This document shows, one piece after another, positions 1 to 64,000 of a stretch of 64,000 bases of DNA (position 1 is its first letter; each line of letters starts with the position of its first letter). Origin of the DNA: Bilabrum cf. latius (taxonomy: Eukaryota). Location of the stretch: positions 1,240,001 to 1,304,000 of the forward strand of contig OZ237738.1 of the NCBI GenBank assembly GCA_965178125.1, written 5' to 3'. The translations under genes were made by a program, and so were the position numbers. The notes under the pieces are model-generated. The model was not told the origin of the DNA and made no database searches. It saw only the letters and a program-made list of their open reading frames with translations.

Positions 1-837
1 GGTATATTCTCCGGCAGCTGACGATCTCTTGGGCCACATGGTTCCTCGCCCAGGAACAGGCATGTAGACACAGTGGTAGCCACTCCACTGGCCTACTTGC
101 AGGTTCCCAATCGACTGGTTCTTCCACGGATGTCGCCGTACGTACCTCCTTTGGCACAACCCGACTGCATAGTCGATGAGTTGTGTCAACGGACTCAACG
201 CCGGCGCGGTTTCGTCCCTGACCTACGGTCGTCGACTCGACTACCGCTATCATCGACTGTTTCCACACGTCCTACAGATGGTCCCGACAACCAGTCAACT
301 TCAATGATCAAGGCATGGCGATGTAAGACTTGGCTGATAGTGGAGCGGACGCGCAACCGACGGTTCTGGTGCTTTCCAACCGACGTCGGCGCGCGGTCTG
401 CTCAGATTGGCCATGCTTTGCCCATGTCTTGATTGAACTGGAGACGAAGTGTGTCGAGTAAGCATCGTTGCATCATAATGCTAACGCCGAATGGGGTTCG
501 GGGTTGATGTGGCGATGCGTTCGAGACTCGAACACAGGCTCCGGTCTACCAACGCGAGGTTGCAACCGCCAGTGCGACCAGCAGCTTGCGAGGCATTCCC
601 TCGTCTCCTTCCTTAGGGAAGGGGGCGGGGCAGCGCGGCAGTGGCCGTTCCGGCTCATGCCGTTGTTTTGTCCCACCCTCCTCTCCCTGGTTTGGCTGAT
701 AGTGGAGCGGACGCGCAACCGACGGTTCTGGTGCTTTCCAACCGACGTCGGCGCGCGGTCTGCTCAGATTGGCCATGCTTTGCCCATGTCTTGATTGAAC
801 TGGAGACGAAGTGTGTCGAGTAAGCATCGTTGCATCA
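1..837 (+). mobile_element. 3' end of a Ngaro-type (DIRS order) retrotransposon, B1-A2-B2 split direct repeats
   Basis: 146-bp direct repeat at 330-475 and 692-837 ending in CATCA. The spacer starts TAATGCTAACGCCGAATGGGGTTCGG, nearly identical to the A2 start of the Ngaro at 30949. Abrupt GC-to-AT switch at 838. Confidence 0.8.
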
Positions 838-889
838 GATAAGGTTTATTAATAAATATTTATTTGTATAGCTTTAATATATAAATAAA

Positions 890-1843
890 ATGAGTTATAG
901 CGATGAATTTGTAAGATTGAATTTAGTTAGTTCATCTGTCCCCCACAATTAGACGAGATAGGCGGTAGTGAATGAAACCCGTGAAGGCTTAATATTAAAA
1001 CAAAGTGAAAATTATTTAACGGCTGTTGAAGAGATGGATTTAAATAAATTTATGCTACCGGTGTTTAAACCTGAATATTAGGATGACAGCGGTAAAACCT
1101 ATTTAAAATTTACTCTTGAGAATAAAACATCAGGAGCCAGAGCAGGCGATTATATAGTTCTAGGTAAAAAAGCTAAATTTTATTATTCATATTAGGATAT
1201 TGTAAATGAATTTAATGAAGAGTTAAGCCGAATTTGTGATTTGGTAAGCCTTCCAAGTGGTGATAAACCAGTCTTTAAATTTGAAAATAATAAATGGAGT
1301 TTATCAACAACTGAAGATTTTAGAGATAATTATTATTTATTTGTTAATTTTGAAGCTTTTGCTTTATTTGATAAATTTGAATATGAAGGAATAACAACCA
1401 CACCGAGTGATTTATTTGCTAAACTTTCATATAATAATTCCCCTGCTAGTGGTGATTATGTTTTTATGGCTAGATAGACGAATTTAAATTCTTGGTGCCC
1501 TGTTAAATCTATTATCGTAGAAAGTGATATTCCAGTGAATAAAGAATTGGTGACCACAAAATCATCTACTGGTGGCTCTATAGCCGTCAATAAATCCCCT
1601 ATATTAACCAGCTACCCGTATAATCCTAATGACAGCTCACCAATAGAAAATATATTATATGTTTCTAATCCTTACCGCTGGTATTCAATGATGAAGGATA
1701 GAAGCTTTAAGAGCGTGTCAATGGCGTTCTACTGGGTTGATAAACAAAATGAAAAGTATCCCGTAATGAATTTTAACGGGGGTGAAGCTCACATTAAACA
1801 AGTATTTAAAAAACAAACCGATAATTTAAGTTTAGATTTTTAA
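890..1843 (+). CDS. Minor capsid (penton) protein, outer virophage (317 aa with TAG read-through)
   Basis: ATG 890 is in frame with track ORFs 1241 and 1535, separated only by TAG; ends TAA. Directly upstream of MCP. Resembles the inner penton (ETR..LL, IPVF, FYW.DK). Confidence 0.8.
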
Positions 1844-2360
1844 ATAAATTATAGAAGATTATAAAATATGTTTAGATATTAAAAAATTTATATCTATAGT
1901 GTATATATAAAAAAATGGCTCAACAAATGGTTCAGAATTTACCAGTAAGCATTAAGGCTCCTAAAAGCCTTCAAATGATAACCCCTGAAGATGCTAGTTT
2001 AGGAACAGAACTAGGTGTTCAAAAATATACCCGCCGAGAAATTAGACCATCATCTAATCAATCTAATTCTCTTCTTCCCCTTTCTTTCCCCGTTAATCCT
2101 ACTAGTAAAACCGTATCAAGGTTTATTCGTCTTCGTCATCGTATGACAGTTAGGCTACAACTAGAGCAAGCAGTACCAGCTCAAACTGCGGGAGGTGATG
2201 CTATTACCGCTCAATCTTATCTTAAATCTAGGTTTGGAACTAATTCATTACCTACCTTTAAAATGCTTCAAGGTGGTGTTTTAACAATTAATGGATAGCC
2301 TTTTACAGTAAAAGTTTATGAATGGGCTGAACCTACTGAAGTTATGAACAGTGAAGAAAC

Positions 2361-3403
2361 GGGGGGGACAACAGGTGGTGGTAGGTACACCAAGCGTTTA
2401 GGACGAGGGCTACGCTACGCTCGCCCCTCCTTTAAAGGCATATTTAGCAACTCAAGTGTTTCCCCTATAAACCTAAATGATTTCACAGGGGGTTCCCCAA
2501 GAACCCCTATAGAACCCCTCTATGTACCCATTTTCAGATATAAAATTTACTCCTACGAAGTAGGGGTAAATTGAAGAATTCTAATATTTAACCCCCTTAT
2601 AAACTCTAACAGCAAAGACAGAGATGTTTTAGTAAAGTAGGAAAAAATGAAGAAATTAACCAAGTGTCCAAAATATCTCTGTGTTTGCTGTAGGAACGGA
2701 AGGATGAATTCCCAAGAGACCAAGAGACCAACCGAGGATTTCCCCAAGAGAACAAGGTATTTTATCAAGAGACCGAGGTATGTTCCCAAGCGACAAACCG
2801 ATAAACCGACCGATGAACCGACCGATGAACCGACCAAGGATTTCCCAAGGATTTCCCAAGGATTTCCCAAGGATTTCCCAAGGATTTCCCAAGGATTTCC
2901 CAAGGATTTCCCAAGGATTTCCCAAGGATTTCCCAAGCGACTAAATTGTTCTCCGAAGCAACCAAACCGATTACCCAAGAGATGATACATTATAAGGAAA
3001 ACGAAAACGTATTTTAAGTCCCTTTGGAAAAGTCCCCCAAAAATTGAGAGATTTTACAGGTCAATTTTAAGAGACTTAGAAAGAATAAATATATTTTCCA
3101 ATTAAAATTAAATGTTGTAATTCCTATGATGCCACCATAAAAATTAAAAGGAAAACGAAAACGTATTTTAAGTCCCTTTGGAAAAGTCCCCCAAAAATTG
3201 AGAGATTTTACAGGTCAATTATAAGAGACTTAGAAAAAATAAATTAAGTTCCCAAGATGCTCGGGCTTTGCCCTCCGCTCTTTTGATATCTTTTTCAAAG
3301 ATTAAAATTAAATGTTGTAATTCCTATGATGCCACCATAAAAATTAAAAGGAAAATAAAAAACAAATTATAATTGTTTTCCAATTAAAAACGCAAAAATT
3401 GAT
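2361..3403 (+). repeat. Left terminal inverted repeat of inner virophage
   Basis: Reverse complement of ~18676-19606. Contains 9 copies of 11-bp CCAAGGATTTC and ~155-bp internal sub-repeats. Confidence 0.92.
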
Positions 3404-3627
3404 GGAAAATAATATAGGATACAAAGAAATATTAAAAGGGTATAGGGATGATAATTTAAGCCATTCTATATCACTATAGTTAATGAACCCATTTTTAAAG
3501 GAGTTGATGATAGAGCATATTGTCAAGCAAATTAATCCACGTATTTGGAAAAAATTACACGAAAAACTAAAGGAATACAAGAAGCTCGGGCTTTGATATA
3601 AGTAGAAGACTATACTATAAAGTACTT

Positions 3628-3912
3628 ATGAAGCCACATACCTACGATTTTGAAAAGGTTGTCGAGAATTTTCTATTTAAAGCACCCTCAAGACGCAAGA
3701 ATAAGAAGTATGATGTTTTTGACGAAAATGATGAATACATTACATCGTTTGGTGATAGGCGGTATTAGCAATTTTACGATAGAATAGGGTATTACAGCCA
3801 TTTAAATCATTTAGATACGGACCGCCAATTTAGATACTTCAAACGACACGGTATCGAAGTAAAACCAAGAACCCCAAAGTTCTTCTCACATTTTTACCTT
3901 TGGAGTTCATAA
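3628..3912 (+). CDS. Tlr6F/DUF5754-like small protein (94 aa)
   Basis: SRRKNKKYDV...SFGDRRY*QFYD...NHLD...RY..RH...FSHFYLW; one in-frame TAG; ends TAA. Confidence 0.7.
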
Positions 3913-4443
3913 ATGACACGTCAATAAATACACTAATTCATCAGGATTTAATGTATGTTTCTTACAAACCTTATCCACCCACTTTTTATACTAATCAGCG
4001 TTTTTCGCTCTATTCCAAAGACGAACTATACAATGTCTCCCGCAGGTTGCTATATCCATTCCATCCGCCTAAAACTAATATGGGTTATAGTCAATCTTAT
4101 ACGGAGAATGATACATTAAATATATTAACTCAGGGTCTTCATAAAAACGTTTCCGCACGCTTTCACTCATTGTGTGCTATTGCCTATCAGGACGAATTCC
4201 ATAACTGTCAAAGAAGTATATTGTTTTATTACGCTTAAATAAGCACACCCAGTGTCCAGAATTTATTTCTTCTTGGTATAGAATGATACAACAATTACAA
4301 CGACTAAATAATCCATCAATACTATTGTACTATCCTAATTCTGTATATGGAACGATGTTTACCGACGTAGGAAGAAACCCCTTAATATTTGGTGGAGTTT
4401 GGAGGAGAACACGAATATCACTATCGCTAAGAGCATAATCCAT
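3907..4443 (-). CDS. Virophage maturation cysteine protease (adenain-like, 178 aa)
   Basis: GHWVCL, YFFDSYG and YNPY*F*ADGMDIATCGRHC motifs; 5 in-frame TAG; ends TGA. Absent from the ORF track. Confidence 0.92.
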
Positions 4444-4632
4444 ATATATTTATTATAGAAACATATATTGGGGGAGATGAATTCTCTTAACCACTATTTA
4501 AGCGTAGAAGTATTTCTACAAAATCCGTTTTGGAATTTGTGGATAGCATAAAAGACAATCATTCAAAATAAGTTTTCAACAAAAAGACAAAACACTTTAG
4601 AAAAAATAAAAACATATAGTAAATACACTAAA

Positions 4633-5535
4633 ATGGCTCATTTTTCTTGGAAGGAAACTACAAAATCAACACCCATCGCATATGACACTCACGGAAAACG
4701 TATTTTATACACGGCGGAAAACACAGACAACCAATTTGGAGATGATAGTATGTCATTTTAGGATTTTCAAGTATCATCACTTACAGGGAAACGATTTCCG
4801 CAGAGGAAAATGGATTTATTAGCACGACACTTAATCAAACAGGTCGAACCCCTAGACGAAGACATCAAATACTTGTATGAAAAAGCATAGGAAAAGAAAC
4901 ATAAAGAGATTACATTAAAATAGGGTGAATTCCAATCATTACCAAATTTAAACGGAAGAGAGGTAATATATATCACCGCACCATCAGGTGCTGGGAAGTC
5001 TACTTGGGTTTCCAAGTATGCTAAGAATTATCATAGAATGTTTCCAAACAGGAGAATTATTTTATTTTCACGAGTATAGTAGGATAAAGTCTTAGATGAA
5101 GTGAAAGGACTGAAAAGGATTATTTTAAATGAGGAACTGGTGGAGAACCCGATTGATATTCATTAGGAATTAAGGGACGCCTTAGTAATCTTGGATGATA
5201 TTGATACAATCAAAGATAAGAAGTTAAGGGAAGCCCTCAATCATTTACAGGATGAAATATTATAGGTTGGTCGCCACTCAAATACTTCAGTATTAATCAC
5301 AAGTCATTTATCCACCAACTATAAAAGTACCCGTATTATTCTTGCGGAAAGTCATAAGTTCGTTATATTCCCTTAGTGTTCTTCCGCACATTCTCTAAGG
5401 TATTTACTAAAAAATTATATTGGACTTGAGAAACAAGAAATCTCTAAAGTCCTAAAAATGCCTTCTCGGTGGGTTTGTGTTCATAGGAATTACCCGAGGT
5501 ATTTAATTGGAGAAAGGTAGGCTTACCTTCTATAA
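4633..5535 (+). CDS. FtsK-HerA/A32-like genome packaging ATPase (300 aa)
   Basis: Walker A APSGAGKST, Walker B LVILDD, GRH motif then ITSH; only TAG interruptions; ends TAA. Absent from the ORF track. Confidence 0.93.
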
Positions 5536-5564
5536 TTTTGGTCAAACTTGTTATAAAAGTTTCT

Positions 5565-5804
5565 TTAAATAATATTCTATTCTCTTATATACCGACTTGC
5601 TTGAGGTAAACTCATACCAGTCTACTACATCACCATTTTTACAAGTTTATTGCGGCGTTTCATTTTGGCGCTCACTTTCCGCTTAGGCTTACTACGGCCT
5701 TTTCCAACTTTAATATGATGGTTTTTAACTCTATTTAAAGCGTCTTGTTCTTTCTATAGCGCGAGTTGTTTGGTTCTCTATATAATCCACTTATCAATAT
5801 CCAT
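5565..5804 (-). CDS. Small basic protein (79 aa), candidate DNA-binding core protein
   Basis: MDIDKW...VGKGRSKPKRK...RRNKLVKMVM..TGMSLPQASRYIRE; TAG read-through; ends TAA. Confidence 0.55.
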
Positions 5805-5869
5805 TATACTATACACAAACACTTTATTTTTTATTTTTTGGTCAAGCTTTTTATAAAAGCTTATAGTAA

Positions 5870-7051
5870 ATGAAAACTGCTAAAGTGAATGCTCTTATTC
5901 AGCAAGCCCTAGAAAGGGAACTGGACAATGCTAAAATGTTAGATTTACAGGCAAGGGACGACGTAGATTTAGAAACAGAATATAGTGATTTTATAAGGAA
6001 AAGGGCAAAAATTGAACGATTAAAAGAAAGTGGAAGGTATGGAACTCCAGCGTAGAGAAAATAGGCAGACCAAAGCAACGAGGAAATCATATCTAAGTCA
6101 ATATCTGGTATAATGAAAGGTATTATTGAGGGTAAAAATGTAAGTCCAGCAGTGAAAGCATTGAAGGATTTTGTTGGTAATATCAATATGTCTCCACAAA
6201 TGAAGCAACAACTCGCCCGTCAATACGTTAACATAGAGAGGTTTCAAAGGAAAGGATACGAAGGACTGCAGAGAGTTCCAGCTGAGGATAGAAAACAACT
6301 CTTAGAATTAGGGAAAGTTATATAGGAGGCATCCGGACAACGAATACCGTAGGGAATGTTGGGAATTGATTAGTAGCCAACATCTTTACAAACACCTGCT
6401 CGAACAACAAGAAGAAACACGTTTTCCGCTCCAACACAAGTACAGCTTCCAAAAAGGTCTTCGGGTGCGTATAAATAGTTATTGGAAAGAGCCAGAGAAA
6501 GAATACAACAAGACAGACCCTTAACTGAAAAACAACGAATAGCGTGGGATTTAGAATAGGGAAAGAATTTCTCACAAAGAACATCACAGGGGCAGACAAA
6601 TATGTTTTAGCATTTTCAAGAGGGTTCAAGTAGTAATGCGTCAAAAACATCAAAAGACTTAGATGCCATATTAGCCGCAGCGAGCAATGAAAGACCACTA
6701 CCGCAAGGAAGCACTCCGGGGGCGTGGGACCCAGAAACTGGTGAGTACTATGATATGCCGAGTAGGATGGAAATTGAGCAGGGAATTGGAAAACGTGCTA
6801 CTAGACCTGTGTAGCGATTTACGGGGTTTAGTCCGCCCTATGGAATGTAGTAGCCTGATTTAGAAGACCCACCATCACGCGCAATGACTGTAGAAGAAAG
6901 TGGAAAACCAAAAAAGGGGAAAGGATTAACAGGTGGAAAAAGAATTATCTATGATACAGCAATGAATGTAGCCAAGAAAGTAAAAGGAAGCACTAAAAAT
7001 ATTCATCATTAGGTTGCTATGGAACTATTACATCTTTTAGGAAAAGATTGA
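5870..7051 (+). CDS. Hypothetical protein (~393 aa) with C-terminal GKGLTGG motif
   Basis: Track ORFs 5870 and 6113 are in the same frame, joined via TAG; ends TGA. Confidence 0.6.
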
Positions 7052-7116
7052 CCAAAACCTCTTATATACATCTTTTGGCAACCTGATAAAAATTATATCT
7101 GTGGATATACTATAAA

Positions 7117-7608
7117 ATGTCAGTCTCAAATCTTCTATCTAAGAACAGTCTAGACCTTATGTCTCAAACTATTACGTGTAATGTTGTGAGTAGCGACGCA
7201 ATTAAAGTGTCCGCAATTACTAACTCTACGGGAGCAGTCATAGGCAATCCAAGTATTGAATTCAAAGACGGAGAGCCTTATATGGAGTGGGGTGAAACTG
7301 TTCTACGGTTTGGAAAAAACGGAGCGTCTGCTGGTTGTCAGTTCAGTATGAGCGAAGAAGGAGAAAGATGCGATATTTCACTAGTTGGTTCATTCAAGAC
7401 TTCTCAAGAGGGTGTTGTTGGGCTGAGTGAGGTTGCTGGAGCTACATTGGCTGACGCTTCTACCCCTATTAATACGTCAGCAGAGCGAAAGTTCAAGGGC
7501 GCTTTAGTGTATAATGGAAGCGACAACGATGTCTATGTGGCGATTGGCAGTTCTTCTACATCTAGTTGGAAATCCTTAGTGTCAGGTTCACTTATTACAC
7601 CATCTTAA
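7117..7608 (+). CDS. Hypothetical beta-rich protein, putative fibre/spike; homologous to 32940-33461
   Basis: GETVLRFGKNGASAG...EEGERCDISLVG matches GEALRFGANTASAG...EDGHECDLTVKG; lies just upstream of the penton. Confidence 0.6.
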   Translation: MSVSNLLSKNSLDLMSQTITCNVVSSDAIKVSAITNSTGAVIGNPSIEFKDGEPYMEWGETVLRFGKNGASAGCQFSMSEEGERCDISLVGSFKTSQEGVVGLSEVAGATLADASTPINTSAERKFKGALVYNGSDNDVYVAIGSSSTSSWKSLVSGSLITPS

Positions 7609-7664
7609 TTATACTTTAGAAAAGTAATCAAACCCACCCCATAATTATAAACGTCTATAGTAAA

Positions 7665-8774
7665 ATGAGTTCTCCAGACCGATTTTACATTACCGCAAAC
7701 ATACGAAATAACGAAGATACTTTCCAACCAGCGACCTATAGCGAAACCCGCAAGTAGCCATTATTAGATAAGGATGTTGGTGATTATACGATGTCAGTAT
7801 TCCGGTTTTCCATAAGCACCAATTCAATACCTTTATGGGTTCCACACATAGAAACCGATAAAGTGAAAAATCCATCTTCAAATCCTAATCAAACGGTGTA
7901 TAGAATAAGCATTACAGATGAAGACGGAGTAAGTTTATGGACCTCAAGCATTCAGTGGAGACCCTAGTTAACAGGGGAAAACCAACCATCTTTTTCCAAT
8001 CCTATGTAGTTTGTTCCTTATTATTATATGTATTCCGTGTAGCATTTTGTTGATTTATTCAACGAAACCATATAGAATGCTTTATCAGCGGATATTACAT
8101 CAGTTCCGGTTTTACTCTTTAAAGATGGAAAGTTCAGTTTAGTAGCAAACCCCGATTACGACGAGGAAAACTCAGGACAGAAATTTAAATTAGTGTTGAA
8201 TGAAGCCCTTAACGAACTGATGACGGGTTTTCCTATGGAACGAATGGATATCCAAGATGACGACTTATACGCCAGTATTCTATTCAAAACCCTAGGAACC
8301 AATGTTTTATTCGATGATGGCTCTTCTGTTGGAAAATATGAACCTTAGGCATACTTCGAGGGAAACCCAACGGGAGACTACAGATTAATGATGACCTAGG
8401 AACGAGGGAGTTTAGTGTAGTTTTAGATTTTTCGCGGAATAGTTTTCACATCTTCAAGTCTTCCAGTGAGGAGTGAGGCAATATCCTAGAAATCCGCCTA
8501 TGGACAATCCACTAATACAGTTCAAAATTCAGGTTCAGGGACCGAGAGTTTATTAGTGGATATGGATTGTGTATTAGATGATACTGAAACAGTTAATTAG
8601 CAGGTTCTTCAATACCAGCCCCATATTCTCCACGAAATTGATTTTTTAGATACACATTCAGTAGATAGGATTTAGTTTAATCTATATTGGAAAGACAATT
8701 ATTCAAATCTAAGACCTCTTTATTTACGCCACGGAAGTGTGAGTGTGAAGTTTTTATTTAAGAAACGGAAGTGA
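7665..8774 (+). CDS. Minor capsid (penton) protein, inner virophage (369 aa)
   Basis: ATG 7665 to TGA 8774 with TAG read-through. YSETRK*PLL, SIPVF, IVFTSSSLPV, LYWKD, VKFLFKK motifs; precedes MCP. Confidence 0.88.
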
Positions 8775-8879
8775 AATTAGTTTTGTATTACTTTTATGAA
8801 GAAACGAGTTTGCGTTCTTTTCTAAAGAACTGAGTGATAGAATTTTATTCGTTGTATATAATATACAAGGAAAACAAAA

Positions 8880-10646
8880 ATGTCATTGAATACATTTGCC
8901 CTTCAGCCAGTCAAAGTATCTCCCGCAACATTAGACGTACAACCAAAGCCTTATGAAGTTCAAGAAGGTTATGAGAACCGAACGTTTCGCAGATACGCTC
9001 CATCTGGTTCAGCCGGTAATTATAATTCAGGTGTGAATTGGAATATTAGTATGCCTTCAGGTGTAGGTTTATGCCGCCGCGCATACGTGTCTTGCCGTTT
9101 TTCCATTACCTTTTCCGTGAATAATCAAACCGCAGGTGCTCTCGTACCATTTACACCAGATTACGATGCTCCACGCTCATATCCACTTAATCGCTCCATT
9201 GCAACACAGACAGTTGGTATCAATAACATTCGCTTTACTTAGAATAACGCGGAAATAATGGACGTAGTGTCCCATTGTTTAGATGATGATGTTCATCGTG
9301 TGAATTGCCTTGATAGTGTGTATAGACGCGACAATGTGCCTTCATACGCGATGATGAGTTAGGCTACAAATAACGCTCTTGCTTCGTATGAGGACGTGCT
9401 TTAGGACCAACCCGCAAGAGGAAGTGGATTTTATAACTTGGTTCAAATGGATAACACTCCAGTGCCCGCAGGTCAAACGCAAAATCGTGTTCTTGTCTTT
9501 GAATGTACTGAGGCGGTTCTTTGCCCACCTTTCCATTACGAAAGTAAATAGGAACAACCAGCCATTTTCGGTTTAGAAACTCTTTCCTTGGATATCAATT
9601 GGTCGCAACTGAGTAGAACCGTGTGGTCTCGTATTCCACAATAGGACTTAACTGCTACCGTTTAGTCGGTAGATGTCCAGAACCCCTATTTATACCTTGA
9701 ATAGATTACCCCTAAAACAGGGTTTGTCCTTCCAAAACAGGTATCCTATGATATTTTTGAAATGACTTCATATACTCAAAGCTATGGTGCAACAATCAGC
9801 GCAGGAACAACAGCAACTCTTACGAACAACAATATTAAACTTAGCAATTCAGTTCCATCTCGTCTATTTGTGTTTGCCCGTCGCTCACCTACCAGCGTCT
9901 CAGTAGATTAGGGAAACACATTCCTTGGAATTGAGGGAATATCTATTGAGATGAATAACCAAAGTGGATTACTCGCAGATGCTTCACCTCAGTAGCTATG
10001 GGACTTATCCAGAAGCAATGGACTTGAATAGCAATACGCGGAATGGGCTATGCGTAAATTCGGGGATAGGGTGCTATCAGGCGCAATTCTCTCCATCGAC
10101 CCCGCCAAGGATTTGAGCCTAGATGTAGATTAGACAAATGGAAGCAACGGCTCTAACCAATTGTCTATCACCCTACGAGTGAAGAATAATGATGTTGTAG
10201 ATTACCAAAATGTGTAGTGTGTGGTTGTGGGATTGTACGAAGGAGTAATGAATGTGATTGATGGTTCTAAGATTGAGTATTAGCAGGGTGTCATCTCACG
10301 GGCAGATGTTCTTTCCGCCTCTAAACTACCCGTAGTATATGAAAGTCAATTATCAGGACTACACGGTCGCGGTCTTGGGAAAAAGATTAGACACGCCTTA
10401 AAAAAGTTCGCACACAAAACCGCTGATTGGGTAAAGAAAGGCAATCTCAAAAAAGTATTAAAGGATGGTAAGTAGGTATTTGACACCGCTAAAATGGTGG
10501 GTGAAATGGCTGGTATGGGACGCCAAAGGAAACCCCGAAAAACTACCAAGAAAGGCAAGGGCTTAACAGGTGCCAAGTTGGGTTCTGGATTAACAGGTGG
10601 TAAATCTCTCTCTCGCAATCAATTACTCGCTATGCTCCAAGCTTGA
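8880..10646 (+). CDS. Major capsid protein, inner virophage (588 aa)
   Basis: Virophage-MCP-like motifs PS...RRAY, YPL...INN, VPSRLFVFAR, QLWDLSRSNG; Gly-rich basic tail with LTGG; TAG read-through; ends TGA. Confidence 0.9.
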
Positions 10647-10701
10647 GTATGAAAAGGGTAAACCAATAAATATTTGTCTTGGTATATAGTATATCAAAAC
10701 A

Positions 10702-11319
10702 ATGTCAGTATCATCTGCTGTAATGGTTGCTGGGACTTTGGCTCCTTTAATGTATTCTGGTAGTCGGTGTCTATATTCTTGGTGGACGAAAGACGGAACT
10801 TAGAAACAGAAATCCTGCGTGGTTGTTCCAAAAGGCTCTGGGAAAACTACTTTGTGTCGCTCTATAGAAAGTGTTGATAAAGACACTTTGGTCATTGACT
10901 TAGATGAATGCGTAAATGGTTAGATTTCAGGGTAGGAAAAATAGAAAATGGAGAAAATGCTAATTGATGGTGATGAAAGCACCCACCGTCTCTTTTATTA
11001 CTCTTAGTCAAGATTAGTGTATGAAAAAATTAAAGCGGATTGGCTCACAAAGAAATCCAGGCGTTTAATTGTTATGGTTGGTTCGTTGGAATTAGCGAAA
11101 GATTTATTTAAGGAAAGTTCAATTTTTGTGTGTGTGCCTTCTCACAGTCTTTTTGAGGAAATCCGTGAAGGGAAAAAATCGGGGGACTTATTGTCTGTAG
11201 AACGCTCAAGAACGAATTTAATCGCTGGATTACATTAGAGTTAGTACTGTGTCTATTCATCCTTTTAGCAACTGGAGGAATTCGTCCGGAAAACCTTCGG
11301 TCTTGGAAGTCGTCTATGA
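10702..11319 (+). CDS. P-loop NTPase/kinase-like protein (205 aa)
   Basis: PKGSGKTT Walker A and LVIDLDE; hydrophobic N-terminus; TAG read-through; ends TGA. Confidence 0.65.
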
Positions 11320-11344
11320 GTTTTTTAATACAAGCCTATACTAA

Positions 11345-12601
11345 ATGGATAGTTTTTATACACTTAGTGGCGGAAAAATGAATTCTGGTTTTGTTAAGAC
11401 GTACATTAGTGTCAAAGAACCAAAGAGTAAAACAACAAGGACATGGAAAAGTGAACATCCTTATTCTAAAGAAGCCCTTGAAAAAGCAATTAAGTTTGAA
11501 GATGGTGTGCGAAGCACCCCCTCTCGGCGCAGTTAGCTGGCGCAACAGCTTAAAGATGGTGTGGGAGCAAAAGGAAAACCAAAAAAGAAATCCTAGAAGA
11601 AATCCACACAATCCAACACACTTCATTAGTATTTAAAAAATGGTTTGCGAAGCACCCCCTCTCGGCGCAGTTAGCTGGCGCAACAGCTTAAGGGTGGAGT
11701 AGTGTATGGGAATTCAAACGAAGTCCAGAGAACACTACAGCAATACGGGGATAGAACAATTATAGCTATGAAAGTAATTAGAACCCCCATTAGTGGCGCG
11801 ATTAATCGGTTGCTTAACTGGATTACCCTTGGAAAAATGAAAAAGTTAAAAAATAAACACGGATATAATGATTTTTTTCACTTAGCCTTAGAGTTGAACC
11901 TTGGAGGTGGAAAAAAGATTTATCTTGAGAAGAATGAGAGGGTTAATTTGTCCTCAAGATTTTCCACCAACAAGAAAACACAAACTATGGAAGTAAATAT
12001 TAATGGAAAACCTTAGAAAACAGTAAGGGAATTATATGAAACCACTTTACAGAAAATAGGAGAATACAATTTTTATTAGTATCGTGCTTTCTCGTTGAAT
12101 TGTCAAAAGTTCATTTAGGATGTTCTACGCACAAATGGGTTTTTGACACCACCCTTAAACCAATTTATTATGTAGGATGTAGAGAGTATTGCTAAGAACG
12201 TATCGGGATTTACTAAGAGAGTGGCTAATGCTGCTACTGATGTGGCTGGGTATTTTTCCAAATGGTTCGGGAGAGGTTTAGATGATTTACCGGAAGATGT
12301 AAGAAACGCTTTAAGAAAAAATTAGGAAAAGCATAAGTAGAACACAGAAAGGGATTTTGGACAAGATTTTAAGGAAGGTTGGGATTTAGCAACTAAAACA
12401 GTTGGAAGACCAATTATGAAAGAAATCCATTCGCATACGAATGACCCAGTATCGGGTATGTATCTGGAAATATTTGGAGGTCAATGTCAGTGTGAAACAA
12501 AACGTTCAAGAGTTATGAAAATGGCGTCCATTTTAAGAGGAAAAGGAATATCCAAGAAGACAGCACTTAAGTAGGCTTGGAAAATGTTTGCGTATGATTA
12601 A
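11345..12601 (+). CDS. Hypothetical protein (418 aa) with permuted papain-like (PPPDE/LRAT-type) His...NC motifs
   Basis: FFHLAL and YRAFSLNCQKFI; joins track ORFs 11345 and 11702 via TAG; internal 46-bp duplication; ends TAA. Confidence 0.6.
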
Positions 12602-12621
12602 TTTATGATTGTGTATAGTAA

Positions 12622-13263
12622 ATGGCGGGTGTTGATGATTATACCGAAGAACAACTACATTTACTGGCTAGTTAGCCACATCAGAGTTTGGGGAAAGACG
12701 CTAGACAAGCACTAGCAATTTTGAAAGGATTGAGGAAGCACTAGAGTATAGGGGAAAAGTACGCTAATCGTGTATATGTAAACCCTTAGGAAAGGGAAAT
12801 GATGGAAATGCTCGCCGAAAAGACCGAACAAGAATTTGATACGCTAGGAATTGACAAAGATAGTGATGGTGATTATGACGTGGGTATACTAAAATTCTTA
12901 TCACCATCACTACACGAGCAACACGACACAACACTTGATGATTTTAATTAGGCAATTCATAGAAAATATGCGTCAGAACGGAGAGATACTATGCGTGAAT
13001 TTTTTGATGCTAGAGAGAAGGGAAACAGTTAGAAAGAACTATTATCATCGAGATAGGCTAGAGTAATGCGAATGGGTGGTGAAGTGCCTGATTGGGGCTC
13101 GAGCGAAAGAGCGAAGTAGAGTTTTAAACCACAAAAAACTGGAAAAGGGAGGCGCCGTCGGAAAAACCCAAAAGCAAAACTAGCAATGAAAATCGCTCAG
13201 TAGTTAAGAGGTAGAGGATATGGGAAAAGTGATGCTCTAAAAATTGCTTGGTAGAATGTATGA
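12622..13263 (+). CDS. Hypothetical protein (213 aa) with basic ALKxAW C-terminus
   Basis: ATG to TGA with TAG read-through; C-terminus LRGRGYGKSDALKIAW. Confidence 0.6.
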
Positions 13264-13304
13264 CTTAAATCTAACTCTATAGTATAATACTATAGAATAC
13301 AAAA

Positions 13305-13577
13305 ATGACACTCAGTCATTCAGAAAGAAAAGAACAGGATAAGCTGTATGCCCGTGAATACTACCGGAAAAACAAGGAAAAACTTGGAGAATAGATAAAG
13401 TGTTCCTGTGGTGGTGTATATAAGAAGTACAATAAATCACATCATTGTAGAACCAAAAAACACCTTGATTGGCTTAAAAAAGAGGAAGACACAAAAAGGG
13501 AACAAATTAATATTATGGATGAACTTGATAGTTTGCGATAGGAAATTTAGAGACTAAAGGAAAAGCAGACTATTTAA
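13305..13577 (+). CDS. Small C2H2-type zinc-finger protein (90 aa)
   Basis: EYYRKNKEK...KCSCGG...KSHHCRTKKH; homologue at 33502-33804. Confidence 0.7.
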
Positions 13578-13633
13578 TTCAATCTTTTCTAAACACTTTT
13601 ATGCCGTTCCACCGGTAAACTGCGGTGCTTTGG

Positions 13634-15475
13634 TCAATCTTTTCTAAAAATTTTCTTCTTACTGTGAATAATTTGACATTCACCTGATTGCTCCAACTTC
13701 ATACCCCCAAGGTTCGTTGATAACTTTAGAGGTAATTCTTTCTCACTAATGAAACCATCCGTGTTGACATAGTGAATGTTTTCAAGATATGGCTCAATCA
13801 TTTTGGACAATTTACTTCGTCCAAGTCCAGTCAGAAAGGGGCCCATTCTTGCGTAGGCTGTTTTGTAATCGTACTCTTCGTCATATAGTATACCCGATAC
13901 AAGTCGTCCAGATGCTTTAGGATACGCGTTCTTTAATTGTCTAAAATTCATACAATCACCATCTCGGAGTGTTTTTGTGATTGTGTTTTTCTAACATAGA
14001 GAACCCCAAATATTATTTAGTATCTCCTTCGCACACTTCAATCCCTATTTTTTATAACCGTACAATCGCTCAATCATCGTTTTGAACAGTCCATTTGCCT
14101 TCACCCTTGTTGTCTCATCGTAAAGTAAAGCGTTGGCTTCACCGTCTTCAATCAGAGACACCTAAGCGCCCGTCTCAATCGCTCGGTTAATGTCATATTG
14201 GGTATAATAATTGTTTTTTCTTTTTTGTACTAATTTAGAATTGAGATTTTCAATATGTACCCTAAAAATGCCGTACGGATAGAACCCACTGGATGGTACT
14301 TTAAATTGTACGAACTTACCCCTTCTAACCGGAAATGTAAATGTACCCTTCATAATACTTGGATAAAATGAGTTAATATCGTACTGGTATGCGTTTTTTA
14401 ATGTAGTATTCTTGTTTGCCCAATTCAATCCACCACCCGAGGCTTTAGAAATCCATAGTGCTTCAACTTGGTCAATCGGGTCGGCAGGGTAAAGTTTGGA
14501 AAACTTACTGAAATACGACTTTACAAATAGGGATGTTCTAAACATAAATCGTGATAAATCCATATATCCACCCGTCTCCTTCGCTAATGCCCTTACATTT
14601 TTCATCCGTTCTTCGTGTTTTGTTCTTAGTTCTTCCTTGGACTTGACTTCAAAGATGAATTTATCCTTGGAAACTGATGTAATGCCTTCTGATTGATACT
14701 CACGGTCTCCATCAAATAGTAAATAAGAATTCTCGGATTGATACAAGCGGGTAATTAGCGTACACGGTTCTTTAGACGGCGGTGTAAATAATTCTTTCTA
14801 ACTAATGGGGGGAACATACTTGTAATGCCCATTTGTTAATGAAACAGTTAGAAGACGGTCAAAATGAGTTTTTCCAGATGTGTATTCAAAGTCGCCTACA
14901 ACATGAATGCGTACTTGAAGTTCGTCTTCTATCTCTGGTATTCTTCTGTAATCAACGGGGTCATCACGTCCAATTTTCAAGAGTTCTTTGAGGTCGGACT
15001 TCGACAATCTTTTAATAGTAGTTTTCCATTTGCCTTTTGCGCTCTTTACATTTACCTTACGACCAACTGAAAAAGGAAAAGCCTGTTTTATAGCGTTATA
15101 TAAACAATCGTTATGTTCGTCAGCACCGCCTTCTGGTTCTGGCTTTCTAATAAGCAGTAGTTCAAAAGAATTCAATTTTCTATATTCGTCGTCATCGTCG
15201 TCTTCGTAGCCCGCCCATAAACTATCTTGATTTTCTAAATCATCTGTAGTAATCCAAGTGCTTCGTGTTCGCCAACCTGTATCTTGGTAATTGATATTCA
15301 CCTTAAATTTAAAGTCATCAAACGGATTTTCACCACCATCGTCGTAATCACGAATAAATTCCAAGACATTTTTTACGGTGATAAGGTCCTCGCTCTCAAA
15401 TCGCATACTCCATATTGGTTTCCCATTAAGACGCAATTTGGTTCTTTGGGGTTCCGTAAAATCGATTTCGGGCAT
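13634..15475 (-). CDS. Protein-primed family B DNA polymerase, inner virophage (613 aa)
   Basis: Three track ORFs in one frame split only by TAG; YDINSFYPS, KEILNNIWG and VNTDG motifs. Confidence 0.92.
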
Positions 15476-15494
15476 TCTATAGTATCTATTATAT

Positions 15495-15526
15495 TATAGA
15501 ATACGATAATTATTCTTAAGGTACGA
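15495..15526 (-). promoter_or_regulatory. Conserved 32-bp upstream motif (copy before pPolB)
   Basis: TCGTACCTTAAG-N9-CGTAKTCTATA on the sense strand; same spacing at 17209-17240 and 18627-18658. Confidence 0.7.
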
Positions 15527-15532
15527 ACTCAC

Positions 15533-17194
15533 TCACTTCTCAATTTTACAGAGGAATTTGGAAAGTTTTCCTTTTTTGTTCTTTGGTGGGTTCTCTTTTA
15601 TCCATTTTTGAATAGCGATGCTATTCTCAACACTCAGCTGTTTCTGGATTTTCTTATGGACTTGTTCCGTCGGTGTAATCTCCTTTTCTAATTCCAACTA
15701 TTCAATCGTTTCCTACTGCTATGCGACTTGTTTCTGTAGTTCTCTAATCTACTCTCGAAGAACATCTACCTCGGATTTTGCTTTTTCCATCTCAGCAGAA
15801 TGACGAAGTGCCTAAAATTTAGATTGGAAGCCTTTTAGTAAGTCTGCGTGTTTCACATTAAATTCTTGTTTTCTCTATTTGTTCATCGTTGAATGAACAC
15901 CTACCTCTGACAATAGTGTTTTAATCATAGGTGTACCAAGGTTCTTCACTCTACCGTTCAGTTCCTGCTTTAGATAATTGCGGAATTCCAAGACTGTCAT
16001 TTTAAAATCTCTGCCTTCGTCCAGCCACTCTTCTTTTAGAATTTTTAAAACCGGATGTGCGCCATCAAGAATTCCTTTGTAAAAATTCTTTGATTTTGGT
16101 GCGAATTGTCCTGTAAAGTCTGGTGATGTATCATAGATTTCAACCAATAACATATAAAATGCCTTAGCCACTTCTGGATTTTCTGTAAAACGTTTTAGTG
16201 TTGTAAAGTATTCTTTGTCTCCTTTCTTAGATGTATTCACATCCAAAACACAATATCTACGGATTTCCTCGGTGATTTTGATTGGACTATCATTCGTATC
16301 AATAATTAAATTGAATGTATTCGGACGACTTTCGGATTTGACAAACTTCTCATTACAGGAAAAGTGTTTTTCCGTAATAAGATTTCTTAGTGTTGCCTAC
16401 ATGGCGTCCCAAATAGTTGGCGAGGCTTTTGGAATTTCATTAAAATTGACTAATAGTTTCCCGTCCAGAATTGAGTTGAAGGCGTCGGGTTGAAGCATCT
16501 TGTGTGTAAGCGTCTATAGTGTGAGGGTATATCCGAGTAGTTTTCTCATAAGGAAGGTAATAATCATCGATTTACCAGTTCCTTGTGGAGATTTCAAATA
16601 TAGTGCTGTACCCAACTTCTTTCCGCCCACAATAACGTGAGCCAACCACTTCATCACAAAATCACACTATTCTTTGTCTTCTGAAGTCCACACCTTCTGG
16701 ATATGTTCGTAAATCATAGTCGCGCCTGCTTTTGCGTCTTCGGTTAAATCCTCTATGTTTCCACAGTTTTCCCGTGTAAGTATAGGTGAACCCATAACGT
16801 TAATTGTTTGATTGTCGTAATCAACGGTAGGTGAATTGAATTTTCTTACAATCGTAAATACGTCGGTATTCTCATTTAAGAACCAGTCTCGTGCTGACCA
16901 AGTCTTTACTCTTTTGTTGCCCACAATCGCGTAAATACAGTGTCCCCCAATCAGGTAATTTTCAGTAATATTTTTATTCGTAAGGAACTACCAGACTGGT
17001 TTCTGGGGTTCGTCATCACTTATGTTATTCCGATTTAATTCAGATGCTATTAGAAAATACACCCCGCCACCTTGTTCGTGGGTGCGGTAGAAGTATTGTT
17101 TAAGGTATTGAATACATTCCTCTTGTTTTCCGGCATTACATAGGTCCATAAGGCTTTTTGACGAATACGCTTTAGTCGGCAGAGTGAATGACAT
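15533..17194 (-). CDS. Superfamily 3 (D5-like) helicase (553 aa)
   Basis: LYLKSPQGTGKS Walker A, LVNFNE Walker B, RRYCVLD; C-terminal coiled coil; TAG read-through; ends TGA. Confidence 0.85.
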
Positions 17195-17208
17195 TTTTGT
17201 TGTTGTAC

Positions 17209-17240
17209 TATAGAATACGAAAATAATCCTTAAGGTACGA
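17209..17240 (-). promoter_or_regulatory. Conserved 32-bp upstream motif (copy before helicase)
   Basis: Same motif, 14 bp upstream of ATG 17194. Confidence 0.7.
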
Positions 17241-17251
17241 TACGGGGCATC

Positions 17252-18307
17252 TCAATTTTCTATATCCCACTCCAAAATTAAATTAGGAGCAATTTCTTGG
17301 ATTTTATTCTTTGGTTCCCACGTCCAATGTTCTGGTTCTGGAAAATCTTTCCATTCTATTTGATATTCTGTTTCGTTCTCGGATTTTATTTTTTTTGGGA
17401 GAAAGATTGTCTGAGCATCTCGGTTATTGTCCTCATTATCAAAGTCGATAATCTGTAATTCCTCTTTTGGATAAGCCACTAAATCATCCTAATCCACAAC
17501 ATATAAGGGTGGTTGTCTCGGTCTTAATAATACTTTAGTTATCGTTTTGATTTCTGGATTATAGCGTAAATCTGAAGCACGAAAATTTCCGGATAATTTT
17601 TGCTGTAAATTTGTAGCCTTTCTGGGTTCTTCTAATGGTATACGAACTCTTGTACCCTCTTCCAATATATTACAAGCGTCTCCTTTACACTACGTAAAGT
17701 CGAAGTGTTCTGGGGGTAAAGGTGGTTCTTCTATATACTTTTCTAGTTGATATTCATTATAGTTTTCAATGATGTTTGGAAGCATATCCACCCATTCTAC
17801 GCTTTCATTACCTGTATTTAACTCATTAACGTTCTATAGGGTAAATATGGCTTTTCCCAACGTTTTATTTAGGTTTTCCACTAATGCCTGTTGTCGGTGG
17901 CGACCTGCTTTATTTCTTCGTACAAATACATCGGTCTCTTCTAAATATCTTTGTAAAGCGTTAAATTCTTTTCCATTATCTATTTCCAAACGGTGCTGCG
18001 GTTTCTGGACATTACCACGATTGAAAATCTTTTTTGATGCCTTTAATACTTCGTTCTAACGCTTGGTTTTGAGCGGTTCAGCATCGGCCTACTTTGTATG
18101 TAAATCAATAGCAGTTAATGCGTATTTATAATTATTGTCGTGGGGTAATGATAATAAATCCATTTGTACCACTTGGTGAGGTTCTGGTACATTTACGTGG
18201 GGTCGATTTACTCCTTTGGGTCGTTTTGGTCGTTTCATTAAATTTACAATACGACTGTTGGGATAAATGTTTAGGGATTGTAATATTCTTTCAAAGGCGC
18301 TACTCAT
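17252..18307 (-). CDS. Retroviral-type (rve) integrase with C-terminal chromodomain (351 aa)
   Basis: QMDLL, AIDLHTK, IDNGKEF, QALVENLNKTL (DDE triad); EYQIEWKDFPEPEHWTWEP chromodomain; consistent with the 5-bp TSD. Confidence 0.93.
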
Positions 18308-18372
18308 TTGCTATATAGTTGTATCATTCTCCTTACTTTTGTAAAGTAGGGAAAATAATTCTTGGGAAAAAA

Positions 18373-18612
18373 TCATTTGGTTTTGGTACTTTCGTGCCAT
18401 TCAACTACAATTTGACTTAAATCTTTAGCTTCCTCAAAGTCAGCAAGCAGGTCATCGTCATCATCATAATTAATCCAAATAATAGTCTTTGTAAATTCAA
18501 GGTACTTTTTGGCCATATCGTATGCTTCTCGTGTTGTAATAAACGGGACTGATTTAAGACATTCTTTGGTCGCCAAGATGTAATTCTCGAGTTCCTTTTG
18601 TGATTTTGCCAT
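18373..18612 (-). CDS. Hypothetical protein (79 aa)
   Basis: Clean ATG-TGA ORF preceded by the conserved 32-bp upstream motif. Confidence 0.6.
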   Translation of the reverse strand: MAKSQKELENYILATKECLKSVPFITTREAYDMAKKYLEFTKTIIWINYDDDDDLLADFEEAKDLSQIVVEWHESTKTK

Positions 18613-18626
18613 TTATGTGGTTGTAC

Positions 18627-18658
18627 TATAGACTACGTAAGTTATGCTTAAGGTACGA
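18627..18658 (-). promoter_or_regulatory. Conserved 32-bp upstream motif (copy before ORF 18612)
   Basis: Same motif, 14 bp upstream of ATG 18612. Confidence 0.7.
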
Positions 18659-18675
18659 CATTTCCACTTTAGGCA

Positions 18676-19606
18676 ATCAATTTTTGTGTTTTTAATTGGA
18701 AAACAATTATAATTTGTTTTTTATTTTCCTTTTAATTTTTATGGTGGCATCATAGGAATTACAACATTTAATTTTAATAGGGAACTTAATTTATTTTTTC
18801 TAAGTCTCTTATAATTGACCTGTAAAATTGACAAGTTTTTTGGGGACTTTTCGAAAGGGACTTAAAATACGTTTTCGTTTTCCTTTTAATTTTTATGGTG
18901 GCATCATAGGAATTACAACATTTAATTTTAATTGGAAAATATATTTATTCTTTCTAAGTCTCTTAAAATTGACCTGTAAAATCTCTCAATTTTTGGGGGA
19001 CTTTTCCAAAGGGACTTAAAATACGTTTTCGTTTTCCTTATAATGTATCATCTCTTGGGTAATCGGTTTGGTTGCTTCGGAGAACAATTTAGTCGCTTGG
19101 GAAATCCTTGGGAAATCCTTGGGAAATCCTTGGTCGGTTCATCGGTCGGTTCATCGGTCGGTTTATCGGTTTGTCGCTTGGGAACATACCTCGGTCTCTT
19201 GATAAAATACCTTGTTCTCTTGGGGAAATCCTCGGTTGGTCTCTTGGTCTCTTGGGAATTCATCCTTCCGTTCCTACAGCAAACACAGAGATATTTTGGA
19301 CACTTGGTTAATTTCTTCATTTTTTCCTACTTTACTAAAACATCTCTGTCTTTGCTGTTAGAGTTTATAAGGGGGTTAAATATTAGAATTCTTCAATTTA
19401 CCCCTACTTCGTAGGAGTAAATTTTATATCTGAAAATGGGTACATAGAGGGGTTCTATAGGGGTTCTTGGGGAACCCCCTGTGAAATCATTTAGGTTTAT
19501 AGGGGAAACACTTGAGTTGCTAAATATGCCTTTAAAGGAGGGGCGAGCGTAGCGTAGCCCTCGTCCTAAACGCTTGGTGTACCTACCACCACCTGTTGTC
19601 CCCCCC
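18676..19606 (-). repeat. Right terminal inverted repeat of inner virophage
   Basis: Mirror of the left TIR with only 3 copies of the 11-mer and lacking a ~45-bp inner segment. Confidence 0.92.
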
Positions 19607-20352
19607 GAAACCTTATCCACAATCTCACCCGTTGGACGCCCTGACACTGTTGGTGATTATCGTGAAGTAAGTGATACCCTTAAAAATCCTTTAGCTTGGG
19701 GTTAGGATGTTGGATATAGTGCCGGTGATAGCTTTAGTTATCGTGGAGCATATGGGAATGCTTTTACGACTGTAAGTGCTGATTTCGTTGCGGGTAATAG
19801 AGACCAAATTGATTGGACTATTGATTTTCAAGAAGCTATACCACTAAAAGGAGCAGATGTTGATGTGAATGCTAAATATTTCACCGGTGTGAGAAGCCTT
19901 CAGGTTGATTTAGATTATCACGTAAATGCCATTCAAAGACTGTGTAAGGCTAGTTTTACAAAAGATAACGGAGATATTAACAAAATAACGGGTTAGTCAA
20001 TTATAGGAGAAACAAATACGACCCTTCTTGTTGATGAAGTTGAATTTTAGAGTGGATACGCCCCCCCGACTCGTTGTATGTATAATATGCCTACAATTAA
20101 ATTTTAGTCTTAGGCGCCTGTCCCTGTACCTAAATCCGCAACTGAAAATTCTTTAACTTCTTTTGATTATCAATTATCCCGTGAGAATGGTATCCCTAGT
20201 GCTATTATGGTATGTGCCCGCCTTGTTGGTTGTGATGATAACCCTAACTGGGCTAATAGAACTTTACCAATTAGAAGAATAGGTTTCTCACTCAATGGAA
20301 GCGCTGAGGAATTAGGGGCTGTAGATAATCCACACGAATTTTATAAAAAAAA

Positions 20353-21025
20353 CAGGACGTCCCTGCGCCCGTCCCGCGCCCTCTCCCCCCCACGAGGGAC
20401 AGTCCGCCCCGAATCGACTGGTTCTCCTCAGTCGCGTCTCGCGCATGCTATACCACACTCGCCACAAATGTACACGCTACCCCAATCCTTGCATCGTCTG
20501 CGCCTCCAGGCTCGCTCCGATGCCTCCCCTTCTAGTCCTGCCCCATTCTGATCTGCTGTCTCCCTACGCACCCGTACGTCTCAGCCTTCGCCAGAAATCC
20601 TACTGCCTTGTGGTCTGGCCCCACTCGGCTGCCTCCGCTGCCCCTCCCTCCCCATGGGCCTCCACGCTCCCGAGCCCTACTGGCTTGCTCGGGCCTGTCC
20701 GTGCCCCTTCGTCGTCCCCGCCACGCGTCTGGTTAACCGCGCTCGGGGCATCCCGATCCTCCCCTTTCCTCCGTTCATCTTGGAATCCCCCTCTCCGTCG
20801 CCTCCCCCGGTGCCACCCGACCCCTTGGTGGGCCGCCGCCCGTCCACCCTGTCACCTCCGCCAAGCTCCCCCGTCTGCTCCTGTCCCCCTCTCACCTGGC
20901 CCCCTCGCTGTCACCTCCCGCCGTTGTTGTCCTCCACCTGCACGTGCGCTGCTGCTGTACCCTCCCCGTCGGAGCCCCCATCGCTGTCTCACAGCCCTCA
21001 ATCCCAATGTCTGATGACACAGATA
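20353..21025. mobile_element. Unclassified ~670-bp GC-rich, C-skewed insertion in outer MCP
   Basis: Sharp composition change, inserted in an A-run; MCP frame resumes after it. No TIR, LTR or credible ORF recognised. Confidence 0.7.
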
Positions 21026-21778
21026 AAGTAGAAAGAACGGATATGCTCTTCCTCCTTCATCCTTTTATGGTTCATCAATTGATGGAAGTGATGGAAACCG
21101 CGGTACTGGTTGCTATATGATTTTAAAACCTTCAGATGTTGCTACACTTGCTGGTGTTCAATCTAATGTAAATACTGGATTTAATCTTAAAGTTAATCTT
21201 TAGTGCTTCAACCCTTATAATAAATATGCGGATGGTGCGTATGAGGATAAATACGAGGTAAAAGTATGGATGTTTTATGATAATGTTCTTGTGAATGATA
21301 ACGGTGTCTATACTGAGGCTGGCGCCCTTATTGAGCCTTCTAAAGTGCTTTCTGAACTTGCTAAACGTGGTGATGCTGAAAGTGGTTCTAAAGGTTTCTA
21401 GCCTGTATTTGAGGATTTAGATAATTATGCTAATGTTATGGGTGGAAAAGGTCGTTTCTGGTCTAAGATTGGACGAGCCTTTAAACACGGATGGAACAAG
21501 GTTAAAGATTGGGCAAAAAGTGATTAGGCTAAAAACCTAGCGAAAACCATTAGGAATATAGGACCACTCAAAAGTCTAACAGGAGACAATAGTGCTCTTG
21601 GCAAAGCGGCGGCACATTATGGATATGGAAATAGTGGAGGAGAATTGAATAAACTTGGTGGAAAACTTACGATGCGTGGAGGTGCGGCAATGAAAACAGA
21701 CGATCTTGAGGCCCTTTTAAGCACATCTTAAACGTTTAAAATGACTTAAATATATATTAACTAACTAATATATATCAA

Positions 21779-22069
21779 ATGGAAAAGTTAAATAAAATTA
21801 TTGAGAATCTACCGCCTACACACGATGTCTATATCCAGACAGAAATTGATGGAGTTTTGACCGTAATTTTTACAAACAGTGATTAGGTAAAAGAAATCAC
21901 CAATCAATTAAAAAAAGACAGTAGAGAGAAGCTATTATATCTCAAATATTCAACCTATAAATGTATTATTTAGACGAGGAATAAGTATAGAGATGATGAC
22001 ATTGTACTTCATTATTTGGCTGTTTGTCTATTAGAAAAGAAACCCATTCAATTATATAAGGCAAGATAA
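21779..22069 (+). CDS. Hypothetical protein (96 aa)
   Basis: ATG-TAA with TAG read-through; preceded by the GTTTAAAATGACTTAAA motif. Confidence 0.55.
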
Positions 22070-22120
22070 TCATTTTATTATTTATTTATACATATTAAAT
22101 AAATATATGACCTGTGAATG

Positions 22121-22233
22121 ATACTTTCCAAAGTAGGTTCATACTTTCCGAAGTTGGTTCACACTTTTCAAAGTAGGTTCATACTTTCCGAAGTTGGTTC
22201 ATACTTTTCAAAGTAGGTTCATACTTTCCAAAG
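22121..22233 (+). repeat. 20-bp tandem array, ~5.6 units
   Basis: Alternating ATACTTTYCAAAGTAGGTTC and ATACTTTCCGAAGTTGGTTC units. Confidence 0.9.
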
Positions 22234-22385
22234 AACTATTTAACCGGTCTAATTAATTAATATTTTAATAATATTAATTAATATAATCATCTATATCAAT
22301 AGTGTCTATTTTTTAAGCCCCTTTTTTATAATATAACGCGTTTAAAATGACTTAAAGATTATATTATATAGATATTATATAGAGA

Positions 22386-22936
22386 ATGTGTAAAAAGTGT
22401 ATTGAACAAATATAGGAACATACCGGTAATATAAAATGGATGGACATTTAGAAGAAATTAATTCATATTGGCTCAACCGTTATTCAAGGTGATAAATTGG
22501 GTAATTGTATTTGTGGGCACGAGATACGAACCGAGCACGAAATAGAGCATACCCCTAGTGGATATGTTTTTAAAGTGGGTTCTAGTTGTATAAGTAGATG
22601 ATAAAGGATAAAGAAAATCAAATTCGTAAAAAATGTTTATATAAGTGGTGTGGAATATGTAAAAAGGATGTCGCAAGAGACCGATATAATAAGCACTGTG
22701 AAGGAATAAGACATATTGAGTTAGAAAAGAAATAGAATAAGTTAGAGGAAAAAAAGAGGAATGAAAAAAGATGTGATGTGTGTCTTTGTAAAATGCTTAG
22801 AAGTGATTGGAGGACAACCTGTAAGTCTTGTTATACGATTACAAAATATGGTAAAAAGGCGTGTAAAAAATGCGGAGTGTCTAGAATTAAAGATATGAAA
22901 TATTCAATTTGTTATAAATGTCATATTGGTAAATAA
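22386..22936 (+). pseudogene. Cys-rich Zn-binding protein with probable frameshift near 22595
   Basis: CICGH...VGSSCI, then an in-frame TGA; several CxxC pairs continue in another frame. Confidence 0.5.
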
Positions 22937-23258
22937 TAATTAGATATTAATGATAAAATTAATATTTAACATATTGATGATGGGAGTTAGAAGGGGCTAT
23001 ATTACAACCTTCTAAAGTGATGGAACTTTTGGGCTAGAAATACGTTATCAATCAAATCATCTTCATAAAACTAATCCATCCACGTTTTGCTAAATAATAC
23101 ATATACTAATACGCAATTTGTGGATATAGCCATCGTATGGATTTTATAATAGAGATAACCATATATATTTTAATATTCTAGCCCTTTTATTAGATGGTCA
23201 AGGTGTTCAATTATTAATAAAGATATCATATTTAATATTAGTATAAATATTAAATTAT

Positions 23259-23804
23259 TTAGAAATCTTTTAATGCTTCTTGAAGTTGCTCTCTAAAGGC
23301 TTCTTCATCATCATCTTCATCATCTGGTTTCTCAACATTTCTATTATTATCACGTTTTTGTTTCTTCTTATTCCTCTTCTTAGTCTTTTTCTTGGGTCTT
23401 CTTGGTTCTTCTTCTTCTTCTGGTTCCTCTACTTCCTCGGGTATAAATTGACCGTATGACAAATTAATATATTTGATGGCTTTGTCCTTCTTTTTAATTG
23501 TCATTATGGGGTCTTTACTCTCAAAATTTCCTGTATAATAAATCGGGGGCTCACTGGAAAACATATAAATGTATGGAACAAATGGATTTTTGGCGCTGTC
23601 GGTCTTCATATCAGGGGTTAGATACAAACCATTTAATTCGTCTTCATCCACTAGTTCAAATTTATCTTCTACGGTATTATTAAAAAATATCCCTTTAAAA
23701 GTTTTAAAGAAGAATTGATTAATATATTTCTTGGCTTTCTTTACGGCTCCCTCTTCTAAAAGTTCCATTAATTCGCTTGGTTCATAACTCTCAAATTTTG
23801 ACAT
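23259..23804 (-). CDS. Hypothetical protein (181 aa), acidic/basic tail
   Basis: Clean ORF with the upstream motif at ~23833-23850. N-terminus (AKKYINQFFFKT..GIFF) resembles the inner helicase N-terminus (CIQYLKQYFYRT..GVYF). Confidence 0.7.
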   Translation of the reverse strand: MSKFESYEPSELMELLEEGAVKKAKKYINQFFFKTFKGIFFNNTVEDKFELVDEDELNGLYLTPDMKTDSAKNPFVPYIYMFSSEPPIYYTGNFESKDPIMTIKKKDKAIKYINLSYGQFIPEEVEEPEEEEEPRRPKKKTKKRNKKKQKRDNNRNVEKPDDEDDDEEAFREQLQEALKDF

Positions 23805-23934
23805 TCTATATATATTATAATAAAATAAAATCTTTAAGTCATTTTAAACGCGTGTATTTGGCTTAAAAATAAAATATCGTTTTCGCATTTCTTGATACTT
23901 AAACACAAGATAACATATAATAATATATACGGAA

Positions 23935-24669
23935 ATGACAATAAATTATTAGTATGGTAAAATATATAAACTCTACTGTAAAGAAGACCCTTCAATTTAT
24001 AATATTGGTTCCACTGCTCAAATACTATTATCAAGCAGAAAGTCAGGGCATAAATCATCTTATATGAGATACAAGAATGGAAAAAGCTCCGTCTATATGG
24101 CTAGCTATAAAATTTTTCAAGCTGGAACTCCGGTCATTGAATTAATTGAGAACTACCCCTGTAATAGCATTAATGAGCTAAGGGCAAGAGAAGGTTATTG
24201 GTAGAGAAAACACCCCGATTGTGTAAATCTACGAATAGCAGGAAGAACGGATAAACAATACCGTGAAGAGAAGAGAGAAGAAATAAGAGCTAGAAATAAG
24301 AAATACCGTGAAGAGAAGAGAGAAGAAATAAGAGCTAGAAATAAGAAATACCGTGAAGAGAAGAGAGAAGAAATAAAGGTTCGGTAGAATGAATACCGTA
24401 AAAACAACAAAGACAAGATTAAAGAATACGAGTAGAAGCGCGAGGAGAGAATCAAAGAGACGAGACGAAAGTATAGGCAGGAACATAAAGAAGAGCTGTA
24501 GAAGAAAGAAAGAATCAAATACGAAAAGAATAAAGACAAAATTATCCAAAGGACTAGACGATATTATTAGGAGAATAAAAAAGCCATCAATGAGAAACGA
24601 AAACAAAAATACCACCAAATGAAAGCATAGAAATTAGAAAATATCAAAGATATATAGGAAAGCGTTTAA
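23935..24669 (+). CDS. GIY-YIG endonuclease (244 aa) with 14-aa repeats
   Basis: NY*YGKIYKL...IGST...R..GH...IELIENYPCNS..ELRAREGYW; 42-bp repeats KYREEKREEIRARN; ends TAA. Confidence 0.85.
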
Positions 24670-24704
24670 ATTGGTTTAAAGATTATATTTTATTATATTA
24701 TATA

Positions 24705-25040
24705 ATGAAGTTTAAACTACCAGTTATCAAAAAAACCCAATTAATAAAGAATGGTAAACCTGTATTCAATTTCATATTTGAAGTCCGCCCTGATGGATAT
24801 AATGATTTAGAAATGAAGACTTTATTAAAAAAATATATCTAGAGGTTATTAAAACAAAAGCCCCATTTAAAGAATTATGATGCGTATGTTAGCTCTCTCT
24901 ACCCCATAGGCTGGCGAACTGGTTCACCATTTAAATTAAAGGATGATGTAATGCTATTCAGTCCTTCTTCTCGTTATACCTTCTTAAGTGATGAGCAAGT
25001 GAAGAGATTTATATTAATCCTCACTGCTCCGAAACAATAA
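24705..25040 (+). CDS. Stand-alone homologue of inner pPolB N-terminal domain (111 aa)
   Basis: TQLIKNGKPVFNFIFE...GWRT...FILILTAP versus TKLRLNGKPIWSMRFE...GWRT...FELLLIRKP. Confidence 0.65.
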
Positions 25041-25860
25041 TTACATTTTATAATTTAAACTTTATAATATGTGTTTAAAATGGCTTAAAAATATATTAAA
25101 TATAATATACTATAGGAAATGATAAATTATGAAAATGTGTTAAATCAATTAAATATATGCTTTGGTAAAAAGTATGATAACCCCATTCAATCCGTGAAGT
25201 ATCTAGAAAAGGTATTTAACGGTAAGCCCATAACTACAAAGAACCTTTATAAACTTGTTTCAGGTTTAAAAATGGATATAGAGATTAGAGAGAAAGACGA
25301 TATAAAGGTCTATTATCTAAGTAGGAAAAAAGAGAGTTTTAAAAGGGTTTGTTTAGAATATAAAGATGGTTCATTTAAAGCCGTCTAGAGGATGAAACCT
25401 TTATTTGTGCGGTGCCATAAATCTATGGTTGTTAAATTAACCGATAAAGCCGAAATAATTGAAAAAGATAAATATAGAGTTGAGAGCCTAACCGATTATC
25501 ATTCAAAGAAATATTATCTTCATTACACCATTCACGAATGCCCAGAGGATGAAGATATCAAAGAATGGAGCTTAAGGCTGAGTATAGCAAGTGATGAATT
25601 ACACGACGAGAACCCATCATTAGATGTAATGAAATATGGAATCAGACAAACAGCCCTTCATTTCTTTACAATGTTTAATATGATGATAGATAGCCCACCA
25701 GATATAACCCCAGAGGAAGCGGTATTTATTGAAGGTTCAACGCGTGGCGGGATTCAATATCACAAGAAGGGACAATATGAGGAGTTTATCACCTACGATA
25801 TAAATAGTCATTACCCCGCCATTATGTCATCTAATTCACTACTACCATATGGAAATCCTG

Positions 25861-28800
25861 GGGATCTCCAACGGGCAGTGTTGCACTCCACGACGCTGCG
25901 GGGAACGGCCGACCCAGCGACAATTCTGCATCTACGCCTGTTTGCGCTGTGGCACAGCATTCCGACTCTGCGCCAGGAAGAGCTGCTGTCGCACCTCTCC
26001 GCCCACGTGGAATTGCAATGGTACTTCTCGCACCGACTAGCAGCCTCGATGCACTCATCCCCGCCACCGGTCGACGCTACACCCGCTCATCAGCCACCCC
26101 GTGAACCTCCTGTGTCATCTTCTGCCTCACCGCAGCCTGCGTCTTCAATTGACCCAGTTTCACCGGGCGCAGGCACGGCAGTGGACTCCGCGGTCGTTCG
26201 CTCGCACCCAGTGGAGATTTTGTAGCGTGAGGCCTCTGCACCTTCAATCGCTGCAATTCGAATGCAGAATTGGTTTTCTGATGATTTCTTGGCAACGTTG
26301 ACCTCGATCTTTCGCCAATCCGCGTTCATGCCGCGGTTTTGCTAGGCTGACGCGCTTCATTTGGACGCTAGCGGCCGCGATTTCGCTGCAGAACTGGCCC
26401 GTGCCCTGTTTGGTCAGGCCGTGACGAGAGCCAAGATTGAATCGGCTATTTTCTCGTTCACGAGCCGGCTTCATGCAGCTCTGCCGATGAGCAATGCCAG
26501 TTTTGGGAAGTTTGATGCGTCCAACTCGGAGTCGTCTGCTGCAGGCGGACGAGAAAAGTAGGTGCCATCTAGCGAGTTACTATGCACTATTTACTCGGCT
26601 ATTTCCTTTGCTTTAGGCTGTGTGCTCGTGCGCGCTGCTTGCGTGCATTCGACGGCGTCCTTGCCGTCCTGGTTGCCGCAGGGCAGCAGCTCGTGGTCGT
26701 GTCCAGCATCACTAGTGCCCGATTGGAAAACCCTGGGGCAGGTTCGCAATGATTTTCTTCGTTTGGTTAGTGCTTCCGGGGCTTCATCTGCATCGGCGTC
26801 CCGACTAGAGGTGGTGTTTGCCGCTGTGTGTGTGATACCACGCGGAAGTTCAGCCTTTGAGATGCTCTCCTCCCATGCTTGGCGCCATACAGGCGAACGC
26901 TGTGACGTTGAGATTCGTGACCTTGTTGGGAATGAGATTCCTTCGTGCTCTTCTGGCGACTGCATGCGTCTCCTACAATTGCTGCATCCGTGGGCCACTG
27001 AGGCATGCAGATCAGGCGAACCTGGCCTCGTGCGCGGACTGCTACAGGGAGTCCAGGCTGACATGCAGGCGCCGTCCCGTCGAGCAGCACTGTCCCGCCA
27101 CTTCGACCCCCGCGGGGGCAGTGGAGGCCGGGGCAGTGGAGGCGGGGGCAGTGGAGGCTCCAGGCGCAGCGGGGGTGACAGCGACCAGCCCAGTGCCGAT
27201 CGTGGCGGAGGTCGACACCGTCGAGGCCGTGGACGTGGCGGTGCAGGCCAGCAAGGTGGCCAGCACCAGCGTGCGGACCGGCAGGACGGGGGTTCCACCA
27301 GGAAGTCCAAGGAGCCTTCACCTGACCCCCCCCCACGAGGTACGTCACGTCAGAGCCAGCCCAGCACTCCAACACCAACACTGCCGCAGGGGCGTACGCA
27401 GACTACCACCACATCGGACGCGTGTGCTGCTTCCACACCACCTGTCATGTCAACGCCCGCGCTTCACCCAGTCCTGGTGGCCCTAGCGCGCCCTAAGCGA
27501 CCGCAGCGGCCGCCCACGGCGTCATCCACGAGGCTGCCAGGTAGGACGGACATCTCTCCAGCATTCGTTGACTGGGCATATCCAGCTCCGGATCCAAGCC
27601 ATGAGTGGGCAGGGACGACAGCACCCTCCGTCGAGGACTTCATACAGCGAAAGGACGATCACCAGCGTACCAGAGAATGTCCCGGCGAATTCGTGGAGGC
27701 TCCAGCTGCGACGTGGGACCGTGAGCGGCTCCACCTGAAGGTTCACGACGACCCGCTGGCATTCACGCCACGCAAGTACTTCGACAAGGTGCCTCGCTAG
27801 ACTGCAACACTGCGGACCCGGCGGGAGGTTCTGTTTGGCGGCCGCACACCGAGGAAGGCCCCGTCCCTTGCCGAGTTTAAAGCCCTCCCACGAGTCGAGC
27901 GTGTACTGGCAGCACTGAACTATGGTTGCCCCCTAGCCATCGTGGACGAGGTGCCCAAAGAGCACGATCTAGACTACAAGGACCGTAAGCTGTCTCCGGA
28001 AGAAAAGTGGGAGATCGCCTGCGAGATCGGGCGCTCCATGCGGGCTGGCGAGCGTGACTTCGTGTCACCCAAAGATTTCGACACAGCCCGGGCCCGGCCG
28101 CTGGTGATCCCCAAGAAGGACTCGACAAAGCTACGGTTCCTTCAGGACTCCTCACTCAAGGTGAACGGCCAGCGTACCGGTCTGAACAAGGCCATCGACT
28201 ACAGTGCAGCCACGCCTGTGCAGCAGACGAGCAGCATGGACGTGCTGCGCTCGGCAGCCGCAGCAGTTCGATCCTGCCCCAAGCGTGCCAGCGGATACGT
28301 CGTCGACATTTCCTCGTACTTTCGGGTCCTGCCGGTGGCAGTGGAGGATCTCCAATACAACCTGATCAAGCTGCCCGACGGGCGCATCGTGCAAGATTTC
28401 AGGCTCTCTATGGGCAGCTCATCATCTCCCGCCTTCGCAACTACGATCAGTTCGGCTTTGGCCCAAGCCCTCGAGGAGCAGTCCATTGGCAGGGCCATGC
28501 GACCCGGACGGAGACACAAGCAGAAGCAACGACGCCGGAAGCAGCAGCACGCCAACGCCCAATCCAGCACGACGGACCAGGCGCCCCAGGCGAACTCGTC
28601 AGCAACGTCCACCCCGCCTGCCGCTAGCACGACAACGGGACAGGTCAAGACGGCCCAAGACTAGTCCCGCCATTGGTAGGTCGAAAATGAGGTGTTTGTA
28701 GATGACTTTGCCTGCCTCGGCGGAGATCACGAAGTCGATGCATGGGCAATTCGAGCCATGGGGCAGCTGGACTCCACAAACTTCCCCGTCAGCATCTCGA

Positions 28801-30584
28801 AAGCATTGAAGCAAGGGGCCCCAGCCCCGGTGTTCGAGTACTTGGGCCTCACCTACGACTTGATCAAACACGAGGTGCGGTGCCCTAAGGACAAGGCCAA
28901 CGACGTCCTGCGCAGACTGCACGAGGCACTCACGACGAAGGGGATGCTGCTGTCTAGCTTTGAGACCTTGGTCGGCAAGTTGTCCTTCCTGTCGGGCGCA
29001 CTTTATGGTATGCGCGGTGCTCTACGTCCCCTGTATGACGCCACGGGCTGGGCCCTTCACAAGTAGGCCAGCCGGTCACGACCAGGTGAGGTGTGGGTCC
29101 CCACCTCCTTTGTGTCCAAGGGTGGCTTCACAGTTGGGGAAATCCTCGAGGGATTCCAGGTGGCTATCCAGCGCAAAGGCGGGCGCAGCTTTCCGATGCG
29201 GGGCACCATTGACTGTCCCATCCTTCGCACTGATGCGTCGGTGACAGGCTACGGCGCCGAGCTGCTTCTCCACGACAAGGACGGCAACATCACTTCGCAC
29301 ACCGGCATCCAGGGCACTTGGCCGCATCGCCTAGAGGCGAAGGATGTAGCGGCGGCAGAACTTGCAACATGTTTGTTGGCACTGGCGCATTGGCGACAGC
29401 ACCTGCGTGGACGTGTGGTGCGTTTGTGGTGTGATAATGATGCTTCCGTGTAGCTGATACGCTACGGCAGACCCAAGAGCCACATCATGGCAGCCTTACT
29501 TCGCCCTATCTTCGTACTGCAGACAACGCAAGATGTGCAGATTCACGTGAAACACATTCCTGGCGAGGACAACGTCGTTGCGGACGCTTTGAGCCGCGGC
29601 TCACAGGAGGCATACACGCACCTGGACGCGGTGTATCAGGTCGACTGTCCCACGCCGATCTGGAACACCTTGTACAAGCACGACCATTTCACGCTGGTGG
29701 CCACTCTGGACTCAGTGGGTTGCGCACGGCGTGGGGGCACTTCGACAACTTCCTCACGTGGTACGACATCGACCGCAGTTTCATGGACGGGCATCTTCCA
29801 GCAGCTCGCAGACTCTTCGCGTTCAGGCTCAATGCAGCGCTCTCGAGATTCGCAGTCTTCTTAGGGGAATGTTCGCCTCTCAGTGGCGGCACCATCGCTA
29901 CATACACCAGAAATGCCTAGCGAGTCGTCATCGAGTCCACAGGAGCGTGCGGCGTCCCACGGTCAAGCCAGCTCGACAGCATCCTCCGGTACTACCACAA
30001 AGCATCGCCATCGGCGCACCCGTTGCGTCGATCTTCAGCCCCACTCCGCGCAATCCGACGGTGTTTCTCGACAGCCGGTTGCAGCACAACAGAGTAGGCT
30101 GCTCGGACAGCTGTCTGTCTCTGCTTCTGTGGGGGCCTCCGGCTGGGAGAGCTCGTCGGTGCGTCCAGACGACAAGCCGGCCTCCAATGGCAGCAAGTGC
30201 AGTTCATCACGCGAGACGGACGCATCCATGGTGTTGCCATCCGCCTGGGCCTCCACAAAGCCGACGGCCCAGCCAAGTTCTCCATCCAAGCCGTAGAGCC
30301 CATCGCAGTCCATTGCAGAGCCGGACGATGGGCAGTCACAGGCAGCAGGTTCTGCGGCGTGCGAGCCTTCGTGGCGTGGGCAGCAGCGAGCCACGCCCCA
30401 ACTGCAGGCGCAGACGAAGACTACGCCCGGTAGCTGGCGCTCAGCTGCCCCACGTCAGGGCCAGTCTTCGTGGCGAACACGAAGCCGATCGTCAAGGCGC
30501 AGGTAGTACGGGCGCTCCGCAGCTTCTGCTCACGAGAAGTTGCAGGAGCGGTGCACGGACATTCCATCCGCATCGCGGCAGTGA
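25861..30584 (+). CDS. Ngaro gag-RT-RNase H polyprotein frame
   Basis: Track ORFs 26361, 26562, 27942, 28692, 29091, 29487 and 29883 share a frame split only by TAG. VVDISSYF, MGSSSSP, FVDD, TDAS, WCDN and ADALSR motifs. Confidence 0.85.
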
Positions 30585-30778
30585 TGTGTTTGGACCGTGC
30601 TGGGGTCGCCTTCGAGGTCATTAGGCGATTTGGCAGATGGAAGTCGGCATCTGCATGCGAGGTGTACTTGCGGGGCGTCAGGGAAGGTTTGCCTCCTCTG
30701 GAGCTCGGCGGCAGGAGCCTCGATTTGAACAGGCCAGTGTGGGTGCTGGCCAGCGCGCTGCGGCTGAACTTGGAGTGA
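29720..30778 (+). CDS. Ngaro tyrosine recombinase (start uncertain, overlaps pol frame)
   Basis: GLRLGEL, HSIRIAA, GRWKS...VYLR catalytic motifs; TAG read-through; ends TGA. Confidence 0.85.
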
Positions 30779-32178
30779 GCCACACAGCCGCAGCGTACAA
30801 GACATGGCGGTAAGATTTGGCGGAGTAGTGCACGTGCTCTTCCCAGCCCCGGTCAGTCCGGTCAAGGGTCGCGCACAGGCACAGCTTTGTCAGGTCTTGC
30901 CATGTCTGATTGTTAACGAGACTAGGTTGCGCGTACACTCTGGCATCATGATCCTAACGCCGGATGGGGTTCGGTGTTGATGCCAGAGTGGGAGCGCGTG
31001 AACGTCTCGTTGGGTTCCGATGGCGGTTGCGACCGGGAAGGTGCGACCAAGCCAACGGATTGCTTGCGATGACGCGCATACCCTCTCTGTGTTCAGGAGA
31101 GGGGCGGAGATTGGGTACTTTTTGCCCACCCTCCCAACCCCCTCCTCCTCGGCGGAGTAGTGCACGTGCTCTTCCCAGCCCCGGTCAGTCCGGTCAAGGG
31201 TCGCGCACAGGCACAGCTTTGTCAGGTCTTGCCATGTCTGATTGTTAACGAGACTAGGTTGCGCGTACACTCTGGCATCAATAAATGTAAGGTGAGCCAA
31301 GGGAAATGCGACCCGAATATCTTTCAAATGATGAAGGTATTTGAAAATGAATTTACTTATTATGTCTTTACAGATATGAATATGTTTGTTAAATATGGTT
31401 GTGAGATAGAGATGTCAAGCGACGAATTTAATTTTATGACCTATGATAAATTTATCAAAAGTGAAACACTTTTTAAATCCTATGTCTCAATGTTCTACAA
31501 ATTAAAAAGCAAATCATATCTAGCAAAAGAAATATTAAATTCATTATGGGGTAAATTATGTAGTTCCTCTAAAAAGACAATTACATCAAAAGACGATAAA
31601 AAAATAAATATAGATAAATTTGATATTGACCGTGTAGAAATGGATAATGACGGAGAATTTATTTATCATTTAAAACATAAAGTACCCTTTAAATATAGCT
31701 GGGGAAAATTGAAACCTTTTATTCTGGCATATGGAAGACAACGATTGATGAAGAAAGTGAATAAGAACAACGCTAAACATATTATACGAATTCACACCGA
31801 CAGTATCACATTTAACAAAAGATTAAATTTTAAAGTAGGTAAAGAATTAGGTGAATATAAAAAAGAATAGATAAATGAAGAAGGATAGAAATTAATTATC
31901 CACGGATAGAATGATTTAATGGTCGTAAATGAAAAAGAAGAAATTATATCAAGGAAAGGAAAAAAAGGCGGTTTAATGCTTTGAATTAAATATTTATTAA
32001 TTATATAATATATGATTAATATTATTAGTAATATCTTTGTTTAGTATGCTATTAAGAAGGCATTAAAGAAGGTAAAAAATAAATTAATGAAGAATCCAAA
32101 TAATAAAAGACTCTATGAAGAATATAGAAAAAAAACGGCTCACGCTATTAAAAAATTATCATTTTATTAATTATACAA

Positions 32179-32886
32179 ATGAATGATAATATACCTAGTT
32201 ATATTAATAATCCTAAAATTTACAAAAAAGCAATCCAAGAAGTAAATAGAACGTATAAAAAACCATCAGCTTATCGTTCATTAGCCTATCTAAAAAAATA
32301 TAAACAACTAGGGGGGACATATGATAAAATTAAATTAAATGAAGCATAGAAAAATTTAAGAAGGTGGAAATTAGAGGATTGGAAGAATTAGAAGGGAGAA
32401 AAGGGATATTAGGAAAAAGGAGATATATATAGACCCACTAAAAGAATAAATAAAGAGACCCCTTTAACCTTTGGAGAATTAGACACGGAAGAAATAGAGG
32501 AAGCAATGAAGGAAAAATTTAATAACGGACACGTGAAATCATTTAGACCTAAACCAGTTTTTAATTTATATAAATCAACTAAATCAAATAAAAAATATAT
32601 GATTAAAGTAGTTCAAGGTAATAATATTCTGTTTACTGTTCATTTTGGTGGAATTAAGAATGATGGTACCCCTTATATGGACTTTATACAATATTATAAT
32701 AAAGATGGAGAGAAGGAAGCAAACCGTAAAAAGAAAAATTATATTAAAAGACATTCAATAAATGAAGACTTTAAAGACTATAAATCCCCCGCTTTTTGGT
32801 CTAGGTTTGTATTATGGAATGAACCAACATTAAAAGATAGCTTTATGGACGCCGTAGATAGAGCTAAAAAATTAATGAAAGTTTAA
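32179..32886 (+). CDS. Two-domain protein, DUF5872-like N-terminus plus Tlr6F/DUF5754-like C-terminus (235 aa)
   Basis: PSAYRS...YKQLGGTY...LRRWKLEDW, then KSNKKYM...VHFG...YMDF...YIKRH...SPAFWSRFVLW; joined via TAG. Confidence 0.65.
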
Positions 32887-32939
32887 TATTATAGGTTTGA
32901 TATAAGTTTTAGTTTTTCTCTTATTTATATATACAAAAA

Positions 32940-33461
32940 ATGAGCTTAGCAAGATTATCGCAACCTAATGATATATCTATTCAATGTAAGAATGTCGCAA
33001 CTGGTAGATTAGATAGTAGTGGTCTATATGTAAATGCTGTTGTGAATAGTAGTGATGTAGTTGTTAGCAACGCAGGATTACATCTTGACAGTAAGGGTAT
33101 CTCTTACATCACTTCGGGTGAAGCTTTACGATTCGGTGCCAATACCGCATCTGCTGGTTTAGTTATGAGTTTTGATGAAGACGGTCACGAATGTGATTTA
33201 ACCGTAAAAGGTGAAGTAGTAGCAAATAACACCGTAGCGCATAAAGGAAGGGTAAATTGGAGTGGTGGAGGTGCTACTGAATTTGCTAGTGTTCCGGGTA
33301 TGACTTCTAGTGATTTGGTTTTTATTACTACAATCACCCCCGCCAGTGAGCCGGTTGAATTTTCCCACGTAGTAGCAGGAACCGATGGATTTACGATTCA
33401 TTTAACGGGTGGTAATTCCTCTAATGATTGGTCCGCTAATTGGATGGTTATTAAAGGTTGA
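32940..33461 (+). CDS. Putative fibre/spike protein, homologous to 7117-7608
   Basis: Shared N-terminal half; different beta-rich C-terminus. Confidence 0.6.
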   Translation: MSLARLSQPNDISIQCKNVATGRLDSSGLYVNAVVNSSDVVVSNAGLHLDSKGISYITSGEALRFGANTASAGLVMSFDEDGHECDLTVKGEVVANNTVAHKGRVNWSGGGATEFASVPGMTSSDLVFITTITPASEPVEFSHVVAGTDGFTIHLTGGNSSNDWSANWMVIKG

Positions 33462-33501
33462 AAAATCTTTTTATTTATAAAAAATAAATAAATAGATAAA
33501 T

Positions 33502-33804
33502 TTAAATTGATATCTCCGGTGGTTTAATCCCGCTATTAAGCAGGGTTTGATTAAGTTTTTTGATATATTCCTCTAGTATATCCTTTTTTGGTTCTTTGAG
33601 ATTTTTTTGGTGTTTCTTCGTTCGTTCGTGTCTCGTTCTGTCCTTCCTTCTATAATAACAATCACACACATCGCATTTAACTTTTTCATTTCCTCTAGCT
33701 AAATATTTTTTATTCCATTTGTCTTTGTTTGTTTTGTAATATTCCTACATATAATTAATTTTTGGTTGTTCCTATGTATTGCTTGAACTCTAAATATCGC
33801 TCAT
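33502..33804 (-). CDS. Small C2H2-type zinc-finger protein (100 aa)
   Basis: EYYKTNKDK...KCDVCDC...RHERTKKH. Confidence 0.7.
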
Positions 33805-33862
33805 CACTATATATTATATAAATATATAATGTTTAAGTTATTTTAAACACATAAAAAAGGTA

Positions 33863-36640
33863 TTAAATATTCTAATCTAATCGTTCGTTGGATTCCTTGT
33901 ATACGTCCTTCATTTCGGGATACTAATATTTATAAACTTCATCAAATAATTCTTTCTCCTTGGTGAATTTAATTCTTAATTCTCTATCCTTTTTATCCTT
34001 TTTATTCCCCATACTCCAGGAGGTTTTGATATTTCCAAATAACTACTTATATAATTTTACGATTGCCCCGTGTAATTCACTATCGGTTTCTATTGGCTTC
34101 TATAATCTCGCCCCGCTTACTTCTACATATCTTTTACCCATTTCTATATATTTAATGGATTTCTCATTTTTACGTGTATAACTTAAATCAAATTTATTCA
34201 ATTTAAGCGTCTATAACATCTCCTACAATATGATTATTTTATTCTTTGTACTTTTTGCTTTCTCATCCTTAAAATCCTTTCTATCCTTTAATTCTGTCAT
34301 TAGTTTATATTTATCTTTTCTCTTGAAATTAGCATAATTAAAATAATTCATTAATTTGTAATTATCAATTAATAACATTTTAATATCCTCCGTTATGGCT
34401 GTCTCTGGTAGCCCTAAAATTTCAATTCTTCTTTTTATATGGTCGTTCTCTACATCAAATGAATCAATCTTTTCTTGTAGTATCTCCATTGTCGCCTCTT
34501 TCATCTGCTATTTATTCATTCGTTGTGGTAATTCCTTATCCACCTATACATCGGCACCCCTGTTTTTAAGAATAAGCTATAAATGAATATATTTATTTGT
34601 TTCGTATGTATCACATTTGAAATTATATAATTTCTTGAGTGGTAAATAAACCTTATATGATGCCTCTATCATTGCTTTATGGGCTATCTCTTCATCATCT
34701 TCTCCCTCAAAAATATCAATGTCAATATCATTCTCCTACATTATCCTTTTTTCGTATTTTTCTAATTTAGTATATAAATCTGTCTATGCGTTAATTTCCA
34801 TATTTAAGGTCGTCTATACCTCCTTTAAATTCTCATATCTTGGATAAATGGATTTTACATCTTCAAAATATATATTCATATATTCGGGATTTCTACATCT
34901 TGCCAGTTGCTACATCATCTACGGCGGTAGAATCGTTTTTCCTTTATATAATCCATACACTGGGCGTTCCATTACACTATCTAATCCGTAAATGACTTTA
35001 GGACTAAATATAATTTTATCATATTTATCTAAGCTCACATCTTCATCAGGTAATAAATCACTAGTAATTAATTTAACGTCCTCTATACCATCTTTACATA
35101 ACATTTTATAAAATGTATCTGCGTTCTTCTTGCTATCACACGCCAGTATAAATTTATCTTCACTTTTTAATTTATCGTAAAATTTCTATTGGTCTTTTTC
35201 AAAATATACTTTTACGTCCTTAAAATGCTTATATTTATTCTTAATGAAGCTAAATTCTACTCCAGCACATTTTAAAAATTTCATCGCTATCTGGGATATG
35301 TCAGCATCTACAGCAATAAACTATTTACACGTCCTTATCATTTTTAAAATAATAAATAATACAAGAACCCTATTATTATTCATCGTGGTAGAACTTAATA
35401 TATGCTCTATAATGCTATTGAATTCATCCAAGAATACGATGTATTTAGAAAAATCATAATTCACAATTTGGGGGATACTTTCCGGCGTAATAATAAGAGA
35501 CTATCCAAAATCAAAATCTTTATTCTGGTAGAACTCACATTTAATATCTTCATTTAAAAAGCTCTCGTATTGCTCTGTGCCTAAACATACACGGGACACA
35601 ATGGATAAGAACGGCGTTTGAACCTGTTTAATATACTTCTTAAATGCTGTTGTTTTACCTGTTCCTGTATCACTTTTTACCACATAGTTATATTCATATT
35701 TAAAAAAGCGTTCGGGCTTCTCTATATCATCTAACTTAGGTTTATTAATTTCTGTATACCCGTTAATATTCTCGTCATAAGGACGATAATAACACTTTGA
35801 AATATACTTATCCTTCACAAATGCCTTTAAACTTTTATCATTCTAAATTATTGAATTAACTAAATTAAAGGTTTTTAACTTATCAAAATAATGGATAGAG
35901 TTCCACACCTTGTTATTTTTGTGGTAGTCGTATTTATTGCCCTTCTTGCTCCACTCCTACCATTCCTTCTTAAATCCTAAATATTTACTCGCTAGGGTTG
36001 CTTTATACCAATCACTATAATTATTTAAATATTTCTTATCTAATCTATTTAATATAATTGACCAGTCTTTACCATTTAGAATGAATTTCATCATACAGTT
36101 ATTCACATCTTGATTATCAATTTTTGATATCCTTTTACTCGCCCCTTTTACGTTGGATTTCTTAGAGGATTTAATAATATACTTTTCATAAAATTTATAA
36201 AGCTCCTTAGGACATTTTTTTATTTCTACATTATTAATAACTTCGTATTTTGACCCATTTATGCCACTTGGTGGTGCCACTACATAAGCCCCATCATTAC
36301 GAATATCAACGTCAATATCTCTATTGGTGGTAGTTAATATATTCTAATCATATTTAAAATATAAATGATACCCTCCACCCGCTGTTTTAACCGTGAATGT
36401 GTTGAACCGCTTCACAAAGTCATCTGAAAATTTCTTGATGAATAAATGCTCCTTCTTATCGCTCCATTTATATGAATCAATATCAAACACGGTTATATTA
36501 TTAATTTCTCCGGTGATAATAGCCATATTCTGATTATTGAATCGTTTAGGCTCGGGTTTGGTGAGATAACGCCAGCTTTTAACATCGGGTATTTTTTGAT
36601 TGTGCTTGATGGGGAAACTTACGAGGTTTTTATTATTCAT
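33863..36640 (-). CDS. AEP Prim-Pol + PriCT + SF2 origin-binding-type (UL9-like) helicase (~925 aa)
   Basis: VFDID, GGYHLYF, DIRNDGAYVVAPPS; YSDW; KSDTGTGKTT, LDEFNS, DADIS, QLARCR. Five track ORFs in one frame split by TAG. Confidence 0.88.
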
Positions 36641-37003
36641 TTTCTATATATATTATTAGAAATATATTTTTAAACTATTTTAAACGCCATATTTAATTAT
36701 AGAGGGCTTAAAGGGGCTATAATAATTAATGAAGGTGAAAGGTGATTTTTGCCATTTAGCCCTAAAAAATAGATTGTGATATGAATGGTGTATTTTAACA
36801 CCTTCTAAAGTGATGGAACTATTTTTTAAAATTATCTTAAGGTCCCATACCACCTTCACAAGAGGCCCTACATCCACATTTTGCTAGAAATACTATATAA
36901 TTATACGCAATTTGTGGATATAGCCATCGTATAGATTTTAATATAGCGGTTATATTAAAATATTTAATTAAATTCTAGCCCGTTTATTAAGTTGTAGGGG
37001 CTT

Positions 37004-37774
37004 TTAATTATAGATATCTTGTAGTTTTTCGTGTTCGGCCTTCACATCAAGGGTCAAATATACCCGGCTATTCCAAAACTCAGGGCTGTTTATATCATCG
37101 CTATTATTAATATTAAAATTTCTTTTAATTTTACAAATCATAATTTGTAATTTACGAGGGCTAAACTATTTCTTAAGAGCCTCTACATCGGGTAAATTAA
37201 TTTCACCAAAGAATACATCATTTCCATTTACGGACACTTTATACCTATAGTCTCCGTCTTCTAGCCTTTCCAGGTCTCCAATTATTTTTTTGTCTTCCTC
37301 AGGTATCATTTCGTCATCAGTTTCTGCTTCTATCTAGTCTTGTTCGGTACTAACGCTGTTTATTTCGCTTTCACTGTCAGGCTCCATACCGGTTAATTTT
37401 TCATCTATTGCGGTCTATCTAATTAATTCTGGCGGTTGTAAATCATCTACATCATTATAAATTTTATTATTTGGTGGTTTGTAGTCATTAAATTTATCTA
37501 GAATGTATGTTTGCTTAATTTCAACTTGGTCGTTATTATCGTGTTGTATCTTCTGTTTCTCTTCTTTCTTGGGTTTTTTGACGGCTTTTTTCTCTTTAAT
37601 ATCACTAACTATATTTTTATTAATTAATTTTGGTTTTGAAAACTTACCACCTAAATCTACATACGTAGTAATGGTCTCTAAAATTTTTTGCGTACTATCT
37701 GTAATATGGTCTGTAGCCTTATAAATCTGCTTCATTAGGACAGGATTTTCAATGACATAATTATTAAAGTTCAT
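37004..37774 (-). CDS. Hypothetical protein (256 aa)
   Basis: Track ORF extends through TAG to TAA 37004. Confidence 0.55.
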
Positions 37775-37992
37775 ATCTATAATACTAAGTTATAATTTTT
37801 GAGTTTTAAAAAAACGCTTAGAGGTGGGGGGGTTATGTGGGGGTTATCCCTGCCTATAGGCTAGGGTTATGAAGGGGGTTATGTGATGTATAGGCATAGA
37901 TTAATACTTTAGAACCCTGTATCATTTCAATCATCCAATCTTATGGTGGGTAAGCACCTTAAATTTTGTAAATCCCCCTACGGTCAAGGGGC

Positions 37993-38724
37993 TTACTCCT
38001 CCTCACTCTCAGCATTGGCCACCTGTGGGTCCTCCTCAGCATCAGACACAGCGTCCGGTTCCGGCTCGCGTTCCGGCTCCACATCCACGACAGCATCCGC
38101 TCTTGGCTTCAGTTTTCCATCTCCAGTCGTCCACTTCCTTGAAGGCGGGGCAGGCTTGGGTTCGGCACGGGGTTGGATGTCCGCCGTCTCGTTGTCGGGT
38201 TCACCAGCTTCAGCCCTCTGTTTAGCCTTCAGCTCGGCCAGTCTTTTCAGGGCACCCCGTCCTTTCCCCTTCTTCCCTCGCACACCCTTGGGCTTGCGCT
38301 TGGGTTTGGGCTTGGGCTTGGATGGCATCTCGTCCGGCTCGTCCGCGGTCATATCGCTCATCGTGTTGTCGCCAGAAATAGGCTCTTCCACACTAGCCTG
38401 TTCATTTAAAATCTACTTGAGCGCTTCAGAACGGCAGGAACTGATGAACGCATCAACGTCTAAGTTGAGGTCGTACGCAAAAGCCCTAGCCTACTCCTAC
38501 GCAAAACGTAGATTGTTGAGTCCATACTACGCAATGGTGCTCGTAGTAATGAAATCCTCTTGTCGTACCTTTTTACATCCAAAACGCAGCTCGAGCTACA
38601 TCCGCTACATCTAGATGACAAATGGTGCTACTTCCTCCAAAATCTTCATGACCAGAAGCTTGCTCTACCGCTAGGCTTTCCGGACTTGGTTCTTTTGCGT
38701 ATGCTCCCGTCTAGGCTTGGGCAT
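37993..38724 (-). CDS. Hypothetical protein (243 aa), GC-richer accessory gene
   Basis: ATG 38724 through 9 TAG into the track ORF; ends TAA. Confidence 0.6.
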
Positions 38725-38966
38725 AATAATAAATTGGTTGCTATAAGTGAATGTTTAGACCGCCACATTTCCTAAGAAATGCTGGATTCCAATATTCAGG
38801 TCCAGATTTAGCAGGTGTGATGAGTGTTTGTCGCCACGTCCTTCTCATCCAGCACACGACCAACCGAGACCAAACCAGACACTGAGAAATAATTAATTAA
38901 TATATTTCAATCTCATCATTCCAAATCCTCCTAACTAATTATAATATCGTAGAGCTATCCACCTAC

Positions 38967-39743
38967 TCACTCCCAAAAATGCTCGGAAGTGAAGGGGTCC
39001 TCACCGAGAAGAACGTCCAGTTCATCAAGACCGTCCTCCATTGGACTTGATGGAATAGGTGGAAGCCCATCACCCACGTCAAAGCCACCCGCACCAGCAC
39101 CCATATCATCCCCTCCCACAGATGACGCGTCAAATTCACCAGCACCAGCACCAGCACCATCACCGAGTGAAGGCGGGGCATACGCGGAGCCACCAGCGTA
39201 GTATCCAGCACCGGACGAAGGCGGGGCAGATGAAGCCTAACCACCAGCACCAGCACCATCACCGAGTGAACGCGGGGCATACGACGCGGAGCCACCCGCC
39301 ACAGCGCCGGACGAAGGCGGGGCAGATGAAGCGGAGCCACCAGCACCAGCACCGAGTGAAGGTGGGGCAGATGAAGCGGAGCCACCAGCACGTAAATCCT
39401 GAATCCTCTAATTAATAATATCGATACGCTCCGTACTCATAGTGAGCTTGTCCTGTACCCGCTTCACGAGCTACAGCGCCTCGTTACACCGGTAATCTAG
39501 GTCCAAGACCTTCTTTGACTGCTCAGAGGACATAAACTGTACCACTGAACGAATGTTAATATCCAAATTAATACCCTCCCTCCTAAGCTCGTGCTCGGCT
39601 GTGCGGTACACCTCCTTGGCGTTCTCCAGTTCGCCGGCAAACTTGTCGTTCTGCTTCCGCTCCTTGTTCAGTAGCTTGTTCAATCCCCGTACATCCTAAT
39701 TATAAATACCTTTAGAATTAATCCATTGACTAGTAGCCATCAT
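38967..39743 (-). CDS. Coiled-coil plus Gly/Ala/Ser-repeat protein (258 aa)
   Basis: ATG-TGA with TAG read-through; AGAGGSASSAPP repeats. Confidence 0.6.
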
Positions 39744-40048
39744 CGTTGAGCCTCGTTGGTATGAGAACCGAGCTGCGGTGTTGTACGGCAAAAAAAGATC
39801 ACCTTGCTATCTCGCGCTATTCATTAGATACAAACTTTCAGACCAACCTGATACAATTAATACACAACAAAATTAATTCTGTGTGTCCCACCCGACATAA
39901 TTGAAGGAATTATAACTTGATGTACGGGGGATTGTGGCAGTCCACGGCACGCGCTAAAAAAACTTATTTATTAATTGTTGAGTATAGATACAATCGGCAT
40001 CGCCTGCTCGCCAGCAGTAGAAGCACACCACCAAGCACCAACGACCAA

Positions 40049-40627
40049 TCAATCCACCTCCATCTCGTCCTCGCTAGCCTCCCCGTCCTCCAGCATTGGG
40101 GTTGAGTTCTTGGTTCCTCGAATGTCGGATATGGTGTTGGCACCACCGCCAGGGTTGGCATCAGCCAAAGCAAGACGATTATTCACGAGGTCGGCAATGT
40201 TGAACCCGAATTTAGCCCTCATCGTTGACTGTACAGGTCGCATAAGCGGGTGAGACTTCACAGCCACCATCTTCTCCGCCTCGTTCTTGGACAGCACATC
40301 GTAGTGGGCGTGTAGGTGTATCATCGTGAGCACCTGATACAGCATCACAGCCCGCTTCTTGGCATCGTGAGGACTTTTACAGCCTTTGACGAAATCCCGC
40401 ATTGACGCAAGACAATCGGCCGGCACTCCCATCTTTATGAGATGATACCCCTGCTCCACCATCTCCTGCTTGATGCTGTCCCGCTTGGCCTCGTAGTCCT
40501 GCTGTGCTCCCGCGATGGCTTTCACATAGCCTTTGAGTTGAGACTTGGTAGCCATAGTCAGTTTGTTGTTCTTGAAGGCGTGGGCACTATCGGGGATGCG
40601 ACCTTTGACCGTAAACACCTCTGGCAC
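40049..40627 (-). CDS. Hypothetical protein (up to 192 aa)
   Basis: Uninterrupted ORF with protein-like composition; ends TGA. Confidence 0.6.
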   Translation of the reverse strand: MPEVFTVKGRIPDSAHAFKNNKLTMATKSQLKGYVKAIAGAQQDYEAKRDSIKQEMVEQGYHLIKMGVPADCLASMRDFVKGCKSPHDAKKRAVMLYQVLTMIHLHAHYDVLSKNEAEKMVAVKSHPLMRPVQSTMRAKFGFNIADLVNNRLALADANPGGGANTISDIRGTKNSTPMLEDGEASEDEMEVD

Positions 40628-41280
40628 TGCGATATAGCATATTGGCTTGGGCAGTACAATCTACGTATCAATCCAATACAACCAAATACGCCGGTGTGGT
40701 GGGGGTATCTTACTTTTTTCTATTAGCAGTCTATTAAAAGTGAAGGATTAGACCGCCACATTTCCTAAGAAATGCTGAACTCCAATATTCAGGTCCATTT
40801 TGACGATGACGAGTGTAGCGAGTTGCTGTTGCGCGTTTGTTCCATTTGTGAAGGTATAAGCGAGGATAAGGGGGTATAATGAAGGTAGTTTAGAAGGTTG
40901 AATAATGGAGTCCCATAAAGTGATGGAACTTTTGGCTAGAAAATGGCTAGAGTCCCAGAACACCTTCACAAGAGGGCTACATCCACGTTTTGATTAGAAC
41001 TTACTATAATATATACCCAAAGTATGGATATGGTCATCGTATAGAGTTTTATATATAATTGATTTTATATAATTAGAAGGATAAAGCAGTTATATGAAGT
41101 AGCAGTATGAAGAGGCTCACCTTGACTTTTGGAGCGACTAGCTCCAAAAGGAGTGGAACGGACTGAAGAGCTTTAGCTCTGATGGACTGGAACTATTGAT
41201 GATGTTAATCATCCTTAACCGAAGGGAATAAATTTATTTATTACCGTAGCGGGGGGGTTCTTACTTTCGCAGTCTTTTCC

Positions 41281-44076
41281 ATCCGGAATCCGGATCCCCT
41301 TGCGACCATAACTGTCCCAAGCTGAACGGCAAAATTCCCAACTTCAGTCGCAAAATTCGGAGCAATAATGTCCAACTATGGCCCTGTCCTTTTCGGTAAT
41401 GAAGCAGGTTTTCAAGGAGATTTCAAAACTGTAACCAGATTTTCAGGACGACATGTTCTCTTCAAGCTATGACCGACCAAAGATGGCGGCCTTGGCGGCC
41501 GGCATGATCGCGCCTGGTAAAAATCACAACTGTCCCAACTTCAAAGTCCTAAATATCTCGCATTTCACACTTTTTTTTCAGGTTTCCAGTATAATAGCAG
41601 TATAATCATATATAAAAATATTAAGTTCGACGCTTCTTTGAAGCTGGCATGGCCCTCTTGTTGCTTGCAGCCTAGATCTTCGCGATCTTGGCCTTGAGGG
41701 CCTGATTCTGAGCTCTCATTGCGTCCAGGTTGACTCTAGCCTCCTCAAGCTGCTCAATAATCTCATCTGTGGACTGATCCTAGAGTGGGCGGTCGCGCAT
41801 CTGATTTTTCCGCAGCTAAGCGGCGTCACCCCCGCCCCCCCGGGGCCCGATGGCCCCACGGTTGCCTTGCAGCCCCTTCAGCCTTGGTCGCCTTTTCTGA
41901 GATTGTTGTGCCCGAGCTGCGCTTTCAATCTTTGCTTGAAGCCCCAAACCTGCTAATCTCAGGAATGCAGCCGTGTTGGGGCGTCTCTTCGCCAGGGCAT
42001 CATGGGCGCTCACCACGCGCTGGGCGCTCGCCAGTCCCCCGAGGTTGTCAGCCGTGGCAGGCCCAAGCACAGCAGACGAGGATGATGACTACGGCTCAGA
42101 TGCGCCTGCTCCACTGGCAGCCGTAGTACTCTTCACGAAAGATCCTGACTCTGTCGGGATACTCTCCAGTATTTTGGCTACGTCTGACAGCTCACTACCA
42201 CTGGCCCCCTCCCGGGCCCTCTGCAGCGTGGCCCTGTGCTGCTTGACTTTGTCCATGTCAACTACAACGGAAGGGTTGAACGGGAGAAGTCCGCACTTCT
42301 TGAATCCACTAGCAGCATTCGAAGCTCGAAAGCTGTGGCTTGCACAGGTCAAGACCAGCGGTGCGATCCACTCCTCCCCGATCGCGTCACACGACGCCTT
42401 CGCTAGTGCCGACTTCTTCGCCTCCGGGGCAGACGCCATGAATGCTTCCATGAAATGAAGCTAGCTCAGATAGACACAGAAGTCTTTCTTAACACCACGA
42501 AGCTCTGCTTTGAAGGACGACATGCACGCGACGTCCAGGGGCTGCAGGAAGTGGGTGCTCATTGGAAGGAGGAGCTCGATGTCGATGTTGTTGGCAGCGC
42601 AGAACTTCCTGAGGCTCCGCTGGTCATGCGTCGAGTGGTTGTCCATCGTGAGCAGTACTCTAGCTGTGGGAGGGAGCCTCTCTTCCCTTCGCACTCTAGC
42701 TGCGTACTCCACGATCTTTGGAAGCAGCAGGGACAAGGACCCGACGTTGCTGTAGCCGGAGGGGGTCGCACAGAACACGATGATGTCGAGGAGCTCGATG
42801 TCCGTCTTGGCTAGCACCAAGAAGAGTTTCTGGACAGACGAGGGGTCCACAACATTACCAGATAGCCTTACCTCAGCTAGAATATCCTCGAGCTCCGCCT
42901 TCAGGCCGTCGTCGTCGAGCTTGCCCGCATCGCGCTGGGCTTGCGCACGTTGCAACCGGGCTGCCACATATTCCTGCTCGCGCTGGATCTCGCGTTTGAC
43001 CTTTTGAGACTTGCCATCGTAGCGGAAAACGAGAAGGCCAGCAACAATTCCATCCTTCGCTGATACAACAGGAACGAATGATACGTTTGTATTGGAAAAA
43101 TGCGTCGCGCGAAGCGCAGCACGGGGCGATTCGGCCCTGACCACCAGACGGTCCGCCCCGTCAACCCTTGCGCCCTACCCTGGCTGGGCATGCAGTATGA
43201 TCACAGTCTCATCTATGTTTAACTACAATCGTTCGTGATAAATGCACGTCCCTGACACGACGACGCCAAGCTCAGTATTGAGTACCAGGCCTCGTTTTGC
43301 TGCTCCTTCGCCAAACCAGTCCAGCAAGCACGTGTGGCTCTCCGCCACGCTACGATTGATTGTCTTCTCTTCACCTTGCAAATCCTTCAGTTTATGAGCC
43401 TTTAGAAATCTGGTTGACCACACACGCGATAGTGGCACCCCATCCTTGTGTGAACCAGCACAAACGTCGTTGCGAAGGCCTGTTGCAGTTCGGCGCAGTC
43501 CTTCAAGCGTGAACGGCACCTTCTCATCCTCTCGCAATATGACCAGCTTCGCAAGTGCCCGTTCAACATACTAGGGCAAATCTGTTCGCCAACACAAATC
43601 CTGTAGGGGGCACGTTAATCGTTGCTAGATTCGCTGGAATCGCTTCCGGACAGCGCTAAACGTCTTTTCTGGGTACACCTCATTTTGAATCTCTCGGTAG
43701 ATTTCACTGTCATTTTGAACCTTACCGGGATTTCTCTCCCTCCACACCTAAAGCTTTTGCTTGTAAATTATATAATCTGCTTGCTGCGCTTCATATAGTC
43801 GCATCTCAGGCTGCTCAGCTGTGCATTCTTCTACCGATTGCTCCAAGGCCGTGCGCCAAGCGAGCACACGATTCACGTCATCCACAGACACCTGAAGGAT
43901 AGCCCGAGTATCCGAGTCGTCAATTGCGTCGAGTATTGATGATTCTTTAGAACTGGAGGAGGATGCTTGCATAACTCTAGAATTGAGACCTGTATGAGCT
44001 CAAGAAGTGGTCGCATTTGAATCTTGGGACAGTTGCAGTTGGTTGGGACAGTTATGGTCGCAAGGGGATTCCGGAT
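41281..44076 (-). mobile_element. Pogo/Tc5-like DDE DNA transposon
   Basis: 27-bp TIR core ATCCCCTTGCGACCATAACTGTCCCAA at 41294-41320 and inverted at 44043-44069. Exact ends and TSD unclear. Confidence 0.85.
41621..43972 (-). CDS. DDE_1 (pogo-family) transposase (783 aa)
   Basis: NIDET, MDNHSTH and LPMSTHFLQPLDV motifs; five track ORFs in one frame split only by TAG; ends TAA. Confidence 0.9.
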
Positions 44077-44592
44077 AGACTAGGCCTAGTCCTTTTTCTG
44101 GTTGGTACGCATCCAATCCGGATGGTGATACCTACACAACCAGCCCGCGGTATCTACCCAGTCAACAAGGAGCCGATGTTGCAGCGCCAGGGGCAAATGG
44201 GCGTTGAGACTGTTTGGACAGGCATTTGCCACGGTAGGTGCACTGTGTGTCACCAGAGCCCATGTGACCTTTGGCATGCGTGACGAGGCTTGGGTCAGTG
44301 CAGTGGGATGAGTCTTATATCGTAACATCGGATTCAATCGTCATCGTCGCCAACAAAATCTCGCACCCGACCCTTAGTGGATCGATCCAGATGGATTCGG
44401 AGCGAGCCTAAGGATCGGATCATTTCTGCTGTTCTGATGTCCACCATGTTGTCGATTATGTGTGAAGTGTGTATCACATTAGCGTGAAACATTTTTGAGA
44501 GAATCAACGCGCTTACCGAGCGGCCAGATGATTTTTGGCTTGCCGCCGAACCACTTGCCATCTGGTGAATTTGTTGGCCAGAAAAAGTAGCG

Positions 44593-47500
44593 TCACAGCA
44601 GCACAACAGCGAGGGGGCCGCGTGCTTGAATCCCCCGGAAAGCCGATTCCACTCCTACACCGCCTGGTGCACGCTCACCAACGCCGCTGGATCCGTCTGT
44701 ACCGTCCAACCGCCCCGCTGCCGCCGCCGCAGCCGCTGCTGCTCGCAAGGCTCTGGCGCGAGCGTTCGCCTCCAGCACCTGGAACGACACGGCCGTCCCC
44801 CCTTGCGCCTTAGGAGAGGACGCGGCGTACCGCGCGTACGCAAGCACCGCCACGCCCAGTGGTGCCGCACCCCCGCTTCCCTGCTTCTCGTCCTCGTCGC
44901 CCTACGGTTCGACCGATGCAGCTCGAGGCCCGTCCCGGCCCGCGAACGCAGTGCTGCTGCAAATCCACTTGCAGAGGTGACGGACGGTACTCACGGCAGC
45001 TTTCTCTGCCGTCTCGGGATTGGTCGTCACAGGCTTACCGCTTGGACTACTGACACACACAGCAAGACACACGTGGCACCCAATGTCTGTGATGTTGGGC
45101 AATGGAGGAGCCATGCCGCCAGCAGACTCGCGCAGCCGCCGGTCGAGGTTGTTCTCACTCTTAGAATGCGGCGTACCGTATGCGTTGTCGTAAATCCTTC
45201 GCGCTCCCACGTCAAGCAGGTTGCCCAGCAGCGCATTTGCAGTCACCCCGGGCTCTGGTAGCTGAAGCTGCAGCGGGTGCGAGTCGATCATGACCACGCA
45301 CTCGGCAAAATCGGCGAAGACGTCTTTTACCGGGTGCGTCACGCTGTTCGGAACCAAGCTGCTTGAAGCATGCGCCGACTCTTTCTCACTCCCCGAGTTG
45401 ACACTGCCCGCCTGTTTGCCTGGTCCAGGGCGAGCCAGAGTCGCCTGAAGGAGGGCCAGGGACAGGGGGCGAAGGTGCCTCAGGGTGAGCCCGAGCTTGA
45501 GGTGGGAGTCGGGGACGGTGCTGATGCCGAGGCGACTACCCAAGGAACGTCTCGACATCCCGGCCCGCAGGTTTGGGGGTACTGCTGCCCATCGGCCCAC
45601 AGGCTCCCCGTTGGAGTCCAGAGGCGGCCTCGCGTTTCGAATAATTCTGCGGAGAACGTGCGACGAGATGGGTTTGCCTTCGGCCAGCCACGCGTTGATC
45701 TCTTCCAGAACTGCGCCCTCGAGTGGCAGCGGCGGCTGGGTGCCGCTTCCACTGGTGGCACTCGTGCGCGCCGCACTGTCTGTCGCGCTCAGTGCTGTCG
45801 AATCCGCCGTGCTCGTGGACAGTTCGCGGGAGTCGGCAACGCCTCTAGTCATCACCGTGCTGATTCCCGTGGAGGTACGAGCACTGGCGACGCGATTCAT
45901 TCCGACATGGGCTGACTTGCGACGCCCCTTTGGCTTGTCGTCATCGCCATCCGAGCCCTGCCCCGACCTGGTGGCAGGGCTCTTTGCTGCAGTCCATGGC
46001 TCTTGCTTAGCTGGAACTGTGACCATGCTGTCGTCCCGTGGCGACTCGAGGAACTTCTCGGTGGCCCGCTTTTTGTGCTGTTTTGCTACCTCAAAGACAG
46101 ACAGCATCGCCGCCCAGACCCGCGCGTTGAGCTCCGGCTGCAGAGCGCATGCCGCGTACTGCCTCCTGCGCTCCCTCGTGTCGAAGTTCACAGAGTTCGC
46201 GCCGGGTGCGAGGAGGTCTCTCAGCACCTGATAGCCTGCCAGCCTTACGTGCACTGGGCGTGCCTTGTCCAGCAAGGACGCGGTTTCCACGGCACTGGCC
46301 GGGCTTCGCGCGAGTGCAAAGCTCCCGGCCGGTTCTAGCTACGGACCGAGCAGCATGGGCGGCGGGAGCACCTGCCGGATCTGCAGCTAATTGCCTCGCG
46401 TGCCGTCCTGCGAGCCCGCTGGCCCTCCTTCGTGCAGCAGCACCTCTGGCGGTAGCCTCATCTTGCACACAAGAGAGCGGCGAACCACTTGTTCCCTGGG
46501 TGCCACCACCCTGTGCCTGCACGCAGGAATGGTGCCAAAGGTGAGTGTCTCCAGAGCGCGGCCTGCCAGCACCATCACGTCGATGTACGGCGGCAGGCGC
46601 TAACTACTCACCAGTGCACGATCGCGATCGCCAACGCCACCGCTGTGGCAGTCTCCTGGGCTCATCCGCACGGCCGCCCCAGGGAGTCCCTCGGTTGTCG
46701 GTTCCTCGACGGCCATCCACGAAGCGCACTCAATGTGTCCCGGCTTGAGCACCACTGCTCGCAGCTCGGGCTTAAGTCGTTGCAGCGCAGCGTCAGCGGT
46801 CGCCTTGCCCCGGCTACCACCTTGCGCAGCTGCAGAATTCCTTGCGTTTCTGGCCTTCATTGCCTGGTAGTACTCTTTTGATGCGAGGTGCAGCGTGGCG
46901 GGCGACGTGCACGGGATGATGGTGAAGAGGCCCACGTCCTCGTGCGCGGCACACAGCTCGCTCCACGGCCCGCTGCTGCTATGAGGATCTCTGACGTTGC
47001 CGCCGTCTATCTCGTCGGGCACAGGCACGTACTCATTCGCCTGGATGACGGACGAGGACCACCTCTCTGTGAATGGGGTCGCAACGGCAGGGACAGGGGC
47101 ACCTGCCGCACCGTGTGACGAGAGCACGGGCTAGACACTGTCATGAACTAGTCCCGCGGGATCCACGCCATCCTGTGCGCCCGAAATCAGAGGTGGCGTG
47201 TGACCGGCCACTCTTGAGTCGCTGTCGGTGTTGCTGTCGGTGTCGCTGTCGGTTGGCGAGCTGGCTCCAGCCACGCGTCTATGACCGCGGCGGCCGTCCT
47301 CATCAGCCATGGCCGACTGAGTGTCTCTGTCGCCCGATGGAATCTGTGCTGTACCATCTGCATCGCTGGCGGAGGGGCGTGGCGCCTCGGATGCTGCAGG
47401 AGCAGGGCCTCGTTCATCCCCATCACCCGCGCATGGAGCAGCCCGTCCTTGCCCGTCAGGGCCGGACGATCCGCCGGTGCCGCCCTCCCCACCACCTCTA

Positions 47501-49581
47501 CCAACGGCCCAATCATCACCCACGGAACCTCCGCGCGTGCTCCCAGAAGTGTCCTCCCCGGCCGTCCCTAAAGCCACCATCACACGTGGAGGGGGCCGGT
47601 CAGCGTTCAGAATGCTGCATACTAGCTCCGCGCGAGCGGCCGCAGAGCTACTGGATGACGCATGCTTCTCTGCCGAGCCACTGCTGCTTCTACCCCGCCC
47701 GCGCTGGGCGACCATGCTGGCCTTGAGGGTGTCCGATGCCCTTCCCAGCGATCGCATCACCATGACAGAGAGTTCCCTTGCGAGGGTGTCCACAGCACGC
47801 ATGGCTGCCCTTGATCGATCTGGGCTAATTGTATGCGCGCTTGAGTCGCTGGGTCCGCGGCTGTAGCCAAGGGGCGGCTTTGAAACGTGGGGATGATCCT
47901 AGCTGTGCCCACCCTCCTCTCGCTGGTGCTCCGAGTCGTATTCCATGGGTGCGGACCCACCTCTGGGCTCGGCACCATCACTACGATGGAGCGAATCAGA
48001 GCTGTTCAGTCGCCGGACATTCAGCAGCGGGACTGTTTGCCCGCTTGTGCCTCGCGTCATGACCGATCGCCGGCTCGCGTCCCTGGGCATCGTGTGCGTG
48101 CTTGCCCAAACCCCTTGCGTTGACTGCATCGAGGCTTGTCGTGCGCAGGCACTAGAGCCAAAAGAACGGTCGGGAGAAACCCCTTGGCTTGCTTGTGACA
48201 TCCCTGTCACGTCCCTAACCATGGGGCTCTGGACAGGCGTCGCTTCTGATGCTACCGGCGTGCTGATCGACGTTTGTGTGCCCTGTCGCTGGAGTGCCCC
48301 AATACCACCTTGCATGGATGCAATTGACTGTATTTTCCCTGGGCTGGGTCCTGACACGGGCGGCTGTCTTCGCAGGAGAGGCACACAGGGCACCTCAAGA
48401 ACGTGGTCAAATGCATTCGGCCGCCAGGCAATGCTGCGTTTGCTGCCAGCGACTGGTTGCTGCCCAATGTCGCTAGCAGGGAGGCGAGGCTGGAATCCAT
48501 ATACGCTACGTACTACATCAACATCATTCGTATCTGCTGAAGCTCCTTCCGTACCGTCAGTTGCACGAGCTGCACTATTGGTCGATCTACCTGGCAAATT
48601 CCGATCCTACGTCTCGGTCCTTTCATCGGCGAAACTCCGCTTCTACAGCGATAAAATGCCGGGAATAGGTCCATTCGTTTTACTAATACCGGCTTCCTTG
48701 CGTCCAAGGGCAACCAAAGAGGCGGCATTCCGGTCGCTCGTAGCCGAATAGCGGTTGGGCGGAACATGCTGACCACCCGAAGACTCTAACTCCCACTGGC
48801 TGCAGAGCAACCTAGTTGCATCGTTGCTGCTGACGACTTCGTTCAACATAATCCGTACCTTGCACGCACCGAATTGCGTCATGCTTCCGAGAAGTTTGAG
48901 CATCAGAGAGTCCGGTTGCATGCTCGCAGCAGCAGATCTGGGTGAAGCCGTGCCACCGACCCTTGATCCTGGCGCGGAAAAAGCCTTCATATCACCGAAA
49001 TTCAAAAGAGGGATCGAACTGGGGATTGGGGTGTACGTGTGCTCAAGCAAATACTCTGGCACAAGCGATACTGTGGGGCCGTTAACCCGAACAGTGAAGT
49101 AGTTCTGCGGCCGGTTCAGAGTTCCTAAGGGTTCAATTCGCCGCCCATCGCTCTGAGAAGAATCCAATTCGATACTTGTTGAGTTGCGCGCATGACTGGG
49201 CGGCCTACCTAAGACCCGTCGAGCCCACAACGCGAGAGCTGCGGCTGCATCAGACTGCCCTTTCGGCCAGAAATGGGAAGGCCTATCACCAAAGAAAGTG
49301 ACTTGCAAGTTGATTGCGCACCCTGTTTTGAATTCTGACAGGAGTTGAATCAGAGCCAAGTTTGCCTTCTGACCAAGCCACTGCGGTTCTATAGCTTCCT
49401 TCGCAGGGAGCCCACCCAATTCGCTGGCGACAACATGACGTAGAACTTGCTCCGCAGTTTGTCTCGCCGCAAACAGCGCCTTCTGTTGTGCCTTCTACGA
49501 GCTGTCGAAGTAGTCAGCCTGGTGCCTAAGCTCGAATTTCCTAATCCTGAGCATGCTTCGATCAGGTTGGTTCGTGGACAT
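44593..49581 (-). CDS. Host gene, large uncharacterised low-complexity protein (~1660 aa; start uncertain)
   Basis: Seven track ORFs (49419, 48597, 47802, 47127, 46578, 46290, 44853) share a frame; every intervening stop checked is TAG; ends TGA. Confidence 0.65.
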
Positions 49582-50021
49582 TCTATCGAGCCCACGGAGG
49601 AATCTATGCACTTCTGAATTACTTCTTTATCTTAATCGAATACTTTTTAACGAATTGTGCACATGTGATCCTCAGCCGATGGACTTAGGGGTATGTTCCC
49701 GACTTTGTGTGTTTTGCAAATCATGTTTGTTTCGTGTGGTTCCGTCGTGTCAAATCACGCGCTACAATATGAAAATGGGAATTGCCAGTATATTGTCGGG
49801 ACATTCTCCGACGGTGTCGTCCACGGAAACAGTTAGGATGCATCAAGGGCTCGTCCTGGAGATGGTCCACCCATGGCACAGGCAAAAACACTGCGGCACT
49901 GCGCATCAGTGGCTGCGGCACGACGGTTCTGGTTTTCTCTCAGAAACACGAGACAGCCCTGCCCGATATCAGCACGCGGCGCCGCGGGTGTGCCACCCCA
50001 GCCCGACCGTCCACCCCTTGC

Positions 50022-52688
50022 TCACAGCACTAGCTCCCTCGTCCGCTCCACCAGCATCACGCCATCCACGTACTAGGTCATGGCCGCCCCCGCCCCACCA
50101 CGCCCCTCACCCCGAGCATGGCCATTGGAGACACCCCCAACCCCAACCCCGCCCCCTGTGCCGAGCCACGCCTCCTCCGCTTCCAGCGTCACCTCCTTGT
50201 CCATCCGCGACCTGCCGTCACTCGTCACACCGTGAGCGTCCCCGATCGGATCGGAGGAGGCCCCGGAGCCACCGAAGAATGCGTCTGCATCCAGCGCCGA
50301 ACCGGACAGCCCGGCACTCCATGCGCCCCCGGTACCAGCCCCAGATCCACGGCCGTCGCCGGACTGCCGGCCCCTCTGTCTTGGTGCCGAAGTGCCACTC
50401 CTGGGCACGCCTCGGCCTCGACCGCCACCGCGAGACGAGCCACGCGACCCACGGCCAGCCCTGCTACCCCCGGCCCCGCCCTAGCTCGTCTTGCCTCTGA
50501 GTTCGCCGTATCTTGACTGCGACCCTGCAGACCTTCCATACCCGCTGTTCCCTAGGTCACCCGATGACGGCCAGCTTTGTCCCTGTGAGTCTGACATATT
50601 GCCACTGCCATTGTGTTTGCCACGTGAGGAATGCTGGCGGCTGTCCGGCCGTGGCACGATGCGAGAGCCCCGACCTGCTTGAGGTAACCTTCCGTTGTTC
50701 CCTGGCTGGGACTTGCTTGTCAATCCCGACTAAACCTCGCTAGTTCCCCTGCGTGGGGCTGCTGCTGCTGCTGTTGCTGTACCCTTCGGCTGGCCACCGC
50801 TCAGATCAGTGTCGTCCCAACCAGAAAAGACCCCGCTCGCTTTGGGAGGAGTGCCTTCGTATCCCTCAAGGGTAGGGGTAGGCCCCCGCATTGGCGACCC
50901 CCGAGCGGTCGGCTCCGCCTCAGGCACACCCTCTTCGGTGCTGGCACCCGCGGTCTTGATCGCCGCCGGTGGCCGCCAGGCACCCGAGGATCGGTGTGAC
51001 GAGTGATTTTGAGGCCGTATTCCCTGGGAGTTCCGCTGCTACCCCCCTTGCGACCACCCAGAAGCACCGCTGCCAGCGAAAGCCCGGGCCTTTGCCCTTT
51101 TGTCTGCCCCCACCGAGGCCTAGGAGCTGGGACCCACGAAATCATCGGCTCGCATAGGCCTGTCTTCATCTGCATCTGCATCTGCATCTGCATCTGCATC
51201 TGCATCGCCCTCATGCTGGTCTAAACCGGGAGCCCAAGCACCTCTATGCTCGCTGATGGGCATGTCCCCGCCTTGGTCACCGACCCGGCGATGTGATGGA
51301 GATGTGCCAGGCCTCCCGCTTGCGGAACCGACGGCGGAGGCGCCGCGCGATCGACTCTTCGCCCGGCTCGTCGCAAGCGGAGACGACCGTCCAGGCCTTG
51401 CACTCGTCACACCGGAGGGAGGCCTCGGCCTGGCCGGCCCTGTCACCCCATGAACATAGCCACCCCCCCCAGGGACATGCCCCCCTCCCGTCTCGTCTTG
51501 CTGTAGATCTAGCCCACTGGCAGTGGAAGTGCTCCTCGCTCGGTATCGATCCGGCGCGCCACTACCAAGCCCAGGCCGGTGCCGCTCTCCCCGACGCAAG
51601 GGACTGTTCCTGCTCCACTTTCCTGACGCAGAGGCAGAGGCAGAGGCAGAGGTCGGGCGGTGCCTGCCTCCATCGCTGCCGCCAGGTACTGGTGCACTGC
51701 GATCCAACTCCTCCTCCAGCTACTCCAAGCCTCTAGGTACCTGCATACGGTGCCACCACGCGCCTTGCTCGCCTGACTGTTGTGTTCCCTGAGCACCTGC
51801 TCGGGGGAGGCGAGCACCGCGACGCCTCCTCTGCTCGAAGGAGGCAGGGATGACCGAGTCGGAGCGAGGGGAGGAATCGAATACCTGGCGGCTTAGCCGT
51901 TGAGCCTCGGCTTCTTCCTGTTCTTTCAGCTGCTCTTGTCGCCGGGCGCTCTCGAAATGCGAGCGATACAGCTCATCCATACGAGCGAGCGCGGCTGCTC
52001 GCTTCTCCCGCCGCTCCTCGCGACTTAGCTTGGCCTCGTCGGCCGCGACCCCGATCAGATCGGGGAGCTTGGGTTTCCGAGGCTTTGACAGCCTGTCTAG
52101 TGTCTGTATTCCAAGCTTTGGTGGCGGGTCGCCGCGCTGCTGCCAAGCTGGCGGTGGGGCTTCGTATCCCCCCCCAGAGTCCGGCTCTGGTCGCTGGACG
52201 GGCTTGCTGAGCGTCTCGATGCGAGACTTTGACAGCTTTATTTTGGGCTTCTGGCGCTTTGAGCGTTCATTTTCGGCATCTTTCATGGCTTGATTTCTTC
52301 GTCTGAGAGTCTCCATTGCGTGCTAGTATAGGGCTTCAGCACGCTTCTCGGCAGCCTTTGCAGCCTTGCGCTTCTCAGTCCTGCTTGTTGTAGTCTCGCT
52401 GATAGCATCTTGATTACGTGTAGACCTTGCTGTTTGGAGACGATATCCAGCATTGTGTTCGGCTTGGTCCAACTCGCTTCTAGGTCGTCGGGTGGTCGCT
52501 GTGCGTGGTCGCGGTGTGTACCCGTACCAATCTGCGCCCCGCGAAGGCACTGAACTCTGGCGCAGAGATCTCTTTGTGTCTTCCCGACGCTACCAACGCT
52601 CCAATAATTCTTCCATTGCAGCAATACGTGGCTGAGAAGGGCCCCGAACGGACACTCCACGACTCCGGATGACCGCGGCTCTCGACAT
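50022..52688 (-). CDS. Host gene, uncharacterised coiled-coil/disordered protein (~888 aa)
   Basis: Six same-frame track ORFs joined by TAG only; repeated LSKP motifs; ends TGA. Confidence 0.65.
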
Positions 52689-52727
52689 CACTTTTTGTCT
52701 TCTACTGCTGGCGCTGCGGATTCGATA

Positions 52728-53126
52728 ATGGCAGCTGCCTCCGAAAAGGCTGCTACAAAGACAAACGAGCTGGATAGGATTGAGCCTGCAATTATCGACT
52801 CAGGCAGATTCAAGTACGTGCAGATTCAGGTGTCTGAGAAGGAAGACACATCAAATTAGAAGGTTGTAGTGCGAGGCCATACATGGGGATCGTACCACGA
52901 CGACATTTTTCAGCATTACGTCCACGAGTGGGAGGATAGAGACGATATATGCGTGCATGCTAAGTGCATTGGCGGGGGTAGAATAATGAAGGACGACAAG
53001 GCCAAAACAATCAAGATATTTGGATACAGCGTGGCATACGGGAAGCCAGATCACTCAGTAGCGCAGGCTATTCTACAGGGAGTTTTCCCGGAGTACGATG
53101 TGACGTGGTCGGACGAGGGCTACTGA
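52728..53126 (+). CDS. PHPT1: 14-kDa phosphohistidine phosphatase (Janus/Ocnus family), 132 aa
   Basis: IDSGRFKYVQI...VVRGH...YHDDI...CIGGGRI...IFGYSVAYGKPDH...WSDEGY; one in-frame TAG at 52857. Confidence 0.9.
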
Positions 53127-53144
53127 TGCTTGCGTTTTGTTGGC

Positions 53145-53594
53145 GCCGATCTTGTATCCCCAGATGATCCGCTGCTTCTCTGTTTGCTGCCTCAGCCAGT
53201 CGGGCCATTTGTACGTCACCAGCCCTACGTCGAAGCCCTTGGCCCGCGCCATGGAGGCCACGCCGCGCTTGAAGGCGGGACTCAGGAAGTTCTCCACCAG
53301 CCAGAACTTGACTCGCCGGCTGGATCTCTTGCTCACGCTCAGCATCATGATGCGCAGGAACCGCTCGTACAGGTGCCCACTCGCCAGAGAAAACACGTGA
53401 ATCCGGTCGTCGTCAGGGCCCCCGTCCGGCACGCCCCCGAGTCCTAGTTCCTGCACTTGCACGGCACCGGGCTCCGCTTGCTCTGCACTGGCTTTGACTT
53501 TCTTGAGCCCCTTGGCCGCATCTCCGCTGGAGCCCCCTCCACCTCCCAGCATCGACGAGATGTCCCGGCATAGAACGAGGCTGAAGCCGAGCAT
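53145..53594 (-). pseudogene. UGGT: Fragment of UDP-glucose:glycoprotein glucosyltransferase GT24 domain
   Basis: IHVFSLASGHLYERFLRIMM...YKWPDWLRQQTEKQRIIWGYKI, then similarity ends abruptly before the expected LFLDVLFP. Confidence 0.75.
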
Positions 53595-54137
53595 GCCGAA
53601 GCGGGTGGTGCCGACGCCCTCGCGCTAGTGCCCCGGCTCCCTGCCAGCATTACTGCCGCTGCCGCTGATGCCGAGGAGGGCGGGCACACGAGACTGCTGC
53701 AGCGGATGCGCGGGGTGCTACCAGGCGGGAATGGCGCGCTGGTGGAGCACCACTTGCCCACCGCCGCTGTGGTGGCTCGTTTTGCCGCTGCCACCGAACG
53801 TGCCTACGCCACTGGAGTGGGCGTGGCATTGGAAGCGGCATCACTCGCCGTGTCTGCCGCGCCCTTGGGACGGGGATCCCCCTCGCGACAGGCACCCTCG
53901 CTGCGAGAGGCCATTGAGGAGGAGGCTCAGCGCAGGATGGTCCTCGCCCAGGCAGACGAGAGACGCGCTGATATTCGAAAACGATATGGTCACTACGCAT
54001 GCCCAAATTTTCGCCTCGGTGAAAGCTACGTCTAATGTCAAAGTCCATGCACTGGCGCACTCGCACAGTACCCATGATCACGATGATCGCAAACCCCCTG
54101 AGTGCTCTCAAGTAGCCAACGGTGACAACGCTGCCGA

Positions 54138-55021
54138 TCAGTTGCCCCTTCCTCGCCGCCCCGACTTGCCATGCCTACCACTCTTGCCGCTGGCAGAGCC
54201 AGAGCCTGACCCTCCCGCAATGCTGCCCTGCTGTGTCCCCCCCACGGCGGCCGACCCCCCCCCGCGCTTGGGGACCTCGTCCTCGTCGTCGCTATCGGCG
54301 CCTCCCACCCCACCAAGGGCCCCCGCGAGCCCTCCCGCCGGCGCCTTGACGCCCATCATGTTCATGATTCCTGCCATCGGGTTGGACCCATCGCCCATCA
54401 TGGCGGCCTGCTGTGCCTCCATCACTGCCCTCTCGTCCTCGCCCATGTTGTTCATCAGCAACGGCATTCCAACCACAAGAAGCAGCATCACGCCGGCGAA
54501 AAGGACGCTGCGGTTCTGCAAGATCTGCATGATGGAAATCTCTTTCCTGGGCTCGAAGTACTTTGGCGAGGCCTGCTGGCGCACGCGGAGTGGGTATTTC
54601 GTTGGGCGCTTCTTGTCGCCGGGAAATCGGTATTCCATGGCCAAAACCTCCCCGTCATTCAACACGTTAACCTTGATGGTGCTATACACTGCCCTGGTCG
54701 AGAAAAACTCCAGCGCATACACCCCAGGTGCAAGCCCGTGAATGGTAAATTCTCCATTCTTGCGAACATGCCCCGTCATGAATCCCCCGTTGACAACTAT
54801 AGACACGGGGTCTTTTGGGCGAGGATGCAGTTGTCCAGATACGTCGTAGCTAGCTATCTCATTGGCAACACTGGACGCAGTCAATGCGCTCAACAGCAGG
54901 CTGCGATAACAAGAGCCAACGCGAAGAGGCACGACCAAGTTACTTCATTCATTTACCTGCACAATCAGCAAAAAACATATTTCGACGAATGAACTTACAC
55001 CGACAACGATAGAACTAGCAT
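54138..55021 (-). CDS. EMC7: ER membrane protein complex subunit 7; exon 1 55021-54999, intron 54998-54901 (GTAAGT..CAG), exon 2 54900-54138
   Basis: Signal peptide after splicing; G.VR.NGEFTIHGL.PG.Y.LE, YPL, YFEPR...IL.N, TM helix, MP.LM. Confidence 0.85.
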
Positions 55022-55142
55022 AGTATCAGCAGTTGCAGCGGATAAAGATTGCCCCCTCACTTGTTCGGGATGTTCCGCGTGCGCGGCGCCACATGGTTAC
55101 AACCGCTTAGCAAGCCGTTCGGGCAGAGCCATTCGGTCGACC

Positions 55143-55701
55143 ATGGCAGCCTCTGGAGCCGGAGAAACTGGTAGCACCGATGCCGCAGCAAAATCCAAGG
55201 CAATAAAGATGGCGTCAGAGGCGGCGGCATCCTCACACAAATCAATTGTGAGTGATTGGCCTGTCTCAGTTGGTGTGCAGTTGCATGTATTAATCCAGCA
55301 GTTCAAATTCCTCTCACCCGGATAGCGGCGCAGTCAGTGGAAAAAAGAAAACTACTAGTTTTAGGTATGAACTCGGATTCAGTGTGTATGCATTGCTAGC
55401 TTTGGTGTGTACGGTGGTTGCTGCTTCCATCCATGTTTTTCTTGCACAGGCGATGCAACTGTAGGGAAGACAGCACTCGTAGCAATGTTTGCCTCCAAAG
55501 GCTCAGAGTATCCAAATTCGTATCAGATGGTAAGGATTTCAAAACTGCCAGCGCTGCACTGCGTCAGACGCGCGCCTGCAACACTAGAGTGTGCATGCTG
55601 GGATGATCTCTCGCAGACAACCGCCATGAACGTTAGGGTTCGAGGCGTACCAATGAATGCGGATGGGACCGAGCAAGTAGATTTGTTTTTGATGGACCAC
55701 G
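55143..55701 (+). pseudogene. IFT27: 5' part of IFT27/RABL4-like small GTPase gene (three introns), cut by Ngaro insertion
   Basis: KLLVL-GDATVGKTALVAMFASKGSEYPNSYQM-TTAMNVRVRGVP...VDLFLMD with GT-AG introns. Confidence 0.75.
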
Positions 55702-56305
55702 TCAATGGCACCCCTACTGACGAATACAGAGCATCCATGTACAGTGATGTTTGGGCCGATAGTGGTATACTGATCGGATCAATTCCGAGTACGAGCTGAG
55801 CGAGACCAGCGCTCTCACTTAGGGGAATTCAGAAGAAGATAAAGGAAATAATGCTCAGCCAGCAGAGTGCGCAATGGAAGCAAAGCCGGGCGATCGTGGC
55901 GCGAATGACCACTCGTATGGCCCCAACGGTGAGGCGGAGGGTGAACGCTGTGGGTGGTGTTTTCGATGTGTTTCAAGGTATGGCTGTTGAACACATGTCG
56001 AGCTTCTCGGAGCCTGTCGTGCGCGAGGCTGTGAACATGCTAAACAAAGAAGGGGCAGATGCGCAGCGGGCTCTGTTGGGCAGCTGCGTACGCGGCCACA
56101 CGCCGGTCGCTTCCCTGGGCGCAGGGGCTGCCGTTATGGGCGTGTTCAAACCGACCACGACGCCAGACGTGGAATCGGGCCTGCGTGGCGCTCTGGAAGT
56201 GGCAGCAGGGTTCTCAAAGGACGATCTGATGCCCGAGGACCATGTTCGTCGGCGAGCGCGGCGACGGGTGGAAACTCAGACCAAGATGCGACGGGCAGCA
56301 ATGGG

Positions 56306-58198
56306 GTGCTCCCACTCTGGGGAGCACCGGTGATCCCGGTACCATCCGGGGCATCAACAACAGCACCATTCACGGGGTCAAGGCCTGAACGTGTAGCCGG
56401 GGGGCCGATGGGAGCGCACTCACTGGGCCGGGGCATCATGGACGGTGGCGGGTTTGGGTGGAAACTGCCTGCCCCAAGCGGGGGGGCCGGTGCAGGGGCG
56501 ACTGCTACCTCAGGCCATCCGCCGAGCGAGCTGGGCCTCTTTGATTTTGGGGGCGGATTCAGCCATGGTGGAGTGACTGCGGCCGATGCTGGGGCGGGTG
56601 GCAAACCAGCGGGAGGTCCAACGGCAAGCCGCGGTGCCAGCGCGGTGTTTGGGGCGCAGGCGTCGATGGGCACCATCTCGGGCGCAACGCTGGGAAAAAG
56701 GGGGAGAGCGGAAGAGGTGGGGGAAGCACAAGCTCCCTGGGAGGCCATTGTGGCGGATTCGGAACGTCGCACCAAGGCGGCAAGGCGCGAGCAAGAGGTC
56801 GAGGGAGCATCCGCGGGAGCAGGAGAGGCGACCGCGAGTGACGCGATCGACAAGCGAATTCAACAGGCGGTTGCGGCCATGGCATCGGGTGAGCCCAATG
56901 GTACGTTGTAGTTGCTCCGTGCCCTTGCGCTTGAGTTAAATGCCCGGCCCGAGCACTCCACCCAGGCGATTAAGTCGTCAGCCGGCGCCTGCAAGAAGTC
57001 ACCATACCAGGGCCAGGTCGGAGCAGACGATGGAGACGGCGCCAAGGAAGTGCATAATTCCATTCCCACGGCGAAGGGAGTTGACTCTTTGTTCTACGAC
57101 ACCGTACGGTCTTAGGAGGTGCTTCAATTTAGGGACAGTGCACGGTATTTGGCCGAACTCGGGGAGGAAGGCGAGAGAGCTAAGGACTTGGCCTCAGTGG
57201 CGCTGACGAGTGCGGACAAGGCAAAGATTTCGTTACTTCGGATTGAACGCCCCGCGCAGATAATGTTCGCTTCTATGGCGAGTGCGGCTGGTTTTCGCCG
57301 GGAGTCAGGATCTGGCCGCAGCTTTCATGTGGCACCGGTGCTGGAGGAGGCGGGTGATTTGCTCATGCCGGACGGGATCAGGCAATTTGCGAGTAAGTGC
57401 GGGTAGCACGTGTTGTCGGGAGTGGCAGAACTGGAACAAGGCAACATTTTTCGATTACCCACGATATTGACCAGATCGGTGTGTGGGGCGCTCGAGTGGG
57501 TCGTGGCAGGGAGCACGTCGTTGCTGAAGGTGGTTATCACACTTGCGACACTGCTGCACCAGGATAAGCATGCGGAAGCCAGGGCAGTAATGAGCAAGCT
57601 TCACGAGGCGTTGGAGATTGCAGTGCGAAGAATGTTCTTGGGCTTAGGGATGGTCCTTCATGCGGCAGCAGTCCGCACGGCAGGTGGAGGCAACGGGGAC
57701 ACAGCCAATACGGGTCAGCATTTCGTGTTAGCAACTGCTCTGCGCATGATTTTGATACATAGGGTGGCACCAGTGGGGAGAATGGATACTCCTGCGGTGC
57801 TTCGACTGTGGTAGTTGCGGAGCGAGAACGAGACCCCGCTGCGGATGACGCAGACTCAGGTGGGGCCCACGTGGGAATTACTGGGACTGAATCCGGCAGG
57901 CAACCATAGCGCTATGGCGTGGGAGGATGTGACAGCCGCGATAGACAAGTCAGCATTGGAGCGAGCGAAGCGGGTGGCAAAGGAGCATGGGGCCGCAGCT
58001 GGAGGAGCGGGGGCAGCGGCAAAACGGTAGTCAGCGAAGGCCAGCAGCAGCAGCAGCAGCAGCAGTAGCGCGAGTGCGGGTGGACAAGAGTCGCAGCAGG
58101 AGTCAGAGCGCCAAAAAGGGACGACATCGGGGCCCAAAACGTAGGCGGAGCCCCGTACCTCCCCAAGACGAAGTGGCCGACTAGCGGGGAATGGGTGA
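56306..58198 (+). CDS. Ngaro ORF1 (gag-like)
   Basis: Five abutting same-frame track ORFs separated by TAG; ends TGA. Confidence 0.65.
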
Positions 58199-58199
58199 C

Positions 58200-60590
58200 G
58201 CGGCCCGAGCCAGGGGAAGGGCTGCAGTAGTGTAGGCATGTGCACTATCTTCGGAAGCAGCGCAAAAAATCCTGGCTCAGCAGAAGACTCCGACCCTACA
58301 GCGTGGTGAGCCGAGCCTGCGGACACTGGATGGGCGGTGCATTGTGACGGACATCATGGAACACGCGGACGAATTGTTGGACTAGGTTGCATCTGCAGGC
58401 CCCTCGAGACGATGGCACGAGGTGCAGATGGAAGCAGCCGGCTATTCTGTGGACAATGACGGTGATGCGGGAGCGGGGATGACTGGGGATGCGCCGTCAG
58501 CATTGGGTGCGGACGGGATGTGGTAGGCTTGGGCACGATGCCTGGCAAAGCGGGACAAGATTGACTTGCGGTCATTCCCACCGGGCTAGGCACCATCATC
58601 TGCTTTGGACGTCTGGTATGGAACGTTGTCACACTGGGAGCGTAGGGGCGAACTGCAGCAGGGGGAGCGATGGGCAGCACGCTAGCCGTGTACGCTGTCA
58701 CCTCGTGGAGCATGGCAGGCACATTTGGCTCGTTGTCGACGCTGCGGGGCGCGGGGCGCAGTGGAGCCCGATTGTGTAGCGGGCCGGGGGTTTGTTGGAC
58801 TGGCACGACATGGGCTTCGGGCGGAGGCAGTCTTGAAGGTGTTGGGGGCGCAGCCGGTACGGGCTGACCCGAAGGACTTGCCGGCGGACGAGGAGGATGT
58901 AGTCCCGTTCGTGGAAGCAGCAGCGAGTGCAGGCAAGATTCGACCGGTGGAGGGCGCCGCGGTCTAGGTGACGCCTATGTTCGTTGCCAAGAGGACCGCA
59001 ATCGAGGTACAGCAGCGGGAGGGTCAGACACCACGCTTGGTGCAGCGGGAGGACACGACTGGCAAGCAGCGCCTAGTCACGGATATGAAGCGCTCGGGCG
59101 CGAACGAGGCATTTCTTGACTTGCGTTTCCGGTATGGTGATTTTGCTCGGCATTTAGCAGAGCGCGTGGGACGTGACAGGCACGAATGGGGGGCAGCCTT
59201 CGATTTCAAGGCGGCATATCATAGTATAGCGCTGGCACCGGGGCTGCAGCGATGGATGGCAGTTCGCGGAGTGGGTGGCAGCATGTTTTAGTTTGTGGTC
59301 TTGTCGTTTGGTTGCAGAATGGGCTGTTTTGTCGCATCAGTAGTGTTGGCAGAGTGTTTAGCGGGGGTGCGACTGCGCACCGCACATTGGGCTTTTGGGT
59401 ACATTGATGATGGCTTTCTGTCAGCACGTACGGAGGCCCGCACTATGTAGTTGTTGTGGTGTGCCGTGCTTGTAGCGCGGGGGATTGGCATGAGGATATA
59501 GCCTAGCAAACTTACCTTTCCAACATAGGTGATTGAGTTCCTTGGGCTAAAGATTACCCTGGGAGCCCACTTGAAGGTGACACTGCGCTCGGATCGATGG
59601 CCACGGATCCACGCAGTGCTGAGGACCGTTGAGCGAATGCGAGCTTTCAACATGCTAGCAACGAGTGCGCTGGCGGTCAAGGCTGTGGAGAAACTGGCAG
59701 GACAGTTGGGCGCGGCTGCGGCAGTAATCCCCCACGCTTCGCAGCACGTGTTTGCGATATACTAGGCGGCTGCAAAGGCTCGCAAAGGTGGTAGGCACAT
59801 CTGGACGGCAGAGTTCAACGAGGAATTTGAGTGGTGGCTGACATGTAGGGACCGCGGTATCTTGACAGCGGCAGCAGCTGCACCGATATACCCGTTGCCG
59901 GAGGGGAGAGCATCCGTGTTTTGTGCTGACGCGTCAGCCCATGGACTGGGTGCAATGTGGCGCCGAGGCAATGGTGATTCTGGCTTGATGCAAATGGGTT
60001 TCCACGAGGACATGCAGTTACTATCCAGTACGGCACGCGAACTAGCATCACTACGAGCTTTTTTGTCAGGACCAGGCTAGTTGGCGAGGAGCCAGACTTG
60101 CCCAGAGGCGCTCTTCGTGCTGTCAGACAATCAAGCCCTGCCAAATTTGCTGCGGAAGGGCGGCTCGATGAAGGCTGGGTAGCGAGATGAGCTGCGAGAG
60201 ATTGGAAGGCTGGCTGAGAACTTGGGATACGTGATCTTCCCCGTGTGGTAGAGGCGAAGTACACCGATCATGGTGGCATGCGATAGATTGAGCAGGGTGG
60301 AGGACGGTGCTGGTCAACTGGTGTAGACGGCGGGGCAGCGCGTGGGCAAAACGGGGTTTGTCTCGGCGGCAAGGGCGACATCTGACTCAACTTTTCATGC
60401 ACCATTTCATCTTCGCAGGACCATTTGGGGAGCTGATCCCAGTGACTGGACGAGCAGGCTCAAGTGCTGCGGCACAACGGCGAGCAGCGGTGGCGGCGAC
60501 TAGGACCCTGATGCTGTAGGAGAGTCAGCAGCTCGGCAAGGGAGCTCTGGACGCGCGCAGGCGGAATCTGACCATGCAGGCGGAACTTGA
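58200..60590 (+). CDS. Ngaro RT-RNase H (boundaries approximate)
   Basis: FDFKAAY, SFG, YIDD, FLG, ADAS, SDN and CDRLSR motifs; TAG read-through. Confidence 0.85.
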
Positions 60591-61635
60591 GGTCGGGGAT
60601 CCGGTGGAGGCCATGTGGGCTTTGCTGACGGAGTAGTGCGCCGCCGGGTTGAAGTATGCCACAGTGTTGCGATTGTTCCAAGCGCAAACGGCGTGGTTCA
60701 GGTCAGCGGAGTTCCCGCGTACCCCACTCGCAGACGTGGAGTACAGGCAGGTCAAACTGGCCCTGCTCGGCTACAAGCGTAGATGTGCCGGGGCGACGGA
60801 TCCGGACGCGGTACGTGCCCTACGTGTCCTGGTGGACAACCCTGTAACGTTGCGAGCACTAGTGATGATGGCCTGGTAGCTGCAGGCAGAGTGGGATTCG
60901 ATGTGGCAAGGCCCAGCTGCGCTGGCCCGTGCGGACTACAACTCAACACCAGCGGTTCTCGATACATTTATGTGCTGCTATGTGGGGACATTCTGTGGCT
61001 TGGCCCGGTGGCCAGATCTGGTGCATCTGGCAATAGGGGAGATAGAGTGGACTGCAGCGTCTGATGACAACGAGGTTGTTCCCGTGGCACTGATTGGGTG
61101 GCAGCGGTACAAGTCGCGGGTGCTCGGCGGCAACCCCGAGCAGCGCCCGCCAGCGGTCATTCCATGCTTGCCGGATGGATTCGAGGAGTTGTGCCCGTAT
61201 CGGTGGCTGAAGTGGTGGGTATCAGTTCGGTAGCCAACACAAGGGCAGCGCGGGGAAGTATTCGCCTCTCGAACACGGGCTGCGCACAGTGCCACGCTGC
61301 AGTGGATAACAGCGCAAGGGATTCCTGTGCACCGCAAGGGGGAGGGTGTGTACGCCTTCAAGAGTGCGGGAGTGTCAGCATTGCGCCAGACGGACCCAAC
61401 CAAGGACGAGAAGTACGTGCACGGCCAGGCTGGGTGGTCTCTGCCCAACATGCCAGCGGTGTATGATCGTTACTCATTGATGGAAGCGGCAAGGGTTACG
61501 AGGAGTGGGATTCTTCGGGCTATGGTGGGAGCTGGCTCCATCCCAGAACTTCTGAAGACTTGGGAATCCCAACGCAGGGAGCTTCACCGGAGCCCAGTGA
61601 GCAGTGGTGGGGGTGAACGGGATTCAGGGCTCTAA
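60307..61635 (+). CDS. Ngaro tyrosine recombinase (start uncertain)
   Basis: GLARWPDL, LCPYRWL, YAFKSAG, AGW...VYDR; four same-frame track ORFs; ends TAA. Confidence 0.75.
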
Positions 61636-63842
61636 CTGGGCCAGTGGGTGTTCCTTGCGGCGTTCGATGGGCGAACAGCCAAAAGGGGGGCCCAGTGTAG
61701 ATCCCGTGGCCAGTGGCAGGTAGTCCCCATAGCGGCTTGAAAGGTCCGTGCCGCCTGCCCAGTGCCCGGGGAAGCACCAGCCAAAACCAAAGCGCCACGG
61801 AAGGAGGAGATTACGAGGAGCAGGTACTAGGTACGAGAGTGGAAGCTGAGGGCAGGACAAAGCGGCCAGCCGGGCCTAGGCGGCACGGAGACGGCCGTGC
61901 TAGCGACAGACGAGTGGGCGACGGTGGGTAGCGGCGCACGAGTGGCGCGTGGCGGGAGAGGGAGAGTGCTGGGGGAGCGAAGCATTGAGCGGTTGATCGA
62001 CAGATCCACATTACCAACCATCATGATTCAATGGCACCCCTACTGACGAATACAGAGCATCCATGTACAGTGATGTTTGGGCCGATAGTGGTATACTGAT
62101 CGGATCAATTCCGAGTACGAGCTGAGCGAGACCAGCGCTCTCACTTAGGGGAATTCAGAAGAAGATAAAGGAAATAATTTTTACTTTTATAGAATTGTTT
62201 CTTGTCTTGTTGGCCCCATTTCCTTCGGATATGGATGGGGCGGCATCGCGGCGGAGGCCGGGAGGTGAGGGGGGACCAGTAGTTGGCGGACAACAGAGGG
62301 GCCTACAGCTGAAGGGAGGGGTGCCAGGCGGATAAGGTTTACTCAGCGAGACAGGGCGTCTTAGGGGCGGGTAAGTGTGTGTGTGTCACTGCTGCCCGGT
62401 AGTGTGTGTAATATTCTCTTGGGAGGGGGGCGGAGGCAGACCGCTCCTCCTCCCTCCGCACTCAGTACCAGCATGAACCAGCCCTCTTTTCTGTTCATGT
62501 GGACCCCCTGACAACGGGGGGACCACGTGGCACCCACGCAGGATGGCGGCGCAGATTCGGAGGGTACCAACACTCATACCTAGCTACCAACATTTAAGCG
62601 TTGCGGAGGGCAACGGAACGGGGCCAGGGAAGCTGCGTGCGTCTAGCCATCTAGAACACGTGGACGAACTGGTGGTGGCCTTTGCCACCATCCCATTTCA
62701 CCAACCAGATGAGGCTCCGTGGTCGCATCTGGTGCCGATGGCCACTGTTAGCAGGACCGTTGGTGGGTGGCTTGGGGGGCCAGGGACTTGGCTGAGTCAA
62801 GTAGGCGTGGGAGTAGGGGTGGGTGCGGTCAGTATGAGGTCCGTGCCTCATGTTGATCGCTGTAAATCCGGCTATAGGTCGGAAGCAACCCACCCTCCCG
62901 GTTGCAACAGTGGGGACGGGTGTGAGGTGGCCACGCGTGAGGTGGTCATGAGACTGGGAGCAGAGGTGTGGTCCGTGCCGTAAAATCCCCCATGTGGAGC
63001 ACCTCTGTTTTTCTGGAAGCACAAAGAACCGCGTTGCGGGCCCAGGAAACTTCTGTCCTTTGGATGGCTCCGTGGCCGAAGGGGGACAGAGTGACCTGCA
63101 CAGCCGAGAGGAGAGCCTGAATCTCGGATCGACCCTGGGACAGTCGCACCGGCGACACCCACCGAGAGAGCGAGGCGAGATCCTGCACAGCGTACGCTGC
63201 AGTGGAGGACCACTGTGGTGCTGCAAGAGGCACGGCAACGTGCGGACAGCAGCCGGACCCCGTATCCTCACAGAGGGTAAGGCAATGGGAGCCTGAATAG
63301 GAGCGGACCGGGTGACGACTGTGCTGGGGCTGCGGTGAGCATACAGGACCGTGTCGAGCGTGGTGGGCTGGGCGGGATGTGCGAGCGGTGATGCCCTAAC
63401 TCGATCGAGTTCAAGATTTTTTTCTTCTTTTTGCGTGGTGGCGTCCCCTAGGTCGGGGCGGCGTGGGTGTTCCTTGCGGCGTTCGATGGGCGAACAGCCA
63501 AAAGGGGGGCCCAGTGTAGATCCCGTGGCCAGTGGCAGGTAGTCCCCATAGCGGCTTGAAAGGTCCGTGCCGCCTGCCCAGTGCCCGGGGAAGCACCAGC
63601 CAAAACCAAAGCGCCACGGAAGGAGGAGATTACGAGGAGCAGGTACTAGGTACGAGAGTGGAAGCTGAGGGCAGGACAAAGCGGCCAGCCGGGCCTAGGC
63701 GGCACGGAGACGGCCGTGCTAGCGACAGACGAGTGGGCGACGGTGGGTAGCGGCGCACGAGTGGCGCGTGGCGGGAGAGGGAGAGTGCTGGGGGAGCGAA
63801 GCATTGAGCGGTTGATCGACAGATCCACATTACCAACCATCA

Positions 63843-64000
63843 CTCACTTGTTCGGGATGTTCCGCGTGCGCGGCGCCACATGGTTACAACCGCTTAGCAA
63901 GCCGTTCGGGCAGAGCCATTCGGTCGACCATGGCAGCCTCTGGAGCCGGAGAAACTGGTAGCACCGATGCCGCAGCAAAATCCAAGGCAATAAAGATGGC
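63843..64000 (+). repeat. Exact duplicate of host 55056-55213 (IFT27 upstream region and exon 1), running off the window
   Basis: 158-bp identity directly abutting the Ngaro right end. Confidence 0.92.

What the first reader, a model, noticed from the sequence alone, without database searches (positions are those of the whole stretch)
1..64000. Variant nuclear genetic code: UAG is sense (Gln) while UAA and UGA remain stops, in host, transposons and viruses alike
Seen: conserved genes are interrupted in frame only by TAG, and true ends are TAA or TGA. This holds for host PHPT1 (TAG 52857), a ~5-kb host ORF with at least 10 TAG, the pogo transposase, two Ngaros and both virophages. Gln is inferred from TAG at the oxyanion-hole Gln of the adenain-like protease (4069-4071, F*ADGMDIATCGRHC), NY*YGKIY in GIY-YIG (typically NYQNGKIY) and FGDRRY*QF. 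Established: decoupling UAG from UAA is rare in nuclear codes (e.g. Iotanema UAG=Gln, a rhizarian with UAG=Leu). I know of no such report for a Cafeteria-like virophage host.
Basis: partly seen in the sequence, partly recalled or inferred. Interest (0 to 1): 0.95.

Follow-up and report, generated by a model that had tools for sequence, protein, structure and literature searches.

The report
UAG read as glutamine, viruses included
This stretch of a protist chromosome, its integrated virophages and its transposons all use the stop codon TAG as a glutamine codon while TAA and TGA still end genes, a rare kind of genetic code that related virophages from environmental samples share.

Summary
With TAG as sense, stop-to-stop ORFs of 250 aa or more rise from 17 to 47. 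The AT-rich viral part goes from 0.21 to 0.94 coding coverage, against 0.03 in simulations. Twenty-five ORFs hold 207 in-frame TAG and all end in TAA or TGA.

Contigs from four studies' runs show the same TAGs with no differing letters over the 5-kb host ORF. Two runs have spliced contigs.

I aligned window ORFs against standard-code ORFs of 80 IMG/VR virophages and decoded each codon. This got 58 of 61 sense codons right and gave TAG = Gln: 23.2 bits against 3.5 for the next residue, over 50 columns. Gln is invariant (46 of 46) opposite the protease TAG at 4069-4071. Homologue-defined C-termini fall at TAA or TGA.

Six metagenome virophage contigs with about 60% MCP identity are recoded the same way. 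In them TAG interchanges with CAA/CAG.

Evidence from the retrotransposons alone is weak. Host lineage, a tRNA-Gln(CUA) and eRF1 could not be examined. This code type (NCBI table 15) is known from a few lineages, so this is a new member of a known kind.

The parts
2360..19607 (.). Integrated virophage 1 (about 17.2 kb), bounded by terminal inverted repeats of about 1 kb (2360-3403 and 18676-19607). All its genes carry in-frame TAG.
   Evidence: Inverted repeats I1-I5, with the outer 512 nt 100% complementary. Pfam hits for MCP, penton, pPolB, DUF5906 helicase and rve+chromo integrase. Syntenic with metagenome loci L081 and L084.
3910..4449 (-). Virophage cysteine-protease-like gene with 5 in-frame TAG. 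TAG at 4069-4071 is residue 127.
   Evidence: 46 homologues among the 80 IMG/VR loci. Residue 127 column is Gln in 46 of 46. The C-terminus matches homologues at 180 of 180 and is followed by TGA. No Pfam hit.
4630..5535 (+). Packaging ATPase with 9 in-frame TAG, ending in TAA.
   Evidence: AAA_22 hit. 19 and 80 homologues. Homologue ends fall at about residue 331 against an ORF end at 327. The TAG column in ...DEIL-X-VGRH is E 55 / Q 13 of 80.
7515..8774 (+). Penton (minor capsid) protein with 14 in-frame TAG, ending in TGA.
   Evidence: PF21507 at 1.1e-8. 32 homologues. Gln is the commonest residue at TAG columns 151 (13/25), 176 (14/25) and 295 (10/18). The end matches homologues, 423 against 419.
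8880..10646 (+). Major capsid protein with 14 in-frame TAG, ending in TGA.
   Evidence: PF21915 and PF22031. P0001 is 88% identical. Codon-level TAG<->CAA/CAG interchange with L081-L086.
13634..18400 (-). Replication and integration module: pPolB (13634-15493, 4 TAG), DUF5906/D5-like helicase (15533-17251, 10 TAG) and rve+chromodomain integrase (17252-18400, 6 TAG).
   Evidence: Pfam. 55-61% identical to ORFs of L084.
1..2359 (.). Left part of a second virophage-like element that virophage 1 interrupts. Includes a penton-like ORF at 878-1843 with 5 TAG.
   Evidence: PF21507 at 1.2e-5, below the Pfam cut-off. 4 homologues. Position relative to the inverted repeats.
19608..24700 (.). Right part of the interrupted element. 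Contains ORFs with in-frame TAG, a GC-rich insert of about 730 bp at 20.28-21.0 kb, and a GIY-YIG-like ORF at 23914-24669 with 8 TAG.
   Evidence: 15 homologues of the 23914-24669 ORF, with Gln 9 of 14 at residue 13. No Pfam hit.
24700..41000 (.). Third AT-rich virus-like element. Its pPolB is split into 25089-~25880 and ~31290-31984. Also holds DUF5872 at 32152-32886 (3 TAG) and Prim-Pol/PriCT2 at 33863-36652(-) (21 TAG). Boundaries are approximate.
   Evidence: Pfam and GC profile. Capsid genes were not identified here.
25880..31280 (+). GC-rich DIRS/Ngaro-like retrotransposon inserted into the pPolB of the third element. Carries RT/RNase H and a weak tyrosine-recombinase signal, with in-frame TAGs.
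   Evidence: RVT_3 at 2.9e-5. Phage_integrase at 2.3e-4, below the Pfam cut-off. 73 RT homologues. 130-nt direct repeats at 30819-30948 and 31151-31280. GC steps.
41621..43999 (-). pogo-type DDE transposase ORF with 10 in-frame TAG, ending in TAA.
   Evidence: PF03184 DDE_1 at 3.1e-7. Stop codon.
44593..49626 (-). Host ORF of 1677 codons with 9 in-frame TAG, ending in TGA. No known family.
   Evidence: Contigs of X5 (44428-49699, 5272 nt) and X6 cover it with 0 differing letters.
50022..52799 (-). Host ORF of 925 codons with 8 in-frame TAG, ending in TGA. Low complexity, no known family.
52728..53126 (+). Host phosphohistidine phosphatase (PHPT1/janus family). TAG at 52857-52859 is codon 44. 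Ends in TGA right after the conserved C-terminal Tyr.
   Evidence: Matches human PHPT1 2hw4 at E 1.8e-20 over residues 18-132, spanning the TAG. 3 homologues with PF05005. X5 contig 52705-53177 is identical.
54138..55150 (-). Host EMC7-like gene (no TAG) with one 98-nt intron at 54901-54998. Its 5' limit is approximate.
   Evidence: Spliced joint 54900>54999 with CT..AC ends. Translation. Atlas nearest clusters are EMC7 with PF09430, score 0.95.
55702..63762 (+). Second GC-rich RT-bearing retrotransposon. ORFs at 55991-58198, 57933-60590 (RT, 18 TAG) and 60292-61635, with split direct repeats. Limits are approximate.
   Evidence: RVT_1 at 8e-9. 454 RT homologues at E<=1e-3. Repeats D1, D3 and D4.

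Best explanation
The organism that carries this chromosome segment translates UAG as glutamine and uses only UAA and UGA to terminate. This is the code type listed as NCBI table 15. Everything translated in that cell has adapted to it: host genes, a pogo transposon, RT-bearing retrotransposons and at least three integrated virophage-like elements. In the virophage genes TAG is the most used glutamine codon.

Shown here:
- TAG is in frame within conserved domains.
- TAG columns decode as Gln.
- Homologue-defined gene ends fall at TAA or TGA.
- The TAGs are present unchanged in independent DNA contigs and in spliced, apparently RNA, contigs.

Inferred from established knowledge and the passages read in Panek 2017 (PMC5304391):
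- Decoding needs a tRNA-Gln with anticodon CUA, which pairs with UAG but not UAA.
- It probably also needs an eRF1 with weakened recognition of UAG.
- No tRNA lies in the window or in the related virophage contigs, so the virophages depend on the cell, or on a helper giant virus, for that tRNA.
For: Frames:
- ORF counts, 17 against 47.
- Coverage 0.21 against 0.94, with simulated mean 0.03.
- 207 in-frame TAG in 25 ORFs, all of which end in TAA (8) or TGA (17).
- Pfam domains span TAGs in MCP, penton, Prim-Pol, DUF5872 and RT.
- PHPT1 aligns to human PHPT1 on both sides of its TAG.

Identity of the residue:
- 106 window ORFs were searched against 3971 standard-code ORFs of 80 IMG/VR virophage loci, and 13 had hits.
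- From 1864 columns, 58 of 61 sense codons decoded correctly. TAG over 50 columns gave Q 23.2 bits, N 3.5, D -2.6, E -3.2.
- Mean Gln fraction at TAG columns is 0.160. It is 0.163 for CAA, 0.105 for CAG, 0.096 for GAA and 0.015 for TAT.
- Invariant Gln columns: 46 of 46 (protease residue 127) and 14 of 14 (ORF 11345-12601, residue 277).
- Pooled with the retrotransposon columns (64 in all): Q 24.3, E -2.6, Y -32.3, L -50.8.
- Ngaro-2 RT column 243 is Gln in 86 of 132. A 77%-identical fragment, P0037, has Gln at both TAG sites it covers.

Relatives:
- Six metagenome contigs, L081-L086, are recoded the same way. Coverage is 0.0-0.25 standard against 0.74-1.05 TAG-sense.
- Across syntenic genes, 51 of 207 codons opposite a TAG are CAA/CAG, the largest class. 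TAG is also a top partner of both CAA and CAG.
- Sequences 97% identical differ TAG/CAG at MCP column 252.
- Independent decode: L081 Q 19.7 against E -2.1; L084 Q 7.6 against K 4.0.

Stops:
- Homologue ends coincide with the ORF end at TAA (ATPase, DUF5872, penton-like 878-1843) and at TGA (penton, protease).
- PHPT1 ends at TGA after the conserved final Tyr.
- TAG is spread evenly along genes, with quartile counts 19/24/23/27.

Reality of the TAGs:
- 0 differing letters in contigs from four studies over 44.0-49.7 kb.
- X5 and X6 contigs join across GT..AG gaps of 85-87 nt.
Against: - The retrotransposon-only decode is inconclusive. Over 14 TAG columns it gives R 5.9, H 1.7, Q 1.2 bits, although 60 of 61 sense codons decode correctly there.
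- Some TAG columns are clearly not Gln in homologues: MCP column 281 is Y/F in 32 of 34, DUF5872 columns are P, I/V and P, and RT columns 461 and 484 are hydrophobic.
- The PHPT1 TAG column is K/S/E in three homologues and S in human, so no bona fide host gene in the window shows the residue directly.
- P0001 and P0002 (Gln at 13 of 13 and 7 of 14 TAG sites) may themselves be TAG=Q gene calls, so I do not count them as independent.
- No tRNA-Gln(CUA), no eRF1 and no peptide evidence. No genome is held, and the window has no tRNA.
- Only about six C-termini are defined by homologues, so occasional termination at UAG cannot be excluded.
- The tool labels X5 and X6 as RNA only as a guess, and X5 as 'probably DNA'.
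Confidence: 0.9

Rival explanations
1. [quoted passage not shown] It is read as Gln inside genes but still terminates some genes near their 3' ends, as in ciliates with ambiguous codes.
For: Only about six gene ends are defined by homologues, and ORFs were delimited by TAA/TGA by construction. A minority of TAG-terminated genes would therefore go unseen. Four MCP homologues end near the position of TAG 474.
Against: TAG sits 4 codons before the ATPase end and is read through into conserved residues. TAG is not depleted or enriched towards 3' ends, with quartile counts 19/24/23/27. The other 42 of 46 MCP homologues continue past residue 474. Coding coverage reaches that of standard-code virophages with TAG fully sense.
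Confidence: 0.06
2. UAG is sense but encodes another residue (Glu, Lys, Tyr or Leu), or is filled unspecifically by near-cognate tRNAs.
For: Many TAG columns are E/D/K-rich in homologues. ATPase residue 238 is E 55 / Q 13 and residue 177 is E 45 of 80. Some columns are Y/F. The retrotransposon-only decode does not pick Gln.
Against: Pooled scores are Q 24.3 against E -2.6, K -16.0, Y -32.3 and L -50.8 bits. Two invariant-Gln columns (46/46, 14/14) carry TAG. Codon partners of TAG are mostly CAA/CAG (51 of 207), and TAG's partner spectrum matches that of CAA and CAG. CAA columns show the same mix of E/K/N neighbours.
Confidence: 0.03
3. The host uses the standard code and only the virophages are recoded, read through by a suppressor tRNA that a helper giant virus supplies. 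The TAGs in the host-like parts would then be pseudogene damage.
For: TAG is much commoner in the virophage genes (0.43 of TAG+CAA+CAG) than in host or transposon ORFs (0.18). Residue identity is proven mainly on virophage genes.
Against: PHPT1 keeps homology on both sides of its TAG and ends exactly at the conserved C-terminus. The 1677-codon host ORF has 9 TAG, no TAA or TGA, and is covered end to end by a 5272-nt contig of a run that also holds spliced contigs. 66 TAG against 0 TAA/TGA in 7185 host or transposon codons is not random decay. In the GC-rich part, TAG-sense coverage is 2.26 against a simulated maximum of 1.57, whereas TGA-sense is near chance.
Confidence: 0.01
4. Artefact: assembly or sequencing error, or C-to-T damage turning CAG into TAG, or RNA editing restoring CAG.
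For: None found.
Against: Contigs from four studies agree letter for letter across the TAG-bearing host ORF. Contigs that show splicing keep TAG. Damage would also create in-frame TAA from CAA and TGA from CGA, and none is seen in 13288 codons. Six unrelated metagenome contigs show the same pattern.
Confidence: 0.005

Closest known systems
Iotanema spirale (Fornicata) nuclear code, UAG = Gln with UAA as main stop (Panek et al. 2017, PMC5304391; passages read)
   Same: UAG alone is reassigned to Gln, and UAA keeps its stop function. The expected mechanism is a tRNA-Gln(CUA) plus an altered eRF1. That paper reports T32G in the GTS motif of the Iotanema eRF1.
   Different: That case rests on transcriptomes of an anaerobic flagellate, and no viruses or transposons were described. 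Here the evidence is genomic and includes virophages and transposons. The host lineage here is undetermined, so identity with Iotanema is not excluded by any test I could run.
Ciliates with UAG = Gln only: Hartmannula sinica, Trochilia petrani and Protocruzia tuzeti (McGowan et al. 2024, PMC11687900; passages read)
   Same: Same code (translation table 15) and the same tests for dual meaning: C-terminal alignments and an even spread of UAG along genes.
   Different: This window is a contig of at least 64 kb with introns of 85-98 nt, retrotransposons and integrated viruses at host-like coverage. From general knowledge that is unlike phyllopharyngean gene-sized macronuclear chromosomes. This is an inference, not a test.
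Endogenous viral elements of Streblomastix strix that use the host's non-standard code (Bellas et al. 2023, PMC10120064; passages read)
   Same: Integrated polinton-like or virophage-like viruses share the host's reassigned stop codons, which that paper takes as a sign of long association.
   Different: There both TAA and TAG mean Gln (table 6 type), and the elements are a metamonad MCP group. Here only TAG is reassigned, the elements are mavirus-type virophages (pPolB plus rve integrase), and free-looking relatives occur in metagenomes.
Endogenous mavirus-like virophages invaded by Ngaro retrotransposons in Cafeteria burkhardae (Hackl et al. 2021, PMC8547959; search listing and abstract only. 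The Ngaro detail comes from passages of bioRxiv 10.64898/2026.07.28.741278)
   Same: AT-rich virophages with TIRs sit in a GC-rich flagellate genome, and GC-rich YR-type retrotransposons are inserted into virophage genes.
   Different: I saw no non-standard code reported for Cafeteria or Halocafeteria. The passage search of the Halocafeteria preprint found 0 mentions of 'genetic code' or 'stop codon'.
TAG-to-Gln recoded bacteriophages, 'genetic code 15' (Peters et al. 2022, PMC9523058; abstract only)
   Same: Viral genomes in which TAG is a Gln codon.
   Different: In those phages the code differs from the host's. Here virus and host agree.

Membership tests
Nuclear code with UAG = Gln and UAA/UGA = stop (NCBI table 15 type) | UAG occurs in frame inside conserved protein-coding genes | tested here: met
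   207 in-frame TAG in 25 ORFs. TAGs lie inside Pfam domains and inside the PHPT1 alignment.
Nuclear code with UAG = Gln and UAA/UGA = stop (NCBI table 15 type) | UAG positions correspond to Gln in homologues that use the standard code | tested here: met
   Q 23.2 bits against the next residue at 3.5 over 50 columns, with 58 of 61 control codons right. Replicated in L081 and L084. Inconclusive for the retrotransposons alone.
Nuclear code with UAG = Gln and UAA/UGA = stop (NCBI table 15 type) | UAA still terminates | tested here: met
   The ATPase, DUF5872 and penton-like ORFs end at TAA where homologues end. Reading TAA as sense does not lengthen the longest ORF.
Nuclear code with UAG = Gln and UAA/UGA = stop (NCBI table 15 type) | UGA still terminates | tested here: met
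   Penton and protease end at TGA where homologues end. PHPT1 ends at TGA after the conserved last residue. The TGA-sense gain in the GC-rich part is near the simulated range.
Nuclear code with UAG = Gln and UAA/UGA = stop (NCBI table 15 type) | UAG is not used as a terminator | tested here: inconclusive
   0 of about 6 homologue-defined ends are at TAG, and TAG is evenly spread along genes. There are too few genes to exclude rare use.
Nuclear code with UAG = Gln and UAA/UGA = stop (NCBI table 15 type) | A tRNA-Gln with anticodon CUA is encoded | not testable with these tools
   No genome is held. There are no tRNA genes in the window or in L081-L086.
Nuclear code with UAG = Gln and UAA/UGA = stop (NCBI table 15 type) | eRF1 is altered in stop-codon recognition motifs | not testable with these tools
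   eRF1 is not in the window, and no genome is held.
UAR = Gln code (NCBI table 6 type) | UAA is also a sense codon | tested here: not met
   0 in-frame TAA in 13288 codons of ORFs that hold 207 TAG. Three genes end at TAA at the homologue-defined end.
Mavirus-type virophage (integrated) | Sputnik-type MCP and penton, packaging ATPase, cysteine protease, pPolB, rve integrase and terminal inverted repeats | tested here: met
   Pfam hits, the protease by 46 virophage homologues, and TIRs. Dependence on a giant virus was not tested.
DIRS/Ngaro tyrosine-recombinase retrotransposons | RT and RNase H plus a tyrosine recombinase in place of a DDE integrase, with split direct repeats | tested here: inconclusive
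   Element 1 has RVT_3 and RT homologues, with Phage_integrase at 2.3e-4, below the Pfam cut-off. Element 2 has RVT_1 and split repeats, but its third ORF has no recombinase hit and no likeness to element 1's.

The most novel reading that the evidence does not exclude
The host is a previously unrecognised lineage with the UAG = Gln code, neither ciliate nor fornicate. It anchors a whole host / giant virus / virophage system that runs on that code. A clade of virophages, both integrated here and present in at least five metagenome data sets, has made TAG its commonest Gln codon and is thereby locked to hosts and helper giant viruses that read UAG as Gln. The code would then act both as a transfer barrier and as a host-prediction marker for metagenomic virophages. 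It also predicts a still-unseen giant virus that is translated in this code.
Probability: 0.4. Interest if true: 0.85.

Novelty: new member of a known kind. Interest (0 to 1): 0.7.

Why it matters
[quoted passage not shown] The passages I read in McGowan 2024 list one fornicate and three ciliate cases for UAG = Gln. Each new case bears on how eRF1 and tRNA changes can uncouple the two codons.

Here the code comes with a rare bonus. Host genes, DNA and RNA transposons and several virophages sit side by side and all obey it, and related free-looking virophages in metagenomes obey it too. That matters in three ways:

- It shows long co-evolution of these parasites with a recoded host.
- It implies a helper giant virus that works in this code. 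The 2026 giant-virus catalogue states that all confirmed isolates come from standard-code hosts.
- It has a practical side. Public gene calls for such sequences are cut at every TAG. The nearest relatives of the RT in the protein library are fragments of 42-78 aa, three of which (P0031, P0041, P0037) stop directly at the window's TAG sites, so annotation must use table 15.

Tried and rejected
- Whole genome: none is held, so there was no genome-wide codon inference and no tRNA, eRF1 or 18S search.
- The look-up of sequencing runs: no RNA holder is listed. Organisms and studies are coded, and I did not try to resolve them.
- tRNA scan of the window and of L081-L086: none found.
- Rfam scan of the window: no match.
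- The search for related loci in viral contigs: the 8-row MCP alignment had no conserved stretch, and P0002 found no relative.
- PDB by sequence: the integrase gave no hit. The protease gave only spurious summed WD40-repeat matches. The 'oxyanion-hole' role of the invariant Gln therefore rests on recall of clan CE proteases, not on a test.
- Host lineage: Atlas neighbours of the EMC7-like exon are generic eukaryotic EMC7 clusters. PHPT1 found only 3 unnamed homologues. Lineage is left open.
- Window paralogues as an internal test: the two retrotransposons and the virus elements are too divergent to be useful.
- Retrotransposon-only decode of TAG: inconclusive.
- P0001 and P0002 as independent evidence for Gln: rejected, because their closest DNA relatives are themselves TAG-recoded.
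- Literature: 7 searches found no report of this code in a virophage host or in virophages. Paez-Espino 2019 notes only an ochre-suppressor-like tRNA in one virophage clade. Supplementary tables, such as the host lists in Bellas 2023 or the S tables of McGowan 2024, were closed and might name this organism.

Full report
WHAT THE WINDOW IS

The first 41 kb are AT-rich (30-41% GC), interrupted by GC-rich inserts. The last 23 kb are GC-rich (51-62%).

Reading TAG as an unknown residue X, Pfam recognises these genes in the AT-rich part:
- Sputnik-type major capsid protein (8862-10646)
- two penton proteins (7515-8774 and 878-1843)
- an AAA packaging ATPase (4552-5535)
- protein-primed polymerase B (13634-15493, and a second one split at about 25.9 and 31.3 kb)
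- a DUF5906/D5-type helicase
- an rve integrase with chromodomain
- a Prim-Pol/PriCT2 protein (33863-36652)
- DUF5872

Inverted repeats of about 1 kb at 2360-3403 and 18676-19607, with the outer 512 nt identical, delimit one 17.2-kb virophage. It sits inside another virophage-like element. A third AT-rich element follows at about 24.7-41 kb.

GC-rich mobile elements:
- an RT/RNase H element with a weak tyrosine-recombinase signal, at about 25.9-31.3 kb inside a pPolB gene
- a pogo-type DDE transposase at 41621-43999
- a second RT-bearing element with split direct repeats, at about 55.7-63.8 kb

Host genes:
- a phosphohistidine phosphatase (52728-53126; human PHPT1 at E 1.8e-20)
- an EMC7-like gene with one intron
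- a small-GTPase-like gene with three short introns (by eye, not tested)
- a UGGT-like fragment (by eye, not tested)
- two long ORFs without a known family (44593-49626 and 50022-52799)

Yes. Stop-to-stop ORFs of 250 aa or more number 17 under the standard code (longest 478 aa) and 47 with TAG as sense (longest 1831 aa). The figures are 26 with TAA as sense and 39 with TGA as sense.

In window 1-24700 the share of bases in ORFs of 150 aa or more is 0.21 under the standard code and 0.94 with TAG as sense. It is 0.59 with TAA as sense and 0.46 with TGA as sense. The 80 IMG/VR virophage loci have a median of 0.89 under the standard code. In 100 first-order Markov simulations of that region, TAG-sense coverage averaged 0.03 with a maximum of 0.17.

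In the GC-rich part the test is weaker, because random long ORFs abound. Even so, TAG-sense coverage (2.26) exceeds every simulation (maximum 1.57). TGA-sense (2.84) barely exceeds its simulated maximum of 2.77.

Codon counts:
- 15 virophage-type ORFs, 6103 codons: 141 TAG, 133 CAA, 52 CAG. They end 6 times in TAA and 9 times in TGA.
- 10 host or transposon ORFs, 7185 codons: 66 TAG, 101 CAA, 195 CAG. They end 2 times in TAA and 8 times in TGA.

The other two frames of the same genes are full of TAA and TGA.

The ~5-kb host ORF holds 9 TAG, not at least 10.

ARE THE TAGs GENUINE?

Eight runs from four studies, with coded names, hold the host stretch. I laid four of them on 41600-56000.
- X1 has one contig over 44046-51196.
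- X5 has one over 44428-49699.
- X6 has three over 44544-49698.
- X7 has one over 42828-48753.
All have 0 differing letters.

X5 also has a 473-nt contig (52705-53177) over PHPT1 with 0 differing letters.

X5 and X6, but not X1 or X7, hold contigs that join across gaps:
- 55247>55334, 55362>55448 and 55528>55616, with GT..AG ends and 85-87 nt skipped
- for X5 only, 54900>54999, with CT..AC ends, which is a minus-strand intron

I take these as spliced RNA contigs. The tool itself marks these runs 'RNA?' as a guess. If they are RNA, UAG is present unedited in the transcripts. C-to-T damage would also create in-frame TAA and TGA, and none is seen.

WHICH RESIDUE?

I avoided circularity by translating TAG as X. 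As references I used only ORFs of 80 IMG/VR virophage loci (found with the ATPase alignment) that are open under the standard code: 3971 ORFs.

Of 106 window ORFs (100 aa or more, starting before 41 kb), 13 had homologues at E <= 1e-5. I scored every codon by the log-odds of each amino acid given the homologue column. The scheme used Henikoff weights and BLOSUM62 pseudocounts on columns with 5 or more residues, 1864 columns in all.
- 58 of 61 sense codons decoded correctly. The errors were CGA, CGG and TTG.
- TAG over 50 columns gave Q 23.2 bits, N 3.5, D -2.6 and E -3.2.
- For comparison, CAA gave Q 37.6 over 40 columns and CAG gave Q 8.8 over 16.

The mean Gln fraction at TAG columns is 0.160. 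It is 0.163 at CAA, 0.105 at CAG, 0.096 at GAA, 0.015 at TAT and 0.008 at TTA columns. Gln is the commonest residue in 10 of 50 TAG columns, against 9 of 40 for CAA.

The NY-X-YGKIY site has Gln in 9 of 14. FGDRRY-X-QF has a single homologue, with Glu.

RESULTS THAT CUT THE OTHER WAY

- The exhaustive search with the second retrotransposon's RT found 454 proteins at E <= 1e-3, and the best 150 were used.
- I dropped 6 of 148 rows that were 50% or more identical. The two retrotransposons together then gave 855 columns, with 60 of 61 sense codons right. TAG over 14 columns came out R 5.9, H 1.7, Q 1.2, which is inconclusive.
- Within that set, column 243 is Gln in 86 of 132 and column 164 has Gln as commonest (37 of 135). 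Columns 461 and 484 are hydrophobic.
- Among the 14 closest hits, 29 residues stand opposite the window's TAGs. By my count these are Gln 9, Cys 5, Arg 5, His 3 and others 7. P0037, 77% identical, has Gln at both sites it covers (461 and 484).
- Several of these closest hits are short fragments that end beside the window's TAG sites: P0031 at 245-321 between TAG 243 and 322, P0041 ending at 55 before TAG 56, and P0037 ending at 508 before TAG 509. P0038's alignment runs to 427, where it has Gly opposite the TAG. Most are what standard-code gene calling would produce.
- Pooling all 64 columns gives Q 24.3, E -2.6, N -4.0, K -16.0, Y -32.3 and L -50.8.
- The PHPT1 TAG lies in a variable column: K/S/E in three homologues and S in human.

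INDEPENDENT RELATIVES

A metagenome scan with a 4-row MCP alignment returned six contigs, L081-L086, from five data sets. Their MCP is about 60% identical to the window's.

All six are recoded the same way. ORF coverage is 0.0-0.25 under the standard code against 0.74-1.05 with TAG as sense. Their MCP genes hold 2-8 in-frame TAG and no TAA or TGA.

In the MCP alignment, 20 columns hold a TAG in some sequence. TAG faces CAG or CAA at columns 9, 110, 121, 302, 346, 373, 374, 386 and 420. Sequences 97% identical differ TAG/CAG at column 252. Among the three lineages, 18 of 40 codons opposite a TAG are Gln codons.

Over all syntenic genes of the window's first 24.7 kb against L081 and L084:
- 24 positions share TAG.
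- 207 positions pair TAG with another codon: Gln codons 51, Lys 28, Glu 18, Ser 17, Thr 16, Arg 15.
- TAG is in turn among the top partners of CAA (30 of 271) and CAG (21 of 133).

Decoding L081 and L084 against the 80 standard-code loci gives TAG = Q in both: 19.7 against -2.1 bits over 32 columns, and 7.6 against 4.0 over 25 columns. 54 of 61 controls were right in each.

P0001 (Gln at 13 of 13 aligned TAG sites) and P0002 (7 of 14) probably belong to this recoded clade. I do not count them as independent.

DO UAA AND UGA STILL STOP?

Where homologues reach their own C-terminus, the window ORF ends at the same place:
- ATPase: 331 against 327, TAA
- DUF5872: 240 against 244, TAA
- penton-like 878-1843: 319.5 against 321, TAA
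- penton: 423 against 419, TGA
- protease: 180 against 180, TGA

PHPT1 ends at TGA after the conserved terminal Tyr.

A TAG four codons before the ATPase end is followed by conserved residues. TAG is evenly spread along genes, with quartile counts 19/24/23/27. I therefore see no sign of dual use. Six ends cannot, however, exclude rare termination at UAG.

MECHANISM

Shown: the code table in use. Inferred: how it is read.

Passages of Panek 2017 argue that reading UAG while ignoring UAA requires a tRNA with anticodon CUA. That tRNA would probably derive from tRNA-Gln(CUG). It usually comes with a change in eRF1; Iotanema has T32G in its GTS motif. Neither could be examined, because no genome is held. 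No tRNA lies in the window or in the six related virophage contigs, so the virophages rely on the cell or on a helper virus.

TAG makes up 0.43 of TAG+CAA+CAG in the virophage genes and 0.18 in host or transposon ORFs. This fits an AT-rich parasite that has long evolved under this code.

COMPARISON AND NOVELTY

The code type is known.
- McGowan 2024 (passages) lists UAG = Gln with UAA retained as a stop in Iotanema spirale, Protocruzia tuzeti, Hartmannula sinica and Trochilia petrani.
- Bellas 2023 (passages) reports viral insertions in Streblomastix strix that use the host's TAA/TAG = Gln code.
- Paez-Espino 2019 (passages) mentions only an ochre-type tRNA in one virophage clade.
- The 2026 giant-virus catalogue (passages) states that all confirmed giant-virus isolates come from standard-code hosts.
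- The Halocafeteria preprint (passages) describes a 47% GC host without Ngaro elements and does not mention the code, so it is not this organism.

Seven literature searches found no report of a virophage host or a virophage clade with UAG = Gln. Supplements were closed and might hold one.

The host lineage is undetermined. A long contig with introns of 85-98 nt, retrotransposons and integrated viruses argues, from general knowledge, against a phyllopharyngean macronuclear chromosome. I could not test ciliate, fornicate or other affinities.

VERDICT

This is a genuine variant nuclear code of a known kind, very well supported for the virophages and well supported for the host. It adds a recoded virophage clade that also occurs in the environment. 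I rate it a new member of a known kind, with interest 0.7.

Noticed in passing
L081-L086 (metagenome contigs), e.g. L081:1-15916 and L084:1-13791: A clade of environmental virophage contigs from five metagenome data sets is about 55-61% identical in protein to the integrated virophage and syntenic with it. It is also TAG-recoded: coding coverage is 0.0-0.25 under the standard code against 0.74-1.05 with TAG as sense.
   Followed up: yes
window 2360-19607 within 1-24700: Nested insertion. A TIR-bounded 17.2-kb virophage sits inside another virophage-like element, whose ORF starting at 1825 runs into the left TIR. ORFs resume after the right TIR at 19608.
   Followed up: partly
window 25880-31280: A GC-rich RT/RNase H retrotransposon has inserted into the pPolB gene of the third AT-rich element. 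With TAG as sense, the pPolB N-terminal part and the retrotransposon read as one open frame of 1831 codons (25089-30584).
   Followed up: partly
window 20280-21000: A GC-rich insert of about 730 bp (56-75% GC) lies inside an AT-rich viral ORF. It has no similarity to anything else in the window.
   Followed up: partly
window 53055-53840 (-): A UGGT-like glycosyltransferase fragment (recognised by eye, not tested) abuts and slightly overlaps PHPT1 (52728-53126, opposite strand), so it cannot be a whole gene. Contigs of X5 (2379 nt) and X6 (3672 nt) match 53148-53566 with 12 differing letters, as if from a paralogous full copy elsewhere.
   Followed up: no
window 55056-55213 = 63843-64000; 55702-55852 = 62028-62178; 61644-61943 = 63463-63762: Identical direct repeats flank and lie within the second retrotransposon. 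One of them (55056-55213) overlaps the 5' region of host genes. This suggests a duplication of host sequence around the element, or a composite repeat structure.
   Followed up: no
proteins P0031, P0034, P0037, P0038, P0041 (hits): The closest public relatives of the RT are fragments of 42-78 aa, most of which end beside the window's TAG sites. Existing gene calls for this organism or its relatives were evidently made with the standard code and are truncated.
   Followed up: partly
window 54900-54999 and 55247-55616: Four short spliceosomal introns of 85-98 nt, with GT..AG ends on their own strand. They belong to two divergently oriented host genes, whose contigs are merged in run X5.
   Followed up: partly
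window 24206-24424: A 45-nt tandem repeat with four overlapping copies lies inside the GIY-YIG-like ORF and encodes a repeated Arg/Glu/Lys-rich stretch.
   Followed up: no
window 23077-23174 and 36871-36968; 38742-38804 and 40735-40797; 36806-36865 and 40916-40975: Short direct repeats (75-92% identical) are shared between the AT-rich elements, most of them in stretches that lie between the long ORFs. They may be shared promoter or regulatory motifs.
   Followed up: no

Follow-up and report, generated by a model that had tools for sequence, protein, structure and literature searches.

Introduction

The closest described relatives of the elements considered here are Ngaro retrotransposons (DIRS order), for example those of Cafeteria burkhardae, which, in the available text of PMC8547959, are alike in their A1-ORFs-B1A2B2 layout, in their RT, RNase H and tyrosine-recombinase (YR) content, in the occurrence of solo AB units and in their insertion into AT-rich virophage-like DNA. 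Integration by YR retrotransposons has so far existed only as a model. A parallel is DIRS-1 of Dictyostelium, likewise a YR retrotransposon with an internal copy of its circle joint, for which single-stranded cDNA intermediates were demonstrated and for which the model still closes with an unobserved duplex circle (PMC7192593, accessible portion).

Recombination of a folded single strand is described from other systems. At integron attC sites, the substrates of IntI, the folded strand is swapped singly and replication finishes the reaction (PMC4792948, as far as its accessible text goes). Such sites resemble the joints described below in having four boxes, two arms, an unpaired spacer and a variable terminal loop, and they share a single reactive strand (here a conditional assignment), a crossover at the outer box, a minimal target consensus and homogeneous junctions (PMC4792948; 10.1101/2022.09.11.507474; available parts of both). 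The attP(+) site of CTXphi, recombined by XerC/XerD, is a folded single-stranded donor that undergoes one strand-exchange pair with presumed replicative resolution, as would the joints described here (PMC3442271, accessible text). Strand-biased circularizing integrative elements are YR elements that also handle one specific strand, although they consist of bacterial DNA, rely on chromosomal copy-out and lack an RT (PMC9345347, available text).

No description of a hairpin at the Ngaro joint was found in the literature covered, a scope outside which lie the founding papers of Goodwin, Poulter and Butler, which might mention end structures. The accessible text of PMC8547959 makes no mention of a hairpin, stem-loop or secondary structure, and in the available text of the other papers "hairpin" is absent (PMC9210276, PMC6681497, PMC3783388, PMC4157794, PMC13465315) or used in other contexts (PMC2632668, PMC5633606).

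Hairpins at the joints of three Ngaro elements

The window analysed is a stretch of 64,000 nt from Bilabrum cf. latius (contig OZ237738.1, positions 1,240,001 to 1,304,000, forward strand). It contains three elements, in each of which a hairpin straddles the junction of two direct repeats, B1|A2. The hairpin consists of an outer stem, a 7-nt and a 6-nt spacer, an inner stem and a variable loop. The features of the three elements are as follows.

330..475, + strand: B1 repeat of element 1, a non-coding, array-filled member of family F1; identical to 692-837 and placed by the family layout
462..475, + strand: 5' arm of the outer stem (box 1) of element 1, crossover after 475
476..482, + strand: 7-nt top spacer, the first bases of repeat A, where every intact left end starts
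483..498, + strand: inner stem-loop of element 1, with box 2 AAC at 483-485 and box 3 GTT at 496-498; the alternative register has the TGGGG loop
499..504, + strand: 6-nt bottom spacer of element 1
505..518, + strand: 3' arm of the outer stem (box 4) of element 1, paired with 462-475 over 14 bp including three G.T
692..837, + strand: B2 repeat, right end of element 1; empty site with gap 0 (L031)
25856..31280, + strand: element 2, a 5'-truncated copy of the autonomous family F2, matching L033 1940-7364 at 99.2%
29441..30775, + strand: YR frame of element 2, uninterrupted if TAG codes for Gln, R-K-H-R-W-Y set, predicted Cre-like fold; placed via the offset to L033
30819..30948, + strand: B1 of element 2, with the 5' arm at 30936-30948 and the crossover after 30948
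30949..30977, + strand: 29-nt loop of element 2 (7-nt spacer, inner stem-loop, 6-nt spacer)
30978..30990, + strand: 3' arm of the outer stem of element 2, pairing perfectly with 30936-30948
31151..31280, + strand: B2, right end of element 2
55702..55852, + strand: A1 of element 3, a member of family F4, lacking 4 bases at its start
57933..60590, + strand: RT/RNase H frame of element 3 (RVT_1, E 2e-10)
60292..61635, + strand: divergent YR-like frame of element 3; no Pfam match, identified from its position and alignment
61644..62023, + strand: B1 of element 3, with the 5' arm at 62014-62023 and the crossover after 62023
62024..62080, + strand: 47-nt loop of element 3 with 7/6 geometry (62031-34 / 62061-64) and 3' arm 62071-62080; weak fold
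63463..63842, + strand: B2, right end of element 3

An earlier note on this DNA had proposed a conserved hairpin at the B/A junction of all three elements. Its coordinates and pairings are correct. In elements 1 and 2 the outer stem encloses 29 nt in both cases and the + strand folds well below dinucleotide shuffles (element 1, z -3.9 as RNA and -5.0 as DNA; element 2, -5.8 and -6.3). The stem of element 3 was overstated: its arms form 9 of 10 pairs around the 47-nt loop, and its stability is not above that of dinucleotide shuffles (z -0.5 as RNA, +1.3 as DNA). In element 2, a variant at 30983 seen in other runs converts G-C to G.T.

The inner stem-loop can adopt two registers, and the TGGGG loop of the earlier description belongs to only one of them. 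In the other, AAC at +8 pairs with GTT six bases 5' of the 3' arm. This register reaches the full score in F1-F4, is lower in energy than the TGGGG register in F2 and F3 and higher in F1, and agrees with the geometry of the distant families described below. Exact matches to the loop motif number 101 across the genome; a reversed control has none.

Families and coding content

Nine families, F1-F9, were compared in this genome, of which F3 and F5-F9 were found by YR and RT searches. As in Ngaros, split direct repeats A1-B1-A2-B2 are present; RT, RNase H and YR reading frames with internal repeats downstream of the YR occur in F2, F4-F7 and F9; and Pfam found no methyltransferase domain in the scanned pol frames. 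The F2 element measures 6,660 bp in the layout A1-ORFs-B1A2B2 and encodes RT, RNase H and a YR with the R-K-H-R-W-Y catalytic set. The copy in the window lacks the first 1,235 bases and has lost its A1. F1 has no RT, RNase H or YR reading frame and is filled by a 284-bp tandem array. F4 is a distant family, and no Pfam match was obtained for its YR frame. The predicted model of the F2 YR (pLDDT 80) has Cre as its closest, though weak, fold match (TM about 0.35). The nearest relatives of the F2-F8 YR profile carry the motif GHSFRIGAA, which we take to be Ngaro-type; F4 and F9 are more distant.

The reading frames appear broken under the standard code; this appearance was discounted, as reading TAG as Gln opens them, and the YR frames end at TAA. 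Throughout the genome (L130; window 57933-60590), reading continues past TAG, for which Gln suits the alignments, and stops at TAA; the same is seen in a long host-type ORF.

Many F1-F3 copies lie within AT-rich DNA that includes a type-B polymerase fragment. Non-coding families retain the hairpin site. Non-coding derivatives carry arrays of variable length with repeats of 284 bp in F1 and 88 bp in F3 (L031 4346-8837, L034, L035, L039, L048 736-9191). F1 and F2 have about 20-26 bp between A2 and B2, against a 1.3-kb spacer there in F4 (window 62179-63462). On both sides of element 3 lies the same 646-bp sequence, a perfect duplication (window 55056-55701 and 63843 onward; L032 1843-2488). The right end of the element is exact and its left end 4 bases short, and the duplication is absent from 13 other F4 flank pairs; it may reflect two joints made separately or an assembly artefact. 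The truncated left end of element 2 (window 25856) falls at the same polymerase-gene base as an F1 insertion on another contig (L027/L190), a coincidence of sequence that suggests insertion followed by deletion. Inverted repeats of about 1 kb (88.5%) at window 2360-3403 and 18676-19607 bound an AT-rich 17-kb block and probably mark the two ends of an endogenous element of virophage or polinton type.

Crossover point and element ends

The ends of the elements are uniform to the base. Among 99 sightings of left ends, 94 have the family head beginning at +1, the first base of the loop; since the F1-F3 loci were found via a motif beginning at +6, deeper truncations are invisible in this count. The other five comprise one subfamily variant also at +1, one internal fragment and three F4 ends short by about 1-6 bases. 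Without exception, the 91 right ends finish on the final base of the 5' arm, and in each of the 25 empty sites found among 53 complete elements the gap is 0. Uniform ends and gap-0 empty sites place the crossover at the top of the outer stem. In the chemistry of YRs such as Cre and Xer, a 3'-phosphotyrosine forms on the arm side, so that the arm lies 5' of the cut; this polarity holds only on the + strand.

The right end had been called an invariant CATCA, which is too strong. CATCA terminates F1-F4, four further families end in GTCA, TTCA (two) and CTCA, and the ninth ends in a T run. What eight families of this genome keep is TCA opposite TGA, with the neighbouring pair being A-T, G-C, C-G, T-A or T.G depending on the family, and in a distant second set of families the crossover follows TTAA. 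Most families share no base with their target. F9 (L133 6898, L132) shares the T run across the joint in a DIRS-like manner and has a longer hairpin (z -5.4).

Target sites

Targets are degenerate and biased. T occupies position -3 in 56 of 69 F1-F3 targets (p 4e-14), C occupies -2 in 9 of 12 F4 targets, and second-set targets are TTNA-like, with T, T and A at -4, -3 and -1. At these bases, the target mimics the arm of the outer stem. The right flank of second-set targets resembles box 2, at a spacer of 7 as well as 6. A 6-bp target spacer was considered as a mark of a folded donor and dropped because spacers of 6 and 7 score alike. A rule requiring the first base of the target to be paired with the one opposite +1 was likewise set aside; it fits F1-F4, fails in F5 and is weak overall. 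C is found at target +13 in 20 of 57 F1-F3 right flanks (p 4e-5). Ngaros are also found inserted into box 4 of the A repeat of another Ngaro, on either strand (L243 3466 and about 9360, L182, L223 226).

Fold strength and covariation

The earlier note had inferred a single-stranded fold from compensatory changes, and covariation across families supports this in permutations, shuffles and RNAalifold. Among the nine families of this genome, folds are strong in F1, F2, F3 and F9, and in F7 as RNA, and folding is not better than in shuffles in F4, F5, F6 and F8. The anchored stem score of F3, F5 and F8 is unexceptional along their own elements (0.25, 0.22, 0.61). When arms were swapped among the nine families, the own B arm fitted its own A best, a fit matched in 4 of 362,880 permutations. 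Keeping only one of F1-F3 gave 1-2 of 5,040 permutations, and the five weak families alone gave 1 of 120. The 7/6 geometry is complete in F1-F4 and partial in F5; F6-F8 have 7/7, and F9 differs. The count of 11 G.T against 0 A.C in the nine-family set is biased by the scoring and is not usable as a test.

A profile of related YRs led to 126 loci from metagenome and genome contigs, most of them from one assembly. In seven loci compared, the YR is 24-30% identical to that of F2 over the matched stretch. The A1-B1A2B2 layout was found in 38 of these loci, 35 of which have TTAA at the joint and form 17 families at <80% identity. Of the three that were dropped, L265 and L296 do show the hairpin, and L293 was a false call. 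All 17 families follow the order TTAA, 7 nt, box 2, loop, box 3, 6 nt (7 in one), TTAA, and z is -2.7 or lower in 12 of them. RNAalifold predicts two 7-bp stems with both-side changes at 7 of 14 pairs. Pairing reaches 92.0% (80.6 in shuffles) and there are 33 both-side cells, compared with 10.2 in shuffles and matched by 0 of 500. Pairing, both-side cells and covariation score exceed 500 of 500 shuffles, a control that ignores relatedness, and the number of further pair types is not above shuffles in this set (182/500). The four-box pattern is present in 59 of the 126 loci and in 0 of 126 shuffled ones.

In another clade, four loci whose repeats are long and merged (L318, L327, L291, L326) gave no clear hairpin where the repeat ends, and scanning them for the geometry stayed near shuffle level. 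Inside their repeats, the related loci L291 (3490) and L293 (6655) share a 7/6 hairpin with a compensatory change. In viral contigs, neither the loop motif nor the YR profiles gave a match, and one fungal-type profile gave none in genome contigs; another profile returned 13 loci, in none of which the joint could be located.

These data leave little room for the idea that repeat turnover or base composition produced the fold incidentally. The weak folds of F4, F5, F6 and F8 and the lack of a clear joint hairpin in the four loci of the other clade would fit it, but z values down to -6, the four-box pattern at 59 loci and none of the shuffled ones, and the compensatory changes across families do not. 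It is largely refuted and very unlikely.

Which molecule folds, and how it is exchanged

The reading preferred here, to which we assign a probability of about 0.65, is that the B|A joint is an attC-like donor site of the YR, used as folded + strand DNA of which one strand is exchanged. The analogy with attC and CTXphi drawn in the earlier note is kept as the best-supported function, a likely one, by crossover position, YR polarity, spacer size, uniform ends and the lack of permuted copies. What the sequences show directly is a covarying fold, the place of the crossover, exact and uniform ends, biased targets and the near lack of permuted copies; that the folded molecule is DNA, that one strand is exchanged and that replication resolves the product is inferred.

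A duplex site is one alternative. In this case, boxes 1-7-2 would serve as a normal YR core, boxes 3-6-4 would be an inverted copy with an accessory role or else a cruciform extruded by a supercoiled circle, and both strands would be exchanged by a heterology-tolerant YR, as in Tn916-type elements. It would agree with the accepted DIRS model and its duplex circle (PMC7192593, accessible text), with the TTAA-N7-TTAA reading of the second set, with the resemblance of the target right flank to box 2, and with the use of boxes 4-6-3 as a - strand target in L243 and probably L223. Complementarity, however, tracks the hairpin and not the dyad: at bases -5, -6 and -7, 17, 11 and 12 of 17 second-set families are complementary to the hairpin partner, against 3, 3 and 2 of 17 for the duplex-dyad partner, and boxes 1 and 2 of F1-F4 form no dyad at all. 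Two-strand exchange over unlike spacers would, by our reasoning, leave the spacer on about half of the right ends, yet it was found on none of 156. In 91 ends matches reached at most 3 nt, and among 65 second-set right ends (68 minus three junction variants) a 5-nt match occurred once and 6-7 nt never. Sequence homogeneity has served in the same way as a test of single cleavage at integron attG sites (10.1101/2022.09.11.507474, available text). Biased heteroduplex repair could be another source of uniform ends.

The order of the repeats is also at odds with a duplex circle, which has two identical joints, so that about half of the copies are expected to be permuted. Of 25 F2 joints, 24 continue into B2 in the standard order, the 25th is cut inside A2, and none is permuted. 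Permuted copies are nearly absent overall; L299 is a candidate. Other candidates were rejected: L243, and probably L223, is really an insertion into box 4 of another element, and in L267 and L282 the TTAA lies in the target. Tandem forms occur as well (L119, C28, C6). On balance, the duplex site seems unlikely.

Equally unlikely is a hairpin that acts in RNA, in packaging, template switching or priming at B1|A2, while the YR recombines an ordinary duplex joint. Strand bias is compatible with it. At fixed positions of the second set, G.T exceeds A.C on the + strand (13 vs 3, p 0.02); this excess is confined to the inner stem, where 7 of 10 G.T fall in a single column, and the outer stem has equal numbers (3 vs 3). 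As the + strand is also that of the RNA, the bias cannot tell RNA from DNA. The favoured strand is the sense strand, a transcript has both arms together only at B1|A2, the non-coding families retain the hairpin, and a priming hairpin was proposed for DIRS-1 (PMC7192593, accessible portion). A role in RNA nevertheless leaves several features unexplained: the end of the stem right at the crossover, the internal loop with the length of a YR spacer, the four short invariant boxes mirrored by the target, and the lack of permuted copies. The variant of this idea in which the RNA cleaves itself, for which the earlier note suggested an assay, found no support: Rfam has no match near the gathering score at the hairpin, no hammerhead core is shared, and a hammerhead-core word lies near only 1 of 8 joints.

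A model of integration

If the folded + strand is the donor, boxes 1 and 4 would form the outer stem and boxes 2 and 3 the inner stem, with the 7-nt/6-nt spacer partly unpaired and the loop free. The YR would bind the two stems as the arms of an arm-spacer-arm duplex and cut 3' of box 1. This one strand would then be exchanged with a duplex target of degenerate sequence, leaving replication or repair to complete the insertion. One difficulty is that first-strand cDNA is the - strand, so a + single strand has to be assumed. The cDNA of DIRS-1 is reportedly antisense as well. A speculative solution is a gapped circle that is single-stranded at the terminal B2|A1 joint and nowhere else, with + strand and no - strand opposite, this + strand joint having been copied from the internal B1|A2 template. 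Such a circle could account for the identical internal joint going unused, and for the use of the + strand, the precision and the order of the repeats. Whether Ngaros in general integrate by attC-like folded single-stranded DNA, one-strand exchange and a gapped circle instead of the standard duplex circle appears to us evenly balanced.

Comparison with known systems

Compared with the Ngaros of Cafeteria burkhardae, the host here reads TAG as Gln, and the description of the joint goes down to single bases and adds a covarying fold, statistics on the ends and a bias in targets (PMC8547959, available text). DIRS-1 differs in its inverted LTRs and ICR, and its model leads to a duplex circle and to a trinucleotide that is shared (PMC7192593, accessible part). 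CTXphi depends on host recombinases and one specific site, dif (PMC3442271, available text), whereas the Ngaro encodes its own YR and inserts almost anywhere.

The joints differ from attC in several respects. The boxes are TCA/TGA or TTAA, and the AAC/GTT triplet is absent from the crossover. The reactive strand would be the sense strand, the inner stem has no conserved extrahelical base, and a whole eukaryotic retroelement is inserted and not a cassette. Nor does the locus combine an IntI-family integrase with a cassette array; its YR is of the retroelement type, and the integron integrase ranks only 26 among the fold matches of the YR model.

Implications

The hairpin is real and conserved, and a YR probably recombines it as a folded strand in this known group of retrotransposons. 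As a short substrate, a strand and the bond to be cut can now be named, the question becomes addressable with oligonucleotides and one purified protein. The hairpin also provides a handle for annotating the exact ends of Ngaros and their non-coding derivatives. If Ngaros in general integrate through a folded strand, their YR would place any cargo that has a folded joint of 55-70 nt at nearly any site, neither duplicating nor losing bases. If the preferred reading is true, folded-strand recombination, known from integrons and vibrio phages, would operate in eukaryotic genomes too.

Follow-up and report, generated by a model that had tools for sequence, protein, structure and literature searches.

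Why does one virophage lie within the capsid gene of another, and does its position reflect chance, the state of the target DNA or antagonism between the two viruses? The locus lies in a window of 64,000 nt from Bilabrum cf. latius (contig OZ237738.1, positions 1,240,001 to 1,304,000, forward strand), whose coordinates are used throughout. The outer element is a type B virophage of ~28 kb; this copy, insertions included, runs from -14727 to 41257. Comparison with uninterrupted copies bears out the original prediction that it carries four insertions. The outer genes and the insertions other than the inner virophage are laid out as follows:

1..837, plus strand: 3' end of Ngaro 1 (B1 at 330-475, A2 at 472-671, B2 at 692-837)
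890..1843, plus strand: outer penton (minor capsid protein), 317 aa with 5 TAG codons (PF21507, E 5e-7)
1915..2360, plus strand: 5' part of the outer MCP (20 genome matches)
19612..20348, plus strand: middle part of the outer MCP (98-99.7% to uninterrupted copies)
20349..21026, minus strand: 'GC insert', a solo A repeat of a third Ngaro family (27 genome matches)
21027..21731, plus strand: 3' part of the outer MCP, from comparison with uninterrupted copies
25119..25859, plus strand: 5' part of the outer pPolB (PF03175, E 5e-7)
25856..31280, plus strand: Ngaro 2, 5'-truncated (RT/RNase H at 28038-29864, YR at 29783-30778, B repeats at 30819-30948 and 31151-31280)
31281..31984, plus strand: 3' part of the outer pPolB
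33863..36640, minus strand: outer Prim-Pol/PriCT-2 protein with a Walker A motif, a putative primase-helicase, 925 aa with 20 TAG codons
40831..41257, minus strand: right-hand TIR of the outer element, 427 bp, with 100% identity to its left counterpart (-14727..-14301); the TSD TTCTT follows

The Ngaros belong to the DIRS order by their A1-ORFs-B1A2B2 repeats, RT/RNase H, tyrosine recombinase and lack of a TSD. Ngaro 1 starts at -3654, and its interior is mostly a degenerate 284-bp tandem array, with complete split repeats. Ngaro 2, which has RVT_3 and Phage_integrase Pfam matches and B repeats, interrupts the outer pPolB with a loss of ~55 bp of target. The insertions had been expected to disable the MCP and pPolB. 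The MCP is indeed hit, as is pPolB by the right Ngaro, but the left Ngaro is intergenic, 52 bp ahead of the outer penton ATG. The 'GC insert' is a real insertion in the outer MCP, its identity now corrected to a solo A repeat; it is antisense, has no TSD and has cost ~10 bp of target. Hence, the inner element is not the sole lesion of that MCP. A full Ngaro of this third family (8.8 kb, G000:C12:321732-330522) has split repeats and RT/RH-like and YR-like ORFs, recognized by motif only. In addition, the outer rve integrase of this copy contains an in-frame TAA that is absent from 6/6 other copies checked.

The inner element, a type A virophage, occupies 2361-19606 (17,246 bp) and has the termini G7...C7. 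Its inverted TIRs are ~1 kb long (left about 2361-3403, plus strand; right about 18676-19606, minus strand), and the left one contains 11-bp and 154-bp internal repeats. Its features are:

2356-2360, plus strand: left TSD GAAAC, flanking the element
3907..4443, minus strand: inner putative cysteine protease (His/Asp/Cys motifs, no Pfam match)
3966..3978, plus strand: 13-mer identical to the hot-spot sequence of the outer MCP, in 12/12 type A copies and possibly a chance match
4633..5535, plus strand: inner putative packaging-type ATPase (generic AAA Pfam matches only)
7665..8774, plus strand: inner penton, or minor capsid protein (PF21507, E 1e-10)
8880..10646, plus strand: inner MCP, 588 aa with 14 TAG codons (PF22031, E 2e-27; PF21915, E 2e-22)
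13634..15475, minus strand: inner protein-primed DNA polymerase B, pPolB (PF03175, E 2e-5, slightly below cut-off)
15533..17194, minus strand: inner SF3-type helicase (DUF5906, E 3e-15)
17252..18400, minus strand: inner rve integrase with a C-terminal chromodomain (rve, E 2e-9; Chromo, E 7e-6; both above cut-off)
19607-19611, plus strand: right TSD GAAAC, flanking the element

With a virophage-type MCP and penton, type A is a virophage; its MCP is assigned to the virophage-type double jelly-roll by the two Pfam matches. The outer MCP is also of virophage type. Its Pfam match is weak (E 0.0035), and its identity to the MCP structures of mavirus and Sputnik is only 16-19%. A modelled natural, uninterrupted paralog (pLDDT 58) is predicted to fold like these proteins (mavirus MCP, E 2.5e-26; Sputnik MCP, 3.5e-22; PBCV-1, 2.5e-12), the model having been built from an alignment with virophage MCPs and so being biased toward the virophage fold. 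As had been claimed, the inner and outer MCPs are highly divergent (23% identical, E 7e-13). The claimed difference in replication modules holds for the helicases (SF3-type with DUF5906 inside, Prim-Pol/PriCT-2 outside) but not for pPolB, which is common to both. The two putative proteases are 32% identical (E 9e-19), and their His, Asp and Cys motifs, which may form an adenain-like triad, align; neither has a Pfam match. P-loop ATPases lie in the morphogenesis block of both elements and resemble one another (E 6e-8); the Pfam search gave no match for the outer one. Both types carry the EMALE/mavirus-like set of rve integrase, pPolB, TIRs and ~5-bp TSD, the latter 5 bp long in 17/17 type A and 11/11 type B copies with both ends fetched. 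By these gene and terminus features the element works like an EMALE, and it may belong to that group.

All type A and type B reading frames need TAG to be a sense codon, most likely Gln both in host genes and in the two viruses. Among type A copies, 23 of 35 TAG-alternating sites alternate with CAG/CAA. In comparison with type A2 (50-69% identical), 46 of 124 TAG columns hold Gln or TAG, Lys being next with 13. Host myosins contain in-frame TAG and no TAA/TGA, and a short-arm nuclear tRNA with a CTA anticodon was found. TAG makes up 40-49% of Gln codons in the resident viruses versus 9/166 in the GC-rich host myosin genes sampled. The single TAG of BiP counts against Gln in host genes, as its column is Leu, Asn or Met, and never Gln, in 120 relatives; none of 9 myosin TAGs falls at an invariant column. 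Overall, the genome most likely has a UAG = Gln code, to judge from TAG at Gln positions, TAA/TGA stops and a tRNA-CUA; the case is strong for the viruses and weaker for residue identity in host genes. Types A and B would then be translated in the host code, with TAG read by the nuclear tRNA-CUA. Other co-resident virophage types avoid TAG.

The nesting itself is confirmed: type A sits within the MCP gene of type B, flanked by the TSD GAAAC as originally proposed. The 5' part of the outer MCP has at least 20 matches in the genome. In 18 of 20 type B MCP matches the site is uninterrupted with a single GAAAC, the exceptions being this locus (C4) and G000:C12. With TAG as a sense codon, ten of the 11 uninterrupted copies fetched have a 629-aa ORF, and the remaining one lacks the start anchor used. 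The single GAAAC together with these ORFs shows that the duplication is real. We saw seven virophage-in-virophage events in this genome, and nesting here involves at least five virophage types. Type B also lies inside type A, and inside other types. By itself such nesting is ordinary, being known from Halocafeteria and Cafeteria.

What is new is a second, most likely independent, type A insertion at the same spot in another B copy. At G000:C12 a type A element lies inverted with the TSD AAACC, a 1-bp shift from GAAAC. In the INDEPENDENCE of the C4 and C12 events the host flanks differ, as do the outer TSDs (TTCTT versus GATTA). Both inner TSDs are perfect without borrowing homopolymer letters, whereas 8 of 17 TSD calls, at other sites, took 1-3 letters from G/C runs. 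Between the two type A copies there are 234 substitutions in 14,871 nt, as well as a ~330-nt indel and 50 mismatches in the TIRs. The two have one private site in common, and the right arm of the C12 copy is identical to that of the C40/C30 copies, not to C4. Likewise, the B haplotypes at 2175/2190 differ, each also occurring in uninterrupted copies (9 and 6 of 17). As host locus, A genotype and nearby B haplotype all differ, two independent integrations are most likely. The recurrence is a single one (n = 2); the chance that a pair among the three A-in-B insertions falls within 1 bp is 3e-4 over B and 1.6e-3 within the MCP gene.

Could one integration have produced both loci? An A-in-B composite would have been copied to a second locus by gene conversion or through the ends of B, its inner element flipped between the TIRs and its genotypes recombined, the 1-bp shift being a junction mutation or an assembly error. 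Composites do duplicate here: type B inside type C occurs at C2 and C6 with identical flanks. That pair, however, kept its orientation and TSD, whereas here an inversion would be required plus two junction changes jointly creating a new perfect 5-bp duplication. Type A copies are recombinant mosaics, but most A markers, including both TIRs, would have to be replaced. Apart from the Ngaro junction, no difference separates the B copies of C4 and C12 over a stretch that begins ~170 nt upstream of the site and ends ~730 nt downstream, so the haplotype SNPs are compatible with a short conversion tract. Both junctions adjoin G7/C7 runs, whose length ranges from 6 to 10 letters among copies. Several type A pairs at unrelated loci are 0-1 substitution apart, which implies low assembly error. 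Among the contigs listed for four public read runs, none spans the C12 junction. One run (X6) hints at it, as its MCP contig stops exactly 30 nt from the AAACC start and the mixed consensus of loose ends behind the TIR fits the C12 junction at 20 of 30 letters. A single origin thus appears distinctly unlikely, and two independent integrations 1 bp apart are strongly indicated, judging from the assembly.

We compared the 17 type A insertions for a target preference. Three lie in type B and one in a Ngaro, and the other 13 have GC-rich flanks; no TSD consensus was found among the 17. The original prediction of AT-rich proviral islands as preferred landing sites fits the 'GC insert' Ngaro family, in which, for the ten best genome matches, flanks are AT-rich in 9/9 distinct elements and match type A or B DNA in 7/9. 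It fits the virophage poorly, and type A is not a general provirus-seeker. Against genome-wide expectation, A-in-B insertions exceed the genome fraction (3/17 versus ~0.2-0.6; P = 8e-4 at 1.1%, 0.017 at 3.3%), but no excess is left when insertions are taken to be tolerated in neutral DNA alone (P = 0.24 at 10%).

One mechanism proposed for such a preference is that the chromodomain of the integrase recognizes silenced chromatin in AT-rich proviral islands, with recurrence a by-product. Type A integrase does carry a Chromo domain, and the seven nested events and the A-in-B excess over genome fraction are in line with this. However, 13/17 insertions have GC-rich flanks, the clear provirus preference belongs to a Ngaro family with a tyrosine recombinase, and tethering at domain scale would not yield a 1-bp recurrence. 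Halocafeteria proviruses, moreover, are described without 5mC marking in the part of the report consulted (bioRxiv 10.64898/2026.07.28.741278). We regard chromodomain guidance as improbable.

At base level, type A target sites have a weak symmetric purine-left/pyrimidine-right bias (P = 0.00075, 15 other sites), and the MCP spot ranks in the top 3.2% of B positions by this measure. The bias alone is too weak to single it out, since the top 3% of a 28-kb element amounts to ~900 positions. Every type A copy also contains the 13-mer that begins at the C12 TSD; this common sequence is not predicted by a purely passive model.

The same 13-mer enters the idea of inter-virophage antagonism, in which type A is steered to the B capsid site by a tethering protein or a shared short sequence and knocks out a competitor for the giant-virus factory. 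The second independent hit, 1 bp away in another copy of the same gene, lends it some support: two of three A-in-B insertions fall within 1 bp, in a gene indispensable to B, and A-in-B insertions exceed genome fraction. While none of the 15 other target sites matches type A over 9 nt, the 13-mer (12/12 copies) came to light post hoc, and matches as good occur at 2-3% of B positions. Moreover, 14/17 type A insertions lie elsewhere, and 18/20 B MCP copies are unhit, so that competitors could supply capsid in trans. Type B in turn inserts into A and other types, and for the three shortened MCP matches checked at other loci, the stretches fetched contain no junction with a virophage TIR. In EMALEs, too, Hackl et al. 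detected no sequence-specific integration (PMC8547959). Antagonism is therefore unlikely. Its fuller form is just as doubtful: besides integrating at random, type A would home to one rival capsid site and disable it, in a targeted warfare between endogenous virophages, with TAG reassignment splitting code-committed residents (A, B) from TAG-free types readable in either code.

We favour, at a probability of roughly 60%, a hot spot at the level of single bases, lying in redundant and neutral DNA, used by an integrase of weak sequence bias and hit twice independently in a genome with a TAG-sense code. The type A rve integrase would join the G7/C7-ended linear genome to its target with a 5-bp stagger and would have done so twice at one B capsid-gene spot, once per orientation. 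This spot may be locally bendable or exposed, and every near-identical B copy would present it alike. We suggest that it is passive rather than directed because of the 13/17 GC-rich flanks, the missing TSD consensus, the purine/pyrimidine bias and the reciprocal nesting. As B is redundant (at least 20 copies), hitting it should cost the host little and insertions could persist; the hit copy would then decay, as through Ngaro insertions and an integrase nonsense codon.

Virophage integration has so far been described without site preference. Two hits 1 bp apart offer a concrete target for how polinton/virophage rve integrases choose sites, and bear on whether co-resident virophages interfere with each other. 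Annotation in the standard code would make these intact viruses look degraded. Types A and B, with their heavy use of TAG, should also be tied to hosts that have a TAG-sense code, and TAG-free types in the same genome would not be; codon use may thus mark host range and residence time.

Among known systems, Halocafeteria seosinensis has 9 virophages and 5 PLVs that lie within other viral elements, and it shares TIRs, TSDs, AT-richness relative to the host, several subtypes per genome and mixed replication modules. In the parts consulted it differs in having no Ngaros, and its Results text mentions neither recurrent one-site insertion nor an alternative genetic code (bioRxiv 10.64898/2026.07.28.741278). 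Cafeteria burkhardae EMALEs share the rve-chromodomain integrase, pPolB, TIRs and short TSDs. Its Ngaros share the A1-ORFs-B1A2B2 layout, solo repeats and a family-specific preference for virophage DNA (91% of type 1), and one EMALE lies inside a Ngaro; the passages covered report no sequence-specific integration and no virophage-in-virophage hot spot (PMC8547959). Unlike in C. burkhardae, TAG is sense here. Nuclear codes in which UAG means Gln and UAA is a stop are listed for Iotanema spirale, Hartmannula sinica, Trochilia petrani and Protocruzia tuzeti; as here, UAG alone is reassigned, UAA and UGA are stops and tRNA-CUA is the expected decoder (PMC11687900, in part). Those hosts are a fornicate and ciliates, whereas the present host is GC-rich and, by indirect reasoning, probably a heterotrophic stramenopile. 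Plant LTR retrotransposons, in the part of the study consulted (PMC6911290), show integrase-driven nesting into particular element regions, a weak palindrome preference and a nucleosome-position pattern, and so provide a model for a passive hot spot. In those plants, nesting favours the same family and does not often involve coding regions, whereas the insertion described here hit the capsid gene of a virus with 23% identity.

The window lies on contig C4 (G000:C4:1240001-1304000) of a 48.6-Mb eukaryotic assembly of 111 contigs (G000; C-numbers denote its contigs and L-numbers stretches fetched from it), and consists of AT-rich blocks (roughly 25-45% GC) interleaved with ~60% GC blocks. The inner virophage, type A, spans 2361-19606 (17,246 bp) with TIRs of ~1 kb (ends G7...C7), and both its ends are bordered by GAAAC. 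Its genes specify a penton (PF21507), an MCP (PF22031, PF21915), pPolB, an SF3-type helicase and an rve-type integrase with a chromodomain, along with a putative protease and a putative ATPase. The outer virophage, type B, extends from -14727 to 41257 (negative coordinates lie left of the window), or about 28.1 kb after subtraction of insertions, and has identical 427-bp TIRs (ends C7...G7) and the TSD TTCTT. Penton and MCP genes are present, as are pPolB, an rve integrase, a Prim-Pol protein and DUF285 repeats; a protease and an ATPase are putative. The two MCPs share 23% identity. A model of the B MCP from a natural uninterrupted copy (pLDDT 58) matches mavirus and Sputnik MCPs best, the underlying alignment itself containing virophage MCPs. 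In a genome search (at least 20 B MCP matches), a single GAAAC is read through in 18 of 20, which validates GAAAC as the TSD. The insertion of A into B at this locus is real, and the anatomy given in the original prediction is correct, except that its 'GC insert' is also Ngaro-derived and that the inner element is not the sole MCP lesion.

Three further insertions in this B copy are derived from Ngaros. Ngaro 1 (-3654..837) is intergenic; Ngaro 2, in pPolB, is 5'-truncated, with ~55 bp of target lost. The 'GC insert' belongs to a third Ngaro family, of which it is a solo A repeat; a full copy is found at C12:321732-330522, and an intron, MITE or SINE is thereby ruled out. Ngaro excision upon reactivation is described as possible in PMC10945749, hence these lesions may not be final. 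The integrase of the window's B copy carries an in-frame TAA that is missing from all six other copies checked.

Several further features accompany type B. Adjoining the outer right TIR is a 2.9-kb block of 50% GC (37872-40803) that contains a direct repeat of 63 nt (38742/40735) and three minus-strand ORFs, none with a Pfam hit; it is unmatched in the other B copies compared and may be an accessory cassette or represent a fifth insertion. A 244-aa ORF (23879-24670), GIY-YIG-type endonuclease-like by eye but with no Pfam hit, is unmatched in the C27 and C33 copies. A ~200-bp intergenic repeat, a candidate promoter or regulatory element, recurs in type B at 23008-23211, 36801-36989, 40889-41052 and -3939..-3733 (73-79% alike), these places including the B TIRs. 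By eye, A and B apparently have in common a fibre-like ORF (7117-7608 and 32940-33461) and a gene for a 205-aa P-loop protein (10702-11319 and L013:237-854), the latter seemingly also present in other virophage types. Outside the element, a tandem C2H2 zinc-finger ORF lies about 20 bp before its left end (L014:3853-5250), and a DDE_1 transposon with 27-bp TIRs (41294-44069) lies 36 bp beyond its right end. At 55056-64000, GC-rich DNA holds a retroelement with RT, a putative YR and split direct repeats, representing another Ngaro-like family.

We found a second type A element (C12:297151-314493) that interrupts the MCP of a different B copy and has the opposite orientation to the one in the window. 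Its TSD, AAACC in MCP sense, lies 1 bp downstream of GAAAC; a pair at most 1 bp apart has a chance of 3e-4 when all of B is considered and of 1.6e-3 when only the MCP gene is. One could suspect a single origin, or an artefact, behind both insertions, since the B sequence closest to the site is the same in the two copies, both junctions adjoin homopolymers, and composites can duplicate, as at C2/C6. However, the two copies differ in host locus and in outer TSD. The A elements are separated by 234 substitutions in 14,871 nt and one indel, with 1 shared private site; several A pairs at unrelated loci show only 0-1 difference. The TIRs carry 50 mismatches, and the C12 right arm is identical to those of the C40/C30 copies. 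B haplotypes at 2175/2190 also differ, each being found in uninterrupted copies as well. As an inversion between the TIRs would preserve both junctions, a single origin requires two compensating junction changes, and we consider this explanation unlikely. The read check covered the C12 junction. Seven runs were listed, all of them assembled contigs and none from RNA; in the four aligned at this junction none of the listed pieces bridged it, such contigs losing rare variants. Run X6 gives a hint in favor of the junction: one of its contigs breaks off 30 nt away from where AAACC begins, and the consensus of mixed loose ends agrees with the junction at 20 of 30 letters (our count).

A genome-wide search for type A TIRs returned 41 matches (40 of 43 candidates scored), and the 36 at ≥96% define 17 two-ended elements and 2 single ends, the latter excluded from all counts. 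A 5-bp TSD is present at 17/17 elements, with 1-3 letters taken from terminal homopolymers in 8 of the 17 calls and none in the C4 and C12 calls. Targets are type B in three cases (C4, C12, C30), a Ngaro in one (C14), and GC-rich flanks without match to the window region in 13. The probability of at least 3 of 17 insertions in B depends on the target fraction, for which we used our own estimates: 8e-4 at 1.1% (B only), 0.017 at 3.3% (all virophage, from 48 + 20 MCP matches) and 0.24 where tolerated targets make up 10%. Other nestings are a 60%-identical A relative inside B (C6:367311), B inside A (C22:659489), B inside a third virophage type at C2 and C6 (one duplicated event), and B inside a fourth type at C9, for a total of seven events in both directions. 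The composite of B in the third type, type C (G000:C2:82001-142000 and C6:686001-746000; flanks 99.99% over 13 kb), is an allelic or segmental duplicate. In contrast to type A, the third Ngaro family has an AT-rich flank at all nine distinct elements among the best 10 of 27 hits. The original prediction proposed that AT-rich proviral islands are preferred landing sites, possibly through the chromodomain, or that virophages antagonize one another; we regard both chromodomain-guided island preference and antagonism as unlikely explanations of the recurrence, and equally so.

We suggest instead a passive hot spot, at a probability of roughly 60%. Targeting by a TSD sequence consensus was ruled out, as none exists among 15 training sites. 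At the 15 other A sites, purines prevail on the left and pyrimidines on the right (mean 8.5 versus 7.0 of 14, P-value 0.00075, by a measure picked after base counts had been seen). On this measure the hot spot scores 11 in either register, which places it among the top 3.2% of B positions. A weak symmetric target preference of this sort is expected from retroviral-type integrases. A preference of that kind is described for plant LTR retrotransposons (PMC6911290). This bias by itself is insufficient to explain the hot spot. Something further at the site, for instance a bound protein or the position of a nucleosome, would have to be the same in every B copy, and insertions into redundant DNA would survive.

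The 13-mer starting at the C12 TSD (window 19608-19620) also occurs at 3966-3978 in the putative A protease gene, and in that gene of 12/12 type A copies checked. No other A target has a match longer than 9 nt, yet 2-3% of B positions match equally well. The coincidence may be due to chance; it leaves active targeting alive, without strongly supporting it. The core 10-mer, AAACCTTATC, has two occurrences in the 24.7 kb of the B copy that were scanned, one marking the hot spot and the other (838-847) the Ngaro 1 site. It was dropped as a shared targeting motif because GATAAG/CTTATC is found in only 1 of 34 listed Ngaro junction flanks (7 of them element-internal). The hot spot has no strong hairpin (-7.9 kcal/mol over 125 nt, calculated without a shuffle control).

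When the AT-rich DNA is translated with the standard code, it yields only ORF fragments, and reading TAG as Gln opens every expected gene, which rules out frameshift or assembly decay as the cause. TAG accounts for 101 of 250 Gln-class codons in type A (11 genes) and for 43 of 88 in type B (7 frames). Near-identical A copies alternate between TAG and another codon at 35 sites, the other codon being CAG/CAA at 23 of them, and comparison with the divergent A2 type finds Gln or TAG in 46 of 124 TAG columns. Six host myosin loci contain 9 TAG, 8 CAA and 149 CAG in frame and no TAA/TGA; BiP contains one TAG. Among 42 tRNA genes called (37 fetched stretches, 63 of 780 candidates scored), one, which is nuclear (G000:C23:907607-907679), has the anticodon CTA and a short variable arm. 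Together with the in-frame TAGs in myosins and BiP, it argues for a nuclear code in which UAG is sense. In the myosins TAG falls in variable, polar columns, and the BiP column lacks Gln among 120 relatives, so the identity of the residue in the host is less firm. Overall, UAG probably encodes Gln in the nucleus, with UAA and UGA as stops. A virophage-encoded suppressor tRNA was ruled out, as the tRNA inside the fourth virophage type (type D) is Met; tRNA-Met(CAT) genes lie in this type at L154:4618-4688 (C9), C3:1133102 and C25:323122. A small contig, G000:C111 (38,401 bp; L203), has clustered tRNAs, one with a TCA anticodon, and resembles a mitochondrial genome in which UGA = Trp.

TAG is absent from 5 of 48 MCP matches. 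Three TAG-free virophage loci have 178 CAA/CAG and 0 TAG in 11 ORFs (one antisense overlapping ORF removed), with TAG-rich types in the same genome:

C9:383600-389000 (stretch L207), TAG-free virophage locus
C1:620600-625400 (stretch L208), TAG-free virophage locus
C40:340800-344600 (stretch L209), TAG-free virophage locus

A division into code-neutral and code-committed virophages is possible. In a related type at C37 (L204), by contrast, TAG is used in the MCP.

The best named matches of the host mitochondrial HSP70 are at 72-74% (diatoms, Galdieria); from these weak hits and Ngaro-virophage biology we tentatively infer a heterotrophic stramenopile. An IMG/VR search with the A and B MCPs returned no loci for either. 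Neither a recurrent nested site nor TAG-recoded virophages turned up in the literature searched, whose coverage is limited, and passages of PMC10120064, PMC12220804 and 10.64898/2026.10.13.758929 hold nothing on recurrence or recoding. Virophage-in-virophage nesting as such is an already-known phenomenon; in Halocafeteria, virophages nested in viral elements are described in 10.64898/2026.07.28.741278. Ngaros in virophages are likewise documented in PMC8547959, which found no sequence-specific integration, and UAG = Gln with a UAA stop is known from a fornicate and ciliates (PMC11687900). What is new against this background is that insertion recurred almost exactly within the capsid gene of a rival, and that the virophages are recoded.

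What the first reader, a model, noticed from the sequence alone, without database searches (positions are those of the whole stretch)
2361..19606. Complete recoded virophage whose core genes require UAG read-through, implying a code-restricted host-virophage-giant virus system
Seen: protease, ATPase, penton, MCP, pPolB, helicase and integrase all contain TAG codons but no frameshifts that I could find; TIRs and TSD are intact. Inference: the element is potentially active and can be translated only in a UAG=Gln host, so the code acts as a host-range barrier. Its helper giant virus should also avoid UAG stops. Standard-code gene calling misses the protease and ATPase entirely, so such virophages would be overlooked in surveys.
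Basis: partly seen in the sequence, partly recalled or inferred. Interest (0 to 1): 0.9.

Follow-up and report, generated by a model that had tools for sequence, protein, structure and literature searches.

The report
Intact virophage written with TAG as glutamine
A complete small virus that parasitises giant viruses sits in a protist chromosome with the stop codon TAG used as an ordinary glutamine codon in nearly all its genes, as in its neighbours, so ordinary gene finders break its genes into pieces.

Summary
Window 2361-19606 is a 17,246-bp integrated virophage. It has ~1-kb terminal inverted repeats (512 nt identical) and a 5-bp target duplication (GAAAC). Contigs from public runs join precisely across the empty site.

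Under TAG=sense, 14 ORFs open, with 105 in-frame TAG, no in-frame TAA or TGA, and every stop TAA or TGA. Capsid genes are Sputnik-like. The replication and integration genes (protein-primed polymerase, D5-type helicase, rve+chromo integrase) are mavirus/Polinton-like. The "protease" has no database support.

TAG means glutamine: 93 TAG-versus-sense pairs with a 60%-identical metagenomic relative favour Gln by 20 lnL units. That relative is itself TAG-recoded.

The recoding matches the host rather than being virus-private. A second virophage-like element, whose capsid gene this one interrupts, and GC-rich host transposon ORFs also carry in-frame TAG only.

Copies in public runs differ by about 1%, mostly synonymously, so the family looks recently active.

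The recoded helper giant virus and the host-range barrier remain untested inference.

Endogenous Polinton-like viruses using a host's non-standard code are already published (Streblomastix), so this is a new variant of a known kind. I found no paper describing a TAG-recoded virophage.

The parts
2356..2360 (.). Left copy of the 5-bp target-site duplication (GAAAC)
   Evidence: Empty-site contigs join 2355 to 19607 with 5 ambiguous letters.
2361..3403 (.). Left terminal inverted repeat, containing 11-nt and about 154-nt tandem repeats
   Evidence: pairs I1 (512 nt, 100%), I2 (354 nt, 98%) and I5 (103 nt, 99%). Direct-repeat families D1, D5 and D8.
3628..3912 (+). ORF of 94 aa with a DUF5754 match; 1 TAG
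   Evidence: (PF19058, 3e-06, 27.6 bits against a cut-off of 27.4).
3907..4443 (-). ORF of 178 aa, the putative cysteine protease; 5 TAG. The assignment rests only on position, size and a conserved GHW...FD.YG...Q...ATCG pattern shared with the L003 orthologue.
   Evidence: No family or PDB support. The motif reading is recalled, not tested.
4633..5535 (+). P-loop ATPase of 300 aa, the putative packaging ATPase; 9 TAG
   Evidence: AAA_22 at 9.3e-06, 26.4 bits against a cut-off of 27. 61% identical to the L003 orthologue. No PDB match.
5870..7051 (+). ORF of 393 aa, function unknown; 13 TAG. Conserved in L003.
7117..7608 (+). ORF of 163 aa, function unknown; 0 TAG. By eye it resembles the outer-element ORF at 32940-33461.
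7665..8774 (+). Penton (minor capsid) protein of 369 aa; 12 TAG
   Evidence: PF21507 at 1.1e-10. Sputnik minor virion protein 3j26_N at 1.6e-12.
8880..10646 (+). Major capsid protein of 588 aa; 14 TAG
   Evidence: PF22031 at 2.2e-27 and PF21915 at 1.9e-22. Sputnik V20 3j26_A at 3.3e-30; mavirus MCP 6g45_A at 2.1e-08.
10702..11319 (+). ORF of 205 aa with a P-loop; 8 TAG. Conserved in L001-L003 and L005.
11345..12601 (+). ORF of 418 aa, function unknown; 11 TAG. Conserved in L001-L003.
12622..13263 (+). ORF of 213 aa, function unknown; 9 TAG
13305..13577 (+). ORF of 90 aa, Cys/His-rich; 3 TAG. Conserved in L002 and L003.
13634..15475 (-). Protein-primed family B DNA polymerase of 613 aa; 4 TAG
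   Evidence: PF03175 at 2e-05, 24.1 bits against a cut-off of 25.8. phrog_1907 DNA polymerase at 2.6e-13. 61% identical to the L003 orthologue.
15533..17194 (-). D5/VapE-type primase-helicase of 553 aa; 10 TAG
   Evidence: PF19263 at 3.3e-15 and PF05272 at 1.4e-05. phrog_1156 at 4.1e-19.
17252..18400 (-). rve integrase with a C-terminal chromodomain, 382 aa; 6 TAG
   Evidence: PF00665 at 1.7e-09 and PF00385 at 6.7e-06. 246 relatives at E <= 1e-5; the 120 listed are 281-409 aa.
18373..18612 (-). Small ORF of 79 codons that overlaps the integrase start by 28 nt in another frame. It is preceded by the shared upstream box.
   Evidence: A contig in run X1 is identical across 17126-18703.
18676..19606 (.). 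Right terminal inverted repeat
19607..19611 (.). Right copy of the target-site duplication (GAAAC)

Best explanation
Window 2361-19606 is an intact, recently integrated virophage genome. Its capsid module is Sputnik-type. Its replication and integration module is mavirus/Polinton-type (protein-primed polymerase, D5-type helicase, rve-chromo integrase).

It entered by integrase-mediated insertion that duplicated 5 bp. The target was the capsid gene of another, already resident, virophage-like element.

TAG is an ordinary glutamine codon in 13 of its 14 genes, making up 40% of Gln codons. Only TAA and TGA terminate. The element carries no tRNA, so it relies on the cell it lives in to read TAG. 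That cell's own transposons are written the same way, so the virophage has adapted to a host nuclear code in which UAG = Gln.

A short TATA[GC]TA box just upstream of most start codons is conserved in a 60%-identical environmental relative. This suggests that the genes are switched on by a foreign (giant-virus) transcription apparatus, as in mavirus.

**Shown:** anatomy, boundaries, empty site, TAG as sense, Gln as the best meaning, the same pattern in neighbouring elements, a recoded environmental clade.

**Inferred:** activity, dependence on a giant virus, and that such a virus must tolerate UAG as sense.
For: **Ends and empty site.** TIR and TSD. An empty-site joint 2355->19607 is seen in a contig of each of runs X1 and X2.

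**Gene identities.**
- MCP: PF22031 2.2e-27 and PF21915 1.9e-22. Penton: PF21507 1.1e-10.
- Helicase: PF19263 3.3e-15. Integrase: PF00665 1.7e-09 plus Chromo.
- Polymerase: phrog_1907 2.6e-13.
- Sputnik V20 3.3e-30 and Sputnik minor virion protein 1.6e-12.

**TAG is sense.** 105 in-frame TAG against 0 TAA/TGA in 4,559 codons, p 2e-58 against off-frame counts. No gene ends in TAG.

**TAG means Gln.**
- At window TAG sites the L003 orthologues carry Q 18, E 8, K 8, S 5, R 4, T 4 and 15 other residues (n=62). This mirrors the partners of window CAA/CAG codons: Q 31, E 16, S 10 and so on.
- BLOSUM likelihood over 93 pairs: Q best, K -20.4, E -29.2 lnL.
- MCP TAG 384 aligns with Q in all 8 other sequences of alignment A1, including the standard-code call P0004.
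- With 119 integrase relatives, Q is top over 5 columns (1.9 against M -0.7). The control recovered 33 of 40 sense codons.
- One CAG<->TAG difference between copies, at penton codon 313.

**Host code.**
- Outer element: 59 TAG, 0 TAA/TGA in 3,809 codons.
- GC-rich DDE_1, RT and RT/RNase H ORFs: 35 TAG, 0 TAA/TGA in 2,571 codons, p 2e-16.
- Close database relatives of the host RT are pieces of 32-78 aa at 72-100% identity.
- No tRNA in the window or in L001-L008.

**Recoded clade.** L001-L003 MCPs each carry 6 in-frame TAG. L003 has 51 TAG and 0 TAA/TGA over 4,125 codons in 11 ORFs.

**Activity.** Contigs in the runs differ from the window copy at about 148 places. Of the 32 listed coding differences, 20 are synonymous.

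**Promoter-like box.** It sits in sense orientation 8-27 nt before the ATG of 10 of 14 ORFs, and before the small ORF. It is present before 8 of 11 L003 ORFs.
Against: - No cellular housekeeping gene lies in the window. The host code is therefore inferred only from transposon ORFs.
- For the host RT, the meaning of TAG is ambiguous: R 2.2 against Q 2.1 over 7 columns, two of which are hydrophobic in the relatives.
- In L003, TAG sites taken alone do not separate Q from K (difference 0.3 lnL).
- MCP TAG 175 aligns with Tyr or Phe in 7 of the 8 other sequences.
- The protease is unsupported and the ATPase is only weakly supported by family searches.
- Expression, particles and a helper virus were not observed.
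- Contig depth cannot be turned into a copy number.
- The TATA[GC]TA count in the whole element (25) only just exceeds the maximum of 200 shuffles (24; mean 12.7). The case for the box rests on its position, not its number.
Confidence: 0.8

Rival explanations
1. The recoding is private to the viruses. The host uses the standard code, and TAG is read only during infection by a suppressor tRNA brought by the helper giant virus, as in code-15 phages that carry their own tRNA.
For: Giant viruses commonly encode tRNAs, and virophages with tRNAs, including one ochre-reading tRNA, are reported (PMC6905037, passage). The virophage itself carries no tRNA, so something else must supply the decoder. No housekeeping host gene was available to test.
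Against: GC-rich, host-type transposon ORFs also carry 35 in-frame TAG and no TAA/TGA. These are a pogo-like DDE_1 transposase, an RT, and a tyrosine-recombinase retroelement. Such elements must be translated without any virus. TAG makes up 40% of Gln codons in the virophage, including the integrase (6 TAG), which would be needed when no helper is present.
Confidence: 0.07
2. TAG encodes a residue other than glutamine (lysine, glutamate or tyrosine), or is read ambiguously.
For: L003 TAG sites pair with K as often as with Q (8 against 7). MCP TAG 175 sits at a Tyr/Phe column. The giant-virus catalogue reports MAGs that annotate best with TAG=Tyr (PMC13524828, passage). Earlier notes of this scan found phages where TAG is Leu, Glu or Ser.
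Against: The combined likelihood favours Q over K by 20.4 and over E by 29.2 lnL. Y is the partner at only 2 of the 62 window TAG sites, and L at 0 of those 62 and 1 of the 31 L003 TAG sites. One column is invariant Q. Q is top in the integrase profile test.
Confidence: 0.06
3. The element is a decayed relic and the TAGs are accumulated nonsense mutations.
For: Endogenous viral elements often look degraded, and this copy lies in a nest of insertions.
Against: There are 105 TAG but no TAA or TGA in 4,559 codons (p 2e-58) and no frameshift in 14 ORFs. The TIRs are identical over 512 nt. The same pattern holds in a 60%-identical relative. Differences among copies are mostly synonymous.
Confidence: 0.01

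Closest known systems
Mavirus and the endogenous mavirus-like elements (EMALEs) of Cafeteria burkhardae (PMC8547959, abstract and passages)
   Same: - An AT-rich virophage genome of about 17-20 kb embedded in a GC-rich protist genome.
- TIRs, short target duplications (mavirus 5-6 bp), an rve integrase and a protein-primed polymerase.
- A short conserved motif upstream of the genes.
- Multiple near-identical copies.
- Interruption of resident virophages by about 6-kb GC-rich tyrosine-recombinase (Ngaro) retrotransposons. Here that is a 5.4-kb RT/RNase H/YR element with a split direct repeat inside the outer element's polymerase gene.
   Different: - The capsid proteins are nearer Sputnik than mavirus (3.3e-30 against 2.1e-08).
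- The upstream box is TATA[GC]TA rather than the plain TCTA motif.
- All coding is in a TAG=Gln code, whereas the Cafeteria elements were annotated with ordinary gene callers.
- This copy is inserted inside another virophage-like element's capsid gene.
Sputnik virophage capsid (PDB 3j26)
   Same: Both Sputnik MCP Pfam domains and the V18/19 penton domain are present above cut-off. Sputnik gives the best PDB matches.
   Different: My recollection, not tested here, is that Sputnik has a tyrosine-type integrase and no protein-primed polymerase. It uses the standard code.
Polinton-like endogenous viruses of Streblomastix strix that use the host's TAA/TAG=Gln code (PMC10120064, passages)
   Same: An integrated capsid-encoding DNA virus written in its host's non-standard nuclear code. 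It was read there as a sign of long association.
   Different: That case is a Polinton-like MCP group in a metamonad with both TAA and TAG reassigned. Here it is a virophage-type capsid, only TAG is reassigned (TAA ends 5 of 14 genes), and a full genome with ends, an empty site and environmental relatives is available.
TAG=Gln ('code 15') bacteriophages such as crAss-like phages (PMC9523058, search listing and start of abstract)
   Same: The same codon has the same meaning. Standard gene calling fails in the same way.
   Different: In the phages the code differs from the host's and is imposed by phage-borne factors. Here the surrounding genome shares the code and the virus carries no tRNA.
Giant-virus MAGs annotated better under alternative codes, e.g. 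an Imitervirales IM_12 genome under code 6 (PMC13524828, abstract and passages)
   Same: They point to giant viruses of hosts with reassigned stop codons. This is the kind of helper the present virophage would need.
   Different: Those are MAGs without hosts. That paper states that all confirmed giant-virus isolates come from standard-code hosts. No link to this virophage was tested.

Membership tests
Virophages (Sputnik/mavirus-type small dsDNA viruses) | Virophage-type double jelly-roll major capsid protein | tested here: met
   PF21915 at 1.9e-22 and PF22031 at 2.2e-27, both above cut-off. 3j26_A at 3.3e-30.
Virophages (Sputnik/mavirus-type small dsDNA viruses) | Penton (minor capsid) protein | tested here: met
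   PF21507 at 1.1e-10, 41.3 bits against a cut-off of 27. 3j26_N at 1.6e-12.
Virophages (Sputnik/mavirus-type small dsDNA viruses) | FtsK/HerA-type packaging ATPase | tested here: inconclusive
   Only generic P-loop hits just under cut-off (AAA_22, 26.4 bits against 27). No PDB match. Conserved at 61% in L003.
Virophages (Sputnik/mavirus-type small dsDNA viruses) | Adenain-like cysteine protease | tested here: inconclusive
   No Pfam, PHROG or meaningful PDB match. His/Asp/Gln/Cys-like positions are conserved with the L003 orthologue by eye.
Virophages (Sputnik/mavirus-type small dsDNA viruses) | Replication depends on a co-infecting giant virus | not testable with these tools
   The only indirect hint is a conserved short box upstream of 10 of 14 ORFs.
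Integrating mavirus-like virophages / Polinton-type integration | rve-family integrase, protein-primed PolB, long TIRs and a 5-6-bp target duplication | tested here: met
   Empty site. TSD lengths for mavirus are taken from PMC8547959 (passage).
Genus Mavirus / EMALE types | Capsid proteins closest to mavirus | tested here: not met
   The MCP matches Sputnik V20 far better than mavirus MCP (3.3e-30 against 2.1e-08). The penton matches only Sputnik in the PDB. No tree with named references could be built.
Genetic code with UAG=Gln and UAA/UGA=stop (NCBI table 15 pattern) | TAG in frame inside conserved genes while TAA and TGA terminate | tested here: met
Genetic code with UAG=Gln and UAA/UGA=stop (NCBI table 15 pattern) | TAG aligns with glutamine in relatives | tested here: met
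   The result is weak for the host RT.
Genetic code with UAG=Gln and UAA/UGA=stop (NCBI table 15 pattern) | A tRNA-Gln with anticodon CUA and an eRF1 that no longer recognises UAG in the host | not testable with these tools
   No whole genome is held. There is no tRNA in the window.

The most novel reading that the evidence does not exclude
A whole virophage lineage spanning at least 40% capsid divergence, found both integrated and in environmental metagenomes, has evolved inside a UAG=Gln world. This would imply a long-lived protist, giant virus and virophage community in which the giant virus is also written without UAG stops. The genetic code would then fence this viral community off from standard-code hosts. 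The host genome and the public runs that hold the element would then be the first experimental handle on giant viruses of a host with a reassigned stop codon.
Probability: 0.4. Interest if true: 0.8.

Novelty: new variant of a known kind. Interest (0 to 1): 0.55.

Why it matters
Integrated virophages are a candidate heritable defence of protists against giant viruses. Every studied case, and every isolated giant virus, comes from a standard-code host (PMC13524828, passage).

This element has three consequences:
- **The system extends to a UAG=Gln host.** Virophage integration, with its layers of nested parasites, also occurs in a host that reads UAG as glutamine. This predicts an undiscovered giant virus that tolerates UAG as sense.
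- **It offers a natural test of the barrier idea.** The long-standing suggestion that code changes act as barriers to viruses becomes testable here.
- **Surveys are blind to such elements.** One source's gene calls for the relatives' capsid are 109-150-aa fragments of a 587-aa protein. A scan of a viral-contig collection found no close relative.

Tried and rejected
**Genome, tRNA and RNA families**
- No whole genome is held, so host-wide code inference was not possible.
- No tRNA was found in the window or in L001-L008.
- No Rfam family was found.

**Searches for relatives**
- The phage record collection holds no relative of the MCP.
- The viral-contig scan with the single MCP found nothing.
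- Alignment A1 was too divergent to search with.
- Alignment A2 found one distant (25% identity) virophage, L008, whose 599-aa MCP ORF and 11 other ORFs of 150 aa or more are open in the standard code.
- L002 and L003 show no inverted repeats in the parts held, so their completeness is unknown.

**Gene identities**
- The PDB search with the protease gave only summed WD40-repeat artefacts.
- The PDB had nothing for the ATPase or the integrase.
Its fold was therefore left untested.
- The helicase search returned only 7 relatives, too few for a code test.

**Code tests that stayed inconclusive**
- The host RT code test was ambiguous between R and Q.
- TAG positions shared between the window and L003 (11 of 73, against 7 of 104 at CAA/CAG sites) are not significantly enriched (p 0.08). 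I therefore do not claim that individual TAGs are ancestral.
- The two retroelements in the window share no nucleotide similarity.

**Sequencing runs**
- No RNA holder was listed, so nothing can be said about expression.
- Run X7 laid next to nothing, and run X5 has no cover on 1400-2060. These are parts without cover and are not used as evidence.
- Contig depths of hundreds to more than 1,000 were not used as copy number.

**Papers**
- None described one.
Three of them could bear on priority and were not seen: the per-genome code tables of PMC13524828, the element tables of PMC8547959, and the SI of PMC10120064.

Full report
**1. The observation**

Read by table 11, the interval contains only scattered ORFs. 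None of 100 aa or more lies over the ATPase. Over the protease there is only one, on the opposite strand.

With TAG read as a residue, 14 ORFs of 90-613 aa tile the element. They hold 105 in-frame TAG codons and no in-frame TAA or TGA in 4,559 codons. The other two frames of the same ORFs hold 153 TAG, 258 TAA and 260 TGA (Fisher p 2e-58). Five ORFs end in TAA, nine in TGA and none in TAG.

The ends are real:
- The arms 2360-2871 and 19096-19607 are 100% complementary over 512 nt. They continue at 98-99% to about 3403 and 18676. They differ only in the copy number of internal 11-nt and about 154-nt tandem repeats.
- GAAAC flanks both ends.
- The strongest check came from public sequencing runs. 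In two runs of one coded organism, a contig runs from 2029 to 2355, jumps to 19607 and continues. It skips 17,251 bases, with 5 letters fitting either side. This is the unoccupied target site with a single GAAAC.

**2. What the genes are**

| Gene | Support |
|---|---|
| Major capsid protein | Both Sputnik MCP Pfam domains above cut-off (1.9e-22, 2.2e-27) |
| Penton | Sputnik V18/19 domain (1.1e-10) |
| Helicase | DUF5906/VapE (3.3e-15); phrog_1156 'DNA primase' (4.1e-19) |
| Integrase | rve (1.7e-09) plus chromodomain (6.7e-06) |
| Polymerase | Just under the Pfam cut-off for DNA_pol_B_2 (24.1 against 25.8 bits); PHROG polymerase family at 2.6e-13 |
| ATPase | Only generic P-loop hits just under cut-off |
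| 'Protease' | No hit in Pfam, PHROGs or PDB sequences; the PDB list is an artefact of summed WD40 repeats |

In the PDB, the MCP matches Sputnik V20 (3.3e-30) far better than mavirus MCP (2.1e-08). The penton matches only Sputnik (1.6e-12).

The protease label rests on size, position and residues conserved with its orthologue. A fold test could not be run.

A 79-codon ORF overlaps the integrase start in another frame. The 120 listed integrase relatives are 281-409 aa long, so the 382-aa integrase is complete and this is not a frameshifted gene.

The element is thus a mosaic. It has a Sputnik-like capsid module and a mavirus/Polinton-like replication and integration module.

**3. What TAG means**

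The protein collection contains full-length relatives whose Q at these sites may simply be the gene caller's assumption. I therefore worked from DNA.

A metagenome scan returned seven loci with MCPs 55-62% identical. In L001-L003 the MCP has 6 in-frame TAG. L003 holds 13.8 kb with orthologues of 10 of the 14 ORFs. It carries 51 in-frame TAG and no TAA/TGA in 4,125 codons, and ends its genes with TAA (6) or TGA (5).

The tests gave the following:
- **Partner residues.** Where the window has TAG and L003 a sense codon (n=62), the partner is Q 18, E 8, K 8, S 5, R 4, T 4, M 3, A 3, D 2, V 2, Y 2, H/N/G 1 each. The partners of the window's CAA/CAG codons look the same: Q 31, E 16, S 10, TAG 7, and so on.
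- **Likelihood.** A BLOSUM62 likelihood over all 93 TAG-versus-sense pairs puts Gln first, Lys at -20.4 and Glu at -29.2 lnL. The 31 L003-TAG pairs alone do not separate Q from K.
- **An invariant column.** MCP codon 384 (TAG) aligns with Q in all 8 other sequences of alignment A1. These include P0004, a 438-aa call from a source whose other calls break at TAG.
- **Integrase profile.** Against 119 integrase relatives, Q scores highest over 5 usable TAG columns. The same procedure recovered 33 of 40 sense codons.
- **Between copies.** One difference between copies is CAG<->TAG, at penton codon 313.
- **Against.** MCP codon 175 (TAG) sits in a Tyr/Phe column.

Overall, glutamine is well supported and leucine is excluded.

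**4. Whose code it is**

The element lies in a nest of other elements:
- It interrupts the capsid gene of a second AT-rich, virophage-like element. That element has a penton at 890-1843 (PF21507, 5.3e-07). Its capsid gene is open across the empty-site junction. It also has a split polymerase, a 925-aa primase-helicase, and small ORFs that resemble the inner element's orf163 and orf90 by eye. This outer element carries 59 in-frame TAG and no TAA/TGA in 3,809 codons (p 1e-39).
- The outer capsid gene also holds a 681-bp GC-rich insert. This insert is absent from the same empty-site contigs.
- The outer polymerase is cut by a 5.4-kb GC-rich retroelement. It has RT/RNase H, a weak tyrosine-recombinase match and a split 130-nt direct repeat.
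- The GC-rich flank (38-64 kb) has a DDE_1 transposase ORF and an RT ORF.

These host-type ORFs carry 35 in-frame TAG and no TAA/TGA in 2,571 codons (p 2e-16). The closest database relatives of the RT are 32-78-aa pieces at 72-100% identity, as expected if standard calling breaks them at TAG. For the RT, the meaning of TAG is not resolved (R 2.2, Q 2.1 over 7 columns).

No tRNA is encoded in the window or in the relatives.

The simplest reading is that the host nucleus reads UAG as a sense codon and the viruses follow. The rival, a decoder supplied by a giant virus, is not excluded because no housekeeping gene was available.

**5. Activity**

Contigs of the element occur in runs of two coded organisms from two studies. 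They differ from the window copy at about 148 places (40 shown). Of the 32 listed coding differences, 20 are synonymous under TAG=Gln.

Together with identical TIRs, intact ORFs and the empty site, this fits a young family under purifying selection.

An exact TATA[GC]TA box lies 8-27 nt before the ATG of 10 of 14 ORFs and before the small ORF. It is present before 8 of 11 ORFs in L003. A longer shared box precedes the polymerase, the helicase and the small ORF (family D6).

In mavirus such motifs match the late promoter of its giant virus (PMC8547959, passage). By analogy I infer helper-driven expression, but nothing here shows it.

**6. Comparison with what is known**

The setting closely parallels Cafeteria burkhardae. 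There too, AT-rich integrated virophages lie in a GC-rich genome, have short TSDs, and are frequently cut by about 6-kb Ngaro retrotransposons (PMC8547959, abstract and passages).

Three earlier reports bear on novelty:
- Endogenous Polinton-like viruses of Streblomastix strix were reported to use the host's TAA/TAG=Gln table (PMC10120064, passages).
- A virophage survey noted one ochre-reading tRNA as a hint of host reassignment (PMC6905037, passage).
- A 2026 catalogue reports giant-virus MAGs that annotate better under alternative codes. It states that all isolates come from standard-code hosts (PMC13524828, abstract and passages).

UAG-only reassignments are known in some ciliates (PMC11687900, listing and start of abstract only).

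Seven searches found no paper describing a TAG-recoded virophage. Supplements were closed.

**7. Verdict**

The reading of a complete TAG=Gln virophage in a matching host is well supported. The recoded helper virus and the barrier idea are reasonable but untested.

It is a new variant of a known kind. It is valuable chiefly because it comes with a host genome, ends, an empty site and an environmental clade.

Noticed in passing
window 890-2360, 19607-25850 and 31280-37900: A second AT-rich, virophage-like element surrounds the first. It has a penton at 890-1843. Its capsid gene (1915 onward) is split by the inner virophage and by a 681-bp insert. Its protein-primed polymerase is split at about 25850. 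It also has a DUF5872/DUF5754 ORF, a 925-aa PrimPol-helicase (33863-36640, minus strand) and small ORFs resembling the inner orf163 and orf90. It carries 59 in-frame TAG and no TAA/TGA. Its left end is not in the window. This is one virophage inserted in another's capsid gene.
   Followed up: partly
window about 25850-31280; also 1-890: A 5.4-kb GC-rich retroelement lies inside the outer polymerase gene. It has RT/RNase H, an ORF with a weak tyrosine-recombinase match (29783-30778; PF00589, 1.2e-04, under cut-off) and a split 130-nt direct repeat (30819-30948 / 31151-31280). The window start shows the same layout (146-nt copies at 330-475 / 692-837) and a 40-nt match to 30943-30982. This is the same kind of Ngaro-in-virophage nesting as in Cafeteria.
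   Followed up: partly
window 20346-21026: A 681-bp insert of up to 72% GC lies inside the outer capsid gene. Contigs in three runs join 20345 to 21027 with 5 other letters in its place. It has no other copy in the window.
   Followed up: partly
window 18373-18612 (minus strand): A 79-codon ORF with no TAG overlaps the integrase ATG by 28 nt in another frame. It carries the upstream box that the integrase itself lacks. It could be a separate small gene, or the two could be translated from one transcript.
   Followed up: partly
window 15475-15526, 17189-17240, 18607-18658; L003 about 60-117 and 1765-1820: A box of about 50 nt (…CGTACCTTAAG…TCGTATTCTATAGTA…) precedes the polymerase, the helicase and the small ORF before the integrase. 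A related box precedes the helicase and polymerase of the environmental relative. It looks like a second promoter class for the replication genes.
   Followed up: no
window 9402-9404 (MCP codon 175): This TAG aligns with Tyr in 6 and Phe in 1 of the 8 other capsid sequences of alignment A1. The eighth shows Q, possibly by the gene caller's assumption. It is one base from TAT/TAC. It is the clearest single site that does not look like glutamine.
   Followed up: no
runs X1, X2, X5 laid on window 1400-21200: Contigs of both the inner element and the empty-site form of the outer element carry word depths of hundreds to more than 1,000 in runs of only 200-1,839 million letters. All listed contigs lack 55 nt at 13579-13633 that the window copy has. 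This could mean many genomic copies or free virophage DNA. It could not be normalised.
   Followed up: no
window 2834-2948 versus 19096-19133: The 11-nt unit CCAAGGATTTC is repeated about 10 times in the left TIR but only about 3.5 times in the right TIR. This is the main difference between otherwise identical arms.
   Followed up: no
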